Assembly: GCA_026770705.1 (NCBI GenBank)
Contig: JANJGN010000034.1
Span: 6,758,001 to 6,822,000, forward strand
Length of the DNA stretch: 64,000 nucleotides
Direction: 5' to 3'
From: Isurus oxyrinchus
Lineage: Eukaryota
In this document: positions 1 to 64,000 of the stretch, piece after piece
How the letters are laid out: the number at the start of each line of letters is the position of its first letter
How positions within the stretch are numbered: position 1 is the first letter of the stretch
Made by a program: the position numbers and the translations under genes
The notes under the pieces: model-generated
Database searches by the model: none
What the model was told of the DNA's origin: nothing
What the model saw: only the letters and a program-made list of their open reading frames with translations

Positions 1-224
1 TTTTGGGGATGTTTACGTGTGCCTCCACCGTTACCTTTGTTACTGTCCAAATTCACTTTACTATCCGGCAAGGAGTTATTGTTCTCACACAGGTTAGGCT
101 GAAGAAGAGAATTGCCCAGCCCCACACCCACCACCCCACCACCCTCCGCCCATAGCTGACCTACCCCAGAGAACAACACAGAACATAATTTTCTCTTTTT
201 TTGATTGACAAAAATTCCAGCTAC

Positions 225-395
225 AAACTTGACATTTATTGCTTCCTAATGATCCAAAGCGGTTTCCAAACATTGAGGTGCTTTTCAGAGATAGTCAGTT
301 CTGTAATTTCTGCTGCTCAACAGCTGAAGTTCGCAGAGGAATCCCGCACAAGAATCAGCGTGATAACCTCTCAATCATCTGCTCATTATTTTAAA
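225..395 (-). mobile_element. Decayed Deu-domain-type SINE fragment
   Basis: Resembles, from memory, the reverse complement of the DeuSINE central/3' region (ccaaagcg...cttttcagagatagtcag...gtgataacc); related pieces at about 14.7-15.0 kb and 46.0-46.4 kb. Confidence 0.45.
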
Positions 396-935
396 GTGGA
401 AGACATATAGTCAGGGCAGGGCAGTGGGTGAAGTCCATTTCGTTAAATTATGCCATGACATACTTTATATTGAAAAAGAGCAGAAAATGGGCTCAAAGTA
501 AAATTTTTCCTCAAGGTCACCACGTCCAAAAGGACTATGTTCCCCCAGATCATCCCAGCTGTTAATGTGCCACCGACAGAATACTACTTTGGGGGTGCCA
601 GATTAGAAATTGTACCTGTTTAGGCAAACCTCAGACTCAGAAGTGAAAACATTTGTTTTTATTGAACTACACCAGGGTCAATTACAATAATTTATATAAA
701 TGTAGGTATGTTCACATACTCAATGTGCTTAATATTAGCACATGGTAGAAAGACACATTGCAGAAATGTGCATGTGTGTTTATTAGTTTAAATCAACGTA
801 TTGTATTGAATAGAAGTAAAACTATTTGATGCAAAATGATATGTTTGCACACAAACAGATTTCTTGAAGCCCACATGTACATTGTATTCTTTAGTTTGAA
901 TTATATTTAAATTCAAATATGATATTTTATACCAG

Positions 936-962
936 ATGATCAGCTAAGTTTTTGTCAGGCTG
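936..962 (+). CDS. Micro-exon 1 (27 nt), (D)DQLSFCQA
   Basis: ttttataccag|ATGATCAGCTAAGTTTTTGTCAGGCTG|gtgttt; weak donor but fits the xxxLxxCxx exon class. Confidence 0.6.
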
Positions 963-1087
963 GTGTTTGCAACTTATTTTATTGTGAGATTTATTTTTGC
1001 CGTTGAATCAAAAACATTGCTGTCTCAATTTTATTTGGTTTTATTTAATTTGAACGCTTTCATTTCATTAATGTTCGTTGTTCATAG

Positions 1088-1114
1088 ATGGTGACTTGGA
1101 TAAAAGATATAAAC
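1088..1114 (+). CDS. Micro-exon 2 (27 nt), DGDLDKRYK
   Basis: gttgttcatag|ATGGTGACTTGGATAAAAGATATAAAC|gtgagt. Confidence 0.8.
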
Positions 1115-1389
1115 GTGAGTAAACATAAAATATTGATTTCCACTTTAAACAATCGCAGCCCTTTCACATATTTCTAGGAGTGATTGGGGATTGAGACTTG
1201 AAAGCCTCTAGGCCCGATAAGTTGCGTTATTTGTCCTATACCATACCATTTAGACGTCATCATATTATAGAAATCTTCGAAGACTTTATATCATCTAGCC
1301 AGGCGTGTTAGTACAAATCTATATGTTTGTTTGTTGACTACAGAGTTAGAGTAAAAAACACAACGCAGCAGATAGACAAAGTTGCATGT

Positions 1390-2335
1390 TTCACAAATTC
1401 AACCAGGCATCTGACGTATTGAATGTATTATAGGACATAGCATAGAGTGTTACTGCAGAAGAGACATGTTGTTGAAACTTTTCTGCTTGCACACATGAGG
1501 ACAGATTCGCAAGAATACCAAATGTAAAAGGGCACAACAATTTATGCTTCATGAAAAGACGGCATATAGCATCTGATTGGAAAGAGCCCCTACTATGAGG
1601 CATTTACAAGGGAATAGCTAACTGCCAAGAGGTTGTCTAAATTCTATACAGTCAGGTCGAGACGAATTTCTCAAGGGTTATCAATGGGGAGTGAACCAGG
1701 GAATGGCTGTCCCCCATGCTTTTGCTTAATTGAAAAAGGCGGAATGTATGGAGATGTCTTTCTGTTTGCATTCAAGAGAGTGTTGGTGTGAATGCCATGT
1801 AGCTTCTAGCATGCGTAAGTGATGGTCAGTGTGAGAATGACTGACAATATTTCATTGCTTCTCAGTGTCGTTTTAGCATGTTCAGGATTGCTTCAGGATT
1901 TGTTGTCCAAGCACAGGAACACATCTGATGTTGGATTGTTTTGTTTTTCTCTGGAGTTTGATACCCTCGGCTAACTGATTACGGCGAGTAACCTGATGCA
2001 AAAAGTCGAATAAATGTGCTGTTTAATCCGGACAGCCAGCTTTAGGGAGATACCACATTACCGAAGCAGTGGAATAAATATATCAAACCTGGTGTTCTAA
2101 ATACTGAGACCCCTTTCCTGCAATGTAAACTGTGGTAGGCTGGGCACTTTTTACCACAGAAAGTGGCAGCCTTAGGCCTGCTCGTGAGTTAACTTGATAT
2201 ACTGTGAGCACTGATCTAATTAGCTTTCCCACTATCCACCACATTACCTTGAATGCGTTCTATTTCGACATCAAGCTTGCATCGTGAGCAAATAGATCAG
2301 GCCCAATTTGATTACCTTGCGAAAATGCCCTGTGA
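1390..2335 (-). mobile_element. Decayed Penelope-like retroelement relic
   Basis: Minus strand near 2260-2305 reads RA*SICSRCKLDVEI, matching the RAxxICS..LxxEI motif downstream of Penelope RT; contains stops; boundaries approximate. Confidence 0.55.
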
Positions 2336-4341
2336 ATGCAAGGCAGAATGTTTCATCTGAGTGTTTATTTTTGCAGCAATACTCATGAAATCATGAAAGA
2401 CGTTTGCCAAGATGTTACAAAATAATCTGCTGTCGTCCATTCTAAGATGAAACAAGTAAACGTCTTTATCTTAAGAATTAGAAGCAGTATGCAATTAAAT
2501 TATTATTCGCCAAGTTATTTCATCAGTCTTCCAAGTATGGATAATCTTGTACTCTATACCTGTACAGAGTATTGTATACAACTCTGAGCAAATCTGACAG
2601 TGGCATCCGCTGCCTACTCTCTGAGTTCTGGAATAACATGGAAAATAACTTTCAAAGGATGGCAATCAGTCTCAGACTCACTCAACACCGCCAAAATGAA
2701 CATCTGGGAGAAAGCGAACGCTGCAGAAAGAGAGCTTCTGGAATTCACCTGTTCAATACAATTTCCTTGATTAGCATTGGAAGAATTCATATGGATTTTT
2801 TGCATCTTATCTTTGATTAGGAGTCTGAACAAATTTATTTATTTCTCCGTCTAGTTTGACTGCTGGTCATCCAGCACCATGTGTAAAACAGACTCTGCTC
2901 TTGCTACGTTTTCATCTGATGTTGCTGATAAGCAAATATAATTTACATCATTAATATTTGGAAGTGTTTGCAAACGTGAGATGCGTCTGATTCTGAAATA
3001 AACTCTTGTCAACACAATAACCAAGCACACTTTAGTCAATAATTGCTTCGTTTCTCTACACTACCACTTTGTAAACTCTTCTTGAGCTGTTTTATTTTCT
3101 TTATCTGAGGAGAAACTCAATCAACGTGGCCTTTAAAATATGGCGGAATGAAACACCTTAGATCGAGTTCCAACAATGCTCATCATTTCAATTATTGTTC
3201 TTGTCATCACATATCTTAAAAGTCTTAGGGTGTCCTTTTCTGTAGGACATTCTCTTTGCCTGTATTTTATGCTTCCAGCAAATTGCATGTATGTGATGCA
3301 ACCCCAATGTCGCCAACATGGATGGGACAGATATCCGTTCGATAGGTGGAAAAGGAAATGGCGGGCAAAGCAAATCGCCAGGGCACCCTAAGTACCGAAG
3401 AAAATTAGAGAAAACGGTGCTACAACACTCTCCATCCCTTGAAGTTGGGCATTGTACTTCACCAAATATCATGGCGACATGATGGCAGTGTCATCCACTG
3501 CCTTCTCTCTGAGCTCTGGGAAGACATGGGCGGTAACTTCCTCGGAGTGGCACTAAGCGTCAACGCCACTTAAAACCATTTAATTTGTTCTATTCCTGCC
3601 TTGCCTGACCTTCTGACTCAGGTAAGGTGAGGTCCTGGCAGCACCACTGTCTCCAAAGTCCAGCGTTGCAGTCCAGCAACGTTGAATTGAAATTGGAGAC
3701 ACCCTCTTTTTAGGCATGAGGTGCCCATGAACAAATTAAATTTAAAGGCCCCCTTAAATATGCTGGACCAGCAATACGGAATCTGGATAGAATTTGTTGT
3801 TTGGGGTGTTCGGAGGACAGATGAGGATGGGGGTATGGGATTCGGATATCTGGAGGTGTGTTCAGGAGGGGATGGGATTTGGACATCGGGAGATGGTTGT
3901 GGGGTATGAAGAATCCCGTGTGTTGGGATGGATAGCCAAGCGTCGGGGAGTCCCCTTAGGGGCGGGGCTGTTGGGAGTGCCCCGTGGGGCGATCCGCCTG
4001 GATCATTTTATTTTTTTCTATCCAGAGGTTGGAAGATGTTTTGAGTTCTTGAAACATTTCCTGGGTAACAATTTGTGTAACTCGGTCGGAACCATCGAAG
4101 TTTTTGTTTTAATTCGATTTTTCCCAGCACAACACTATAGCCTAAATTGTGTATGCCCTCCTGGGCAATTGCCCTGCAAATGCAGACTTGTGAAGTTCTA
4201 TCAGGGATTCCCCAGTGCTCCTTTGGTTTACCCCGAATCCAAAGCTGGGGAAGTAGGAAATTATGGTCCCACAAGTCCAAGCCCTTAGTCCTGCAAGCCG
4301 AACCAACTCCACCCCAGCATTCGCCTCCTCCCCCCACATAA

Positions 4342-4360
4342 ACACACACACACACACACA
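4342..4360. repeat. (AC)n microsatellite
   Basis: acacacaca cacacacaca seen directly. Confidence 0.9.
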
Positions 4361-4617
4361 AACTTACTATTTCCTTTCCAGGTCTCTCTTCTTTTAAGAC
4401 TTAACATCTGCCTCGTTGACCTGTCTGTAGATCTAGTCGTGTGGCTTAGTGTCAAAAAGATCAGAATATGCTAATTTTGATTCACACAAAGTGTCACTGA
4501 TGCAGTTTAGACATCTCTAAAATGAGAATGCAGGCTTCATAATTCGAAACAGCTGGATTTTTTTTGTCGTTTGTTTTCATTACAGATAAGTGCTCACTCA
4601 AAATCATTGACTTTCAG

Positions 4618-4644
4618 ATCTCGAGGATCTTGCCGAGAAATTAA
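4618..4644 (+). CDS. Micro-exon 3 (27 nt), (H)LEDLAEKL
   Basis: gactttcag|ATCTCGAGGATCTTGCCGAGAAATTAA|gtaagc; resembles exon 14 (EIEELLENI). Confidence 0.8.
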   Translation: MSRILPRN

Positions 4645-6149
4645 GTAAGCTGTATATATTAATTTGCCTGTAGCGCAGGTTCGTACTCCAGTGGGTAATA
4701 AATAATCACTTTTGTAGCTAATAAGGATCATCAATATTTAAAGGGTAACATTTGCAAGGAAGTGTCCAACAAACATACTAAATATTATAGGATAATGCTA
4801 GATATGTTGACTTCTGTGACACATAGTCTGTGATCGAAATAAATAGCAACTCTGGTTGCGGAGGCTTGCATAATTTCCTCTCGATCCCAAATTAATAAGG
4901 GTCTATACATACTATATCAGCAAAACCATTCATTGAAAATAACGAACGGGCTGGATATTGTCAATGCCGAGAGAATGATTCATCATGCGTGAGGTGCAAA
5001 ATAGTTATGCAAATATATCTTTATAGTAACTAATAGAATACGAAAAGCTACTTTACTCAGCGTGTGGATATAATGTCGAAATAATGTTGGAATAGAGAGA
5101 TGGACATCAATATCTAATAGGAAATTAATGGGCAGAAAACATATTTGGGAGAAGTGAAGATTGTTCACATATCAGGCTCTGTGTTGTAAAATCAACGGAA
5201 TTATCATTAATCTGTCTAGACCAATATCCTCTGTCCTTATCGACCATAATATTTCGATTAACATATAAATTTATGATTATTTCAACATATATTAAAAAAG
5301 TTAATAAATACATTTTGTGCAATGGATTGAAATAAGTATCAAATTGAATTATGGAGTTAGATTCATCATCGTGGTTTGGTCACATGGCTTCACATCTTGC
5401 ACCCTAGGCTGGAAGAGCGATTGACTGCTACGGCAAAGTGACAACGTTTTGCAAGTCCGCTTGATCCTGCAGAGCAGCGGGTTTAATGGCTGAGCTAGTT
5501 AGTAATCGAAAAAAAAAGCATATGAACAAATTCTGAGGGGCTGACCTGAGCAAAAGATGTTCGGTTTCTGTACATTGCTGGCTTAGCTGATAGTTGTGAG
5601 TTAAATTGCCTGCATGTTTAGAAATACTGTGTATTTATCAGTGCAATATCAGGGGCCTGGGAAAGTGTAAATGTGAGAATGAGTGTCGTTGCAATGAATA
5701 ATAACTAGTATAAAATATCATTGGAGCAGCTATAGGTTATCAACTCTCCTGAATAGGTCCAGCCTTGGCATAACTTAATTGTTGACCTTGGCCTGATTAG
5801 CACCACTCTGGCTTGATTCAGCTACTCTTTATAAGGTTGCTCGATTGCTTTAAAGACACTTTAAAATATTGGATATTCGCCCTTTGAGTAGTCAGTTACA
5901 TGATGAAATTTTCCTGATGACAATTTCAAGGCACCGTATATATTCTTCTCCTTGTTTGAATCTTAAAAGAAACAATCTATTACAAAATGCACCATTCATA
6001 GTGCGATATTGAAAAGTGCATATCAATAATTGGGAACTGTTTAAGATGTAATCTAGAAGGTTATAAAGGATTGCTTGTTTATCAGGTAGAGCATTGTTTA
6101 TCTTATTGGACACCACATCAGGAAACAAGAAAAAAATCAAGACATTAGA

Positions 6150-7570
6150 AAGTCTACTAAGGAAGTGAGCCAGGACATTATCTGCTAAAGATAATTATGG
6201 CGTGAGATGGGAAATGTCTATGCAGAAAAAAAAAATAAATAAAGAGTGCAGAATGCTACAAAGTATTCAATTTAAATAAAAAAAATAGATTGGAAGAACC
6301 TCCTGCGGTTTACTCAGAGCATTAAGGATAGCATAGATCAAAGGAAGAGACTTGTGGTGTTGCGCAGAAGAATAGAAAGTCCCAGAATTGGGGATGGTTA
6401 TAAATCAGCAAAGATCGATCAAATATTTTATTTAAGGACACGTGCTGGGGATGGAGTAGTGGTTGTGATGTAATATCAGAGGAAACTTGGCTGATTTCAA
6501 CTGTTCTATCAGTGAAGGAAGAGGAAGTTAATGTTGACCGAGAAAGGAGAAATTATTTTGGGAGGTATGGAATTCTCCAAGTAATTGACCATTTGTTTTC
6601 TATTGTCCTCACAGCAGAAGTTGCACGCCAGAAATAGAGCATAACTTACGATATAAAACGGGAGAGGAAATTGAAATAATTAACATTAGCAGGTTAAAAA
6701 GGGAAAAATATTGAGAAGCTTAAGGAGCACAAATCTGGTGGCCTACTTATCAAACACTAGGTTCATAAAGGATATAGCTGCAGAGGTAGTAGATATGATA
6801 GCTTTGGCTTTCCAAAAGCAATTCTCAGGTTAATAAGGATTCAAACAGATTGACAGGTGGCAAATGTAATGATGCGGTTCAAGAAATGAGGGAGAGAGAA
6901 TTAAGTGTAATACAGGCCAGCTAGTCTGGCACCACTCATATATGGGAATACAGCAAGACTAGGCAATGCACTTAGAAATGATATGCAATGATTAGAATAA
7001 GGCTTTATCAATGAGAAATCCTGCATGAAAATTTATTGAAGATTTTTCAGGATGCAACTAATGGGGATAATTAAGGGGAAATTTTGGATGCAATAAGTTG
7101 TATTTCAACTAGAGTTTGAATGAAATGCCAGGCAAAAATATGATTGCCAAGATATTGGAACATAGCGTTACAGTAATGTATTTGCTTAGAGAGAGGATTC
7201 GTTAAAGGACTGGAAGCAGGTAAGGGACGTAAACTGGGACATATTCAAGTTGCCATGCTTTGACTATTGGAGTGCAGCATCGATAAATTTTGAGGCATGG
7301 GTGATTTAACGTATACACTGAGGAATTAGATGACGAAACAAATACTAATGTTACTAAGAGTCCTGTGGATACAAAGCAATGTCGATGGAAAAGCTGTCGG
7401 GAAGGTACAGCGAGTCTGTAAACGGGCATGGACATATTAAATAATTTGCCAATGGGATGACAGATAAATTATAAGGCGAGGAAGTTCTAATCTGCTCACT
7501 TTTGTCGAAAGAAGTGAAAAATTGTTAGGATATTCAAGATGACCACAGACTTTAAATTATGTAACGTGGA
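6150..7570 (+). mobile_element. Highly degenerate CR1-type LINE ORF2 fragment
   Basis: Remnants of W..ANV...FKK, YRP.SL, KSC..N.L..F and D.TK motifs in order, broken by many stops and frameshifts. Confidence 0.7.
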
Positions 7571-7859
7571 CCTGGTGGCAACTGGGGGAGGATTTGATTA
7601 ATAATATTGACAGAGGGCAGGCTAAGAGCGCCAGGTACTAATAGGGGAAATCTTAATCAGAATATTGCAGGTGCATCAAGAACGTACACACTTAATATTG
7701 CACCACATGATAAGGCTAGCTTTGTGAAAATAATGGCAAGACAGAATAAAACGCGCTGTAGGTGAATGCACAGAACAGATGGTAGATGGATTGATGCCAG
7801 AAATAGAAGTAAACAAGGATGGCATAATTGCAATTTCGGGGACGTGTCTGTAGCGTGAC

Positions 7860-10330
7860 CATGGTTGGGAACATATTTTTTTCCACATTAGGAAATATAA
7901 ACAATCGATAAGGAAGTGGAATAGCACTTGTATGGTTCTGATACATTAGTGAGAGAGGGTCTTAGATCAGAACTTGAATATGTAGGATCCAGTTGAGTGG
8001 AACTAAGAGAGAACAAAGTGCAGAAAATAGTTGGCTGTTATTGTTTATGGACCACCAGAGAGCAATGGTAATATAGAGAATGGTACAAATAAGCAAGCTA
8101 GAGGTGCATGTAATAAGGTTGATGCAGAGTCAATGGGGAGTTCGATGAACATTTTGGCGGGGGAAACCGAATTTGCACTAAGATGGTGGAGGTGCAGGTG
8201 TTGGAATGTATGTGAGGTGATTTGCTTTCCAATTTTTTTTGGAGGAGCCAACCCAACTAGGAAACGCGTTACTTCATAACCAGTATTGTTCAATGAGAAA
8301 GAAATGATTAATATTACTGTGGTAAAGAAGCTTTTTGGGAAGGGTGAACATCAGATGAAGAAACTGTTCATGAAGTCTGAAAGCGATAGAGCTCAATCCT
8401 GAACAATGGTAATCAATCTACATATGAGCTAATTAAATTATATAAGGGAGAAACTGACGGTGGAAGGTTAGCAATCTATTTTGTAATGTGCAGCAGTAGA
8501 CATGCAATGAATAACAATGCAATAATTAATATGTAGTTGCAAACAAAAGCCCAGTAGGAAAGGTGAATAAACCATTGTTTACAAGAGTAGCTAAAATGAA
8601 TTACATCAAAGGAAGCTGGTTGGAGACGTTGCCAGAAGGAATTAATAAACAGGAGGGTTGGGAGCATTTTATAATACAGTAGCAACGAAGCAAAAAAAGA
8701 AAATAACTGTTAAAGAAAGTGAAACAAGAACATGGAAATAAATTGTAGGGAAGCATTAATAATGGAATTCACAGACTGATAGTTGTGCAAACAGGACAAG
8801 GTTAACAAAACCAAATTCATATCGAAGAGGCAAGATAATGTGTAACGTCCATCTTCATGGAGGAAAACACAAAGTAAAACAAATAAACTTCCAAGGAAGA
8901 TGAAAGAACTAGCGAGAATAAGGAATTGAACAAATTTGTATTAGCAAATCAAAAAGTAGCAATGGAAAAATGTGTGAGAGTTAAAGTTCATCAATTTCCT
9001 TGACATATATTCCAGATGTGGAAGGCGTGGCTTCTGAGATAATGGATGCATTGGTGGTCATTCCGCTAACCGAAACCATTACTGGAGCAGCCATATGAAT
9101 ACTTTGGTTGCAAGAGCAGCTCGGATGCTCGGGATTCTGAGGCGAGAAACTGACCTTCGGTCTCCCAAACGCTGTCCACAGCATTCAATGCACAAGGCAG
9201 GACAGTGATGGAATACGCTCAACTTGCGTGAATGAGTGCAGCTCCAACAACCTTCAAGAAGCTTTACATGCACGAGGACAAAGATTCCCGCTTGAGTGAA
9301 ACCTGATCCACCATCCTAAACCTTATGTCCCTCCACCAATGACGCAGCAGTGTGCAACATGTCCAAAAAGCACTGCAGCAGATCTCCTATGGGTCTCCTT
9401 CGATAGTACCTTCAAAACCATTACCTGTTGCCTGTCAACATTATCACATTTTCGTCGATATCGAAGCCAGGCAACTTCCTCCTTTGGGAACATACCAACG
9501 TTCCAAAAACTGTAGCTGCATAACAATGCTGGACTTCCTTGCTCACAGCACTGTGTGTGTTCGTTCTACTTGTGGACTGAAGAGGTTCAAGGCGGAGGCT
9601 AAGCACGACTTTCTCAAAGACAATTAGGCATAAACCATAAAGGATGGTCTAGCCAGCCAGATCCATATCTTAAGGTCAAATATAAATAACTATAACAATG
9701 GCTTCTGGAGGGATCCCAGCAGAATAGAATGTAGCATATGGATCCCCGCTGAGAAGAAAAGAAGGAGAGAGAAAACAAAGCACTGAACACCTGTGAGTCT
9801 GACATCAGTTGTTGGGCAAATGCTGGAATCTATTATAAAGGGTCTGATAACTGCATATTTAGACAATAATGATAGGATTCAGGAGGGGCAGCGTGGATTT
9901 CTGAAAGGGGAATGGTGTTATGAACATGTTGAAGTTCTTTGTGGATGCAGCTGAGCTGAGTAATCCAGGGCGGAGCAGTTCACAGGATGTTAGGAAGCAA
10001 CATTAGAGCCCAATAAATTCAAATAATATACTGGACTAGATTGAGAATTGGATAACGGACAGAAAGCAGGGATTAAGGATAAACGGGCTATTTTCATATT
10101 TGCAGGCTGTCCTTAATGTGGACTCGCAAGGAGCGGTTCTTGGACGCCCGATATTCATAGTGTATATCACTAATATGTATTTGGGGCACGATTGTAAGTT
10201 CCCAGGAACTAAACATGTTATAGGATAATGGGTCCAGCAGGAAAATGGTGTAGAGGTAGAAGATCAGCCATGATGGAGAAATGCGGAGACGGACCTCGGG
10301 GCCGAAGTACCAATTCCTGTTGTCATTTTT
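7860..10330 (+). mobile_element. Degenerate CR1-type LINE (endonuclease to 3' UTR) interrupted at about 9075-9670 by the 3' end of a second LINE family
   Basis: VIVYGPP endonuclease-like peptide at 8031; later QRGF.KG..C and W..DRKQ RT remnants; CR1-like tail gatcagccatgat...attcctgt; the insert carries the gtgatggaatac...gagtgcagctccaacaac motif. Confidence 0.7.
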
Positions 10331-10469
10331 TTGTAGCTCTGAAGGACAAAAAAAAACTAGGTCTAATGCGCGAATAATCAGCGTGTTTGTGCACAATATA
10401 ATTGGCAACAGAAGCAGAGTATAATGGGAATATTATGACGATATTGTTGGGAATATTTTGATTCAGAAG

Positions 10470-10590
10470 ATGATTGATGATGGTGATATTCATTATTATT
10501 ATCATCATTATTATTACTCTTGCGTTCATTATTGTTATTATCTTCATTATTGTTCGTGATATTATTATTTTTATTACTCTTATTATTAAT
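10470..10590. repeat. Degenerate (ATT/ATC)n low-complexity tract just upstream of micro-exon 4
   Basis: cattattattatcatcattattattact... seen directly. Confidence 0.85.
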
Positions 10591-10612
10591 TTGAATATGT
10601 TTTTTTTTCCAG

Positions 10613-10639
10613 TCGCAGCAATGCTGGCAAAAGATAAAG
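10613..10639 (+). CDS. Micro-exon 4 (27 nt), (I)AAMLAKDK
   Basis: tttttttttccag|TCGCAGCAATGCTGGCAAAAGATAAAG|gtaaat. Confidence 0.85.
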
Positions 10640-11779
10640 GTAAATAACATGGGCTTTAAATGAACCAATGTGTTAGTTACAGAAATACGTTGATGTGCTA
10701 TGCTGGTAAATGGAATTCATATACCTGGCAAAGTGAAACAAAATATGGTCTGGACTGTTGGAGGCCAATTATTTCAGCCCAAGTATATTGATGAAGGAGT
10801 TTCTAATAGCAGTGTTCTGGCACAAACCTAATTACCAAATGTACTTATTACTTGACAGAGAGGTGAATTATATATATATATCCCCTGAATATTAAACTGA
10901 AAAGATGCCTTCTTCGACTGAACAGATGCCGAGATGTTGTTGGCCTTTTTATCAAGACGAGCAGACTAGGTTACTGTGCCAGAATACAAAATCGGCCATT
11001 TAAGGCTGAGAAAACGAAAGAGTTATTTACTCTTGAAGTTGTGAGCCTTTGGCATTACCACAACTAGTATCTGCATGCTAAAACTTCGAGTACATTCAAC
11101 GTTTTTTTAGATGCAACTTTGGACACTAAGCTCATGAAAGGCTGTGGACAGGTCGGAAAGGGGCGTTTAAGCAGGACTTCTCCAAGGGCATTATTGAATA
11201 ATGCGCTGTCAGAAGGTGCCGCATGGCCCAATCCTGCACATATTCGTTATTCTAATATTTTTACTATAATCATCTGCTTCATTAGTCCTCCCACACAAAG
11301 AAACATTGAGAAAGTACACTGAGGGTATCTGCGTGATTTATGGTCAGTGAGCAAATCAAGGAATATGTTGAGAGGGCGTGAAAGAGCAGTTGAGGGAGAC
11401 TATTTGGCAATATCTGTTTGAAGGGCCTAGCAAACTCGAGAGGGTATATGTTCCACTCATGCTCTTATTTTTTTTTTACATTAATGTGATTCAAGAGATG
11501 GTCCGAAACAGGACTGTGATTATACACAGAGTTTTTCACTCCAGCATGTAATTTTAAATTTTTTATTAATTGATTAAAAATAATTCTGAGACGGTTAATG
11601 GGATATTAGTGTGCATCTTGTGCTATTTTTTTGACCAGTAAAAGAGAGGCTTAAAGTGAAGTAAAAAACTGAAACAGAAGTTCCAATCAAAAAGACTGCT
11701 AAATTGACTGGGCTGAGAAGAGAGCAAAATCTGATTATGGCATGTAAAGAAAGAGAATTGGGAGTAGAATTTAAATCGA

Positions 11780-12770
11780 TGGCCTCTATATAGATTTGAT
11801 GAAAGCATTTTGAACAATATATTGCACAAGGTCTTTATGTGTTGTTTTAATCCGTTTCCTGCAAAGGAGGGTCAGTGGCAGGTATACTAAATCCATGTGA
11901 GGACAGAAAACAATGACTCGTGGCATTATTGCTCATGTCGAATGATGATAGGCAGTGATGTTCCTAAAGGGTCAGTGATAGTGAGTCAGTGGCAGATCAA
12001 ATTTAATATAGAGAAGTATGATGCGATGCATTTTGGCAGAAGGGGTAATGAAATTTGGTACAACGTGTGCATACAGAGAGCAACATGGGTATCAATGTAT
12101 ATGGAAAATAGCAGTTGGCTGCAAATATTGAGAGTACAATTTCGAAAATCACTGGATCATTTACTATGTATTAGACAGACACTAATTACAAAAGCAGGCG
12201 TGAAATGATGTAACTTATAACACGCTTTTTAGGTAAAACTATATTACTCAGTTTAGTTCTGATCACCACACTATGGGAAGAATGGAAGAGCATTGTGGAG
12301 GAGGTTTATTGGAATCATCCCAGGACTAAGTGCGATCAGCAACAAGGTTAGTTTGGAAAAGCTTACAGGCTGATCATTAGAGCAAAGGATATCGCACGGT
12401 TATTTTACAAGCACCATAGTGGCATATGTTGTGACGTTAGACAATGGAGGGGAAAAAATCCCAATGGTGAATTCTAGAAGAAGTGGGGTTCATTTTGGTT
12501 TAAGGATTTGGGAGAGGGGTGAAGGGGGTGTGATGGGCAGGGGTTTGTGCAAGTAAGCTTTTGCAACTGCGCGTAATACTGATCTGGAATATGCCGCGTC
12601 GGTGGGCCTTGCAAGCAGAGATCACTAAGTATTTTAAAAGAACCTTAGATGCTCAATCAAGGGACTTACACTTGCAGAGCTATTGATTCGGGCGAGATAA
12701 TATGATTACTTTAGCTGTTTTACGGGAGTGGGCATGGATTGTCTCCGCCTTTTCTGCAATGATTGTACAA
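11780..12770 (+). mobile_element. Degenerate CR1-type LINE 3' portion
   Basis: ORF 11897..12208 has GSDVPKGSV and WQIKFNIEKYDAMHFGR (CR1 VPQGSV and W.M.FN..KC..MHFG motifs). Confidence 0.8.
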
Positions 12771-13219
12771 ATATCTTAGTGTAATTCGCAAAACTGATAC
12801 CAATTCACATGGTGAAAATAGGAGCCTCAGAGACCTGTAAAATGCACAATATGCAGCTCCAAGAGAGAAAAAGGAGAGGTAGGATCACAGAAGTTACCTA
12901 GAAATACTTCTTCAGTAGTAAAAATGAAGTGAAGCTCTGCTCGGAACAGATTATTTAAAGAATATTACATGAAAAATGTTTAATGCACAGATCAATGCCA
13001 ACAAGGCTGAACAAAGGGGGAAAATCCCATTCACGTCAAATGCTGTATAGCTCCTCTGATCAGACTCAACAAATTTAAAATGAACTGATGAATTAGAAGG
13101 AGGAGTATGCCTGTCGGCCCCTCAAGCCTACTCCGAAATTCAATACCACCATTGCTGAATACAGAATAGTTGTTCTGATACAGAACTTCAATTCTGAACA
13201 TGTCTTCTTTTCCCCCCAG

Positions 13220-13255
13220 AAATACGCAAATTGAAGAATGCTTTGGAAGACAAAT
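13220..13255 (+). CDS. Micro-exon 5 (36 nt), EIRKLKNALEDK
   Basis: cttcttttccccccag|AAATACGCAAATTGAAGAATGCTTTGGAAGACAAAT|gtgagg; paralog of exon 16. Confidence 0.88.
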
Positions 13256-13786
13256 GTGAGGAATATGGACCGTTATTGTGTATACAAATTTTAATGCAAA
13301 ATCGTAACTTGATGCTCATGAGACTGTATTAGGAGGCGTTATGACGTCCCTTGCCCTCTATACACAGCCCATGGTATATTCTCCTGTTCTATTTAGCATT
13401 TGGGTCGGGTCGGTTTTCCCAACTCTGCACATGATCAATTTCGGGGTCAAACTCCAAAAACATGACGGAAATAGATGTTGGGAAAATGTTGTATTTTGAG
13501 AATGGCATGGACAGAGCTGCGTAGTTGAATGGAGTGCAAAGTTGGACGTGCAATGAACCATCGTCCTTTGTGAACACTGTTACTTTACCTGGAGAAGATT
13601 TAGGAAAATAAATCCTGAAATGTGGGCTTAATGATTTGATTGTCAGTGATTCAGGAGACTTCAAATATACTGTTATTCAAGAGAATTATTTTAAAAACTT
13701 AGTTGTTATCATGCCTGACCATGTTCCAAGCTACATTAATTCGGAAGTTTCCAGTCATCTCATCACGAGTTTCATTTTTTTAACAG

Positions 13787-13813
13787 TTCCTGGCAACGTC
13801 TTTCACAGTTACG
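13787..13813 (+). CDS. Micro-exon 6 (27 nt), FPGNVFHSY
   Basis: T-rich tract-taacag|TTCCTGGCAACGTCTTTCACAGTTACG|gtgagt. Confidence 0.8.
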
Positions 13814-14268
13814 GTGAGTAGTTTTGATTAGCCTGACCTGCATGCAACCTGGCGTAGCCTCTAGCACTAACAAAAATAGATCAATCTAATCTGTACAATT
13901 TACCAAAAATGGGCTTAGATATAATTCGTTTGCCACATGAACGCTAACATAGACCTCTTGGGTGGATAATCTGTTCTAGTTTTTTTTATTTAACGTTGTT
14001 ATTCACGTAGCTAGTTAAGTCCTCAATTGTCATCTAAACTCACTCAATATGAGCTCCTAAGAACTTCTTATCAAATATCGGCCTATGGGTTGTTCATTGC
14101 AAATCTGTGAAAGGATATAACCTCTGGTCCTTTGGTGTTGCAAGTATCACATTCAAATCGTTTTCAAGAAGCTCAGTTTTCATTATAAATGGCAATATTA
14201 GTATTCAGTGAAAATGCAATTTGCTCCATCTACTGCCCGAATGATCTGCAATATTTCTCCAATTACAG

Positions 14269-14295
14269 CTAAGGAGCTGAAGGAATGTGAACAAG
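14269..14295 (+). CDS. Micro-exon 7 (27 nt), AKELKECEQ
   Basis: tttctccaattacag|CTAAGGAGCTGAAGGAATGTGAACAAG|gtacct; paralog of exon 22. Confidence 0.85.
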
Positions 14296-14739
14296 GTACC
14301 TTTGCTACTTAAATTCGTAGCCATTGAGACTTGAGATTTCGATATAGATCATTGAAAGATGGCGTGTTTTGATCGGAAGAGTAAAACACTGCTTAGAATA
14401 TTGCAGCCTGAATGGGGTAGAGGACCAAAGAGACATAGTGCTATAGGTTAAAAGATTCAGAAGGGAGAAAATACTGTAGCACAAGTTATGCAGGTCAAAA
14501 GGGGGTGCACAGCCTTGGGGTTCATCTCTGTAAAACTGAATTGAAAGCAGAGATATTGTCCATAACTTCCAGTGGAGTTCAATTGAGTGTATTTGCCACT
14601 CAGAGCATAATTCACGAAACAGGGAGAATAACTCTAAAGTCCAATGAATGTCAACTTCCGCATAGACCCACAATTTTTTGAAAAACAAAGCAAGGGCTTT
14701 TGCAGCAATTTTGAGTATGCCCAGGCTGTCCATTGAGTT

Positions 14740-14960
14740 TCATGGCTAATGGAGCACTTTAGATCTGCTTTATCATAGGTGAGTTGATAGCGAATTTGCA
14801 TTTACCAAGCTCCCACAAGCAGCACGGTGAAAACTAGCAGTTTATTATTTTTAGTGGCTCTGGTTGGATAATGAAAATTATTAGTGACAACAGGAATATT
14901 GTGCCTAACTTTTTCAATCTTATGACAGTGGGATATATTGAATTCACCCGGGATAACAGG
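14740..14960 (-). mobile_element. Decayed Deu-domain-type SINE fragment
   Basis: gctaatggagcacttt...gctcccacaagcagca...agtgggatat resembles the DeuSINE reverse complement (recalled, not searched). Confidence 0.45.
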
Positions 14961-14990
14961 TTCTTCCTTGCTTCCCGTGCCAGTTCAGCT

Positions 14991-15082
14991 GGGGGGGGGG
15001 GGGGGGGGGGGGGCGTGGGGGGGGGGGGTGGGGGTGACGGGGAGGGTTTGGTAGGCGGGGTGGGGGGATGGTGGGGGGAGGG
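14991..15082. repeat. G-rich tract (G-quadruplex-capable on + strand)
   Basis: Run of more than 20 G followed by many GGG+ runs. Confidence 0.9.
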
Positions 15083-15622
15083 ATCCCCGACTATGCTCAC
15101 GTGCCTCCAGTACAAAGTGGCCACAGGGTTTTTTTTTTAATGAGAGGCGAGCAACGTAACATTAAGCTATGTGGATCGAATAATGACAACCAGTCGAAAG
15201 TGCCAAGTCTTGCCTCCCTCTCTATGTTTCAACATTCACCCCGTTCCTCAGTATGACAATAGAATGTCACCTTCAGGGGAGCGATATATCTGCTCCGACG
15301 GATAGAGAATGGTCGCAAATGGTAATTTTCAATCGCTCACTCACATTCTCGGTGTTGACATAGACTTAATTGAAATGAACAACATTCATTGATAATTAGT
15401 TATGTTACGAGCTACATTAATGTAATATTGCTTGTCTGGCCTTCCGAGCCAAGATGAATAACCATATTAATTTGTTCTGAGAAGAGTCATGCATGTTCGG
15501 AAATTTAACTTTGGTTCTCCCTCCACAGATGCTGCTGGACCTGCAGAATTTTTCCAGCATTTTCTGCTTCTCTTTTAAAGTGTCGTAACTTTAGCAAAGT
15601 CATGTGATTTATCTTTACACAG

Positions 15623-15658
15623 AACTAAGCAAAACGAGGAATTATCTGAGAGAAACAG
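15623..15658 (+). CDS. Micro-exon 8 (36 nt), ELSKTRNYLRET
   Basis: tttatctttacacag|AACTAAGCAAAACGAGGAATTATCTGAGAGAAACAG|gtgaac. Confidence 0.85.
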
Positions 15659-15899
15659 GTGAACTGAGCAACTATTGACCGATGTGTGTTTCAAATTCTG
15701 ATGATAACTTAAGTCTCATTTATACAATCAAGTTGTCAATTCATACACTTTTATGATAGTTGATTACACGGAGCATTAATCTGTTGTCGTCATCGTTACT
15801 CATCTTCCTTAAATAAGAAAGCCATGATTCTTTTCTTCATGGGTGGAAGGTAAAGTAGGGATTAATCTGTTTGGAACAGAAAATATAAAGGAACTAATA

Positions 15900-16445
15900 A
15901 TCGATAGGGTCATTCAAAATCATTCAAAATCATAACTGCTTCCTCTTGAACTGGGATATTGCACCCAGTTCTGGACACAAAACATGACTGCAGAATCGAT
16001 TCAGGAGAAATGCTCCCGTGATCAGGAACTTTTGTCACGCAGCTAGTTTGGAGAAACTTTTTTTTTTGGATAATAAAAGGTTCGGAGGGGCATTCCAATT
16101 CAGGAAGGGACTGCAGAAATAAGGTAGGCATTAACTCTTCGCACTGATGAAAGAACCGAGGGCAAGGCAGCTGAGGTGTAAGGTAGTTGGCAGTAAAAAA
16201 AAGAACGATCAATAGGGGACATGAGGAGAAACTTTTCTTTATTTTTCACTCAGCAAGTGGTTAGGATGAGCACTGGGATGGTTTATAATGTGGCAGAACG
16301 ATTAATTCATGGTATTGAAGAGGAAACTGGATTGCTTTCTCAAAAAATAATAACTTGCACCTTTCCATGTGGAGAATGTCAGTAGTTGAATTGCTCCTTC
16401 GGACAACCGGCACATTGAATTGCCTCCTTCTGTGCCATGTCAATT
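15900..16445 (+). mobile_element. Degenerate CR1-type LINE 3' end
   Basis: ctgggatattgcacccagttctgg (L.YC.QFW motif) then a CR1-type 3' UTR (gacatgaggagaaactttt...cctccttctgtgc). Confidence 0.65.
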
Positions 16446-17807
16446 CGAATATACTTGCAAACCTGTGCTATCCAATGTGAGATTTCTTTTTATTTAATAT
16501 AACTTGAGCATTCAATGAAAAATGTAAATAATCAATTTTGTGCCACGGAACATGGACCTGAACCCTGATCTCACTCAGCTGGCTGACACATGCGCTGTTT
16601 ATTTAGCTGCTGATGCACTACCTCCACCTTCTTCGCTCCAGAACCTCAGGCTTCCCACTTCTTTTCCTCACTCGATACAGGCCACCGACTCCTCGCTCCC
16701 TTCTCCTGCATGCTTCCTGCTCTGCGCTGTTAACTCTCCGCACATTCCGCCCACCCTCACCAGAGTTTGCAACGCACTGCACGTTCCCTCATCCACGTCC
16801 TGCTGATCGATCAGTTGGACTGGCGAAGCGGATGGCAGTGGCAGGCAAATGAAAGGACAGTGCTTGGGCTATCAGTGGTGGATCTAAGCAAATATAGCGA
16901 AAAATTCAGGATAGGGTGAATGCTTTCAAGTGAGTTGCAAAGAAAGTAGGAACAAGTGGGACACTTCAGGCAAAGGAGGGGATCCAGATGGAAGTGTTTA
17001 AGGAAGGCGGAGACGTTGGGAGTCGGGGGCCATGGTGATCGGGAACGGCAAGTGACTGGGTAGCAAGAACGGGAGGGAGCGTTGGTTATTTCTAACCTGT
17101 GGCATTTATGATGAAGGCGACAACTTAGCAAATTGTTGAGCAACAGAGAAACTGGGAGGGACAAATTTCACAAGTTGCACAGGCACTATGGGCATAAATG
17201 TCAATATCTGTGCTGTGAGATTCCAGTCAAACCAACAACCGATTGAAAGTATTGAAGCTGAACTCATCAGCTCATTTAATTTCCGTCTGTCTGTTCAAGT
17301 GCAGGCATGCTTAAGGGGTGCTCCAAAATGAATGTTCAACGTGACTAGAAGACAGAAGGCAAGTATTTGGAGCACATTATAGGTTTTTTAATTGGGTCCA
17401 CTCATTTTGCACAAAAGGCTCCCTTAGTTCAACAGCTAAGGTAGAAATCGAGCTATGAGGAATGATGCCAGCAGTGTGTTCAATCCGCAGACAAGGGCAG
17501 CTAATTCCTATGGAGGACGCCATTTTATGCCCCTTAATGATTTTGCACCTTATGGTATGATTAGCAATTATCGGCAAAGCAAAGACAAATTTCTACAGAG
17601 AGCAAAGCTCATGAAATTGAGCCCGAAACGGGAGAAGGAATGTCTAGCTATGAGATTCCACGCCCCTTCCACACCCCCCACCAGCCCGCCTATTTCATTT
17701 CCAATTTTGATGCAACATCAAGTTGGTTAGCTCATTTTTTTTTCCAGATTGTAAGTCTCTGATTCAACTGATGTTGCTGCAGTGGAATTATATATTTTTT
17801 TTTGCAG

Positions 17808-17834
17808 ATGTTAAGTTGAACCAGTGCTTGAAAT
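17808..17834 (+). CDS. Micro-exon 9 (27 nt), DVKLNQCLK
   Basis: tttttttttgcag|ATGTTAAGTTGAACCAGTGCTTGAAAT|gtgagt. Confidence 0.88.
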
Positions 17835-18565
17835 GTGAGTAATTGGGAAATATTTCTTCAGTTTTTTGTTTAACAATACTTCTGTAATTTCGATGGAGGG
17901 ATCGCTCTGGCAATTTAACGTCGGTGGCCGGAAGGCATTGAAAAATGTACAGCAAATGTTACATCAACTGAATGAATATGAAGTAAAGCACGAAAAGATG
18001 CATATATTTGCTAATTTACCTAAACTGTCTGATTTTGAGGAACAATGTGCAAGTGTTTGTAAGGATATTTGGTGTCCTTCTTCAGTTCTCTGACTGAAGG
18101 CAGGTCTGACCCACAGCGCCACCCAGCATAGGGCAAGGACACAGGTCCCGGTAGCACCGCATTCCAGATCAGGGCTCGAAAACCGTGCTGTTGGCTCGAT
18201 ACTACTCCAGACCGGCCATCCAAACACAAGCAGATGACACAGTGCTAAGGTAAATTGCAAAAAAAGCAATAGCGTCTGATTGAAAAATATTAACTGCAGG
18301 AAATGTTTAGGGCCTGGAATAATCTGTTGGAGTGAGATTCTATCATGGCTTCGAAAAGTGCATTGGATAATTGTTAGAAGATAAATAATATGTAACCTCA
18401 AGGGAAGGAAATGGGCGAGTTGCATTAGTTATTTTGGTTTTGCAGATAGCGTTGGAAAGTCGGCCGAATAGCCTATTTCAGTTTTGCTTCAACAAACTCA
18501 TGACTTTATCGATTTAGATAACTCTATATTCTGACCATTTCTTACCGTGATCTTCAAATCCTCAG

Positions 18566-18592
18566 CACTGGATGATAAATGCAAAACCGATG
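18566..18592 (+). CDS. Micro-exon 10 (27 nt), SLDDKCKTD
   Basis: tcttcaaatcctcag|CACTGGATGATAAATGCAAAACCGATG|gtacgt. Confidence 0.8.
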
Positions 18593-20017
18593 GTACGTAG
18601 TTTAAATGTAGAAGCAATGGGAATGCCTTCCTAACCTGTTTCAGTTAAGCTTCTTATGTGTGTGAATGAGTGATCAGGGCACATGGCTCCGAGGAGATTG
18701 TGAACAATTCTGTCATGAATGTGAGTTGTAAAATATTAGCAATGTTCCAAATTAAAATGTGTTCTAAAGTACTTGCAGCGCAGAAGCAGACCAATGGGCC
18801 CAAACCTTCGATGTCGTTGCTTAAGTTGCATGCAAATCTTTTTGCAGCATTTTTCAAGTAACTCTATCAATATATGCTTAAATTGTTTTCTCCATCATCA
18901 GCCGACGACATGTGTAAACATGATACATGTGTCTATCTTGTTTAAACATTTCAAAATCTTGTAAAGATCAGTTAAATCAAACCTCACCCGTTGCGTTTTT
19001 TGCTTTCTGGAGGAAACTTTAAAGTTGAACTATATATCATGACAGCCAGTATCATTCAGTTATGGTCCTCTTCATATAAATAGTGTCTGCACAATCTTCA
19101 ATGCCTCAGCGTGATTTGATAACATGCCATTAAGAATGGTTCAGGGTAGTGAAATTTGTATTAAAATGAAAATATAACTTCTTCATGAATTTAATTATTT
19201 TCAAAAGCATTTCTCTCGAAATAATGTCAGTGTTTTAGGTTCCTCGCACGTTTTACATTCTGTGGCTCCATTTAATGACCTGTGGACCTATAACCCCCCT
19301 TCACGTTGCTTTTCTATCCCATTTAAATATAAAATTTCCAAGGGGCATGCTGTCAAAGTATTCTGCCTACGGAAATGTGTTACGTCGAACGTATCTATAT
19401 TGAAATTGAAGTATTATTTTCTTGACCATTTTGCCAGTAATTGGATGACACCTTTTAATTTACCTTAATATATTTACATATTAACTATGGTCCGAATTGT
19501 ACGCAATTTGCGAAATTTACTCTACTTTCGAGTTTAGTTGCTTTATATCGAAGCAGTAAACTTATGGAGCAAGCACTTACTCTTGTGGCTCGCTATTTCC
19601 CTCCAGTTCCTAATGCCACTAAAGGACTTTGCAGCCTATTTGCCCTTTTCTGTTCTGCAGACAGCTTGTTCTCCAGCCCCCTAAATCGCTCTTGACATTG
19701 TATGTTCTGCCATTTGTGCAAATAACTTGCTTTTCCATGGCTTGTCCATTATACTTCACTCAGGAATGCCCGTTCCAATGAATACATTTGATTGTGTAAT
19801 ATGATAGAGCAGTGACCGGTGAGGAGTGGGGGGGTGGTGTGGAGGAAGTCCATCGTCATTGTGTCACGGCCTTGTCTGATTTCACAGCGTTTGAGTAGCA
19901 CCTGACTGCATGCATTTGCACATGCTGCCTTAAATCGGATGTGTTTAACTTCTGAATCTTTAGCAATGAGAAATGCTCCTGTCATAAGGCTGAGTTGCAC
20001 TTATCTGTTCATTGTAG

Positions 20018-20044
20018 ATCAACGCCTGCTTGACGCAATCGACG
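20018..20044 (+). CDS. Micro-exon 11 (27 nt), DQRLLDAID
   Basis: tctgttcattgtag|ATCAACGCCTGCTTGACGCAATCGACG|gtaagg. Confidence 0.85.
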
Positions 20045-21333
20045 GTAAGGAAGTGGGTTGTAACATCTTATTCCAAACAGTATATATTTGGGCCATTGTC
20101 TTGCATTGACATTAAAATTGTACGTTCAGTGACTCAAACCCCCCAATGCACCTCAAGTTGTGTATTTCGTGGCTTCCTTTATATGTTTCTTCTGTGTCTC
20201 TCTCCTTATGTAAGAGCCGCTGGAATTATAGCTCCCAAAGTCCCTTAACTCTGTATCAATAGCTTCAGAATAAGTGTTAATTGAACATTGACAAATTGTG
20301 ATCCAATTAAAGCAATATTAATTCTGGAAGGAAAAATAAATGACTGGAATGTGCATCAAAGGCACTTGACAACTGTGATCTAATTGAAGAAGCCTGCTCA
20401 GCGGACAGATCAACTGATCGACTTGTGGCTGCTGGCGAGCTAACTCTTAGCCCGTTTTGCATGTGCAAGAATATAATTCAAACTGTGTAAATGTGCGAAG
20501 TGCTGCATGAAAGTTCAGTCCATATTCATATTTCATTTTGTGCTACAACGGACATCCAATTAAATTAAATTGAATCAAATGTCCTACCTCCATTGAAGCG
20601 TAGCTGCATATTTTTACTTCCCCAGAAGCCTTTCTAAATGCCAGCATTACATTGCTAAAAAAACAATTTCACAGTCCACCCCAGTTTACGCATACAATAA
20701 AATTGACTGTTGGAAGCGCAAACTGTTCTCCCTCTTTTTCTTTTCATGTTTCGTGGAAAATGTTTACAGCCAAATACCATTGGCTAATTTTGGACGTATC
20801 ATGAATGGCATTTCACCGTTGCCCAAGGAGCATATTAAACTAGAGTTACAATTCACTCCTGGGTAGTTTAAACACAATCACTTCAAAGAAGCATGCGATG
20901 TAGCAGGAAACTTTTCATTTCCTTAGAAATTCTGCTGGCTCTTCCGAAATTTCCAATCAAATAGTCCAGCGTCGCTTCCGGACCTTGCCTCTTTGCATTT
21001 TCTTCCAGTTGCCAATACATGTCAAATTACTTTCTAAGTTTCGCCATGGAACCCGCTTGGGCCACCCTTTCAGTTAATAAATTGCAAATAATAATAATTT
21101 GTTACCTGAATAAAACATGGCTCGCCGATTGTTTCTTAACCCATTACCTTGCAGGAATTCGCATTGCTTCATTATTGGAAACATTTCCTTTCCTACTCTA
21201 TCGTAAAATGCGTTTGAACAAATTGATTTTATCTTCGTTCTAACGAGAACAGACACCATTATAGGCAGTAGTAGTAATAATAGTAATGTTTTTTTGTTAT
21301 CATCATAATCAGTATCATCATTATTATCTGCAG

Positions 21334-21369
21334 AAATTGCAAAGCTGAAAAAAGATCTGAAAGATAAAG
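21334..21369 (+). CDS. Micro-exon 12 (36 nt), EIAKLKKDLKDK
   Basis: ttattatctgcag|AAATTGCAAAGCTGAAAAAAGATCTGAAAGATAAAG|gtaaag. Confidence 0.88.
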
Positions 21370-22251
21370 GTAAAGATATCAATGAATAGCTGATATTATT
21401 TTTAAAAAGGTTTGTTTCAGCTTCAGGCATTTTCTTCGAAAGCATTCTAGCCTAACAAAAGCAGGGATGTGCAACAGTGGAAGGGTTATAGCTATCATAG
21501 TCAAAGCACAGAAAAATGCTGGGGGGCGGGGTCAAATCTGTATAATTGACATTGTTTGATTGCAACGTCCATTCACAAGAATGATATAAAGATGCAAAAA
21601 TCAAATTATCAGTATAGGTTCCTGGAATTTGATTTTGATGCCCCTTCTATTGCTTGTAGCAGATCAAAAGGTGATCTTGTTGATTCTTTCAGGATCAGAT
21701 TTGATAGGGTTTGTAGAGCCACTGGTCGTGGAGCACGGAACTGGTACGCACAATTGTAGACCTAATACATTCAGGCATGTTATCAGGAAGCAATGCATTA
21801 CAAAAAGAGCCGTAGAAATCTGAAGATCCCTGCCACTAAGCATGTTAAAAGGGGTTATTTGAATATTTGCAAATGTAGACGCATAATAAAAAAGACAGGG
21901 AAATAATGCTGAGATATTACCAACCGTGAAAAATTGAAAGTATCTACAAAATAGACTGATTGGCGTGTGCCTGTTTACCTGCGCCTAGGTATGTCACTTG
22001 CAGAGTCAGATTGTAGATATTGAATGGAAGCTGGCCTGTCCCCTACCTATTAATGGTTCGCCAATATAAAATTAGTTGACCGAAAAGCATATTTTTTCCA
22101 ACTGCCAAATTTATTGAGCAGGATAAAGATAAATTAAATCAAAACTTTTCCATTTTCATTAAGTTGAGTTTGGAGACGGATGCATTTTTACTGTAACACA
22201 ATCAAACTTGCTATTCAGATTGATTTCCTTTGTTATTAATTATATTTTCAG

Positions 22252-22278
22252 ATGACCAAAATCAACGTGCATGCAATG
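22252..22278 (+). CDS. Micro-exon 13 (27 nt), DDQNQRACN
   Basis: ttatattttcag|ATGACCAAAATCAACGTGCATGCAATG|gtgagt. Confidence 0.88.
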
Positions 22279-22635
22279 GTGAGTATACAAAAAAAAAATG
22301 CTCACCTCACTAACTTTTTGGGCATATAATGTGTCTTTCACGCATCTGGGTAGGAGTGACTGTTGGGTGGCGGATCACCTTGCCCCATGCCCTGCTATTA
22401 TGTTATATCAAGTCCACACACCCCGCCACCACCAGCAACCCTTCATGCTACAGTGGACATCCAAGTCAATTAAATTGAATCAAATTTCATACCTTCAGTG
22501 AAGAAACGTAGCTGCATATCTTTACTTCCCCAAATTACTTTTTAATGTCAGGGGTTAACTTTTCAGGTGAATGCATGTTAGGTGCTCTTTGCGACTCGTT
22601 GGAGCTACTCTGCAATGTTTCTGTTTATTTTGAAG

Positions 22636-22662
22636 AGATCGAAGAGCTGCTTGAAAACATAG
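22636..22662 (+). CDS. Micro-exon 14 (27 nt), EIEELLENI
   Basis: ctgtttattttgaag|AGATCGAAGAGCTGCTTGAAAACATAG|gtaagc (AAG acceptor). Confidence 0.82.
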   Translation, partial: RSKSCLKT

Positions 22663-25464
22663 GTAAGCATTTGGATTTTTGATAGCAATATTGTAAAGTT
22701 AACTTGTGCTTTATCGATATAAGTGTAGCGGCCATTCCACAAAGCAAATGGACAAATGGTCCTATGCGTCAAGACAAACCCAATTTAGAGAAAAAACACT
22801 TTTATGTTGGTTTGCCTTTTGAATTCCAATGAAATTCTGAGAAACAAGTTGAGGCGTGTATGGGCATGCCTGGGGTGGTGTGGACTATACTCAAATAATT
22901 CATTTATCTCCTTTGTATATAATGCGGTACTGTATCTCCCCCTTTAGATACAATTAACAAGTTTGCTAGGAATAAATTAACAATGATTAAATGCAGATGG
23001 CGACTTCATTGCCGAATTGGTCAAATGGTTATAAAACCATTTGCAGAAAACATGTCCACATACGCAACATTTTGTATATCATAAGTTAAACCCGCATTTA
23101 TATTCACACCAATGGTAATTTTAAACCTGACATCTATGCTATTAATAAAATAAACAGTTATTTTAATCAATCCACAACATGACGGCATCACCTGAATATC
23201 ATAGTAATTCGCCGTGCCTAATTTTTCTGGAGTGTGTGACGCTAGGATGAATTCTTGACGACATCTGACCTGTGAGCTAGGGCATATCGGATGGCAGTTG
23301 ATAATTAGCCACATTGCTGTTTGCCTAGAGCGATGTAATGATTAGGTCACATCACAATGATAATTTATTTCATTAGCGTACATTTGATAAAAACCCGAAT
23401 TTTTGCAGCACATGTTGGGTTCATGATCTCCTTTGCTGGTATTCTCTTTTGCAGTTAAATTTCTCAGATGCTGTTATGGATTGGAATTAATCCGTCTGGA
23501 TCATTAACCAAATCACAAAATAGCATAGATCACAGCAGGAACAGACGGTGCAACCCATTGAGTCTGCACTGCCATTGAATCCAATCATGGTTAATCTATC
23601 TCGCCGTTGCCCTTCACACAGCCCCTCATGCTTGGGTTCCCCGCGAGATCAAGTGTGAAAACAATCGCAAATCTCAAAGATGGAACTTAAATTTCACCTG
23701 GTTTATAAAAATCAAGAAACCTCTGATTTAATCGATTTCCATCCATCTCCGACCCAGCAATTGAAAGTTAAACCTATGGCTGTATCTCCGCAGAATGTTG
23801 AAACAAACTGTAGTGCTTTGCATGAGCCTCTTTATGAATAGCTCAGTAAAATGACCTCAATCACACCACACCACAATTTACCTGATATAAATTTGGTAAT
23901 TGCAATAAAGCACATTAATTGAAAACGTGTCCACATTTGGGCATCCTTAGTTCCATTAGCAGACATACTAAGGTTCTGTGGGTAAATTCGTATAATGGAA
24001 GAATAAAATCAAGAATGAGAGATAGTGAGGGAAGGAAGGCAGTTCTTGTGTCCAATAGATACGAAATGTAAAAGATTTCGTATAAAGCTGAGAAAATATC
24101 AAACAGGTGTACAGTCCCGAACGAGGAGAATATGGTGCTGCCAACTACTGTATCCATGAGAATTCAAAGAGCACGCAAAAGCAATTCAAAATGACCAGGG
24201 TCAACTGGGGACATCGCTTCTCTGGCACTGCAAATAAACAAAAAAGAAGCATCGAGTTTGAGTGAGCGCATACCGTTAAATTTGGATAATGCACTGGAGC
24301 AGTTACAATGCTGGCTTTACAATATTTCACTTTTACAACTCTGGACTCACAGTCGGGCAGAAAAAAAATAATCAGCCAGGCCATTTTCGTTAATACAGAA
24401 GCCTCTATCGATCGGCATAGCGAACAGCAGAGGCACTGCCACACCACTGAATTATCATATAAATTAAAACTCGGACTGGGAGACATCGATTTTCCTCACT
24501 GGAAGCCACCCAACATCAAATTTATCAAAGTGAGGAAAGCGTAGCTTTGTGGCGGAGTTATCAGACTGAGCTCTTAACGACCTTGTGATGAATCTGAGGA
24601 TTCTAGGTCGGAACAGGTTGATTGATCTGCAGTGCAAAGTCCAGCAAAAGCCCCAATCAGTCTCTGGCAAAGCAATAACACAATATGCATGGTCAGCTGA
24701 TGCTGCAGTCAACGAAATGTAATTTGGTTATAGACACAAGTATTTATTAAAATAGAGGTAATTAGGGAAATAACGAATTTGTGTTTAGGGTGGGAGGGGT
24801 GGGTGTGGGAGATACAGAGCTTTGGGAAATAATAGCGTAATGGTAGTACTTGTAAAGATTTTGTAAAGAATTGACGGGGTTATGTTGGAGTTAATGCCTC
24901 CTCCTTTGTGGTGTGATTCAAAGTGAGCATTGTGGCTGTATAGCATAGCTTGAACAATTAAATGAATTGAAATGCCAGCACTATAGGGAAAGGGAGACTT
25001 GCTTCCTGGATTGCAGTACAGTGTACTTAATGTTTATCCCAAAAGACTTTGGAAATTCTTCGTTTGTAGGGCTAACTATTCCAAAACCAAATGTAGGAGA
25101 TTAAATTAAAATAAACTCTAAATACGATCTGATTGTCTCCCTGAACGGTCTCAGGAGGCTGCAATATCTAGACCTCTATCCATGTTTTCCTTATTCTAGC
25201 TTTGAAAATAATCAATACGCGTAGTCTGATTAAATTAATCTGAAGGTATAAATGTAAATGCATTTTGATTTTTTTGCCATTTTCATCTGAGCCGGTTTTG
25301 GGCCATGAATTCAATTTGAATTGTGTTTCTTTCAAAATCTTAAAAGCAACTGGACTTTCAAACTTCAAATCGATCAATCGCGTTTTGAATCGGTATAATG
25401 TGGACTTTCATGCAAACATGAGCTTAATTGTGCCACTTTATTAAAGTATTTTTATACTTTGCAG

Positions 25465-25491
25465 CAAGCAAATTGTTCGACAAAGAAAAAG
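25465..25491 (+). CDS. Micro-exon 15 (27 nt), ASKLFDKEK
   Basis: tttttatactttgcag|CAAGCAAATTGTTCGACAAAGAAAAAG|gtaacc. Confidence 0.87.
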
Positions 25492-26319
25492 GTAACCACT
25501 CAACAAATGTGCATGTACTTCTGTTTTGATTGTGCAATGATATTTGCCCCTGTTGTATTACGCTTCTCTTGTGATCATATCTGAAATCTATTGGCAGGAA
25601 GGGGTCTGCAGATGTAGGACAAATAGTGAATATTGATTTAGCTGTCCTTTACATGTTTGAATTGATTTTGGTGCATTTTAAAATTCGTATTATTCTTCTG
25701 CGGGATGAGGGATTCCCTGGCCATGTCATGATTGTTAGCCCATCCACAATTTCCTTTAAGAAGGAGAAATTGAACGACTTTTTGAACTGCTGCAGTCGAT
25801 GTGGTGTTGGGAAACCCACATTGTTAGGAGGGTATGAGTTCCAGGAATTTGACCCTATTTTGTAAGTGAAGCAGAGCACCTGGTAGGGAATGTAACAACT
25901 GTTTGTTAAATTATTGTCCTTTTTGCACAAATTCCCAAGACAAATTCCAACCCAAATGATTCTGATAATCATGTTCTAAGTAACAAAATATGATTGTAAC
26001 CAGATGTCCACAGACCTGTCTAGTCTCACTCTTTAATGTAAGGTACAAACTGAGCACTTATAATGACAACTGCCAATGCAACCTTTTCACTTCCATTCAA
26101 CTGAAAAGAAAAATCGTCTGAACCATTTCAAATCTTGCATGTTTTATTAAGTATACAGTTTGGAATGCCAGCAATGACTTGAATGTAAGAGTGCGATCAA
26201 GTTTTCATGAATGCAATCGGTGAAGGGGTGGCAAAATGATTGTATATTGTTTGAAATCAGGAACAAACATATTGCACACCTGTTGCACATTGTTCTGTTA
26301 CAATTATTAGGGTTCGTTC

Positions 26320-26800
26320 ATTGGATGTAGCAGCTGGCAAGACGAGAATATTTTGCCATCCCTTATTCCCTTTGGAGTGGTGTTGGTCAACAGCCTTGAA
26401 TACTTCTATAGCAATTTGGTACAGCTGAAAGTCTTGGTCGGGAATTTCAGAAGCATTTAAGGGTCAAACACATTGTTCTGGGTCGGGAGGCACATGTTGA
26501 TGTGACCGGGTGAAGAAATCAGATTTGCTTCCGGAAAGAACATTAGCGAACATTACCCCAAACCACAATCCCCCGCCCTCCTTCTAAGATTCCACGCCAC
26601 ACACCCCCCACACCGGGCCAACAACCAACGATAGTTTCACAGCAGCATAACTGCAACTAGCTTTTAAATCGCATGTTTATATGCAATTAATTGACTGAAC
26701 TCCCACAAGATGCCAAGATGGGACACAAAGTCATTTCACAAAGATTTGACTTTGTCCTCTGGGTACCTCCTCCAGTCAGAGTGCCACTAAGGCAGCGTCT
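26320..26800 (-). mobile_element. Decayed tRNA-derived SINE
   Basis: Homologous in reverse to the + copy at about 27235-27440 and similar to 61230-61440. Confidence 0.55.
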
Positions 26801-27234
26801 TCCCTCAAATACACAATTGCGTGCACCATTTTTCCTCTGTTATCAAAGCTAAGGTTGCAATGAGTACAGTCTCATTCAAATGATTCCATTGCTGCACAAT
26901 ACCATGGAAAGGGGAAAATTATGACAGACCGTCAATAGGCCATTAGGAAGAATACACAGTTTTTCAGGGCAGTTGTAAAGAAGATTCCTCCACTTGAGGA
27001 AATTCAGTACGACATGCCATAAGACAGTAACTAATACATGCTATTGGGCGTTTAGTAAATGCGTCTTTGCACCATTATTGGATAAATGTAGAAATGAAGT
27101 ATTTGAGACAAGAGCATAAAAGGCAAAAACAATGAAATATGTAAGTATTAGAGGGAGATACATCCAAACTATTAGCACGAATGCTTTTTTGCCGATTTGT
27201 CATGTGCACTCAACATTGCTTTATGGATTTACCT

Positions 27235-27440
27235 GGAAAGCAGTTGGTAACATCACTGGAATAATGACACAGCGGCCGAGGCCAATGTTCTGGGGGCACA
27301 GGTTCATATTCAACAATGGTAGCTGGTGGAACTTAAATAGAATTAACTGAAATATGTAATTAAGAGCTAGTTTGACAGCAAGTGACCATGAAATCATTGT
27401 CGACTTTCGTAAGGAGCAATCGGTTCACTGACTGGACTTC
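27235..27440 (+). mobile_element. tRNA-derived SINE 5' part
   Basis: tggtaacatcactgga...ggttcatattc (degenerate A/B boxes) followed by gagctagt...gtgaccatgaaa...gttcactg. Confidence 0.55.
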
Positions 27441-28199
27441 ACAAATTGTGTTCGTTTTGAAGAGTGATAGGTGACATCTTTGAAGTTTACTGGATCGAAA
27501 TCGACTTGACAAAGAGACGCGGAAATTATAATTCATTTTCTGCTGAGCCAGAACTACGGTGCGCTGTTTTAAAATTCGGGGCCTCACTTTTAGGACTGAG
27601 ATGAGGAGATCTTTTTTTTTCTCTCTCAGAGGATACTGCGACTTTTGCAGTCACAAAAGGTGGTGGAGACTGGAAGAAATCAATTTCCTAATGATGGAGG
27701 TGGATAGACTATTTTTCGGCAAGGGAGTCAAAGACTATCGGGGGCTAAATGGGAAAGAGGAAGTGGTAATAAAAACAGATCAGCCACAAAATTATTGAAA
27801 GGTGGAGCATGCTTGATGGGCCAATGGTCTACTTCTACTCCTATTTCATATGTTTGTATGTAATGTCACCTGCCATATTTGCGTGGTTTACACGTGATTC
27901 CAGACTCAGATCAATGAGGATGATGCGTTAATCCAGAGCATTGAGGATGATGCTTTAACTGTCCTTTGAATTGGCATATCCCTCAGTGTACCATGATTGT
28001 TAATGTTAGGCTGGGGAGAGTAGGTTGTTGAGTGGGGTAGGGTCGATGCTGGTTCAATGAAGCATGCTGCAGTGGAAGCCAGGAGCAGCTCCAGGGAAAC
28101 TTAAACTGAGATTTCAACGTTGTTACGGCAGAAGGCAAGAATACCTGCGCACTAAACAGTGTACGACAATACAATAGAAAGATATCAGTCATCCGACAG

Positions 28200-29357
28200 C
28201 CAATGTAACTAATCCGATCTAAGTGCTGCAGTCTTGCTTCACCCAATGGTGAACATTAGTAAGAAAAAATGGCTAACTGAAGGTGGAGGCTACACAAGTA
28301 TCCCAAACATCAACGAGAAGGGAGACTAATGCATGAGTGCAAAAGACAAGTGTGAAGCATTCATTGCATTGGCAACCAGAAATGCCGAGTGCATTATGAA
28401 GTCAGCCACCGCCCCAGGACGCCAGCATCGGAGATACCATTCTTTCAATGTTCTGATTCACCCCACGTTACATCAAGCAAAAGCTGAAGGCATGCAATAC
28501 TGCATTGGCTATGGTTAATATTGATGACATGTTGTATTCGAGAAATAGCCTCCTCCCGAGCCACGCTGTTACGGCTCAGTTAGCACTTTTGCATCTACCC
28601 GGCGATGAGGAAATTGCCCAGCTATGTCCTGGAGAGGAAAAGCTGGGCAGATCAAACCAGGATATTTAACGGCCCATCAGTCAACTCTTACACATCAGAA
28701 AAATGATGGAAGGGATCATCGAGCATGCTATCAAGCGACAGTTTCTCAGAAATAAACTGTTCACTGAAGCTCAACCTTGATTGTACTAAGGCCATTTAAT
28801 GTCTGACCTCATTACAGCCTTGGTCCAAACACAAAGAAAAGGGTTGAAGGCAAGAGGTGGGGTGAGAGTCACTGCCCTGCCATTGGCATCAGGCAGCTTT
28901 TACCTAAGTAAGCCAAAAAAAAAGGCCGGGAAAAATGGAGTGAATGAGGAATACAGGTTGGAATAATACATAGATGAAAAGAATATAGTTGTGGTAGGTC
29001 ATCTCACTCCTAGGACATTACTGAAGGAGTTCCATAGGGTTGCCTCCTAGGCCAAACATTTTCATTTGCTTCATCAAATATATTTTCTCCATATTAAAAT
29101 CAGAATTAGTGAAGTTCGTTGATGATTACAGGATATTCAGCACAATCCATAAAGATGTCAGATAATGAAGCAATGAATTCCCATAAGCAGCGAGAAGTGA
29201 GAAACATTCAGGATGATGCTGCTAGGTCCTAATTTACATTTGCATGAGGCAACTGCCAAGCAATTACCAAAAGCAACAAGAGAGTACCAATTTCATATCC
29301 TTGTTATTCAACGGAATTACCATCGGTGATTCTCCCACTATCAACATCCTCAGGGAG

Positions 29358-29394
<37 letters not shown>

Positions 29395-29690
29395 CGGGGC
29401 GAATGCTGGGGAGTTACCATTGAACTGGACTGGGCTGCCATATATTTCCCGTGGCTACATCAACAGGTCAGAGACAAATAATTCTGTGGCAGGCAATGCA
29501 GCTCCTGACACCCCAAAACTCACCCACTATATGTAACACTGTGTTCGGAGTGCGTTTGAATACTCTCCAAATTGCTGAATGAATGAAGCTCCAAAAATAC
29601 TGAGAAGAGCTTGACACCATCCAAGGCAAATCAACCCACTTATTGGATTCCCTTCACAAACAGGTGCAATTACTTTTTTTTTACTTTCAT
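28200..29690 (+). mobile_element. Degenerate LINE (second family) RT region
   Basis: RPISQL..I.K.ME, GVP.G..LG and F.DD remnants; same family as the minus-strand copies at 40, 44, 55 and 58 kb. Confidence 0.75.
29359..29394. repeat. G36 homopolymer inside a LINE
   Basis: 36 consecutive G. Confidence 0.9.
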
Positions 29691-29699
29691 GTGGGTTAA

Positions 29700-30370
29700 T
29701 GCCATCGCTTACCAAAATTGTTAGGATAAAATGTTCACAATGAGCATGCAGACCTTCTGGCTCTGAACAGAATTGGTTTAAATATGAACGTAGGGATGTT
29801 CTGCTTCAACTGTGCAGCTCACTTGTGAGACTACGTCTGGAGTGCCCTCTACTTTATTAGTCCCCGTATTTAAGAATGATGTAAATGCATAAGATGCATA
29901 CAGTTAAGTTTCACTAAACTAATGATAAGAATTTGCGTGTTGTTTTATGATAAAATAATGGGTAGGCTGCTTTAGAAGGGGAGGAGGCGATTATTTGAAA
30001 AATATAAGATCCTGAGGGGGCTTTACAGTGTGGATGTGGAGAAGATGTTTCTACGTATGGCAGAATCTGGAACCAGTAGTCATTGTTTATATATACAGAG
30101 TTGCGTTTTAAGACACATATGAGAAGATTTTATTCGGCTCTCTCAGTGGTTTGTGCAACTTTGGAGCTCCCTTCCTCCAAAGCCAAATGAAGCAAAGTAA
30201 TTAATGTTGTCAGGTGGAGGTAGGTTGATCATTGATAAGAAAGTTGGTGAATGGGTGCTGGTGTTAGCCGGGAGATTACATTGAGATTAGCCATCATCTT
30301 GCTGAGTGACGGAGCAGACTCAAAGGGCCGTTTGGTCTATTTCTGCTGCTAATTCATATGTCCGTATATT
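29700..30370 (+). mobile_element. Degenerate CR1-type LINE 3' end
   Basis: cttgtgagactacgtctggag (LVR..LE motif), aagatcctgagggggctt and a CR1 3' UTR ending gctaattcatatgtccgtat. Confidence 0.75.
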
Positions 30371-31499
30371 CTGATGAATGGGTGTAGGAAATACATCCTT
30401 CTATCAGAGGAATAGGTAAATGGGTGAATTTATGTGCACCATTTTTTGTCAGTGCTCAACTAGTCCGAGGCAATTGGCATGGATTATGAAGTTTTTTTAA
30501 ATGCAATGTTTACCTGATATAAACAAATTTTCTGACCTGGCAAATTTGGCTAGATGCATTTTTGGAGGAGGAACAGAAAGATAAGCAGATCTCAGCCAGC
30601 AAAGAACCTGACATTGAGTTTGGTGCAAGAACCTAAGTGTCAAAACAACCTTCCATGAGTGACGAGATGAGTATAGTTTTAAGTATAAGCAACGGAGCGG
30701 ACCAGTGGAGCTGAATAACCACTTTTCACAATTATTAAAATTCTGAATAGAGTTTAGATTTTAGTTTCTATCTGAACATTATTTCTACAATTATATGAAT
30801 TTTGAGTCATTTTATTAGTTTGATTTGTATTTTGTTGTCGAAAAACATTCGCATAATCCCAATCATGTAATGTTTCTTGAACGTGTGCAAGTTAGTTGAG
30901 TATTTTATTTTAGACATCAAAATGCTGCTTGGTACATGTAACAGCGATATTCTGATGCAATTTGATGATTTAAACTTAAGGATGGATATCTCAGCAAAAC
31001 AAATGCATTTTACTAAGTGCGTTTAGCGGCTTTATAAAAGTAACCTTATCTAATTTTACAGAAAATGGCGCAAATGAATTTGTTGAAGCAACTTAAAAGT
31101 ATGCAAACAAAAAAAAGAAAAGACAATGCTTCAAATGCTGAGAAAGTCAAGCCAGCATCTACACATTAACATCTACACTAAAGATCCTAAAAAGGTTCAT
31201 TTATGTTTGCTGTGAGTGACATGCATTTATACACAGGGACCTGTTCTCTGCAAACAGAAGGAATATTGTAAATACATATTTTGCATTTTCCTGCAGCTCA
31301 GGGAGCAGTTTGTGCCCCAATGTTTTCTCCAACACAATACCTTGGCCAATAATGATCAACTTGGCACCCAATTAGCATGCTGCTCTCCTATTTGATTAAT
31401 TGATGGAATTCTTTCAAATTTGGCATTTTTGTTCTTCTCCGGATGGTTGAAAGTTGAAAACCTTCAGAAACACATTTCTTTTCACTGGGACCTGCTCCC

Positions 31500-32480
31500 C
31501 GGTATCTGTGCCTACATGTCATCAACTTTTTTAAATGTTGCATTTTCCTTTGCTCCACATGGACTCTTTAACTATTTGTGAACCCCACGCATTGCCTCTT
31601 ACTGTGGCCTCTACTGATAACTTAGTACTTAGTGGATCATTGTTATTAGCCTGTTCCATTTCCTGTGTGCCTATTTTACTTCTTGTAACTTCATGGTTAC
31701 CATTCTATCTGTTCATACTCTTTCCATCTGCAGTAGGAAACTGCCCCACAAGTGCATCCCGCTAGGCTCTGTTCAGGTACAACATATTTGGTCTGTACAT
31801 GTGCATTGTCTCTCAGAACTTGGATATTTTACATTAGAATTTAAGGCCCTATGTCCTGCACGACCTGCCCATCCATTTAGTCATCTTTCTATTCAGTTTT
31901 TTCAACCCTGTTTCTATATATATATAAATATTTATTTTTTGTTCTTCATTTATTAATTTGTTCACTTGCATGTTCTTTTGTTTGTTTATCTATTTATATG
32001 TTTCGTTTTTCCTGTCTTTTCTTTGCTCATGTTTAATTTAGCACGCTATTTTCTGCCTGCAATTACTCATCTACCTTGCTAGTTGTGTCTTCAATACCAA
32101 TATTGAACTGAGCCATTGATTGTTCATCTTGAACTTCAGTCTGTTCTGAAACCGCTAAGTAATATATACTGGACTCTGGGTACACGGAGGCAAGATCCCT
32201 CCGCAAATATACTTCCCTGTCTTTGAAACGAATACCCCTAATTATAGAATCTCCTACTAGTTTCCCTTCCGCAATCATTCTCCAGCTTCCCTTGTAACCA
32301 GAACCAGCCTTGGTGCCATGGTTTTGCCTATGGCTGCAGTCCATAAATTTTTGAATACCAGTTGGACAGCGAGGTGCACTCCTGGGACATTCGCATTAAC
32401 TGACTTCATTTTTTTGGGTGCAAGGCAATCGCCAATTCATTCTGTGCCTGCACAGCCTTACATTCAGATTGGACCACATC
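31500..32480 (-). mobile_element. CR1-type LINE 5' relic including ORF1 esterase (GDSL/SGNH-like) motif
   Basis: ORF 32063..32344 contains VGDSIIRG, typical of vertebrate CR1 ORF1 esterase domains. Confidence 0.65.
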
Positions 32481-32578
32481 CACAAATGTGCTTTTCCACA
32501 GACTCCCGAACTAACTGATGCCCCACAGTGGCATCAGCTGCGAAATGCTGGAGCTCGAACCACTAAAGATAAAAACAC

Positions 32579-32822
32579 AGAGATAAAGACAAAACAAAAC
32601 TGCGGATGCTGGAAATCAAAAACAAAAACAGAATTACCTGGAAAAACTCAGCAGGTCTGGCAGCATCGGCGGAGAAGAAAAGAGTTGACGTTTCGAGTCC
32701 TCATGACCCTTCGACAGAACTGTTCTGTCGAAGGGTCATGAGGACTCGAAACGTCAACTCTTTTCTTCTCCGCCGATGCTGCCAGACCTGCTGAGTTTTT
32801 CCAGGTAATTCTGTTTTTGTTT
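32579..32822. mobile_element. Young palindromic non-autonomous insertion (Penelope-terminus-like) with 13-bp TSD
   Basis: Perfect 101-bp arms 32620-32720 and 32722-32822 around one T; flanked by aagataaaaacac at 32566-32578 and 32823-32835. Confidence 0.85.
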
Positions 32823-34017
32823 AAGATAAAAACACTTCCGGCTTCTGCAGCTGCCCAGGTCACGACAGTCATCCTGGGTCTCCTAAAAAGGAACAGAATG
32901 TCTGCGCGAATGGAGGAAGATGCCTTGAGACGTGCCTATGTATGAAATTATTTACTCCTTAATTAGCTCTTTCTTTCTGCCGATTTCACGTTATTAAAGG
33001 CTTTTGATACAGGCATAGTTAAGGTTTCTCTTTTCCTTTATTTCCATATAACTAAGATTTTAATTTACATGAATATCTGTAAGCCTTTTCGTGGTAATAT
33101 CGCCTTGCTATTTTATTTAAGCATTGTCCCCCATTTCTCTTTAAGTAATTGAACACCGAGTGTCATGGTATGATACACTGAATGTTCAAGTCCTGATTAA
33201 GTTGTATTAAATGCTGACTGGTCAGCTCAGTCACGTGACAAAAGTGTCTGTGACGTCACTTCTCGACGTTCTTTTCTCCTTCCCTTCGAACCAGAATCAT
33301 AACCTATGCGAGATTGATTCCTGTTCCTTCCTTTTGGCCAACTACTCAATGATTATTTGCCGTTGATGTAATTTGCTCTACGATGTTAGATGTGGAATGC
33401 AAACCGAATATTAAACGTTTCCAGTACCAGTTTAAATCTCAGTAATAAAGAAAACCCAAAATAGCCTTTTTTCAAACACCAACATGCTACCTGTAACGTC
33501 AACCTTTGTTTTGTCTGACTGAGCTTTGAAAAGTGCCCTGCTGCTGCTGCTTCCTACACTAGCGACCTCTGTCTCTTGGTATGATGTATATGCCAGTTCT
33601 GCTGCTGCCGCCGATCTGCTTTCATATCTTTATCTCATAAATCAGTTTAAAACATAGCAATCATATCATGTGTTTCATATTTATTACAACCAGAAGTCTT
33701 CATATTTTCTTTTTCTTTTCTTGAGTAGCTATATTTCTACCTTTTCTACTGAAGTGCCAAGGTGTTTCACATTCCCCAGATCAAATGAATTATTGAGATG
33801 TTCCCAGATTCAGTAAAACAGAAATTATTAAACGGCTCATATAATGAATTGACAGTATCACATCAAGCATTTTGTGTACTCACACCTCATATTAACACTT
33901 ATTAAAATTGACATTGCAGAATATTTGGCGTGGGGTCCAGAGATCCACTCGATTTGTGAGGTGAAAGAAAAATTGTAACTTGCTTACTTTTCTTAATAAT
34001 GGATTTTTGCCTTCCAG

Positions 34018-34053
34018 AAATACGAAAATTAAAAGATGATCTGCTTAACAAAG
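34018..34053 (+). CDS. Micro-exon 16 (36 nt), EIRKLKDDLLNK
   Basis: tttttgccttccag|AAATACGAAAATTAAAAGATGATCTGCTTAACAAAG|gtaaga. Confidence 0.9.
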
Positions 34054-34182
34054 GTAAGAACAATCGTGAGGATAATGATATGTTCAATGGCATTTGCGAT
34101 TTGTGTTAATGTGAGATTACTTGCTTCCGCTATCACATCTTAAATATATACATTTATACAATATAACATATAATCTAATCTA

Positions 34183-34194
34183 ATATATATATAT

Positions 34195-34235
<41 letters not shown>
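34183..34235. repeat. (TA)n microsatellite
   Basis: About 25 TA units with one interruption, 130 nt downstream of micro-exon 16. Confidence 0.92.
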
Positions 34236-34238
<3 letters not shown>

Positions 34239-34704
34239 AGAAGTTCATTTACAGGGGTGTTATGAAATTAGAAAATCTGGAAACAACAATTGAGCCTGGA
34301 TCATTGGCTCATGGATAGGTCTCCTGAACGAATATAATCAGCTTCACTACTTTGTGGAAAAATGTCTTCAAAATTCTATTTGGTACACAAATATTATTCA
34401 GAATCAGTAATTGTACGTGTTCAAATCAATTTGAAAGGGCCGTGAGCACACTGCTGGCACAAAATGAGCTCTGGTTGTGGACTTCAAAATCTTTCGTAAA
34501 TGATATATAGATAACATCGTTACTGAGACCGTGAAGAAGGGGATATGTCTCAGACTCTTTCTTTTCATCGGATTGAGATCGAACACTGGGTTTAATGGCT
34601 TCTTGAGCACACTGTCTTCAGTATAACTGTCGCAGATATTCCCATGACTCTATCAGTAGTACTCAGCAGCAGAAATGCATCATAAGATGGGAAACATGCC
34701 AAAC

Positions 34705-35830
34705 ATTAGAACATAAGTAAAAGGTGTAAGGGCACGCCATATAGACCCTGAAGCTTTATCTGTATTCTGTAATGCACTGATTTATCTTTGGCCTTAACTT
34801 AAACTGCACACCTGCTGTTAAAACTAGTTGATTTCCCTGGAGTCCAAAAAATATGTTTGTCGAAGCCTTAGGTATATTCAAATACTGAGCATCCAATAAC
34901 ATTTTGGTAGGCAATTCAAGAGATTCAGAACTCTTAGAGTGAACACAATCATCCAAGCCATGTCCTAAAATTGTGGAGCATTATGCTGCGACATTTCTTG
35001 CAGTTGGCCCAGATTCCGAAACCCTTTCAAACAATCTCTCAGCATGTATCCTACTTCGGAATGTCATGTTTCTCACACCACAGGAATGAAAATGCCAGAA
35101 AGTATAGGCCAAATCTACACAGCCTCGCATCAGAGGGCCATCCTTTAATACAAGATAGGAGGGTAGTACACCTGTGCTGCATGGCGCCCTGTGTACGACT
35201 AGCCATCCTAAAACATGGCGTCCAACTTTGCACACAACATACACAATATGACCTCACGAAGACCTGCAATGCTATAGCAAGACTTATTGATTCTTCTACT
35301 CCAAAACTGTTGCCTCAAAGATGAAAATGTCACTTGGGTCCTCATTTGCTGTACTTGCATGGTAACTTTGTTTTAATTTTCCCATTATGAATACACCCAA
35401 GTCCCTCCGAGTATTAACCCATGATTGACTCACGGCAGTAAAAACGTTCTACTTTCCCATTCTTAAGATCAAAGACAGCAAACCCATAATATGTCTACAT
35501 AATTCCCCAGCGGCCACATTGTTGTCCATTCACTACACGTCTGTATAATTACTTTACAGCCTTTTAGTGTCCTTCTCGTAGATTATACTACCATGTAAAT
35601 GTGCATCTTCGTATATATGGCACTGTGTCTCTTCATTTAGTGCATGAATGTCGATCACAAATAAATAAAGCCCTAGCAATAATCCTTGTGGCACACCATC
35701 AGCATCGTGACAACTTGATAATTTCACTTTTGATCCTATTGTCTTATGCCTGCCCAATAACGATTTCTGCATCCACGCTCTTACAATACAGTCAATTCCA
35801 AGAAACCCCAGTTGCATTAATAAGAGTTGT
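34705..35830 (-). mobile_element. Degenerate CR1-type LINE
   Basis: Minus ORFs give GVPQGLLLG.YLF.I.I..L (35554..35838) and VRSYCVCCVQSWTP (35051..35269). Confidence 0.8.
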
Positions 35831-38800
35831 GTGTCCACTTATCGAATTCCATTTAGAACCAAAACTATTTTGTTAGACCATCAGACCAGGATAGCCAAAT
35901 ACAATGCCCCCCATGGCGCACAGAATGAAGTCAGGAGAAACAGGGAGCTAGTTCTGTAGCAGCACAGTTTTGCCTCTGGGTTGTAGAGATAGCAGAGTTT
36001 ATAAAATGGGTGCATAGGGCCCTGGAGAGCGGTCATATGAATTCGGAGAATTTTATAATTGAGATCTTATGGAACAGGACTTGAGCAGAAGAGTTTCTGG
36101 ATGAAGTGAGTTTGATGTTCTTGAATTTTAGCAGCCGTTGGTGAAGGGAGCGAGTAGATGTACATCTTTAATTAGTGGTAACTGTATTCACGAAGTTAAA
36201 CATTGCAAATATATATCTCCAAACTCTGAAGCCCACCACCAGATTCAACAATTGTCTATTTATATTTGTTCAAGAAATTGCCCAGTGTGAGGCGCAATTT
36301 TAGACAGGTAAACATAACTTACACAATAAACACATTTTCACTTTGATATAAATAAAACATAACGATTATTTTCACAATATTTCAACACGCACTGATAAAG
36401 GAAAGAAAAACCTTTCATGCTCTCAGGAATTAACACAAATGATTCCGCTTGCCTAGGAACCCCAGGCATATATTGGTATACACATCATTTTCACAGAAAA
36501 ATCGCAGACGAAGCACGCATCAATCAATTTCATCTTGGGCATATCCATTCTTTCTAGGTTCGCCGCTGAATGGGAACCTGAATGTTTTCATTTCACTCAT
36601 AGTTTTGTAGAGGTATGCTCTCCCACAAGCAATGGTGATCTGTGCAACATTCAAAGGGCAAACAGTTTCCATTATGTGCCCCGCAAGCAATCCCTGTTAA
36701 AACAAAGCGACTCCAATACTACATGCTTTCACGACAGTTAGGCTTTCTGCAGGTAAAGTGCATTTAGCACCTTTAATATTTCCTGTCCATCCCAAGCTAA
36801 TGGACCGCAGTTCCCGTTTTAACCATTAATAGCAGCTGTGCTGAAATTCCCATAAGGAAGATTGGCATGAGAGGCATCAGGAAAATTTTACTCGTTTCAT
36901 GTGCCTTTTTTTTTGTAAAATAAGGTGGAAACCTAAAGCCTAAATTGTTTTGTTTAAGATTTTCAACGTTAATTTTCTATCAAAATACCCTGGAATCCAT
37001 CGTATTCCCTCAGAGACTTAGTCATTTGAACCAACATATCAAAATTATCACCTGCCTTTCCTGAGTGCATACCGAATTCAAATAGCTAATTTCAATCTTC
37101 GGAAATGTGTGTTTCCCCTTCTTTAGATGTGAATTCACCTTTCTGTGATTGCCAAACACGTCTAACAAGACAGAAGTAACCGTCTCTAAATAAGATTGCT
37201 GATGCAAAATTAGGTGTGAGCTTTAATGGTTAATGACTAAACAAATATATTTGAAAGAACCCGATTCCTACCTTAAAATTTTGATTTGCTCGTTGGAAGT
37301 ATCGATAATACATTCCACAGATCTCTCAGTGCAACCCCAGAGCAAAGGAGGAACTTCTGGAATGCCCGAAACTTTTGATATTGATGGAACTGGAATTTTG
37401 TTGGATTTCCTTGTAGTTGCTCACTGTCTATGTTCAGAAAGACAAATTTCATAGAAAACAAGCATATCCTCGAGGCCAACAACTCAGGTCAACAACACAT
37501 TTGTTTAGTTTGAATAGTTTCTGTTCTGCGTTGCTTAACTTTTAAGGCGTTTTGAAAAGAGAAATGAAAATCTCTATTGTTTTTAACCGTCAAAAATGAC
37601 TTTTTAATGTCAATTCATCTACAAATCCAGAAATATTTTGCGAGTAAGGGACAGGCAAAAGGTACCTCAGAAATCCTTATTCCCACGTGGGAAATTCCAC
37701 TCCGACATTAGTATATATTATAGACGGTTTATGTACGTTTTCTCTCTACCTCAATGCAAGCCAAAGGCAGAAGCGATGCAAGTTTGCAAACAAGAGAGAC
37801 GAAATTGTCTGCACAGCTTGAAAATATTTTTTTTTAATTTAATCATTAATCTGATGATATTAACAATTATCTGCCCTTCTGATGAGAAAGATCAGATTTT
37901 GTTAAACGGAAGCAGTCATTCCCTGATTAAATGGACTGAAGATTCAATGAAATTGAAGTAAAAGAGGATTCTATTTGCAGTTTCGTTTGCTCATCGTTTT
38001 CATGAGTTGCTGAAGAGAGGAAAAGAAAATCAGTACAGGACTCCACTAGTAATGATTATGTAAACTAATCCAGTTTATTTCACATGAAACCAACCTTGAA
38101 TGTGTGGAGGTCAATGAATACGAACCTAAAAAAGAAAAAAATAATTAAATTTCATCCTTCTTGCTAATTGCTTGACCCTCACTACTAAGTGAACCTGAAT
38201 AATACTGGAGGGTATAACTTTAAATTTGTAGAGATCATCTGCTCTTACAGAAGCCTTGGATAATTTTGCTTGCTCTTTAAAGGGAAGTTGTCCATATCAT
38301 TTAAACAAATCTTTCAGGCTAACAATGAAGAGCAGCGGGTTCGGCAGGAATATGAAGTTGAATTTAAAACCAAATCGTCCATGACCTTATTGAATGGTGG
38401 GAAAGCTCGAGGGACCAAGTGTTATACTCCTCCTCTAATTCGTATGAACCTATGTGCCTAATCCAGCAACTTCCCTGATTTTGAGCAGTTTGACCTGACT
38501 GAATTCATACGTAGTTTGCTTAATTTGTTTGGTCTCCGCTACGTCACCTCATAAGTAGATACCTAAGGCCAACCTCGCTTATATGCAGCCAAAAGGTTAT
38601 GTTAGCTTAATATGCTATACGGGATTTTCCTGTTGTGCTCTGGTAAATGTGCAGTAGCTCATCATTATCAACCTCAGTTTTCCTGCAATCGACAGCTCCA
38701 CAAGGCAAATCTCAATCAGAGAAACTTCAGTCTCAAACTCAGCATCTAGTTCATCATTTGCATCATTATTATGTAAATATTATATAATTTGAACGACGCC

Positions 38801-39949
38801 TATTGACTGACTGCTCTCACTGACATGTACATATTCATCATGTTCACACATCAAAGACTTTGACTGTTTTTTCTGCCTCGGGAACAAACTGCAAAGTTCA
38901 CGTCACTGAGTTTCATTTTCAATGCACTGGGATCCAGTAATGGATGACCAGGCAACGTCTTCGAGATTGCAAAATTTATTGCTTTCAAAATCTATATGCC
39001 TTAGCTTTTCTCTAGGGACATGCTCATCAGTTGCTGAGAAGCCTTGAAATGTTATGTCCCTCACAACACGCCTACACCCACCCGCCAACCCCCTCATCGT
39101 CCCTTCACCTAGCATCACCCCAACTCTCCCAACATCACCACCACAACTCTTCAAAGTGGTTTGAAAGTGTTTTTTTTTCTCTCGGTAATTTTACACATGA
39201 GGGAAGAGGTTGTTTCCTCATTCCGTGCCACATATCTATACATAATCAATTAATGGGGACCATAACTTATAGCCACAGGTCAATTCAAATTGACTGTCAC
39301 CAGTAGATTAATTTGTCCTGCCCTTAGTCGCAAAAAAGCAATGATGGTATCCCGTCATGTAGGTGGTCGGGGCACTCAGACCAATCGATCATAATATTAT
39401 TATTTTGTCTTCTGTGAGACCTCTCGAAAACACCTTAGCACTGCGAGTAATATTTGCATGAGCTGGTATCTTCCACTTCTAATTCAAATATGACCCCCTG
39501 AAACACACTTGACATCGAATATGACCTTAGATCAGGCTGAAACTTGTTTTTTAAACGAAAAGCAGTGAAACTTAAAATTCGGTTAACTCCTTAATCACAT
39601 CTCACTCTGTGATTTTTTGATACCAATTATATTTCCTTTGCTTGCCAATCGAGCAAACCCATGAACCAAGTAAGGGTGGTGGGTGTCTGCCCAAGTTAGT
39701 GGTACTCTAAACTCTTTTAAAAAGTAACTGGATCGGCACCTTAAGTGCTTTAAGCTGCAGGGCTATGGGCCGAGTGCAGGAAGGTGGGATCAGAAAGGGC
39801 ACCTGGGTGTCCTTGGGCTGGCATGGACATTATGGGGCGAATAGCCACCTAATGTGGTATAACTTTTCAATGGTTCATGTTCGTGAGGAGAAACCTTTGT
39901 CACAGTTTCATCATCGTTCACGATATCCGTTCATACAATGTAGGTATTA

Positions 39950-41510
39950 GTGGAGCCGGCTAGGATTTCTTGACAATACTTGGTTCCTCTTGAGGAGGTG
40001 GTGATGTGCTGCCTTCCTGAACGGCTGAAGTCCATGTGGGGTGCATTTGGGAAGGGAATTGCAGGAGTTTGAACAGTAACAGTGAAGGAACAGCGATATA
40101 ATTCCAAGTCAGGATGGTTTGTGACTTGATGTGTTAAATCCACGTGGTAGTTCTCCCATCAGTCTGCTGCCATTGTCCTTCTGGAGATTAGATATTGTGG
40201 CTTTGCAATGTGCGGTCTAAGGAGTTTGGTGAATTCCTAAAATGCATCTTTTAGATGGCACACACCGCTGCTACAGTGCATCTATCATACCGGAAGTGAA
40301 TGCTTGTGCAAGTGCTCCAATCAAGCGAGCTGCTTTGCCCTGGACTGTGTCAAGGTTCCTGGGTCTTATGGGTGATATACTCATCCAAGCAAATGGGTAA
40401 AGTTCCATCAAACTCCTGATCTGTTCCTTGTAGATTTTGACGGGCTTTGGGCAGTAAATTGGTGAATAACTCTTCGCAAGCTTCCTGGCCTCTGTTCTGT
40501 TCTTGTAGCTACGGTATATATGCGGGCATTACTGTTCAGTTTGTGGTCATCGGTGAGTTCACAATAATGCATTCAGTGATGGTTGTGTGCTCAAGGGATG
40601 ATGGTTAAATTCATTCTTGTTCGAGATGGTCATTGCCTGGCACTGTTGTGGCGTGAATTTTACTTGCCACTTGACAGCCGAAGCCTTGATATTGTCCAGC
40701 TCTTTCTGAAGTTAGAAATGGGCTGCTTCAGTGTCTGATGAGTCGGGAATGGTGCTCAGTACTGCGCACTCATAAGCAAACGTATTCTGTAAGGAAGACC
40801 ATTTCTTTAGCATCTGTAGATGACTGTGCCTAGGACACTGCTCTAGAGAACTCCTGCAACAATGTCCTTTCTCTGTGATGACTGACCTCCAAAGAGCACA
40901 AATATTTTCCCTTGTGCTTGGAATTACATCCAACAGCCAGGAGATTTGCCCCTGATTCCCATTCACTACAGTTTTGCTAAGTTAAATTGATGGCAGACTT
41001 GATCAAATGCGGCATTGATACCAAGGGCAGTCACTCTCATCTCACCTCGGGAGCTCAGCTCTTCTAGTCGTGTTTGAACCACAGCTGTAATGAGGTCAAG
41101 AGCTGAGTGGCTCTGTCGGAGTCAAATCTGGGGGTCAGTGAAGAGTTTATTACAAAGCAAGTGCCTGTTGGTAGCATTATTGCGGAAACCTTCCATTGCT
41201 TTTCTCATGATCTAACGTAGACTGATGGGGCGATAATTGGCTGGGTTGTATTTGTCCTGCATTTTGTGTGCAAGACATACTGGGGCAATTTTCCACAAAG
41301 TCGGGTAGTTGCCCGTTTTGTAGCTGTGCTGGAGCAGTTGCCAATGGGTACGGCAAGTTCTGGAATACAAGTCTTCAGTACTATTGCCGAAACACTTCAG
41401 GGCCCATAACCTTTGCAATATCCGGTGTGATCACCCGTTTCTTGATATCACGTGGAGTGAATTGAATTTACTGAAGACAGGATTCTGTGATGCTGGGGAC
41501 GTATGGAGGA
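39950..41510 (-). mobile_element. Degenerate LINE (second family)
   Basis: Minus ORF 41212..41418 has YPTLWKIAPVCLAHKMQDKYNPANYRPISL (RT pre-domain). Confidence 0.85.
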
Positions 41511-42124
41511 AGATTAAATAGAAAAAAATACATATTCACAATATGGCCAGCCCTGGAAAGTCAGGTAATATACAGATTTCATTTTTTTGTATCGTCACAC
41601 ACACTGATCTGTTAACAGAGACGTTATTTTCCTCATCCCCCATTATTTGGGCCAGCCTCCATTTCCTTCTTTAACTTCAACATCATTAGTTTCTTCACAT
41701 GCACCGTTACTTTCATCAGTTTCCTTGCTGGAATCTGGGTCAGGAGAGCCCAGTACTCACAGTTCGCACAGGCCGGGACAGTGTCTGGGCAATGGGTGCT
41801 CTACAAGAACAAAGTGCTCAAGCTGATTCATCAGCGCAGAACACTAGCGCTGTTCATAACCATTGTCCTGATCATGGAGAAAATACCCAGTGGCCTCCAA
41901 TAAGGAATCTTCCACGGCCCGAAATTGTGCCCGGCTGCAAGTGCCGCTCAAAGCATGCTTCGGGCACGAGTCAGATTCACTGAAGCCGGAGAATGGGCAT
42001 CGAGAAAAAAATTACGAAGGAATTGGAGCATAAAGAAGACTTCCAAAATATTTAGATGCCCAGTTAACACCTAGAACATAAAATGCAACGAAAATAAACT
42101 GAACAATATAATTTTAAACTGAAA

Positions 42125-42350
42125 TAAAATCAAATTACTGTGGATGCTTGCAATCTGAAATGAAAAATGTAATGATTGAAAAAGGCAACAAGTCTGGGAG
42201 CAACTGCGCAGAAAAGAACATACGGTTTCGATTCCAACGTGACTATTTATGGTGAAGATTGGACTAGTAACATTAAGTCGGTTTATCTCTACCCAGGTGC
42301 TGCTGTACTTGCCGAAGTTTCAAACATCTTTATTCTTTTTTTATTTCAAT
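42125..42350. mobile_element. Old decayed copy of the palindromic element
   Basis: actgtggatgcttgcaatctgaaat...aagtctgggagca on the left and tgctgctgtacttgccgaagtttcaaacat on the right resemble the arms of the 32.7 kb element. Confidence 0.55.
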
Positions 42351-43348
42351 TTGAATATTAAACTGAAGTCACCTCAGAGATAACCCGTGATCTGAATACA
42401 GGATTTTTGAGAGTGATAGGGCATTTAAGTTGTCTGTTTTCTTTTTAACATATGATATCAAAATTAAGGCTTTTCGCTCTACTTCGTAGCAGTCCTATAT
42501 GAGCTGGAATTTCCAGGGTTATGGTCTCACTTCGGGAATGAATGGGCACACAAGCTACATTAACGAGCCGGTTCAGCATTTTGTGATAAACATGCAAAAT
42601 GATTGGAATATTTTAACCTATTCTCCAAGGGGACGAATTTGTGTGAAGATAAGTTAAAGAAGTCCGTGTGCACGACTCTTTTGTTACATGACAGCGATAT
42701 TAGGTTAAGATCATATTTGTAACTGTTTCCATTGTTGATTTGTGTTCTGCTAGCATCATCCTACTGAAAATATCTGGAGGGCTTAGGGAGTGATTCTGAG
42801 GGAGCACTAAGTCTAGGGTGACCTGGACATTTCTGTCAGAGATATTTGATGAGAAAATCTTTAAACTAAAAAAGGTGAGAATACTTATTGCCAACAGCAT
42901 TTTGGGGTCACAGCCTAACGCAAGCAGATATAATTCACATACACATCAGCATGGATCGAATTGAATAGTGGAACAGGCCTCGGGAACCCAATGTCTTCCT
43001 CCAATTCCTGTATTCTTTTCTTCTAAAACTGAGGTTTTTTTGTTCTCATTCGATCATAAATTAGGATGGAGGAGTGCAAACACAATTAATATAATGAGTG
43101 GATGTAACAGAAGGTTTGAAATAAATTCATTCAACAGGGTACTATCACCTGGACTGCTAAGTTAAAAAATTATAATTACATTCCGAGTAATATGTGGCAT
43201 ATTGATTTAACCAGAGTGGAAAAAAAGTAAACTTTTGGAATTATGTGAAAATTAATGAGTCATCATAATTTGCAATTTCTGGGATTAACACAATTAGCTT
43301 AATTTTGCTTAATTATGTTTGGTAATAATAATTATTGTATCCTTATAG

Positions 43349-43375
43349 CAAAAGCTTTGGCTGAAAAGGATGATG
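43349..43375 (+). CDS. Micro-exon 17 (27 nt), AKALAEKDD
   Basis: ttgtatccttatag|CAAAAGCTTTGGCTGAAAAGGATGATG|gtaagt. Confidence 0.88.
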
Positions 43376-43679
43376 GTAAGTAAATCACAAATGAATACCT
43401 ACAGATAGTTCAGTGCAAAAGTGACCTTGTAACTTGATTTTCCCGATGCATTGAGCATGTGGATATTATGTGTTTCTTTTTTGCCCCGTAAAGTTTTTAA
43501 AATTATTACAACTTTCTGAAATACCTGTTATAGACAATTTAGGCATAACGCTCTAACTCTTGCATGCATTTTGTTTGATTCCTCTGAATTCTATTCTGTG
43601 TAAATATGACAAAAAATTACATCGATGATGGGAACCATAAATGTAAAGATTCCCGTGTTGTAAACCCATTATTTGTATT

Positions 43680-45900
43680 CATTCCCAGGATATGGGCGTT
43701 GCAATTGAGGCTAGAATTTGGTTTCCATCACTAAATATCATTGTGAACTTTGCGATGAGCTGCTTTATTAATCTACCGTGGCCAGTTTGTGCAACAACAC
43801 CCAAAGGTTTCTGAGGAAAGCACTTCCTGGGTTTTGGCGCAGTGAAAGTCAAGGGACGGTGCTGTAGTTACAGGTGAGTATGGATGGTAGCTAGAAGGGG
43901 AATTTTCTGCTGGTCGTTCTCCCGTGTGCTTTTACTTATAGGTGGCAGTAGTCCCAGTTTTGGAAATTACTTTCGAAGAAGCCTTGATGAGTTGTTGCAA
44001 TGCAAATTTTTGAAGGTGCACACTGCTGCAATTATGCTTCGGTGGCAGAGAAACTGACTGTTCTAAGTGCTGGATTTCGTGCAAATTAAGAGGGTTGTTT
44101 TGCCCTTGATAATGTCGAGATTCTTGGGTTTTGTTGGAGACACACAGATCTGCATAAGTTCAGATCATTCTACCACACGCATGCTTCCTACCTTATAGAT
44201 AGTGGTCAGGTTTTGGGGAGTCAGGGGGTGAGTTTCTTCCCGCATAATTCCCAAACTCTGATCTGCTTTCTTAGGCACAGCATACCGAAAGTTGTGAGAG
44301 TTTCGTTACTGGTCAGCAATAGACTCCAAGGTTTTGATTGTGGTTGTTTCAGAGATACTAATGCGATGAGCAGATATGGGCAAATGGTTAGATTTTCTCT
44401 TCTTGGAGACAGTCATTTCCTGGCAGTTGCTTAGCGCACATGTTATTTGCCAATTATCAGACCAAGCCTGAATGTTGTCCAGGCCCTGCTGTGCATGACA
44501 CAGATCACTTCACTGTCTGATGAATGGCATATTTTAACGACCATTCTGCAGACACTTCCAATTTTATCATATAATGAAGGGCAGGACACTAGTGACGCCA
44601 CTGCAGGTGGTTGGACCAAGGACACTACCCTTGTAGTGATGTCGCTGAAGGGAGTGACTAATCTCGATCAAGCACAACCTCCTTGCCTCGTGCTGGCAAC
44701 ATTTCAAGCTTGAGGAACGATTCCTCCTGATACCATTCGATTCAAATTACCGTGGACCGCCTTTTACTCTGCTAGGTCAAATATTCCCTTGATGACGAAG
44801 GCAGTCGCATCCCACTGAAATCTTGGATTCACTATTTGTCCATGTTGGGGCCAAGGCTGCATGAGTTCAAGATATGTTTGGCCCTCGCGGAACTCAACCT
44901 GAGTACCAGGAATTAAGTCATTGCTGCAGAAGTGCCACTGTCAACCGCATCGTACATCAATTTGCTGCTGATCGAGAGCTGACTCATGGGGCTGTAAGCC
45001 ATCCAGTTGGATGTATGCTGTTTTGTTGACTGGACATTATCTGGCCAATTTTCCAGAATTAGGGGTAGATCCCAGCCGTGTACTGAAACGGGAAGAGGTC
45101 GGCTAGTAGCACGTCTTGTTCTGCAGGACAGAGCTGCAGCTCTACTATCGGTATTTGGTCAGGACCCATGACCATTGCATTGTCCAGTGGCTTTAGCGCT
45201 TCTTGATATCACCTAGAGTGAATTATATTGGTCCAAGACTGGCAGCTGTGATACTGGAGACTTCAGGAGAAGGCTGAGGTGGATAATTCATTCGGTACTT
45301 TTCTTTAAAGAGGGTTTTAAATGTTTCAGCCATCTCTGTTGTTCCACTGTACTTGGTTTTCCCACCACTGAGAATGAGGGAAATTCTTGGACAACGTCCT
45401 CCTGCTATTTGTTGATTGCTTACTACCATTCACGATTGACAGTGGAGGGTGGCAGAGCTTAGATATGATCCTTTGTTTGTAGCATTTCTTAGCTAAATAG
45501 GTCGCATATTACTCACGCTGTTTTCACATGTTTGATGCTTCATTCTTTATTTTGGATTACAGTGTGCTGCCCCTGCCATGCTCTCCTGCAATCTTCATTA
45601 TGCCAGTATTGATCACAATGTTCAGTGGTAATGGTAGAGCGAGGGATCTGTCGTGAGTGCACAGATTGTGACCAAATCAACATCTTCTGATTCTGAAGGC
45701 CTACAGCGTCTCTTGGAAGCCCAAGTTTGAGCTGCTATGCTTGTTGAAAATCTATTCCATTTCACATGGCAGTAGTGACATTAAACTTAATGGAGTGTAT
45801 CTGCAACGTGAAGACAGAAATCATATCCAAGAAATGAATGCTGTCTTCTGCAATCCTACCAATGATTTCATGGGCAGATGCATCTGAGACACATCGGAAG
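43680..45900 (-). mobile_element. Highly degenerate LINE (second family)
   Basis: Colinear similarity with the 39950-41510 and 55300-56870 copies. Confidence 0.7.
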
Positions 45901-45994
45901 GCAGGAAAAAGTTCACCTACGTCTGTTTTATGTCCCTAAGTCACCCATCATGTGTGGAAGGCAAAATTCTAAGCCCCTTTATTTTTTTAAATTG

Positions 45995-46390
45995 TCACTG
46001 GCACAATGCCTCAAGTATTGACACAGATGTCTGCGGATTTCAGGTGCATTCCAAAGAGATGACTGCAAATATTAAGGCACACCCTCCAATGACATTATCA
46101 GGGGGCATCGGACAATCTCAGCTGAAGCATATTTTATTTTCTCTCACGTGGTGGAAAGATGCCAGTGCCATAATTTGAGGAGTGCTGGCGATTGTGCACT
46201 AGTCTCCTGGCCAATGTGTACATTTCCGCCAGTGTCAGTAGAACAGGTAAAGTCGAGGCATGTCTTCTTGTCTGATGGCTAACTTGGAGACATAAAGGAC
46301 ACAAGGCTGACGTTATAACAGCATTATAATTAATTATTCTTTATTTTTTAATTATTGGATGTGTGAAAATGACTGAGAGTGGTCCTGCCT
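45995..46390 (+). mobile_element. Decayed Deu-domain-type SINE
   Basis: gtggtggaaagatgccagtgcc...tctcctggccaat resembles the Deu domain (recalled, not searched). Confidence 0.45.
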
Positions 46391-48187
46391 TTGCACTGTA
46401 ATTACAGTACACCGAGTACCCATTATAAGATAAGGTGCTTCTGAAAATCCTTCCACCATCAGAGACATGTTGTAATTTTAGTTATTTTGAGTTAACGTTA
46501 TTAAAAATCTCGAGTGCTTATTTTGTAGCCAGGGCAATTTTAAGGCTGCCATCCATCGCAGTCCGTTATTAACATGTACATAGGACAGCAATTTCCAGAG
46601 GCCACAGGTAAAATAATAAAAGTGTAAATAAGAACCGACTCTTGGAGATGCCCTGAAGCCCGAGAAGCTGCGGGATCATGTTATCTCATCAAAGGAACTA
46701 CGGTTGGAACATTTGGAATGAAGATAATAAGATGTAATTCTCTGTTACACGTTCTAAGATTGTTAAAAATATTAGATCTGATTGATTCCAGCGTTAGAAT
46801 CTGTTACCTTTGTGATAATGCTTGATTACTGCACGCATAAAGAAGCACCCATTCTATAACTGGGTTTTACATAGCGCTACAATTTTTTCATCTATTTTTT
46901 TCATCTCAATCATCCCTTCATTAACATTTGCCTTTTGAGTTCACACATGGAATGGATTCGAAATTAAGCACATGAATTGCCAGTCCCTGATTTGGAATCA
47001 TTGCGACACATGAATAATGCAAACTAGGTTTCCCAAACCGCAACCACCCCCCCAGCCCCACCCCCACCAACTCCCACTCTCCACTCCGTCCCTCTGTTTT
47101 CGTACCTTGCAGGACATTCTGCCCTCTACGATTCTGGTCCTGAAAGGGATAGAAATGCATTGCAGTGAAGACCAGCACTGTACATTTACTGAAACTGGTA
47201 AGGGAATATCAGCGTTTTGAAAGGCAGTATCAAAAAAACCTAAATGCTGAAAGACAAATAAAGGGAAACTAACGTAGAAGATGTTGCTTAAAAGAGGACA
47301 CAGTTTCATGCCAACATAATTCATATTAGTTAAACTATGGTGATATTACTAAAATTGACCACGAATCTGGATCAGTGAATAAGTGTTCGACTTAACCCTT
47401 TTGCCAGACAGTGTTTTAAGAAACAACAACTGACGTAGAATGTTGGTTTGTTTTTGTTTTGTCCTGCCACGTTACATTGTGTCGACTATGGAAACTATAA
47501 GGCCGAGTTGCTGTCTGCCTGTGTTTCTAATGCACGCTTGACTCCTCCATCCTGAATTCATCCAACATTATCTGCAGAACGTTTTCTTACTTTCTCACGT
47601 CAGTGTTTATGTACCTTATGCACCAAAACTACACCTTTGTTAACCTGTATCCTTTTAAACTCTGTCTGAATTATTCCGTTTTTTTCAATATTTCCTTCTC
47701 ATTCATGCAATATTATCATATGTCTATGAAGCACAATATAGTTCTTTCCCGATGAGTGGAACACCCACAATTGCACTTTATAAACGTAATCGTATGGCCT
47801 TTGAGCAGATAACCTCATTTTTCTCATTATTATTATTAGTATTACCATTATTATTACAAGTTATTATTCGCAATAATGACACCCAGAATCTTCAAACTTT
47901 CCAGACCGATTAGATATGTCACCTCTAATGCAGCCCTATTAAAAGTATGCAATCTAATTTAACATTTCGCTTTTTTCCTAGTCCTTTAAAAAGTTTATCT
48001 CTAATAAGGAGACTGTGCAACCTCAAAATGGCAAGCAAGACGTCAGCGTGTTAACTGTGCCATTCAACTGTTTATTTGTCACTAAGCAATGTAAATCAAT
48101 CTCGAATTGCCGAATTCATTACGTTCTCTGTACCAGCTGCCCCCATGGTTCCAAGATGCTTTCTGATCAGCTCTTTATTGTTTACAG

Positions 48188-48223
48188 AACTAGCTAAATT
48201 GGTCGAAAATGTGGAAGACTTAG
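48188..48223 (+). CDS. Micro-exon 18 (36 nt), ELAKLVENVEDL
   Basis: ctttattgtttacag|AACTAGCTAAATTGGTCGAAAATGTGGAAGACTTAG|gtgaga. Confidence 0.88.
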
Positions 48224-48329
48224 GTGAGACAATGTCGACAAACATTTGACATATGATTTCCAATTACCAGAGTTGATGTTAATACTGACAAAAAGCCAGC
48301 GCGCTGAACTAGTATGCAAGGAGATGAAA

Positions 48330-49350
48330 ACATAGCAGCATAGGAACAGGAGTAGTTTGGGAGTCTCCTCGAGCCGCTGCGCCATTCAAGTGGATCATGG
48401 TTGATCTTCCATCTCAGCACAATCTTCCCGCACTGCCCCAACATCCCTTCATTGTTGCCTTCATTTCTGGAAACGGATCTACATCAACTTTCAACATACT
48501 CAACGAGAATTCAAAAGATTCAGCACCCTTTGACTGAAGAAGTCCCTCCGTAACATGGTCCAAAATGGCCTACCTCTTATTCGGAGACTGTATCTCCTTT
48601 TCTAGCCTACCCCCCACTTTTCGACTAAAGGAAAACCGGGGAAATATCCTTCCTGCAGCTTGTCTGTGGAGCCCTGTGAAAATTTTAAATGGTCCAATGC
48701 GGTCACGTATCATTTTCAAAACTCAAGAGTAGGCAAGCCCAGTCTCCTGATAATACTACTTGCCAGCAACTAGTCAGCTGCCTTCCGAATTGCTTGTTGT
48801 AACTGCATATTACCTTTCAGTGATTTATTAAGATGAAACCAAGCTCCCTTTGGGGATTAACATTTCTTAATCTCTCCCCATTTCTGTTCTACCTACCAAC
48901 GTGGATACATCAAATGTCTCCATGTTATGTTCCATCTGCCATGCACCTGCCCACTCACGTGGCCGACTTCAATCGCCTTAAAGCCTTTTTGTATCACCCT
49001 CACAACTCATATCCCCACCAGGTTTTGTGTCATCAGCAAACTTGGAAACATTACACTTGGCCGTCAGGTCCATTTAATTGCCATATACTTTGGTAACCTT
49101 CAGCACACCTTTAGTTGGAGACTGCCGACCTGAGATATATCCATTCTCTTTGCTTTATGACCGCTAACCAATCCTGAATCGAAGGCAGCTTATTATCCCC
49201 AATCTCGCATCCTCCAGTTTTACTTAATAACCTCTTGAGTGGTTCATTACCTCCTTAGCAAAAATACAAATGCAACTCCTTCATTGGTTATCCTTTATCT
49301 ATCCAGGTAGTAACATTGTTAATAACTCCAACACGGTTGCCGCATCTGAT
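48330..49350 (-). mobile_element. Degenerate CR1-type LINE with 3' UTR
   Basis: Begins cataggaacaggagtag...gccattcaagtggatcatggttgatc (reverse 3' UTR); tttgtgtcatcagcaaactt is the reverse of KFADDTK. Confidence 0.85.
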
Positions 49351-49562
49351 TTATAAATTCCTGTTGAGTCTGCACAAATCTAGCTTTATTTTCTAAGTTC
49401 CCAAAATCTGAGCTGTGAAAGGCATTCATCGTCTAATCTATTTTTTTAAGTTATGTGAGTCGATGAGGGCTACCTTCGGATATTCTAACTTGTGTGCAAC
49501 ATATATTTTGTAGATTTATGCCATACCTCAAACACTCTTTTTTGCATGTTTTCTTTTGTCAG

Positions 49563-49589
49563 AACGACAACTCAGGAAGTGTGTGAGAG
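49563..49589 (+). CDS. Micro-exon 19 (27 nt), ERQLRKCVR
   Basis: ttttcttttgtcag|AACGACAACTCAGGAAGTGTGTGAGAG|gtaaac. Confidence 0.87.
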
Positions 49590-50352
49590 GTAAACGCGCA
49601 TGACAGTATTAGTGTAGACAGGGGAGTGTTTATAGCTCCAAGAGACAAAAAATCTCTTTGTAAGCCGTTAAGAGTTTGCCTCACAGAAATAGCAAGCATC
49701 ATCCCCGTGCTCCCCTCCCGAGCTTGACTTATTTGATGTCAACAACACACAGTTACAATTATTGTCTTTATTCCTTTTATTTAGATTCCCCCATGTTCCG
49801 TGGGCCCGTAAAACACAGTAGGATCATTCTTAATATCAAGCATTAGGTGGGGGGCCAGGGAGGTTGAATTATGAGGCTATTTTAACAGGGAAAGTCCTCC
49901 CATTTAGCCAACGTGGGACCAGGCTCTGCTGGAAAGAAACTTATCTGCAAAAGTGTTTCCTCCTGGTGGAGAAAAGCCTAGGAAGGGCAATTAAACCTTC
50001 TGGATTACAGAAAGGGTGCACACCCATTGGGCCGCTAAAGCTCAACCGGTTCTAATTTCTCGTTCTCTTTCGGAATTGGACTATTTAATTAGCAAATATT
50101 TCTCTTTGCAAATACCACTGCGATCCTACCGTCTTATTTCATCATTGGGCTCCTGTCAGCATATCAACAAAATCATACACCTCTATCTTATTATCTCCTC
50201 CTCTAAGACACACCTTAAAACATAACCTATTTCACAAAAGTGCTTATTTTCTTATATCTGTCCTCATGTACCCTTGTCTGTCTCCTTATAAAGTTTAAAA
50301 AAAGCACCCCATCCTTGTTCGATTTTCCTAATGCCATCACTTCTTTTGCTAG

Positions 50353-50379
50353 AGAGTGGAGGCCCAGATAGAAGTAATG
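50353..50379 (+). CDS. Micro-exon 20 (27 nt), ESGGPDRSN
   Basis: cttcttttgctag|AGAGTGGAGGCCCAGATAGAAGTAATG|gtgagtaga; same 3' junction as exon 23. Confidence 0.87.
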
Positions 50380-51145
50380 GTGAGTAGAATAGACAACGCT
50401 GTGCATTAAGAAAAGTGGCCTAGCCAGATATGAAAATGATGAAAATACCTTATTGAGCATGTAAAGTTTTCATTGAAGCCTAAGAACAAACCTAAAGTGC
50501 GCCCTTTGCTTTCCCATGCATCAGATGCGTCGAGATTCCTCAACCACTTAAATTATTTGATTTGAATTAATTGGTAAATGAAGCAATACTTATATGAGAA
50601 CATTATCTTTCTGTCAGCGAGTGTTTAAGGTCCAGATGAACTGCTTGAGAGAATGTGTAGAGGCACTTTCAGTCCAGGCGTTCAAAGGGAATGAAACTGT
50701 TTATCTGAAATTGAATAATGTGCAGGGTCATGGGGAGGAAGATAGGAATGGGGAGAAAGCCGGGGAATGTCTCTAGTTGAATTCCTCATTTAGAGACCGG
50801 GTGCAGATATGATGGGCTGAATACACTATTTCGGCCATGCAGTCATTTTGATTCCCTATGATAATTATTTTGCTTTCAAAACCTCTGCTCCTAGAAATGA
50901 GCCTCGGAAACTGGTTTGGTTTGGACTGCCATGATTAAACGTTTTGTCATTTGTGTATTGGCACACCGAGCTCCAGTTTGCCCTTCACATTTTTAGGCAT
51001 ACATTTTGTCAATAGCGTGTTGCGTCATTATCCTCCATAACAAATTTTTCGAGCTACCATCATTACCATCTGCTGTGGGTCAGCTGATATTCTGAAACCC
51101 CTTAACTGAAGAAAGTTTCTGCCAGAACGACATGTATTGTCATAT

Positions 51146-51221
51146 CAAAAACAGAATTACCTGGAAAAACTCAGCAGGTCTGGCAGCATCTGCGGAGAAG
51201 AAAAGAGTTGACGTTTCGAGT
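51146..51221. mobile_element. Single-arm copy of the young palindromic element
   Basis: 76 bp nearly identical to 32623-32698 (one mismatch seen). Confidence 0.85.
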
Positions 51222-51307
51222 GGCATGGCAGAGTTGTTAACACATTTTAAACCTACAGGACGTTAAGAACAGTGCCAATGAAAAGAGGATATTGCCTAAG
51301 GAATAGT

Positions 51308-52310
51308 ATGGGTCAGTGCTGGGGCCACAATTTTTCACTTTATACATTAATGTTCTAGATGAAGGAATTGAGGGCATCCTGGCTACGTTTGCAGATGATA
51401 CAAACATAGGTGGAGGGACAGGTAATATTGAGGAGGCGGCAAGGCTGCAGAAGGATTTGGACAGGTTAGGAGAATGGGCAAAGATTTGGCAGATGGAATA
51501 CAACGTGGGGAAGTGTGAGGTCATGCACTTTGGTAGGAAGTATAGAGACATAGACTACTTTGTAAATGGGGGCAGAATTCAGAAATATGTTGTGCAAAGG
51601 GACTTGGGAGACGCAATCCAGGATTCTCTTAAGGTTAACCTGCAGGCTGAGTCGGTAGTTAGGAAGGCAAATACAATTTTGACATTTATTTCGAGAGGAC
51701 AAGAATATAAAAGTAGGGCTGTGCTTCTGGAGCTTTACAAGGCTCTGGTCAGACCACATTTAGAATACTGTGAGCAATTTTGGGCTCCGTATCTCAGGAA
51801 GCTTGTGCAGGCCCTGCGGAGGGTCCAGAGGAGGTTCACGAGAACGATCCCAGGAATGAAAGGCTTAACATATCAGGCATGTTTGAAGACTTTGGGTCTA
51901 TACTCGCAAGAATTTAGAAGGATGAGCGGGTAACTGATTGAAACTTACAGAATACTCAAAGGCCTGGATAGACTGGATGTGGGGAAGATATTTCCATTAG
52001 TATGAGAGACTAGGACCCGAGGGCACAGCCACAGCATAAAGGTAAGACCTTTTAGAACACAGATGGAGAAAATTCTTAAGCCAGAGGGTGGTGGATCTAT
52101 GGAATTCATTGCAACAGAAGACTGTCGAGGCCAGGTCATTGATTGTAATTGTGATCGAGGTAGATAGGTTCTTGATGGGTAAGGGGATCAAATGTTATGT
52201 AGAGAAGGCGGGAGATTGCGGTTGAGAAACTTATCAGCCATGATTGAATGCTGGAGCAGGCTCGATGGGCCGAATGGCCTAATTTATGCTCCTATGTCTT
52301 ATGGTCTTAT
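51308..52310 (+). mobile_element. 5'-truncated, relatively young CR1 LINE with open RT C-terminal frame (51316..51933) and 3' UTR
   Basis: SVLGP..F.LYIN, FADDT, LQKDLDRLGEWA..WQMEYNVGKCEVMHFGR and LYKALVRPHLEYC.QFW.PY motifs; tail cctatgtcttatggtcttat; possible TSD gaatagt at 51301-51307 and 52311-52317. Confidence 0.95.
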
Positions 52311-53941
52311 GAATAGTTTACATAGAATACTTGTAAACGTTTGTTTTTTTTTAAATTATGATTGCCCAGAGGTTCATTTTTAATATGGTTTGTTAGGATT
52401 GCTACTGCTATTTTTGATGTGTATCAATTGCCTGATCTTGAATATGAATTTTTCTAGAGTTTTAAATTACATTATCTAAATGCCAGAGATACCAGTTTCT
52501 TTGGCAGCAGAAGCAGATAATGTAATATTTTACACAGAAGTGATATCAGATAATATTCCCTGCATGGCAAGATCTTACATTCCGGAATGCTCTGTCCATA
52601 ATTAAAACTGTTAAGTTTGGAGACCTTGCGACTCTCTGATTTGATGCAGATAATGAGGAAAATTATATCAATTACTAGTAAAATGGGCCCAATAGTGTAA
52701 CGTGATACTTAACATAGAGACGTCAAAAGGGGTTTTTTTTTTAGGAATGACAATAGCAAAACAAGTGTTAAGGAGCAACTAGGAACGATTCTGCATGAGC
52801 CACATTAAGTTGAATTGGGAAAAGGTGACATATTACCGTAAGGTAAAAAGTGTCCCCAATCATTGGCTCTATTAATGTTGGAACGTTTCTTAAAATAAAT
52901 AAAAATTGAACGCTAGCATATAAGTCACAGGGGTTTGCATGTGCATATTTGTCCTCTGGAAAGATGCTTTGCACAATATGAAATGGCCTCCGAATGAATA
53001 CAGCATAGATTTATTGTGTTCCAGGACAACACAAATGGGGGTCATCAGGGATGGTGTTCTGGGGGTGGTGGTGGTGGCAGAGGTTCACCAAAGATGAAGT
53101 GGGGAACCACCCCATCGCCACCCAACAACCCCCATCGCCACCCCAACCCAGAAATTCGCAGGCAGGAATTGCTATTCAATGGCCAGGCAAGAGAAATCTT
53201 CACATGGCAATTACCCTGCGATGGGGAGCATCTGAAATTGAGAATTAAATGGTACACTTCGGATCATTCAGATTGTATTACATCAAGTGTTTCCCAGAGA
53301 ACTTTGAATAATTAAAACCATGTCCACCTTCTTGGGAACATCCTGCTGACAGGAATAGAAATCAACCTCACTCTTGTTCATACTCCACTTCCATTTCCAT
53401 TTTACTTGCTCAGATAAATCATTGTTTTAGGCGATGGGTACACTTAATATTTTAGATTGTTATATTTGACGGAATATCGAAAACAAAAAAAATGATCCTC
53501 CACAATACGGAGTGAGTGCTACACCATCGGAGGTACATTAATTTCAGCGAGAGATATAGAAAGGTAGAGAGATAAATCAGACAGGAATGGATGTTTCATA
53601 TAGATGAATGTAGAGGGTAGTAATCGAAACTGGTAAATGAAAATGAACACAGATACTGTTGTGTTATTGAGAATGCCTTTAAGTCTAAAATGTAATTTTG
53701 CATTTTATTTGTTTTTTGTGAACGAAGCTGTGACATGTCAAACAATGCTTTCACAAGATCAATTAGCTGAACTGTCACTAATTTCAAATGTTCGAGCAAG
53801 CAGTCCGTTGATTGATATCAGAAAGCTGGTTGTGCCAATGGTCTTGACAACGAGAAAGTAAACAGTGACACATGTTATCACACTTTCCGCGTTTGTTGAA
53901 CACTGTCGGGTTGATGGGAATCATTGTTGTTTTCTATCCAG

Positions 53942-53977
53942 AGATAGCGAAGCTGAAGGAAGATCTGAATGATACAG
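53942..53977 (+). CDS. Micro-exon 21 (36 nt), EIAKLKEDLNDT
   Basis: gtttttctatccag|AGATAGCGAAGCTGAAGGAAGATCTGAATGATACAG|gtgcaa; weak donor but clear paralog of exons 12 and 24. Confidence 0.85.
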
Positions 53978-54602
53978 GTGCAAATACGAATTGACATCAC
54001 TGCTTACGCGCTGATAGACTTCTGATGGAAGGCTGCAAATTTACAACCGCTAAGCCTTTGAAAGCATTTAAGTAAATGCCTACATTAATTTCAGTTACAT
54101 TGTAATTCCTAGTAACAATTTCAAAACGATGGGTCTCAATTTAACTTAAACATTTCATCCAAGGTTTCTGTTCAGCGTTTTCAGCGCTGCAGTGTTTATA
54201 TTGGAGTGAATAACATCATGATTCAGACAGTCTATAAAACCTCTGTAGTGTAAGTTATATTACATATATATACTTCTGCGGTATTTTTCGATTAGTTATT
54301 AATTGCTAATCATTTTTTTTATTGTAAATTGACAATGCTGGTAAAAATCTTACAATGTCTAAACAACAGATGTTGATTACCATTTAATATGAATCTTTAA
54401 ATATTAACAAACTCAACAGCTGATGTAATCAGTAAGACAACTGCGTTAAATATTAATTATAAATGCCGTACAAATGAATATCATTAATTTGCTAATCCTC
54501 AAGTAATTCGAATTATCATTAATAACCTGCTGATCCGCTGATGCTACGATAAATAACACAATTTAACATTCTTTAGTATTAATAATCAACTTTATTACGT
54601 AG

Positions 54603-54629
54603 AATCCAAGCTGAGAAAGTGTGAGCAAG
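54603..54629 (+). CDS. Micro-exon 22 (27 nt), ESKLRKCEQ
   Basis: ctttattacgtag|AATCCAAGCTGAGAAAGTGTGAGCAAG|gtacat. Confidence 0.85.
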
Positions 54630-54757
54630 GTACATAGGGTACATTGTTGTGATTTCAATAACAGCATCCTTCTAGTAATCCTTTTCTGTAAGACGTTTTC
54701 TTTACATTATAAAAATTGTATATAGATTATCAGTTAATTGCGTTTTTATAATCTTAG

Positions 54758-54784
54758 AGCTGAAAGGTCGACCTGATGAAAATG
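54758..54784 (+). CDS. Micro-exon 23 (27 nt), ELKGRPDEN
   Basis: tttttataatcttag|AGCTGAAAGGTCGACCTGATGAAAATG|gtgagtaga. Confidence 0.87.
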
Positions 54785-55299
54785 GTGAGTAGATAAGATC
54801 GGAAGTGAATTATATGCTAAGTGGAAACTGGCACGCAAACTTTCAATTTACTGTAATGGATTTGATCATCTCCCAAAAGGTAACAGCTTAAGGGGCAGGC
54901 AATCCGACTGACCTCTGCTGTACCTTCGGAGTATGTTCTGTTCCAAAGATTATACGCATATATTTGATAATGGACACACGGATTCAGGAAGGATTAGAGA
55001 GTCATGAAGAGAGAGAAAGAGAGGGGGAGTCGTGGTGAGGTGTAGAGAGAGAGAAATTTGTGATTAATACAAATCAATGCTGAAATTATCCATAACAAGG
55101 AATGGCACATTGTGCGCAAATTCTTCAGCCATGAATGAAAAAATAAAACAATTGATTTAATGTATTCAAATTGCAATATTTTTTTCGCCTTTTGCTCTGT
55201 CTTGCAACCATTCAGATTGTTGGGCCCTCGGGAAGCATGTTATGTTTCCATCTATCAAAGACTGAATTGCCACAGAGAGTGCCAAATGCTTTTATTGTT

Positions 55300-56870
55300 A
55301 TTTGTTTTCGTGGAACATAGCCAGAATTTATAGTCCATCTTTAGTTGCCCTTCAAAAAGTGGTGGTGAGCGGTCTTCTTGATCTGCGGCAGCTAATGTGC
55401 TGAAGGTCCAACTACCATCTTGTTAGGGAGGGGTACTAGGATTCTAACCCAGCAACAGTGAAGGAACGGCGCCATACTTCCACATAAGAATGCTGAGTGA
55501 CATAGCGGGAAAATTGCAAGTGTGGTGTTACCATCCATCAACTCTCCTTGTCCTTCTAGATTATAGTAATGGTCGGTTTGGAAGGTGCTGTCTCAGGAGA
55601 CTTGGCAAATTCCTGGAGCACTCTTTTAGATGGTAAACAATGCTGCTACAGTGTGTGGGTCATCGTTGGTGTGAGTGCTTGTGAATGTGGTGCCAAACAA
55701 GTCGGCTGCTTTCACCTGGATGGTGTCAAGCTTCTTGAGTGCTGTGGGAGCTGCACTCATCCAGAGTTATGGAGCATATTCCATCAGATTCCTTACTTGT
55801 GCCTTGTATATAGCGGGAAAGCAATGAGCAGTTAGAAGGTGCGTTACTAGCCAAAGGATTGCTACCCTGTTACCCGCTGTTGCAGCCAGAATATTTATAT
55901 GGCCAACCCAGTTCTGTTTCAGGTCAATGGTAACAGCAAGGATGTTGATAATGCGGGATTCAGCGATAGTAAATTCATTGAATATCACGGGACGATAATT
56001 AGATTATCTCTTGTTGGGGAAGGTTATCCCCTTGCACTTGTGTGGGCCGAATGTTCACTGTTATTTGTCACCCAAAGCCTGGCCATTGTTGAGGTCTTGC
56101 TGCCAGTGGACATGGACTGCTCCAGCATTTGAATAGTCGCAAATGGTGCTGACCACTTTGCAATTATCAATGGACATCTCCACTGCTTACCTTATGATGG
56201 AAGGAAAGTTATTGATGAAGCAACTGACGGTTGTTGGGACGAGAACACTACCCTGAGGAACTATTTCACCGATGTCCTGTAGCTGAGTTGCCTGACCTCC
56301 AGCATCCACAGCAATCTCCCTTTGTGATATATGTGAGTCCAGCCAGGGGACAGTTTTCCCCCAATTCCCATTGATCCCAGTCTTGGTACTGGCCCTCGAT
56401 GTCACACTCGGTCATTTGCAGACTTGATGTCCAGAACAGTCACTTTCACTTCACAACAGAAGTTCAGCACTATTGTCCATGCTTCAACAAAGGCTGTGAT
56501 GAGGTGAGGAGCTTAGTGGCCCTGGCATAACACAAACTGTACGTCAGTGAGGCAGTTATTGCTAAGCAAGTGCCACTTGTTTGCACTATTGATGATCGCT
56601 TCCATTACTTAACCAACGATTGAGAATAGACTGATGGTGCTCTAATTGGCTCGGTTGGATTTGTTCTGGTTTTGGGTACATGACGTGCCAGGGCAATTTC
56701 CCACATGGGCAGGTAGATACCAGTGTTGCAGCTCCAATGGAATAGGTTGGCTAGGCGTATGGCAAGTTTTAGATTGCAAGTCGTGAGTACTATTGCCAGA
56801 AAACTGTGAGGACCAATAGTGTTTGCAGTATCCATGGTCTTCAGCCATGTCTTCATGGCACGTGATGACC
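55300..56870 (-). mobile_element. Degenerate LINE (second family) RT and 3' end
   Basis: Minus ORFs contain VPQGSVLVPT..SCFINN.PSII, IYKAQVRNLMEYAP and TGIYLPMWEIA. Confidence 0.9.
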
Positions 56871-56969
56871 ATTCTAAGAAACGCACATCAATATAAAGCC
56901 ACTTATCACACTGACAATGCTTTTAATCAGGTAATCGGCTTATTTATGCAACTTTGATCTCTATTACAG

Positions 56970-57005
56970 AGGTAGCACGGTTGAAAGAGGATCTTCAAGA
57001 CACAG
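56970..57005 (+). CDS. Micro-exon 24 (36 nt), EVARLKEDLQDT
   Basis: atctctattacag|AGGTAGCACGGTTGAAAGAGGATCTTCAAGACACAG|gtatga. Confidence 0.9.
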
Positions 57006-57072
57006 GTATGAATGCTTGCCGGTGATTCACACCCAGTTCTACACGATTATACCACAACAAAAAACCTTATGG

Positions 57073-57440
57073 TTCTTCTTCTTCTTCTTCTTCTTCTTCT
57101 TCTTCTTCTTCTTCTTCTTCTTCTTCTTCTTCTTCTTCTTCTTCTTCTTCTTCTTCATATTCTTCTTCTTCTTCTTCATATTCTTCTTCTCTTCCTTCTC
57201 CTTCTTCTTCTTCTCCTGCTTCTTCTTCCTTTTCTTCTTCTTTTTCCCTTTTCTCCCCCTTCTCCTCCTAATCGCCTCCCACTTATTCCTCTTCTTATCC
57301 TTCCTCTCCTCTTTCTTCTTCTTTGTCTTCTTCCCCTTCTTCTGTTTCGTCTTCTCTTCCTCCTTCTCCTTCCACCCCCTTCGTTTTCTTATTCTTCTTA
57401 TGCTAATACTTTTCCTTCTCCTTGTTCTTCTTCTCACGTT
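57073..57440. repeat. (TTC)28 perfect repeat (57073-57156) followed by a degenerate polypyrimidine tract
   Basis: Seen directly; explains the poly-L, poly-F and poly-K ORFs. Confidence 0.95.
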
Positions 57441-57843
57441 CATTCAGATCGTCGCAATGCTTTGTGTTTTTCACTTCGCCATCTCCTTTTATCTACTGTG
57501 CCTTCCAATCTCAATGCGTTTACGTGTCCCAAAAATATATCTTTCTCTCTGGCATTATTCCTCCCTCATCTCACTTCTGTCCCTGGCAGACGCATCTTCA
57601 TCAATCGTCCTACCTCATTCACCCTCTCTCTCATTAGTTGATGATATAAAACTTGATATGTTTTCTGGGTAGTTTCTTGAATTTCTCACAATCATCACTG
57701 ACATGTTGATGTGCTGGTCCCTGATAATATTATTTAGTGTCATTTCGCACATTAAACCCGGGGTCTTCATGATATTCAAATCCCCTCTTTGTTTCTTCAT
57801 TTTTTAAATGTTGCCCATCTTTATGCAAGTTATAACAAGTCTC

Positions 57844-58011
57844 AGAATTACCTGGAAAAACTCAGCAGGTCTGGCAGCATCGGCGGAGAAGAAAAGAGTT
57901 TTCTTCTCCGCCGATGCTGCCAGACCTGCTGAGTTTTTCCAGGTAATTCTGTTTTTGTTTTGGATTTCCAGCATCCGCAGTTTTCTTTGTTTTTATTTTT
58001 TTTCTTTGTTT
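57844..58011. mobile_element. Young palindromic insertion (same family as 32.7 kb) with 14-bp TSD
   Basis: 53-bp perfect arms 57843-57895 and 57899-57951 plus a T-rich tail; flanked by ttataacaagtctc at 57830-57843 and 58012-58025. Confidence 0.88.
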
Positions 58012-58284
58012 TTATAACAAGTCTCGTTCCACATCCTTCTCGCTGATCAACCATTCAGTTCCGGCAATTATTTTCAAAAAACACTTCACTATTATGATTC
58101 ATTATTTTTCATTTCCTTTCATCCATCTTCTGCCAGCAATGACCCCAGGAGCTCTACTCAGCACCCTGTCTCCAAATATTCACTTAAAATATTTACTCTG
58201 CCACATAAATCTAAGCTAACAAATCGATACACTTGCTATATGTTTTTTACTAGTGATGTCAGTGGCAGATGAGAAAATTTTATT

Positions 58285-61200
58285 TTTCTTTATTCAATGG
58301 TCGGATGTGGGTGTTACTGTCCAGGCCAGGTTGTATTGCCCATTCATAATTGCCCTTGATAATGTGCCGATGACCTGCCTTCTTGAAGCATTGTGGTGTA
58401 GTTGCACCGATAATGCTGTTAGAGAGGGTGTTCCAGGATTTGAACAAAAGGACAGTGAAGGAACTGCCCTTCTAAGCCAAAATGGTTGTAAGCTTGGAGA
58501 GGGTCTTCCAGATGAGGACATGACCAGGTTTCTGCTGGCCTGTTCCTTCTACATGGTAACGCGCATGCATTTGCAAGATGCTGCCTCAGGAGGCTTGGAG
58601 AGCTAATGCAATGCATCGTGCAGGTTGTATCGACATCTGATCCTGTAATTCGATAGTGGAGGAAGTGATTTTTGAGCAGGGGGTGTTAATCAAGGGGACT
58701 TTTTTATCCTGGGTGGTGTCAATCTGCTTGGACTTTGCTGGAAATGTGGTCATCCAGGCAAGTGGAGTGTTTGGTATCACACGCATGAAATGTGCCATTT
58801 AGATGTTCGACAAACTTTGGAGAGTCAAGAGTTGAGTTGTTCGCCGCAGGATTCTTAAATCTGATCTCTTCTTGTAGCCATATGGCTAGTCCAGCTCAGT
58901 ATGTGGGCAATGGTAACCTCCCAGTAAGTTCATAGTTGCTGTTTAAGGCTGGTAATTCGAATGAATGAATGGCAGTGGTTAGGTTCTCTATTGTTGGAGA
59001 TGATGACTGCCTGGCATTTGATCAGCGTGAATGTTACTTGCACTTACCAGTGCACGATTGGGAATTGTCCAACCCCTGTTGCATTTGTACAAGGATGAAA
59101 CCATTTTCTAAGCAGTCAGGAAAGTTGCTGAATACTGTGCAAAAAGCAGCGAACATCCCAATACCTGAACCTATGATGGACGGCAGGTCATTGGTGAAGT
59201 AGCTGAAGCTGCTTGAGACTTGGAAATAAACTGAAGTAACTCAACTAGTGTTGTCTGGAACTGCAGGGTTGACTTCGAACAAACACAACCAACACGCGAT
59301 GTATGGCTCCAACAAGTGGAGAGTTTCCCATTTTTCCCCTGGACTCCAGTTCTGCTTGGACCCCTTGATGCAACATTCGGTAAAAAAAAAAAGCTGCCTT
59401 GATCCCAAAGGCAGTCGCGCTCACATCATATCTGAAGTTTGGCTTCTGTTCGTTTTTTCTTGTTCACCAAGCCTGTAAGCAAGGCAGAATCTGTGTAGGT
59501 CTGGCGAAACCAGGACTGAGCGCCAGTCGTGAATTTATTGCAAAGCAAGCTCTTTTTGATGCATCTTTGTTGGCCTCTGATGTGTGTGATATGAAACTCT
59601 CCACTTGCCTGGATGACCACATTTCCAAGAAAATCCCAGCAGATTAACACCACCCAGGATAAAACAATCCGCTTGATTAACACCCCCTGCTCAAACATTC
59701 ACTTCCTCCACTATTGAATCACAGCAGCTGATGTCGCTACAACCTACACGAAGCATTGCAGTAACTCACCAAGCCTCCTGAGGCAGCACCTCAGGGGAAG
59801 AAATTGGCAGGTTTGGAATTCTGCTGCTTTTTGCCTACAGAACAAACCTGAGCAATGTTGCACATTTCCGGGTGGATGCCAGTGTTACAGCTGTTCCGAA
59901 AAGCTTGGCTAGGAGCAGTGAAAGTTCTGAAGTGCAGATCTTCAATTATATTTCTGGTATATTGTCAGGGACCATGGCCTTTTGCAGTTTCCAGTGCATT
60001 CAGCCATTTCTGGACATTACTTGGATTGAATCGAACTGGCTTTGCTGCTTGGAACCAAAGGAGGTAGCCGAGATTTGCCGGCCATCCAACACACCTGAAA
60101 GAAGATTGTTGTAAAGGTTTCAACGTTAAATTCACAGTGACGCATTGTGCTCACCAATCATGCAGGAGGAAAGCATTTGTGAAGCCTCCTGCTTCAGTGA
60201 GTTGCTTAGATTTACTTATCCTTCACGATTGGATGTCGCAGGACTATTGAGCTTAGATTGCATCAGTCACCTATGGAATCCCGGTAGTTTGTCAGTTGTT
60301 GCTTTGCACAAAATTTGTCCTGTGCTACCACTTCACCAGGTTCATACCTAATACTTGGGGATGCCTGATTCTTCTCCTGGCATACTGTCCTGAACTCTTC
60401 ATTGGGCTAGGGTTGAGACCCTGTCTTGTTGGTCATGGCAGAATGTCCAAAATGCCCTTTCGTTAGGTGACAGATTGTGGTGCTGCTGAGGGCCCAAAGC
60501 ACCTCATGTTTTCCCCGTCTTCACTTGCTACATATCTTCGTAATATACACATTTTGCAGCGTGCAAGTGCCAAACAGCACATTGGTGGGGATCCTCAATG
60601 TGAACCTGGGACTTATTGGAACCCACAAGAGCAGTGTGGTCGCCACTCCTGCATGGACAAGTTCATCTATTACATGCAGGTTGACAAGGATGAGTCCAAG
60701 TAAGTATCTAATTTCTATGGCTGGTACGCTCATCAAATGTGAAAGACCGAGTCCAGCAGTTATGCCAGCTCGGTTTGAAGTGGTGGCATTGAAGTCCCAA
60801 GGTACATTCATGCACTTACCAACATTAGTGTTTCCTCCAAAACTGGTGGCAAACATGGGGGAGTACTCATTCATCAGCTCAGGGGATCGGTAAATGATAA
60901 TCAGAATGCGGTTTTCTTGCCTGTGTTTGACCTGATGCCGTGAGAAATTCAGGCATATCCGGCTCACTCCCGATTGCGTCGCACAATGCCACAATCTCTG
61001 CTGGGTCCGCACTGGGCCAAGACATACCAAAGGATGTTGATGGTGCCAGGGGCATTACCTGAGTGGAAAGTAGCTTGGCGAGCCTGAAAAATTCTAAATG
61101 ATGCTGTTGGTTGACAAATCGCCTGGGTCGACATGGCTGAGTTTGCCATTGTTGTTTCCGGTGTTAATGTCAGTGCCAGGCCGTTTGTCTGGTTTTATTG

Positions 61201-61440
61201 TTCTTAGGCGTTTTACCGGATTGATGCACCTGAATGGATTGCAATCGATTTCATAGTGTAGTCAGGACTGAAGCACATTGCTTGGGTCTGAGGTCAGATG
61301 TAGGCCAGTTCAGATTTTCCAGATTTCTTTTGAACTAAAATTTCACCAAATGACTGTGGTGGGATTCGTAACTAGGAAACCAGACCATTAACCTGGGTCT
61401 TTTGTTTATCAGTCCAATTACTTCTATGCCTCTGCCAACC
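58285..61440 (-). mobile_element. Degenerate near-full-length LINE (second family) with tRNA-SINE-like 5' end and an internal inverted segment
   Basis: Endonuclease-like remnants (ILIIIYRSP, DFN, LLGLILVNL.V in ORF 60521..61030); colinear with the other copies; SINE-like head at 61230-61440. Confidence 0.75.
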
Positions 61441-61786
61441 GCAGCTGTTGACAAGATTACTTATGATTTTGTCATTATTATCCAGTGAATGATTTAAATT
61501 GACTTCATAATATCAGTTAGCGTGCATCATCATGGATCAATAATGAGTTGATCGACACTTGTCATCGTATATAAAACAGAGGGGATGCACCTAATTAAAT
61601 ACTTATTAATTATTATTATCACATGCTATTAACTTTCGCTATTATGCATTAATTAATATTTAGTTCTGTGCCAAGTAATTATCTCAGCAGCGTTTAAGTA
61701 CTGCATTCATAAATATTCCATGGAGAGGTAGGTGCACCTATCCATTGCCAAGCATTCAACATTAAATATTTGCAATTATTATTTAG

Positions 61787-61813
61787 AAAACGATCTTTGG
61801 AAGTGCCAGGAAG
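61787..61813 (+). CDS. Micro-exon 25 (27 nt), ENDLWKCQE
   Basis: attattatttag|AAAACGATCTTTGGAAGTGCCAGGAAG|gtaaga. Confidence 0.86.
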
Positions 61814-62319
61814 GTAAGAATGGCGAAGGTCATATTGTTATTTTTATTATTAATATTATGATTATTCCTACTGTTATTATTATTATTTCCCTGGAATGTG
61901 AGCATCGTTGGAAAGGCCAGAGTGCATTCTACATCCGTATTTGCCCTTGCAATGCACCTTTTAACTTGTCATCATGAACAACTGTAGTCAAGACTGGGTA
62001 TTCCCCAGTGCAGCGAGGCAGCCAAAATTTCATTCATTTCGGAAGCACCAGTAAATCCCCATGAAGGTGTTGTGGGTGGCTGTGCAGTGCTGCATGCGCA
62101 CACACTGAGATCTTTGAAAGGGAGGTTCTGGTTTTCTTTGTTCCTCTAACTTTGTAGGAACCACAATATACAACCAAGATAGGGTGCCAAATGATTTAGT
62201 AGGGCAGTTGTAGGTGGTGATCATAATCTGAATTAGCACAAAAAATCAATAATTCGGAGCCTGTTGCGCCGTTTGGTAGAAAATGGTTGACATGACTGTG
62301 CCCTCACCTGTACTTACCC

Positions 62320-63235
62320 TGGCTCCCTTCTCGATCAAAAATTGCCCTAATTCAACCTTGAATAGATTTGAAGACTCAGCTTGCACTGCTGCCTGGGAAA
62401 GATAATTTCAGAGGCTAGCCACACTCTGAAAATAAATTCAAATTATTTTCATCATCTCCATCGCAAATGCAAGGGATATAACTATGAAACTGTTTCCCCA
62501 CTTATTGGAGTAAAAAATAAGGGGAAGGATATCTTCATAGCACCGCCCAATCAAGTACACTAAGGATCTTAGATGGTTGAAAATAATCACCTCTCAACCT
62601 TGTAAATTCTAATTGGGTATAGGCTAAACCTGTCCAACCTTTCCTTTCAACACAACATAGCAATCTCATGAATAATTCAACTGAAGCGATTATGAACTGC
62701 ATCTAACACAACAGTTCCCTTCCTTTAGTAATTCGACGAAAAGTGCACAATTATAAATACAATTTTGAATTAAGACCTCACGAAGCTACAACTGTATTTC
62801 CCCTTTTTGATATTCAATTCGCCTTGCAATAAATGCCCATAAATTACTTGCAACATGAATAAATTTCTGCATCTAAATACTGATTTGTTTTGTGATTCGT
62901 CTACCGGGCCACCCAGTTTCCTTTTCAATTTACAGTCCTGTAGTGCCAATCCTTTCAAATCATTTACTGCCTTTCTATTCTTCATACCAACGTGGACAAG
63001 CTCACGTCTCCCATTTTATAGTCCATAAACAATATCGTCCCCAATTACGCAACATATCCAAATGGCTTTTCAGACTCCTCATATTCTCAAGACAACTCAC
63101 ATTCAGATATTTTTTTCAGTCACCAACAATTTTACGGAGCATAACTTGGTCCTTCATCCAGGTAATTTATCCAGATTGCAAATAGTTGATAATCGAGTAC
63201 AGGTCCCTCTGACCATCCACTGGTAACCCCTGGGC
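62320..63235 (-). mobile_element. Degenerate CR1-type LINE
   Basis: Similar to the 34.7-35.8 and 48.3-49.3 kb minus copies; cagtcaccaacaatttt and tacaggtccctctgacc correspond to decayed FADD and QGSVLG regions. Confidence 0.7.
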
Positions 63236-64000
63236 AGCACACAAGTTGTTAATTACATTAGGTCTTACTATTCAAGCAGGTGTATTCTAATGGCAGCTCT
63301 TCAGTGCTTTATGCTTACTTCAATCCATTTGACACAACAGTGTTCCGGCTGCATCCATATATAATGTTGTGATGGGTTAGCCAATGCATTGCCTACTTAA
63401 ACTAGCAATTGCACTTAAAAGGGCAGTTAATGTGCCATGTATTTACAGATAGATTGAGATAATCACCTTTTTTATATAAAAAGTAAAGATTATTAAAAAT
63501 GTTTTTGAAACAAATGTGAGGGGGGTTGTGGGTGGATCAGTCATTGGCCCAGTAAGGGGGATGGCGGTCCATCGGAGGACAGGGTAGTGGGTGTCAGAAG
63601 GCAGCGGAGTGCTGTCTATCGGGTATTAGTGGCAGGTGGTGATTTTCGCAGGACAGAGGGGGCTTTCGGTGCTGGTGGGGGTGGAAGGAGCATCGGGGGT
63701 TGCAGGAGTTGGGGCTCGGGGATTGTCGATGTTATAGAGGAGTTTCATATCAGAGGTCGGTGGAGTGTGGAAAGATGTGATGTAGGAGGGAGGGCAGTCC
63801 GAATTACAGGGTCTCTCTGAAATCAGGGTGGGGCCGAGAGCTAGGGTGGGGGGGGGCGAATTCCGGGGGCGACCAACGTTAGAATTTTTCTTGGGGTGGG
63901 TCCGAGTTCGGGTGTGATAGGTGGGGGGCAAGGTCATGGTAAATCTGAGGTTGCAGGGTCTGAATTTGAGGATCGAGGTCATTTTAATGTCCGGGGTTGG

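Follow-up and report, generated by a model that had tools for sequence, protein, structure and literature searches.

The 64,000-nucleotide stretch of shark DNA analysed here (the window; positions 1..64000, + strand) is an internal slice of a gene, gene A, which occupies about 6.459-7.497 Mb of contig C34. The reading that we favour, and to which we give about an even chance, is that gene A is one gene of about 1.04 Mb whose micro-exons are spliced in genomic order. Its product would be an intracellular, self-pairing rod with a B30.2 head, an expanded form of the butyrophilin/BG heptad-exon tail.

Between positions 936 and 61813 the window contains 26 AG/GT-bounded phase-1 segments, 19 of 27 nt and seven of 36 nt. 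They total 765 nt, or 1.26% of the span, and are separated by introns of 125 to 9295 nt. When spliced in silico, the 26 exons form 254 whole codons without a stop in the phase-1 frame; the other two frames have 22 and 32 stops. The first-pass annotation had correctly taken these segments for real 27/36-nt phase-1 exons with a stop-free joined frame, and its intron range is reproduced exactly. Its count of 25 exons (738 nt) and its 246 codons have to be replaced by the numbers given above. The features are listed below with their state in a paralogue, B, which lies 1.1 Mb from gene A, has 81% DNA identity to it and keeps the splice sites and the frame.

936..962, + strand: 27-nt phase-1 micro-exon, orthologous exon in B; donor weak here (GTGTTT vs GTAAGT in B)
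1088..1114, + strand: 27-nt micro-exon, kept in B
4618..4644, + strand: 27-nt micro-exon, kept in B
10613..10639, + strand: 27-nt micro-exon, kept in B
13220..13255, + strand: 36-nt micro-exon, 97% identity to B
13595..13621, + strand: decayed 27-nt slot with in-frame TAA and acceptor GAG instead of CAG; intact in B
13787..13813, + strand: 27-nt micro-exon, Pro/Gly-containing, kept in B
14269..14295, + strand: 27-nt micro-exon, identical in B
15623..15658, + strand: 36-nt micro-exon, kept in B
16509..16523, + strand: possible 15-nt exon, uncertain, with weak acceptor; identical in B; outside the count of 26
17808..17834, + strand: 27-nt micro-exon, kept in B
18566..18592, + strand: 27-nt micro-exon, kept in B
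18902..18928, + strand: 27-nt micro-exon, splice sites lost in B
20018..20044, + strand: 27-nt micro-exon, kept in B
21334..21369, + strand: 36-nt micro-exon, kept in B
22252..22278, + strand: 27-nt micro-exon, kept in B
22636..22662, + strand: 27-nt micro-exon, kept in B
25465..25491, + strand: 27-nt micro-exon, kept in B
34018..34053, + strand: 36-nt micro-exon, kept in B
43349..43375, + strand: 27-nt micro-exon, kept in B
48188..48223, + strand: 36-nt micro-exon, kept in B
49563..49589, + strand: 27-nt micro-exon, kept in B
50353..50379, + strand: 27-nt micro-exon, Gly/Pro-containing, kept in B
53942..53977, + strand: 36-nt micro-exon, kept in B
54603..54629, + strand: 27-nt micro-exon, kept in B
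54758..54784, + strand: 27-nt micro-exon, acceptor lost in B
56970..57005, + strand: 36-nt micro-exon, kept in B
61787..61813, + strand: 27-nt micro-exon, in a region without alignment to B

The decayed slot at 13595..13621 is presumably skipped in splicing. The Pro/Gly-containing exon 13787..13813 and the Gly/Pro-containing exon 50353..50379 are likely hinges.

The same exon lengths recur outside the window. From 24 window exons a splice-site matrix was derived and applied, at a threshold of 15, to 499 kb of flanking sequence. On the + strand it makes 37 calls at 27 nt and another 37 at 36 nt, with a stop codon in one of these 74, while 0-5 calls fall on each remaining length between 9 and 60 nt (50 lengths). 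On the minus strand there are only 3 and 4 calls at 27 and 36 nt, which rules out the equal abundance there that the first-pass annotation had named as the sign of chance hits.

The exons are conserved between the two copies. The AG is kept in B at 54 of 55 exons (404 of 588 in the control) and the GT at 51 of 55 (348 of 588). No indel separates A and B in 53 of the 55 exons, compared with 427 of 588 control segments, and a stop has been gained in 2 of those 53 exons vs 78 of the 427. With the exon set called on B, the A-B dN/dS is 0.46 (95% 0.35-0.61); with the set called on A it is 0.41 (0.31-0.54), and the B30.2 exon gives 0.45. A pairwise dN/dS of about 0.45 points to only moderate constraint.

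Gene A, at about 6.46-7.50 Mb, extends far beyond the window on both sides. The most 5' exon found, at C34:6459146, is 299 kb upstream of the window, and the terminal B30.2/SPRY exon, C34:7496442-7496962, is 738 kb past the window start. The gene had been put at 61 kb; that stretch is a part of about 1,040 kb and includes neither the start nor the end. At the 5' end as found, starting from C34:6459146, lie about seven phase-1 exons of 21 nt, the first of which has an ATG in frame. Outside the window there are at least 200 further micro-exons besides these. In 566 kb of the gene 134 exons were called vs 7 on the minus strand, and samples of 114 kb further 3' gave 36 vs 6, up to 15 kb before the B30.2 exon. 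The total is estimated at 250-300 micro-exons, an extrapolation across some 338 kb of unread sequence in the 3' 474 kb beyond 7.022 Mb; it would be near the exon count of titin, 363. Some calls elsewhere in the gene are 15, 18 and 24 nt long. With the 21-nt exons, they limit to the window the strict 27/36-nt rule proposed for the gene.

The search of the flanks for a B30.2 exon, suggested in the first-pass annotation, was successful: such an exon ends the gene. It is a single exon with a phase-1 acceptor, a stop codon and an intact frame, and it is the only B30.2 match within the span of gene A. Pfam SPRY is matched on the terminal exons of both A and B; Pfam PRY is not reported.

The micro-exons appear to encode a heptad rod. 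In the 36-nt exons (n=52) the core positions 1, 4 and 8 are hydrophobic in 85-94%. A 36-nt exon and a 27-nt exon together give 21 residues, exactly three heptads, and a 36+27+27+27-nt unit gives 39 residues, or five heptads and a four-residue stutter. The genomic order of the exons beats shuffled orders for coiled-coil periodicity in three separate segments, and in six tests of 1000 shuffles each, between 2 and 18 of the shuffles reach the real order. This order-dependent periodicity, the core hydrophobicity and the dN/dS of about 0.45 bear out the proposed coiled-coil gene as real and constrained. A search of the ESM Atlas with the rod of one relative returned generic coiled coils only, below 0.9. 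The single-sequence AlphaFold model of a 945-residue relative, of low confidence (pLDDT 55), has mostly long helices, with the B30.2 domain unfolded. Also considered was the stalk of a CD23-like C-type lectin (27+36 = 63 nt), abandoned because the terminal exon is B30.2.

The proposed protein would be built as follows. Micro-exons that are all symmetric and in phase 1 would encode a very long amphipathic helix, followed by the single terminal B30.2 exon. The rod could reach about 2,600-2,900 residues, roughly 400 nm, if every exon is used. The working form would be a parallel, self-pairing coiled coil inside the cell with paired B30.2 heads at one end, a predicted tether or avidity scaffold which would bind a protein ligand via B30.2. 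It may be likened to the cytoplasmic tail of chicken BG or zipper protein, or to a TRIM without the ligase. The rod would change in length as exon cassettes are duplicated in tandem, decay or are skipped, and the frame would stay unbroken.

Contig C34 carries five B30.2 exons of the family type. In a quick, unfinished tree of 144 rows, which leaves out rows with more than one B30.2 or a match below 120 aa, the family forms a separate, long-branch clade of 27 rows (SH-aLRT 99), and the B30.2 of gene A groups apart from shark butyrophilins. The clade includes database models from six cartilaginous fishes, without RING, B-box or Ig according to regex-based domain labels that missed some Ig proteins. 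Pfam, run on 10 of the clade's 20 database proteins, found coiled coil and SPRY only (RING/B-box in 0/10). The relatives are mostly short models named TRIM39/58/69-like, A33-like, nuclear-pore anchor-like or butyrophilin-like, and these names are misleading; class IV TRIMs are their source. The family is lineage-restricted and mis-annotated, as had been supposed. The longest have 945 and 1697 residues, the latter well below the length estimated for A. Database isoforms in three species differ by 9-, 7- and 6-residue cassettes. When the B30.2 exon alone was used in a word-index search of proteins, no longer protein was returned. The full-text literature searched, which excludes subscription journals and supplements, contained no account of the family.

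Among the matches listed for the B30.2 exon of B there is no RNA dataset. Three possible RNA runs and a DNA run supplied contigs for comparison with the last 9.5 kb of A. RNA-contig cover falls mostly on repeats and is zero in the two bins containing the greater part of the B30.2 exon; the bin across the end of this exon is covered, and there the DNA depth is also raised. The DNA run covers 30 of 30 bins, with about 97% identity in unique parts.

The exon set is known from genomic sequence comparison alone, which leaves room for chance splice-like matches or repeat relics in place of exons. This explanation has hardly any probability left and is effectively refuted: the flank excess, the A-B conservation, the core hydrophobicity and the exon-order shuffles each reject it separately, and 38 of 38 and 35 of 43 matches in genome-wide pattern scans fall on the one contig. 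It is improbable, to a lesser degree, that gene A is a recently 5'-truncated or fading duplicate in a functional family, no longer made in full after its true first exons were lost. A does lack a 241-kb segment that B has just upstream of A's first found exon, and in B this segment, at C34:4.850-5.091 Mb, holds at least one further 21-nt exon (about 224 kb of it are unread). The window has one dead exon and one weak donor, and the quick tree assigns the difference between the two B30.2 exons to the branch of A (0.086 vs 0 on B), which may mean relaxed constraint on A. However, only one of 74 strong calls has a stop, and at 81% intron identity the copies are of an age at which a gene dead for long would show many stops (78/427 in the control). 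Exon loss within the window is mutual, A having lost one slot and B two, the B30.2 frame of A is intact, and the in-frame ATG of the first remaining exon is kept in both copies.

The first exon and promoter of gene A were not found in the read sequence. If an anchor exon stood at the N-terminus, alone or together with an ectodomain, the rod would be fixed to a membrane and the coil and B30.2 would lie in the cytoplasm, as in a butyrophilin/BG-like receptor or an organelle tether with a giant tail. We regard this as rather unlikely, though likelier than the fading copy. The arrangement of 21-nt phase-1 exons at the 5' end and one B30.2 exon at the other end agrees with that of butyrophilin/BG genes. 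Among solved structures, BTN3A1 B30.2 domains are nearest to the B30.2 profile and also give the best PDB matches by sequence, and an anchor could sit in the unread 5' segment of B. The 1697-residue Callorhinchus relative begins with about 14 mostly hydrophobic residues and a basic cluster, but this N-terminus is a gene-model prediction and the remaining long relatives begin directly with the coil. No butyrophilin-type V exon was found on C34 at 2.7-7.5 Mb in a non-exhaustive search that missed two nectin-like V exons; the best ones in the genome are on contig C21. The region 6.396-6.545 Mb of C34 has no V motif, and Pfam found no family in 93 of 93 plus-strand ORFs of 6.424-6.460 Mb (95 of 167 listed ORFs scanned). 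The 22-kb 5' block shared by A and B has no convincing TM exon conserved in both, and their read 5' regions contain neither RING, B-box or V-set motifs nor significant tblastn matches to the N-termini of relatives. Candidates at 6440410, 6452174 and 6457995 for TM or signal exons lack support from the splice pattern or conservation in B. A nectin-like IgV exon at C34:6424336, considered as the ectodomain and rejected, is broken by a stop and frameshifts. The shared block, which starts at 6.4337 Mb, does not include it, and an intact twin lies 17 kb beyond the B30.2 exon of A, so that it is most likely part of the neighbouring gene. Less probable still is a secreted fibrous protein, linked by disulfides and headed by B30.2, with a structural or defensive role. 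Cysteine makes up 4.0% of the gene A rod, mostly at core positions, at which the chains of a parallel coil meet (position 4 in 22 of the 52 36-nt exons), and would there also suit extracellular disulfides. However, the long database relatives have only 1.4-1.6%. Two relatives have hydrophobic N-termini, but that of the skate appears to be a translated intron before a 27-nt exon. The read 5' regions have no signal-peptide exon, and the B30.2 domains of butyrophilins are described as cytosolic (PMC6790196).

The intracellular rod with a B30.2 head has several partial counterparts. Schistosome micro-exon genes share the runs of short symmetric exons, which can be skipped in frame; they encode small secreted proteins not known to have a B30.2, and no homology is implied. 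Enterophilin-1 is a soluble mammalian protein with a long leucine-zipper heptad rod and B30.2, not known to have Ig or RING, and far shorter; its likeness to the predicted product of gene A is by analogy only. It is described as interacting with sorting nexin-1 (PMC13749957). Class IV TRIMs (RING-B-box-coiled coil-B30.2) share a coil with a single-exon B30.2 and tandem clusters (PMC2657112), whereas no RING or B-box was found in the read 5' regions of gene A; the fish TRIM coils described there have 96- and 234-nt exons, not micro-exons. Butyrophilins (BTN/BTNL) also have short heptad exons followed by B30.2 (PMC6790196, PMC4046983), but those described have few such exons and, in addition, Ig domains and a TM segment. 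Chicken BG, like the intestinal zipper protein, has a coil tail of many tiny exons that vary in number between tandem paralogues and are missed by automatic annotation (PMC4046983), as in the shark family. The BG genes described differ in having 13-36 exons of 21 (or 24) nt and an IgV, TM and tail followed by a 3'UTR exon. Gene A has an estimated 250-300, mostly 27/36 nt, and a terminal B30.2, with no Ig or TM exon found. The first-pass annotation had not recognised the gene as a butyrophilin or BG gene. The heptad-exon and B30.2 design of gene A is closer to theirs than was supposed.

Tentatively, and at somewhat less than an even chance, cartilaginous fishes may have a third, undescribed B30.2 branch beside TRIMs and butyrophilins. 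Its largest members would be single megabase transcription units with 250-300 coding micro-exons and rods of about 3,000 residues, tuned in length by cassette splicing in heptad-preserving units, and annotation would catch only the last few hundred residues. If transcribed as we infer, gene A would be among the most exon-rich genes known, with nearly all of its exons below the length that standard aligners can handle. At least five members of the family fill much of 4.8 Mb of one 20-Mb contig, and most of their database relatives are short and misnamed as TRIM ligases. The butyrophilin/BG heptad-exon module would here be enlarged about tenfold over chicken BG, with a different unit of 12+9 residues. 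The family would provide a natural test of the ordered splicing of hundreds of consecutive micro-exons and of exon duplication as the means of setting rod length, and with it the cartilaginous-fish gene set gains a B30.2 family that is unstudied and occurs in chimaeras as well as in sharks/rays.

There is little doubt that the gene in the window, gene A, belongs to a real, constrained family encoding a coil and a B30.2 domain. The first-pass annotation had proposed 25 exons of 27 or 36 nt, joined into 246 codons. The lengths, the phase 1 and the absence of stops held, but curation with a paralogue 1.1 Mb away on the same contig, gene B, raised the count to 26 exons (19 of 27 nt and seven of 36 nt, 765 nt in total), with the intron range, 125-9295 nt, unchanged. 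Joined, these exons read through 254 codons in the phase-1 frame without meeting a stop, whereas the other frames contain 22 and 32. The splice-site matrix was trained on the clearest window segments, and the window scan (16 matches at 27 nt and eight at 36 nt on the + strand, at most three for each other length or strand) was in sample. The fair test is the out-of-sample scan of 499 kb of flank, which gave 37 calls at each of the two lengths on the + strand, 0-5 at each other length within 9-60 nt, and three and four on the minus strand. An in-frame stop interrupts one of the 74 flank calls. With 74 calls against seven in the strand comparison that had been suggested as a check, it is extremely improbable that the window segments are chance matches.

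Constraint is seen against gene B, which shares 81% DNA identity with A across 174 kb. Of 55 exons called on B and aligned to A, 54 kept the AG, 51 the GT and 53 the length, compared with 404, 348 and 427 of 588 controls, which were low-scoring AG..GT segments; a stop was gained in two of 53 exons and in 78 of 427 controls. The dN/dS ratio between A and B is 0.46 (0.35-0.61) for exons called on B, 0.41 (0.31-0.54) for those called on A and 0.45 for the B30.2 exon. This constraint and the out-of-sample excess bear out the micro-exons as real. One slot is lost in A (13595) and two in B (18902 and 54758), with splice-site decay at each; symmetric cassettes permit such mutual loss.

The window occupies C34:6758001-6822000 (C34 is contig JANJGN010000034.1) of a 4.98-Gb genome, and its exons span about 6% of a gene of about 1.04 Mb, so the 61-kb span does not stand as the whole gene. 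A continuous read of 6.456-7.022 Mb (566 kb), made with a caller that recovers 22 of the 26 exons curated in the window, gave 134 micro-exon calls on the + strand versus seven on the minus strand. Samples further 3' (114 kb) gave 36 versus six, and the micro-exon grammar reaches as far as C34:7,481,158. The flank scan for domain exons, which the first-pass annotation had advised, found B30.2 as the terminal exon.

Outermost exons found in gene A, and B30.2 exons of its family
from C34:6,459,146, + strand: most 5' exons found in gene A, 21 nt each, sparse
C34:7,496,442, + strand (7.496 Mb): terminal exon of gene A, phase 1, open frame, intact 172-aa B30.2/SPRY domain; the next long exon after the micro-exons
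C34 6.396 Mb: B30.2 exon of B, 92% match, open frame
C34 4.817 Mb: B30.2 exon of a further copy, C, 58% match, open frame
C34 3.474 and 2.709 Mb, minus strand: two family B30.2 exons, 44-45% match, open frames
C21 (another contig) 89.72 Mb and 91.348 Mb: two further family B30.2 exons

By extrapolation across about 338 kb of unread 3' half, gene A would hold some 250-300 micro-exons and encode a rod of about 2,600-2,900 residues. Near-identical exons recur at five places in 7.016-7.131 Mb, a sign that the gene grew as blocks of several exons were duplicated in tandem.

A whole-genome search with two consensus patterns placed 38 of 38 and 35 of 43 matches on C34, clustered and on both strands; control patterns gave two and six. 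Every C34 micro-exon cluster, assigned from position and strand, heads towards one family B30.2 exon. Two same-strand 27-nt matches on C21 (90.54 and 91.02 Mb) suggest that another very large micro-exon gene may span 90.5-91.35 Mb and end at 91.348 Mb. On that contig, B30.2 exons (more than 100) cluster within 82-118 Mb together with the majority of butyrophilin-type V exons; this is probably a TRIM/butyrophilin, MHC-linked region. A single match to the 21-nt exon pattern at C136:1232957 (minus strand) reflects either chance or a fragment of the family.

A quick tree of 144 B30.2 domains (quick search, midpoint root, sample biased to matches of the query) groups the seven genomic exons with 20 database proteins in a single long-branch clade (SH-aLRT 99), separate from proteins with RING or Ig domains. 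Callorhinchus, Leucoraja, Scyliorhinus, Narcine, Cetorhinus and Hemiscyllium supply the named members, and the putative C21 gene shares a subclade with a 945-aa catshark model. Pfam found only SPRY above cut-off in the ten clade proteins searched. Most of the 20 are 130-460 aa long; two, of 945 and 1697 aa, have long coils. Isoforms differ by nine residues in three species and by six and seven in one species each, which, in these database gene models, fits micro-exon skipping. The closest proteins in the database comparison come from cartilaginous fishes, to which the family is limited among the relatives found; the first proposal of a lineage-specific coiled-coil gene is supported, with B30.2 added. 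A full-text literature search found no published account, and the family is apparently undescribed.

The micro-exons are enriched in Lys, Leu, Asp and Glu codons. Among 36-nt exons (n=52), 85-94% carry a hydrophobic residue at each of positions 1, 4 and 8; among 27-nt exons (n=71), 73% do so at position 3. A 36+27 pair encodes 21 residues, or three heptads; a 36+27+27+27 block, found in the window, encodes 39, arithmetically five heptads and a stutter. The hydrophobic stripe in genomic exon order was matched by 6 and 18 of 1000 shuffles in the window, 2 and 3 of 1000 for exons 5' of it and 2 and 5 of 1000 for exons 3' of it. This test, which speaks to neighbouring exons, is the best evidence that the micro-exons are probably spliced in order into one continuous coil.

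At the 5' end, a segment of 241 kb present in B (C34:4850373-5091193) is absent from A, just upstream of its first found exon, and a 17-kb read of it revealed another 21-nt exon (C34:5084784). Gene A may therefore be shortened, and the family's first exon may lie inside this segment. The first remaining exon of A has an in-frame ATG in both A and B. A nectin-like V exon at 6.424 Mb (C34:6424336), considered as part of gene A, is broken and most likely the neighbour's; an intact one (Pfam V-set) lies at C34:7513562, 17 kb beyond the B30.2 exon of A. Both probably mark a neighbour gene caught in the duplication. Between B and A lies also a rhodopsin-family 7TM gene fragment (C34:6415857-6416582; Pfam 7tm_1, below cut-off). 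Two database relatives, P0151 (skate) and P0035 (elephant shark), have hydrophobic stretches at the N-terminus; that of P0151 reads as a translated intron before a micro-exon, for this family likely an annotation artefact.

The window repeats are of SINE and CR1 types, which we take to be shark-like. A reverse-transcriptase fragment of a CR1-type LINE (51237-51933) keeps a 208-codon open frame. An intronic element at 58576-59791 resembles a non-autonomous DNA transposon: two arms of about 215 nt, inverted and 86-89% complementary, enclose about 800 nt. Near-perfect hairpins, of 106 nt at 98% and 53 nt at 100%, arise within introns from two head-to-head pairs of one SINE-like repeat (32615-32827 and 57843-57951) and could affect splicing or editing. 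About 120 units of degenerate (TTC)n (57073-57434), 68 nt after exon 56970, give rise to spurious long ORFs.

The function we infer has about an even chance of being right: rod chains would pair with themselves in the cytosol and carry B30.2 heads, the whole working as a tether or avidity scaffold whose length would be governed by exon number and exon skipping. Enterophilin offers an analogy to this layout. Its partner is SNX1 (PMC13749957). A membrane-anchored tail of butyrophilin or BG type is unlikely. In its likely working, gene A resembles the heptad-exon tails of butyrophilins and chicken BG. Chicken BG genes carry 13-36 exons, each 21 nt long, and one BG tail, zipper protein, controls actin-myosin in the brush border (PMC4046983); in butyrophilins, several very short heptad exons precede B30.2 (PMC6790196), their number varying in squamates (PMC12841164). 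The stretch from the B30.2 exon of B to the first 21-nt exon of A yielded no Ig, RING, B-box, TM or signal exon, and the C34 micro-exon gene cluster no butyrophilin-type V exon. With no Ig domain found and a B30.2 clade of its own, gene A is kept outside both groups; the first-pass annotation did not recognise it as either, and the likeness to their tail design is nearer than it had assumed. Nor is it a TRIM gene, since RING and B-box were not found and its coil lies in micro-exons, whereas fish TRIM coils are encoded by 96- and 234-nt exons (PMC2657112). It is rather doubtful that A is a fading, 5'-truncated copy; the B30.2 change between A and B falls on the branch of A in the quick tree, which counts against A. 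A secreted, disulfide-linked fibre is still less probable; Cys makes up 4% of rod residues, mainly at core positions, which would suit it.

The architecture has precedents. What would surprise a specialist is the scale, a gene of about 1 Mb with hundreds of coding micro-exons, and several such genes in tandem.

Follow-up and report, generated by a model that had tools for sequence, protein, structure and literature searches.

The 64,000-nt stretch analysed here (the window) covers 6% of a gene, termed gene B, that occupies ~1.06 Mb (about 1,063 kb) of the plus strand at about C34:6.43/6.45-7.497 Mb. Five such genes (A-E) lie within 4.8 Mb, with open B30.2 exons in all five and one B30.2 exon per unit among 150 scored matches. 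Within gene B, 612.7 of the 1,063 kb were read and yielded 155 micro-exons, all symmetric, no longer than 36 nt, and on one strand and in one phase; the total for the gene is estimated at 240-335. The array pattern is far in excess of chance: in the 612.7 kb, strong AG..GT pairs on the plus versus the minus strand number 63 versus 5 at 27 nt, 52 versus 6 at 36 nt and 21 versus 5 at 21 nt (the 21-nt exons being concentrated mainly near the 5' end, e.g. at 6.46 Mb), and phase 1 is free of stops in 115 of 119 strong 27/36-nt candidates, compared with 48 for phase 0 and 57 for phase 2. The terminal exon (Table 1) matches Pfam PF00622 (E=3.4e-12), with no score for Pfam PRY, and its best solved-structure relatives are the B30.2 domains of butyrophilin 3A1 (BTN3A1, E=5.8e-20) and of TRIM proteins. 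The predicted product is a segmented, alpha-helical coiled-coil rod with an inferred size of roughly 2,500-3,500 residues and a C-terminal B30.2 domain.

Within the window the array comprises 25 AG..GT exons totalling 738 nt, identified by a splice-site scan and by comparison with the tandem paralog A described below, and it continues past both 936 and 61813. The list is not wholly independent of that comparison because paralog A guided the removal of doubtful candidates at 4718, 18902, 29664, 33726 and 45607. The earlier note's claim that every exon is a multiple of 3 and symmetric is borne out, all 25 being phase 1 and either 27 nt (n=18) or 36 nt (n=7) long, and when joined they leave the phase 1 reading open throughout. 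The 63-nt size class that it also listed is absent from the exon set (n=0), 63 being 36+27; a candidate of this length at 58850 was rejected for want of an aligned copy in paralog A, and another at 51359 lies inside a LINE-like ORF. Cys codons occur in 8 of the 25 exons, and 19 have donor scores of at least 7 on an approximate matrix. A recount gave the same 21 of 25 exons ending in G as reported before (T in 2, C in 1, A in 1). About 80% of donors carry G at position -1, and 71 of 88 strong minus-strand decoys are G-terminal as well, partly because the scoring rewards a terminal G; the G ending is ordinary donor consensus and nothing special.

Table 1. Features of the window and the terminal exon of gene B (window positions unless prefixed C34)
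Position	Strand	Feature	Remarks
1..64000	+	Window	wholly inside gene B, which extends far past both window ends
936..962	+	27-nt phase-1 exon, coil type	Cys; donor weak here, strong in paralog A
1088..1114	+	27-nt exon, hinge type	C-ending; 125 nt past previous exon
4618..4644	+	27-nt exon	A-ending
10613..10639	+	27-nt exon	
13220..13255	+	36-nt heptad exon	T-ending; junction stop with 12 later exons
13595..13621	+	probable decayed 27-nt exon	outside the 25; in-frame stop, weak acceptor
13787..13813	+	27-nt exon, Pro/Gly hinge type	
14269..14295	+	27-nt exon, coil type	Cys; paralog A copy identical
15623..15658	+	36-nt heptad exon	
17808..17834	+	27-nt exon	Cys; T-ending; junction stop with 11 later exons
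18566..18592	+	27-nt exon, hinge type	Cys
20018..20044	+	27-nt exon	
21334..21369	+	36-nt heptad exon	
22252..22278	+	27-nt exon, hinge type	Cys
22636..22662	+	27-nt exon	
25465..25491	+	27-nt exon	
34018..34053	+	36-nt heptad exon	
43349..43375	+	27-nt exon	
48188..48223	+	36-nt heptad exon	
49563..49589	+	27-nt exon, coil type	Cys
50353..50379	+	27-nt exon, Gly/Pro hinge type	
53942..53977	+	36-nt heptad exon	
54603..54629	+	27-nt exon, coil type	Cys
54758..54784	+	27-nt exon, hinge type	128 nt past previous exon; acceptor AG lost in paralog A
56970..57005	+	36-nt heptad exon	
61787..61813	+	27-nt exon	Cys; weak acceptor; surrounding 1.3-kb stretch missing from paralog A
C34:7,496,442-7,496,962	+	B30.2/SPRY terminal exon of gene B	phase 1; outside window

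Heptad register and exon skipping

Hydrophobic residues fall at positions 2, 5, 9 and 12 of the 36-nt exons and at position 4 of the 27-nt exons, 21% of which carry Cys at position 7, and a 36+27 pair keeps the a/d spacing unbroken over 21 residues, or three heptads; the Cys of the rod occupies a core heptad position. Adjacent 36-36 exons were observed 10 times against 22 expected, with none of 10,000 shuffles as low, and the heptad score of random 36-27-36-27 strings (0.59) falls to 0.42 when one 27 is removed and to 0.29 when one 36 is removed. Since 36+27 nt make three heptads, the skipping of one exon leaves the frame intact yet moves the coil register, and this register speaks against free combinatorial exon use. 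Within the window the argument is weaker, as 18 exons of 27 nt stand against 7 of 36 nt and several are Gly/Pro-rich, giving a hinged rod.

The earlier statement that nearly any subset of exons could be skipped holds for the frame but not for the junctions, where 23 of 300 forward exon pairs create a stop, in every case through one of the T-ending exons, 13220 or 17808. No stop arises from single skips of internal window exons (0/23), and 86-98% of random exon subsets are free of stops. Gene models of relatives lack in-frame blocks of 6 and 9 aa in electric ray, 9 aa in catshark, and 9 and 7 aa in chimaera, each model showing one or two internal blocks and no combinatorial set. Because these differences are clean blocks of 6, 7 or 9 residues, some micro-exon skipping probably takes place in the chondrichthyan coiled-coil+SPRY family. 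Two atlas clusters of long SPRY proteins, one named 'isoform X51' (79 members, score 0.76-0.79) and the other 'isoform X...' (137 members, score 0.91-0.92), both leads only, hint by their names at many isoforms. No RNA data set was listed as carrying the terminal exon, and two presumed-RNA runs compared with 15100-29300 gave repeat matches only, with GT..AG at 0 of the 15 joints listed out of 34, results that are neutral on expression.

Tandem paralog, block duplication and selection

Paralog A is a 1.6-Mb tandem copy of gene B, with the breakpoint at 6,433,485-6,433,690. The two are collinear at those sampled points which align, and alignment offsets make the 5' part of A ~500 kb longer than that of B. 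Of the window exons, 24 of 25 align to paralog A, and both AG and GT are retained in 23 of these 24, compared with 112 of 336 non-3n control candidates. Identity is 0.875 in exons and 0.82 in introns, pN is 0.105 in exons versus 0.18 in introns (p=2e-6), and dN/dS across the 24 exons is 0.47. For 20 exon pairs outside the window that were called without paralog A, dN/dS is 0.52 and splice sites are retained in all 20, while the B30.2 exon has a dN/dS of 0.45 and shares 92% identity with the end of paralog A. These comparisons show that the window exons encode protein and evolve under purifying selection relative to the tandem paralog. A related organism is collinear with the window stretch at about 95.5% identity.

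Internal duplications in gene B comprise blocks of 39-42 kb (82-87% identical) and further ones of about 8 kb and 16-21 kb, and the duplicated blocks (8-42 kb) carry their introns. A 39-42 kb block is located at 7.03-7.16 Mb. Some exons are lost or decayed in one of the A/B paralogs, with splice sites lost or stops gained; the counterpart of the decayed exon in Table 1 is open in paralog A and has a strong acceptor. Growth by duplication of exon-plus-intron blocks, together with exon loss at the DNA level, is shown directly, and exon duplication, which the earlier note had put forward as the alternative to its own proposal, is visible in the DNA as both block and whole-gene copies.

The 5' region and relatives of gene B

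A signal-peptide-like exon at 6,421,428 is intact, has a strong donor and ends in phase 1, and the 60-nt intervals right before it are the best conserved of the duplicate (0.97-0.98 versus a mean of 0.815). It duplicates exon 1 of the nectin-like gene lying after gene B, whose Ig-V exon is likewise copied, in broken form, at 6,424,334, and none comparable was found in the 53 kb scanned at paralog A. As gene B's own signal-peptide exon it was mostly rejected because of this origin, and no signal peptide could be tied to gene B, this copy being the only strong upstream candidate. A first exon at 6,449,438, a short hydrophobic ORF, was rejected as unproven, its donor being phase 0 and its conservation that of the flat 80% background. 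Ig spacing was absent from all 8 long stretches open in phase 1 within 6,396,400-6,588,000 and from all 3 in the 5' region of paralog A, in a scan that recovered the Ig-V exon of the neighbour as a control; no transmembrane exon was detected in 6,421,500-6,560,000 or in the 5' region of paralog A, that of the neighbour again being recovered. A tblastn search using 163 proteins, of which 45 carry a RING motif and 31 a B-box motif, matched B30.2 exons and four repeat-like stretches but no RING/B-box exon, with limited sensitivity given that a similar search missed the neighbour's Ig exon. Pfam identified neither RING nor B-box in 8 relatives, and no domain exon besides B30.2 was found in the parts of gene B tested.

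The relatives come from cartilaginous fishes and combine a coiled coil with SPRY, lacking Ig and RING domains. A quick tree was built from the five genes and 68 of 182 proteins, omitting isoform duplicates, short matches and rows with lower scores; in it the five genes group with the chondrichthyan coiled-coil+SPRY proteins in a single clade (18 of 73 rows, SH-aLRT 100). Profiles of gene B exons tile a 945-aa catshark relative with a score of 110, compared with 22+-8 (maximum 40) in 100 shuffles. A profile search of proteins of 325-2,000 aa returned 17 matches and a search of those of 94-301 aa returned 2 matches at 54%. The longest database relatives, at 1,697 aa, are below the size estimate for gene B, and no full-length orthologue was found in protein databases (302-2,000 aa; >2,000 aa via representatives only). 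Their labels ('TRIM39-like', 'TRIM58', 'A33-like', TPR-type) are misleading and look automatic. No paper on the family was found, although subscription journals and supplements, not covered, could mention such genes.

Known systems and interpretation

The nearest analogues of gene B are the heptad tails of chicken BG and butyrophilins, not a schistosome-type MEG. Chicken BG genes (PMC5938342, PMC4046983, PMC8813856) form a tandem array with duplication and hybrid genes. Their long coiled-coil tail is spread over many micro-exons whose first codon is split (27-37 exons of 21 nt, the number varying by gene), and alternative splicing is reported in it; they also encode an Ig-V domain and a membrane segment but lack B30.2. 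Gene B shares the tandem array and the split-codon micro-exons that carry heptad repeats, but its unit is mostly 36+27 nt, its exons are estimated at 240-335 and B30.2 is present. Heptad exons followed by a C-terminal B30.2 exon also characterise butyrophilins (BTN3A1 and kin); these, however, have few heptads, Ig domains and a membrane segment, and the B30.2 of gene B falls in a separate chondrichthyan clade. Unlike BG genes and butyrophilins, gene B showed no intact Ig or membrane exon in the regions scanned. TRIM proteins with PRY-SPRY likewise place a coiled coil before a C-terminal B30.2, but differ in that no RING/B-box was seen in the relatives or DNA tested and the rod of gene B is far longer and micro-exon encoded. 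Enterophilin-1, a mammalian protein much shorter than the gene B product, is soluble and combines leucine-zipper repeats with B30.2, without Ig or RING; the likeness is one of domain layout. PMC13749957 describes an SNX1/EGFR role for it.

Human titin (PMC3575840) is encoded by 363 exons, 3n in length, and skipping tunes the length of this giant elongated protein. Gene B resembles it in an estimated hundreds of 3n exons and a predicted elongated giant product, but the sequences are unrelated (Ig/PEVK versus coiled coil), and regulated skipping is proven for titin and hypothetical for gene B. Schistosome MEGs (PMC8293314, PMC4015677) are coded mostly by symmetric exons of <=36 nt and are small, secreted and fast-evolving, with no homologues outside schistosomes and with raised dN/dS (PMC8293314). 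The comparison of the array with MEGs made previously stands for the short symmetric exons (25 of 25 in the window) but fails on selection (dN/dS 0.47-0.52) and domain content, gene B being giant, periodic, under purifying selection and ending in a known domain, B30.2, with chondrichthyan homologues.

On balance we favour gene B as a giant coiled-coil+SPRY gene grown by duplication, with exons mostly included and length set by evolution. Ancestral heptad exons preceding the B30.2 exon would have been phase 1-1, as in butyrophilin/BG tails, and symmetry would be inherited rather than selected for splicing; only phase 1-1 exons survive duplication or loss in frame. Most exons would normally be included, with single exons skipped occasionally as in the relatives, so that rod length would be set mainly by gene evolution. 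In what is the weakest step, the product may be a soluble, probably cytoplasmic oligomer resembling a TRIM/butyrophilin tail minus RING, B-box, Ig and membrane anchor, with a long rod holding SPRY binding heads at its tip as a scaffold or tether. The B30.2 domains of TRIMs are cytoplasmic. Those of butyrophilins are too (PMC8813856, PMC4046983), but this location is insecure for gene B because 3 of 9 relatives' gene models start hydrophobic.

A rather unlikely alternative is that regulated, tissue-specific skipping now acts on the duplicated symmetric exons, as in titin, removing mainly hinge exons, 36+27 pairs or long blocks to give a ladder of rod lengths bearing the same SPRY head. The 23 singly skippable internal exons, the blocks absent from the electric ray, catshark and chimaera models, the isoform numbers in the atlas names and the precedent of titin's 3n exons all fit, but those models show only one or two blocks per gene, single skips move the register, donors are mostly good, and duplication and loss of DNA already account for the symmetry. 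We consider it unlikely that the array represents several shorter coiled-coil genes with internal promoters or alternative last exons, or that only its 3' part joins B30.2. The unread 42%, the length of the database relatives and the longer 5' part of paralog A leave room for such a division, against which stand the single B30.2 exon per unit, the uniform strand and phase, the A/B collinearity and the lack of further domain exons in the tested parts; the short database models may also be fragments.

It appears very improbable that combinatorial skipping diversifies a secreted or surface product whose disulphide partners depend on its number of Cys, perhaps with the exon at 6,421,428 spliced onto gene B. 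Exon size and symmetry, the Cys codons, the integrity and conserved flank of that exon and the hydrophobic starts of some relatives agree with it, but the exon's nectin-like origin beside a broken Ig copy, its lack of a counterpart in the 53 kb scanned at paralog A, the low dN/dS and the cytoplasmic B30.2 of known proteins do not. That the exons are decaying relics of a protein no longer made is scarcely credible given the dN/dS values of micro-exons and B30.2 exon alike; exon copies with lost splice sites or gained stops do occur, but the five B30.2 exons are open and a related organism shows collinearity across the stretch.

An undescribed cartilaginous-fish family of giant SPRY-tipped coiled-coil molecular rulers, with lengths graded by regulated skipping of hinge exons and 63-nt heptad units, is a speculative outcome that we regard as doubtful; if true, it would involve single shark genes of 1-1.6 Mb with exon counts near or above that of titin. 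Even without shuffling, the estimated exon number would rank gene B, which shares 4.8 Mb with its 1.6-Mb tandem twin and three further relatives, with the vertebrate genes richest in exons (363 in titin), and its exons of 21-36 nt are readily missed by annotation. It offers a clean test case of whether symmetric micro-exon arrays serve isoform diversity or are a by-product of growth. The locus shows runaway growth of a butyrophilin/BG-type heptad tail through block duplication, and the A/B pair is a record of exon birth and death.

Micro-exons of the window and the probable rod they encode

A splice-site scan of the window, based on approximate vertebrate frequencies, revealed a strong excess of AG..GT stretches of 27 nt (n=16) and 36 nt (n=6) among 146 strong plus-strand candidates, and neither length was among the 12 commonest of the 102 strong minus-strand candidates. 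The resulting set, spanning 936 to 61813, numbers 25 exons: 18 are 27 nt and seven 36 nt long (738 nt in total). They are open in phase 1, that is, with a split first codon. This agrees with the earlier note's description of symmetric, multiple-of-3 exons, 21 of them ending in G, but not with its 63-nt spacing class, as the set has no exon of that length. G was also the last base in 71 of 88 strong minus-strand decoys, partly by construction of the score; exon-final G is the usual donor base. Free skipping of nearly any subset, also proposed, held for single exons (0 of 23 skips give a stop) and failed in part for pairs, as 23 of 300 forward exon pairs do.

The coil exons follow a grammar. Hydrophobic residues occupy positions 2, 5, 9 and 12 of the 36-nt type in 84, 98, 93 and 58% (n=55) and position 4 of the 27-nt type in 80% (n=71), with Cys mostly at position 5 of the former (38%) and position 7 of the latter (21%), which are one and the same position of the coiled-coil heptad. 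One 36-nt plus one 27-nt exon make three heptads; adjacent 36-36 pairs number 10 against 22 expected, and the heptad score for random strings is 0.59 when complete versus 0.42 or 0.29 with one pair member missing. A second class of short exons, Gly/Pro/Asp-rich and often 95-128 nt past a coil exon (six pairs and one doubtful), looks like a hinge. Such exons abound in the window, whose part of the protein would therefore be a segmented rod in which skipping a hinge exon would presumably cost little.

Gene B and its family

The window occupies C34:6,758,001-6,822,000 of a 4.98-Gb genome. Similar exons extend 100 kb beyond each window end and recur in stretches sampled between 5.82 and 7.33 Mb on this contig (C34). 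The array upstream of gene B, the micro-exon gene containing the window, terminates at C34:6,395,819 in a phase-1 exon encoding a B30.2/SPRY domain. A genome search with this exon (150 of 455 candidates scored) found five close matches on C34, all with a SPRY score, the 7.50 Mb match being 92% identical to the query. Three of these matches belong to further family genes at C34:2.70-4.82 Mb, two on the minus strand; the sampled genes C, D and E have the same exon types on matching strands, and C and D appear to be head to head.

The closest protein relatives are coiled-coil+SPRY models of chimaera, catshark, skate, electric ray and the bamboo, epaulette and basking sharks, the longest of 1,697 aa, and SPRY was the sole Pfam domain at its cut-offs in eight relatives scanned. 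In a quick 73-row tree with midpoint root, genes A (the tandem paralog upstream of B) to E and the chondrichthyan relatives form a single clade (18 rows, SH-aLRT 100). Of five relatives tested, four were tiled by exon profiles from gene B with scores above all 100 shuffles. No description of this family was found in the literature searched, and its interest lies more in its size and obscurity than in the splicing idea.

The closest working likeness is the chicken BG (butyrophilin-family) tail, with micro-exon heptads and a split first codon; published accounts report that this tail varies in its number of exons and in how it is spliced (PMC5938342, PMC4046983, PMC8813856). Gene B lies outside BG, butyrophilin and TRIM genes because Ig, membrane, RING and B-box features were looked for and not found in the DNA tested. 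A scan that recovered Ig-V and membrane exons in the neighbouring nectin-like gene found neither intact in the 5' regions of B or A. That neighbour's Ig-V exon matches Pfam V-set (E=1.2e-10), with nectin-2 as best solved match, and the scan saw no Ig-C exon between its Ig-V and membrane exons. In its partial duplicate upstream of gene B the Ig exon carries one stop and two 1-nt deletions and the signal-peptide exon is well conserved; the latter, at C34:6,421,428, is a duplicate of the neighbour's first exon, and, intact and ending in phase 1, might in principle be joined to gene B by splicing.

Growth, splicing and alternative readings

The earlier note's observation holds, and its reading of the pattern finds partial support. 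We consider gene B to be, probably, a giant coiled-coil+SPRY gene that grew by duplication and is spliced in a mainly constitutive way, apart from some skipping of single exons. The window is assigned to it from the positions of the B30.2 matches; the reading frame closes at C34:7,496,962, and the A/B tandem breakpoint is at C34:6,433,485-6,433,690. In the 612.7 kb read of its 1,063 kb, strong pairs numbered 63 on the plus versus 5 on the minus strand (27 nt), 52 versus 6 (36 nt) and 21 versus 5 (21 nt), 115 of 119 being phase-1 open, and a trained score, its profile scored in-sample, called 155 exons versus 19 on the minus-strand null. Scaling gives an estimated 236-335 exons and about 2,500-3,500 residues, assuming even density and one transcript; that the array is instead several shorter units seems quite improbable.

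Regulated length tuning by exon skipping has a precedent in the 3n exons of titin (PMC3575840), and we regard it as unlikely here. Internal blocks separate isoform models in electric ray (6 and 9 residues; two of five models), catshark (9 residues; one of three) and chimaera (9 or 7 residues; two of four), and are inferred to be exons from their length, in chimaera also from their place just before B30.2. Isoform models of this kind rest on RNA. Some Atlas clusters bear names with high isoform numbers, which are no more than leads.

Within gene B, blocks of 39-42 kb (C34:7.03-7.16 Mb; 82-87% identical, introns included), 16-21 kb (6.47-6.50 Mb) and about 8 kb (6.84-6.85 Mb) are duplicated; gene A lacks exon 61787 and has lost the acceptor of exon 54758, and copy 13595 has a stop in B and is open in A. 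Symmetric phase-1 exons are therefore gained and lost at the DNA level, bearing out growth by exon duplication, the alternative the earlier note had allowed; such turnover explains the symmetry without invoking splicing.

Alignment of the window with gene A extends over 58,357 bases (82%) and includes 24 of the window's 25 exons, 23 with AG and GT kept (controls, 112 of 336); exon identity is 0.875, pN 0.105, pS 0.207 and dN/dS 0.47, with intron divergence 0.18. As gene A had helped to exclude five doubtful candidates, the test was repeated on 20 exon pairs from beyond the window that had been called with no recourse to A: all 20 kept their sites, with pN 0.076 versus 0.158 in introns and dN/dS 0.52. 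The B30.2 exon gives 0.45. That gene B is a relic is scarcely credible. Secreted diversity like that of schistosome micro-exon genes (MEGs) is very improbable: MEGs are secreted with raised dN/dS, according to two reports (PMC8293314, PMC4015677), whereas gene B has 0.47-0.52, and the proposed parallel reduces to exon geometry, the sole shared trait.

Minor features

Contigs of a related organism's DNA are collinear with most of window 15549-28831 at about 95.5%.

Coordinates of family members, neighbours and minor features
Feature	Position	Remark
Close B30.2 matches	C34: 2.71 (-), 3.47 (-), 4.82 (+), 6.40 (+), 7.50 Mb (+)	genome search
B30.2 exon cluster	another contig (C21), about 82.9-118.2 Mb	very large; accounts for the bulk of the 150 listed matches; possibly a TRIM/butyrophilin expansion
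Nectin/PVR-like gene	C34:7,510,720-7,524,148	directly after gene B; signal-peptide, Ig-V and membrane exons
Partial nectin-like duplicate	C34:6,421,428-6,424,684	upstream of gene B; signal-peptide exon intact, Ig exon broken
Two open frames, hydrophobic stretches	C34:6,415,857-6,416,600	between A and B; look like a disrupted seven-helix receptor gene
5' part of gene B	C34:6,454,724-6,527,086	21-nt single-heptad exons (BG-like state), then 36/27-nt exons
Possible extra exons	window 7190-7219 (30 nt), 24506-24529 (24 nt)	outside the counted 25; splice sites and open phase-1 frame kept in both paralogs
Long TTC repeat	window 57073-57434	begins 68 nt past exon 56970
Two G runs, one AT repeat	window 14991-15046, 29359-29399, 34144-34235	
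Repeat copies	window 15514-15580, 32623-32827, 51146-51221, 57837-57965	shark-type SINE, some as back-to-back halves
ORF	window 51307-51930	LINE reverse-transcriptase-like; no counterpart in paralog A
Intron duplicate, ~100 nt	window 20541-20637 / 22446-22545	1.9 kb apart; identity 84-86%

Follow-up and report, generated by a model that had tools for sequence, protein, structure and literature searches.

What kind of gene do the very short exons in the middle of this shark contig belong to? The window, i.e. the whole stretch of 64,000 nucleotides that was analysed, corresponds to C34:6,758,001-6,822,000, and exon positions are given as window positions. Eight exons, with lengths of 36/27/27, 36/27/27 and 36/27 nt, were described in the first-pass annotation as a three-exon repeat of 30 residues. 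All eight are confirmed where they were placed, open, in phase 1 and with AG/GT ends, and the core positions 2, 5, 9, 12, 16 and 19 are found in all three units. The exons and their core register therefore stand, but the three-exon repeat is not a general rule, as the 30-residue unit is found twice only. Nor is it self-contained: the eight exons make up a small part of the interior of a far larger gene, here called gene B, see Table 1. Within the window alone 23 exons were called, and the feature extends far beyond the region first outlined.

Table 1. Gene B, its terminal exon and the exons called in the window (window positions unless preceded by C34).
Feature	Position	Strand	Evidence or remark
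Gene B, containing the whole window (1..64000)	C34 about 6.459-7.497 Mb	+	
27-nt exon candidate, Leu4/Cys7 class	936..962	+	splice sites weak
27-nt exon, array member	1088..1114	+	exon calling, exon profile
27-nt exon candidate	4618..4644	+	acceptor weak
27-nt exon	10613..10639	+	inner acceptor at 10619 gives equally scoring 21-nt form
36-nt exon	13220..13255	+	exon calling, exon profile
27-nt Leu4/Cys7 exon	14269..14295	+	exon calling, exon profile
36-nt exon	15623..15658	+	exon calling, exon profile
27-nt Leu4/Cys7 exon	17808..17834	+	exon calling, exon profile
27-nt linker-class exon without Gly/Pro	18566..18592	+	exon calling
27-nt exon	20018..20044	+	exon calling, exon profile
36-nt exon	21334..21369	+	exon calling, exon profile
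27-nt exon	22636..22662	+	exon calling
27-nt exon	25465..25491	+	exon calling, exon profile
36-nt exon	34018..34053	+	exon calling, exon profile
27-nt exon	43349..43375	+	exon calling, exon profile
36-nt phase-1 exon, unit 1, core residues 2, 5, 9, 12	48188..48223	+	splice sites, exon profile
27-nt phase-1 exon, unit 1, Leu4/Cys7 class	49563..49589	+	splice sites, exon profile
27-nt phase-1 exon, Gly/Pro linker of unit 1	50353..50379	+	weak on exon profile
36-nt exon, unit 2	53942..53977	+	open with AG/GT in paralogue A too
27-nt Leu4/Cys7 exon, unit 2	54603..54629	+	retained in paralogue A
27-nt linker-class exon, unit 2	54758..54784	+	acceptor AG lost in paralogue A copy
36-nt exon, unit 3	56970..57005	+	splice sites, exon profile
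27-nt Leu4/Cys7 exon, unit 3	61787..61813	+	no linker exon found downstream
Terminal phase-1 SPRY/B30.2 exon, 173 aa, 0 Cys	C34:7,496,442-7,496,962	+	beyond the window

Gene B spans ~1.04 Mb and consists of an array of symmetric 21/27/36-nt phase-1 micro-exons followed by a SPRY/B30.2 exon, with the 21-nt exons at the 5' end and the 36- and 27-nt exons after them. Micro-exons are present in every block examined, and in 683 kb of the gene 165 calls fall on the plus strand vs 10 on the minus strand. Extrapolation from the examined part, about two thirds of the gene, gives an estimated total of 240-310 exons. Five genes of this micro-exon/B30.2 kind lie on contig C34. The window exons were scored on a DNA profile built from exons outside the window, with the minus strand as control. 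All seven 36-nt exons score 25-39 (best minus-strand score 2.7) and 9 of the 16 27-nt exons exceed the minus-strand best of 14.2, in a test that is not fully independent since the training exons were chosen by a profile that had seen the window exons. Three 27-nt exons of the original eight (50353, 54758 and 61787) fall below the 14.2 line. A 27-nt call at 51,395 was discarded, as it sits in a high-copy repeat. The window also contains relic-like exons that have stops or lengths out of frame. Window 47,900-57,050 was compared with two runs guessed to be RNA and two DNA-like runs, and no exon-boundary joint occurs among the 15 of 106 joints listed; the RNA contigs listed lay on repeats.

The repeat can be described from a 424-kb catalogue of 40 adjacent 36+27 pairs and 72 27-nt exons. 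Over the 40 pairs, the hydrophobic fraction at residues 2/5/9/12/16/19 is 0.88/0.88/0.93/0.55/0.93/0.42, and at most 0.23 elsewhere. The a-d heptad register is thus kept gene-wide, which supports the coiled-coil reading. Leu16 and Cys19, at first taken as invariant, are so in the three window units but not across the array (Leu16 35/40, Cys19 16/40); residue 19 is Lys in 19 of the pairs. Cys5 occurs in 18/40, both Cys in one pair and neither in seven, so that 33/40 of the 21-mers carry a d-position Cys. The proposed placement of Cys at d holds for 46 of the 54 catalogue Cys, which are residue 5 of a 36-nt exon or residue 7 of a 27-nt exon. Short segments joined by Gly/Pro hinges are not the rule, as much of the array is an unbroken three-heptad 36+27 alternation. 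Pro occurs in just 4/72 27-nt exons, so the Gly/Pro linker is local, and linker-class exons outside the first three units contain no Pro. A third linker exon had been predicted downstream; no A[AC]TG/GT[AG]AG donor is present within 61,814-80,000, and the first exon called after 61,813 lies at 73,142.

The terminal exon was located by reading the DNA and not by family search. In gene A, a paralogue on the same contig, it matches Pfam SPRY (E 1.8e-13), and the gene B exon is open and 92% identical to it in protein. No second B30.2 was listed at C34 6.396-7.496 Mb (150 of 456 candidates scored), and a genome-wide SPRY family search gave no match adjoining the window (150 of 308 candidates scored). 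The closest solved structure is the B30.2 of BTN3A1 (E 3.7e-20), aligned over residues 3-167, and TRIM58 and TRIM21 are also among the matches. Pfam PRY has no match in the gene A exon or in 11/11 clade members; the extent of the BTN3A1 alignment suggests that a diverged PRY subdomain may be present. In a midpoint-rooted tree of 40 rows (36 of 166 proteins and 4 genes), the B30.2 falls in a chondrichthyan-only clade of 15 rows with shark, ray and chimaera (support 100/100), apart from TRIM/BTN. As the clade contains a chimaera, the family predates the shark-chimaera split.

The clade includes unstudied models from Narcine (XP_069797409), Leucoraja (XP_055510696), Scyliorhinus (XP_038668997, XP_038672306), Callorhinchus (XP_042191566) and Chiloscyllium (GCC29436). 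Like gene B they contain 9- and 12-aa units, in three of the models a 9-aa unit with Trp directly precedes the B30.2, and most clade members join a coiled-coil-type N-part to the B30.2. They are named TRIM39/58/69-like, A33-like or BTN3A1-like; however, the implied RING or Ig parts were not found, and in 11/11 clade members the Pfam scan returned SPRY as sole match, with no RING, B-box, Ig or PRY. The models have 175-460 aa, in contrast to the estimated exon number of gene B, whose giant length is known as DNA and in this genome only. A weak shared-word search found no longer relatives. Annotation thus appears to miss or truncate the family, leaving in the databases only 175-460 C-terminal residues that are named as TRIM, A33 or butyrophilin.

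The best explanation, to which we give a probability of roughly 55%, is that the window exons belong to the middle part of a ~1-Mb micro-exon coiled-coil B30.2 gene, likely encoding a cytosolic rod. It builds on what is directly observed, i.e. the array, its strand, the heptad register, the terminal SPRY exon, the tandem paralogues and the constraint between them. We infer that the window exons are spliced to the B30.2 exon in one frame; hundreds of phase-1 micro-exons would then precede one B30.2 exon. The product would be a coiled-coil oligomer with parallel, in-register chains of at most about 2,400-3,200 residues. With a coiled-coil rise of 0.15 nm per residue, the rod would be roughly 350-470 nm long when all exons are used, with the B30.2 binding heads at one end. 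As all exons share one phase and have lengths divisible by three, any subset keeps the frame, and rod length could therefore be set by exon skipping and by exon birth and decay. The protein most likely acts in the cytosol, comparable to a TRIM without RING or to a BG/butyrophilin tail without membrane part: the rod would oligomerise and space the heads while these bind a target, in innate recognition or as a scaffold. Both the target and an immune role are suggested by analogy with other B30.2 families. The d-position Cys would be a small core residue, able to cross-link chains upon oxidation.

Such a rod + B30.2 protein without a RING is probably cytosolic, a placement based on the absence of signal and membrane exons, as the first coding exon escaped detection. 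The 5' DNA of gene B yielded neither a signal exon nor a membrane exon, and no RING/B-box motif occurs there or in gene A at 4.890-4.994 Mb. Gene A was traced 5' to C34:4,881,641, and no first exon appeared up to that point (12 kb of 4.818-4.878 Mb covered). A membrane-length hydrophobic stretch is absent in 8/8 clade models, with 19-mer hydropathy of at most 1.48 compared with 2.61 and 3.26 in two membrane-type controls.

The first-pass annotation instead favoured an extracellular stalk, and a secreted or type II membrane-bound protein, i.e. a collectin/CD23-like disulfide-linked coiled-coil stalk with extracellular B30.2 heads, is rather unlikely but has real points in its favour. Secreted B30.2 proteins exist, and the predicted protein P0088 combines a membrane segment, a coiled coil and PRY-SPRY, although it lies outside the chondrichthyan clade. 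The missing first coding exon leaves room for it, as do the many d-position Cys. Cys makes up 4.5% of residues, regular at d, which is unusual for a cytosolic rod and counts against the cytosolic reading. In the bZIP of chicken CREB3 a d-position Cys can form an interchain disulfide in a parallel dimer; this is also an intracellular zipper that carries such a Cys (excerpt of PMC6423718). Two of the eight clade models, P0154 and P0040, start with a hydrophobic 8-mer (3.5 and 3.3), which we read as intron taken into the model, while six of eight have no strongly hydrophobic start. Among 17 ATG-to-donor candidates at C34:6.396-6.459 Mb a single one, at C34:6,421,428, is signal-like. It was rejected because its DNA matches the 3'-flank sequence behind gene B at 7,510,544 (88%) and not the gene A start. 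N-glycosylation sequons show no enrichment (5 vs 2.9 +/- 1.6 expected, P 0.16). CD23 and DC-SIGN are stalk receptors with a head at the C-terminus, and the CD23 stalk has 21-aa repeats of three heptads. In gene B the repeat is split as 36+27 nt, no membrane anchor was found, and the array of both genes A and B terminates in a SPRY exon, with no C-type lectin domain as C-terminal head. The proposed CD23 likeness is thus not supported, nor are the regular hinges, while the register and the d-position Cys remain.

Another question is whether gene B is maintained. Gene A is at least 1.5 Mb long, and 24 gene B exons align to it (18 distinct A exons), with AG kept in 23, GT kept in 23, and neither indels nor stops. 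Identity by codon position is 91/87/84%, vs 83% in flanking intron, and both splice sites are kept in 16/18 distinct gene A exons (P 3e-4), pointing to modest amino-acid constraint between the two genes. Gene B could still be a decaying duplicate of gene A, with window exons that have ceased to be translated or with just a short set of exons close to the B30.2 in use. About 241 kb of gene A, near its 5' end, is absent from gene B, and together with the relic-like window exons this gap means that gene B may be partly decaying; the short database relatives would also fit. However, dense open exons with intact splice sites run along gene B, its B30.2 protein identity to gene A stands against 77-83% DNA identity in most aligned blocks, and internal exon blocks re-duplicated within gene B remain open. 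We consider this reading improbable.

The micro-exon rod with a B30.2 head can also be compared with known systems. TRIM/RBCC-B30.2 ligases likewise have a coiled coil and then PRY-SPRY, but in TRIM the coiled coil is short and antiparallel, and the RING and B-box of TRIM were not found here. In chicken BG, the coiled coil is encoded by numerous micro-exons with split codons, one heptad per 21 nt, that are alternatively spliced (excerpt of PMC5938342). Heptad-coding split-codon micro-exons are thus common to gene B and butyrophilin/BG. However, BG genes carry exons for a signal peptide, an IgV and a membrane segment and have 27-38 heptads, while gene B has no Ig or membrane exon that we found, mostly 27/36-nt exons, about ten times more exons, and a B30.2. 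BTN3A1 and BTN2A1 share heptad repeats before a terminal B30.2, but butyrophilins have few heptads (same excerpt), IgV/IgC and a B30.2 of another clade. A true butyrophilin/BG receptor (IgV, membrane segment, cytoplasmic heptad micro-exons and B30.2, with an extremely long tail) would fit the 5' 21-nt exons and the BTN3A1 match, but is very improbable, as BTN-type IgV/IgC is absent near all five genes (none on C34 2.01-13.07 Mb, 113/113 and 110/110 candidates scored, in a search that may miss highly diverged Ig) and such exons cluster on C21 instead, no Ig F-strand motif occurs in the 5' regions scanned, and the B30.2 clade is separate from IgV-bearing and TRIM rows.

In design, though not in family membership, gene B resembles the MEG genes of Schistosoma, which have short exons, mostly multiples of three, long introns and splice variation (excerpt of PMC10526429), as most of its coding sequence lies in symmetric micro-exons. 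MEGs differ in exon number (10-20), in having a signal peptide and in a protein length that does not exceed 189 aa (same excerpt), and no sequence relation is claimed.

More tentatively, the tandem megabase genes, by skipping exons of 7, 9 and 12 residues, might yield a repertoire of length-variable B30.2 rods, a possibility we hold as doubtful. These rods would be Cys-cross-linkable, measure about 0.4 micrometre at most and lack any Ig, RING or membrane part, forming a vertebrate micro-exon system that tunes how far a recognition domain reaches and how it is spaced. Titin has 363 exons, a number that the shark gene would approach or pass; if its exons are expressed together, it is among the most exon-rich vertebrate genes. 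The locus offers a testable case of coiled-coil rod length set by micro-exon duplication and skipping, and bears on the origin of the heptad micro-exon + B30.2 module in butyrophilins and BG. A literature search (supplements outside its scope) found no publication describing a shark micro-exon coiled-coil B30.2 family; the shark skin proteome has one 'A33-like' entry, with no established tie to the chondrichthyan clade in the excerpt of PMC10707392. Among database models of relatives, 7 of 10 isoform comparisons contain internal in-frame gaps of 6, 7, 9 or 18 aa.

All eight exons proposed in the first-pass annotation lie at their positions, with AG and GT ends and an open frame in phase 1; their lengths are, in order, 36, 27, 27, 36, 27, 27, 36 and 27 nt. 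Throughout the window (G000:C34:6,758,001-6,822,000 within the 4.98-Gb genome), a splice-site scan at the working threshold gives 23 calls of the same exon kind. Scored with a DNA profile whose training exons lie outside the window, all seven 36-nt exons reach 25-39, against a top minus-strand score of 2.7; of the 16 27-nt exons, 9 exceed the corresponding minus-strand maximum of 14.2. The test is mildly circular because its training exons were picked by a profile that had seen the window exons. The array can be followed for 160 kb 5' of the window and for 200 kb 3' of it, and exons of this kind also occur in DNA sampled farther out within gene B, the ~1-Mb gene around the window. Over the 683 kb of gene B covered, 165 calls are on the plus strand vs 10 on the minus strand. 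At the 5' end each 21-nt exon corresponds to one heptad, and 36- and 27-nt exons follow thereafter. By extrapolating the net exon density (0.23 per kb strict, 0.30 per kb with the profile) from about two thirds of the gene, gene B would contain ~240-310 exons over 1.04 Mb, and its product would be 2,400-3,200 aa at ~10 residues per exon, if every exon is used.

The 21-residue unit of an adjacent 36+27-nt exon pair was described from three units as having an a-d-a-d-a-d core (residues 2, 5, 9, 12, 16 and 19), and this register is maintained over 40 such pairs. Leu16 and Cys19, said to be invariant, are so in these three units, but gene-wide they occur in 35/40 and 16/40 pairs, respectively. Residues 5 and 19 are d positions and both are Cys sites: Cys is found at residue 5 in 18/40 pairs, at both in 1/40 and at neither in 7/40, while Lys occupies residue 19 in 19/40. 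The Cys19 form prevails upstream and in the window, the Cys5 form downstream. A Gly/Pro hinge after each helix is not the rule; Pro is present in 4/72 27-nt exons, two of them the linkers originally noted, and the hinge is therefore local. The linker exon predicted 3' of 61,813 was not found in the 18 kb searched downstream.

Gene B and its upstream tandem paralogue, gene A, both terminate in a SPRY (B30.2) exon, and further copies lie on the same contig. Both minus-strand copies have a match to the 36-nt exon pattern on their own strand, 33 kb and 56 kb upstream; this pattern has 9 matches in the whole genome, 6 of them on C34, while a control gives 3. Among solved structures the top match is the BTN3A1 B30.2, and the closest named database proteins are from sharks, rays and one chimaera. 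In a midpoint-rooted B30.2 tree of 36 of the 166 proteins and four genes (gene D left out), these proteins and genes A, B, C and E form a single clade (100/100), separate from TRIM- and Ig-bearing rows. SPRY is the only domain detected in 11/11 clade members scanned. Internal gaps of 6, 7, 9 or 18 residues occur in 7/10 isoform comparisons of database models, as expected if symmetric micro-exons are skipped. The first few residues of the models P0004, P0040, P0154, P0156 and P0160 resemble a splice acceptor translated in frame, which suggests, from protein letters only, that they are 5'-incomplete. Outside the clade, the protein model P0088 has a predicted membrane segment, repeated coiled coil and a C-terminal PRY-SPRY, i.e., a type II layout.

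We favour, at a probability of about 0.55, a cytosolic rod as the product of gene B. A secreted or type II protein is a possible but clearly less probable alternative. Regularly placed d-position Cys would fit an oxidising compartment and, according to PMC6423718, the chains of a parallel zipper can be joined by a disulfide at this position; however, the same paper also describes such a Cys in an intracellular zipper. Two of eight clade models have a hydrophobic start, but N-glycosylation sequons are not enriched. The 5' end of gene B is expected in C34:6.422-6.459 Mb, because 6.4213 Mb matches its own 3' flank and 6.436-6.456 Mb matches the 5' side of gene A. No first coding exon was recognised in the 5' DNA scanned, which weighs against the cytosolic reading, and gene A exons were traced upstream as far as C34 4,881,641, short of the gene start. 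Among 17 ATG-to-donor candidates from C34 6.396 Mb on, the single signal-like one was rejected, as it sits in 3'-flank DNA.

Across 24 aligned exons of genes A and B (18 distinct in A), the acceptor AG is retained in 23 exons and the donor GT likewise in 23; there are 0 indels and 0 stops. Both splice sites are retained in 16/18 exons (P 3e-4 under intron divergence). Identity by codon position is 91, 87 and 84%, and 83% in adjoining intron. At the sequence level this argues clearly for constraint on splicing and frame, and for a modest one on residues. Exon turnover can be seen too: in gene A, the counterpart of the window exon at 54,758 no longer has an acceptor, and in gene B multi-exon blocks have been duplicated again. 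Gene B lacks ~241 kb of gene A, including A's 5' block of 27/36-nt exons, and therefore starts with 21-nt exons. A decaying duplicate, which the missing segment would fit and the retained splice sites would not, is an improbable description of gene B.

Gene B shares heptad micro-exons with chicken BG (PMC5938342), and heptads followed by B30.2 with butyrophilins (PMC12841164), yet a true butyrophilin/BG is very unlikely, since no BTN-type IgV/IgC match was found on C34 2.01-13.07 Mb, all candidates scored. TRIMs have the same order, but gene B differs from them in the RING/B-box test; Ig F-strand, RING and B-box motifs are absent throughout C34:6.422-6.459 Mb. The proposed likeness to CD23 fails on the C-type lectin test. 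The micro-exon design is in common with schistosome MEGs (PMC10526429). Our literature search, supplements outside it, found no paper on this micro-exon coiled-coil B30.2 family.

In the cytosolic rod that we favour, the micro-exons would splice into a single frame and the rod would be a parallel oligomer whose B30.2 heads bind a target. Rod length could then set the avidity and reach of the heads, and exon skipping would vary it.

Locations of the main features on contigs C34 and C21 and within the window
Feature	Location	Strand	Identity	Remark
Gene A SPRY exon	C34:6,395,819			phase 1; E 1.8e-13
Gene B SPRY exon	C34:7,496,441		92%	to gene A
SPRY copy	C34 4.817 Mb	+	58%	among the matches listed
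SPRY copy	C34 3.474 Mb	-	44%	among the matches listed
SPRY copy	C34 2.709 Mb	-	44%	among the matches listed
21-nt exons, gene B	C34:6.459-6.529 Mb
Multi-exon blocks, gene B	C34:7.014-7.132, 7.329-7.441 Mb			several repeats each
Segment absent from gene B	C34 4,850,373-5,091,193			gene A; B junction at C34 6,455,835
V-type Ig exons	C34:1.13-2.01 Mb	two per strand		four, equal scores
SPRY cluster	C21:82-118 Mb			most of the matches among the 150 of 308 candidates scored
BTN-type IgV + IgC exons	C21 95-114 Mb
B30.2 exon	C21 89.7 Mb		38%	among the matches listed
B30.2 exon	C21 91.3 Mb		35%	among the matches listed
36-nt pattern match	C21 89.9 Mb
Relic-like exons	window 6,125-6,165; 36,274-36,306; 37,631-37,661; 42,377-42,400; 42,839-42,873
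TTC microsatellite	window 57,070-57,420			directly 3' of exon 56,970
High-copy repeats	window 32,590-32,825; 51,150-52,300; 57,840-57,990			first an inverted pair (approx.); 51.3-52.3 kb presumably retrotransposon-like

The V-type Ig exons lie just beyond the gene cluster and are, as far as seen, unrelated to the arrays. The SPRY cluster on C21, another contig of the genome, is very large and includes the BTN-type Ig exons, and two of its B30.2 exons are nearer to the gene A/B family. In the window, the relic-like exons stand amid intact ones; they are 33 nt long and interrupted by an in-frame stop, measure 31 or 35 nt, or no longer have a donor, and are possibly dead micro-exons or homopolymer errors. 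The long microsatellite degrades to a pyrimidine-rich tract.
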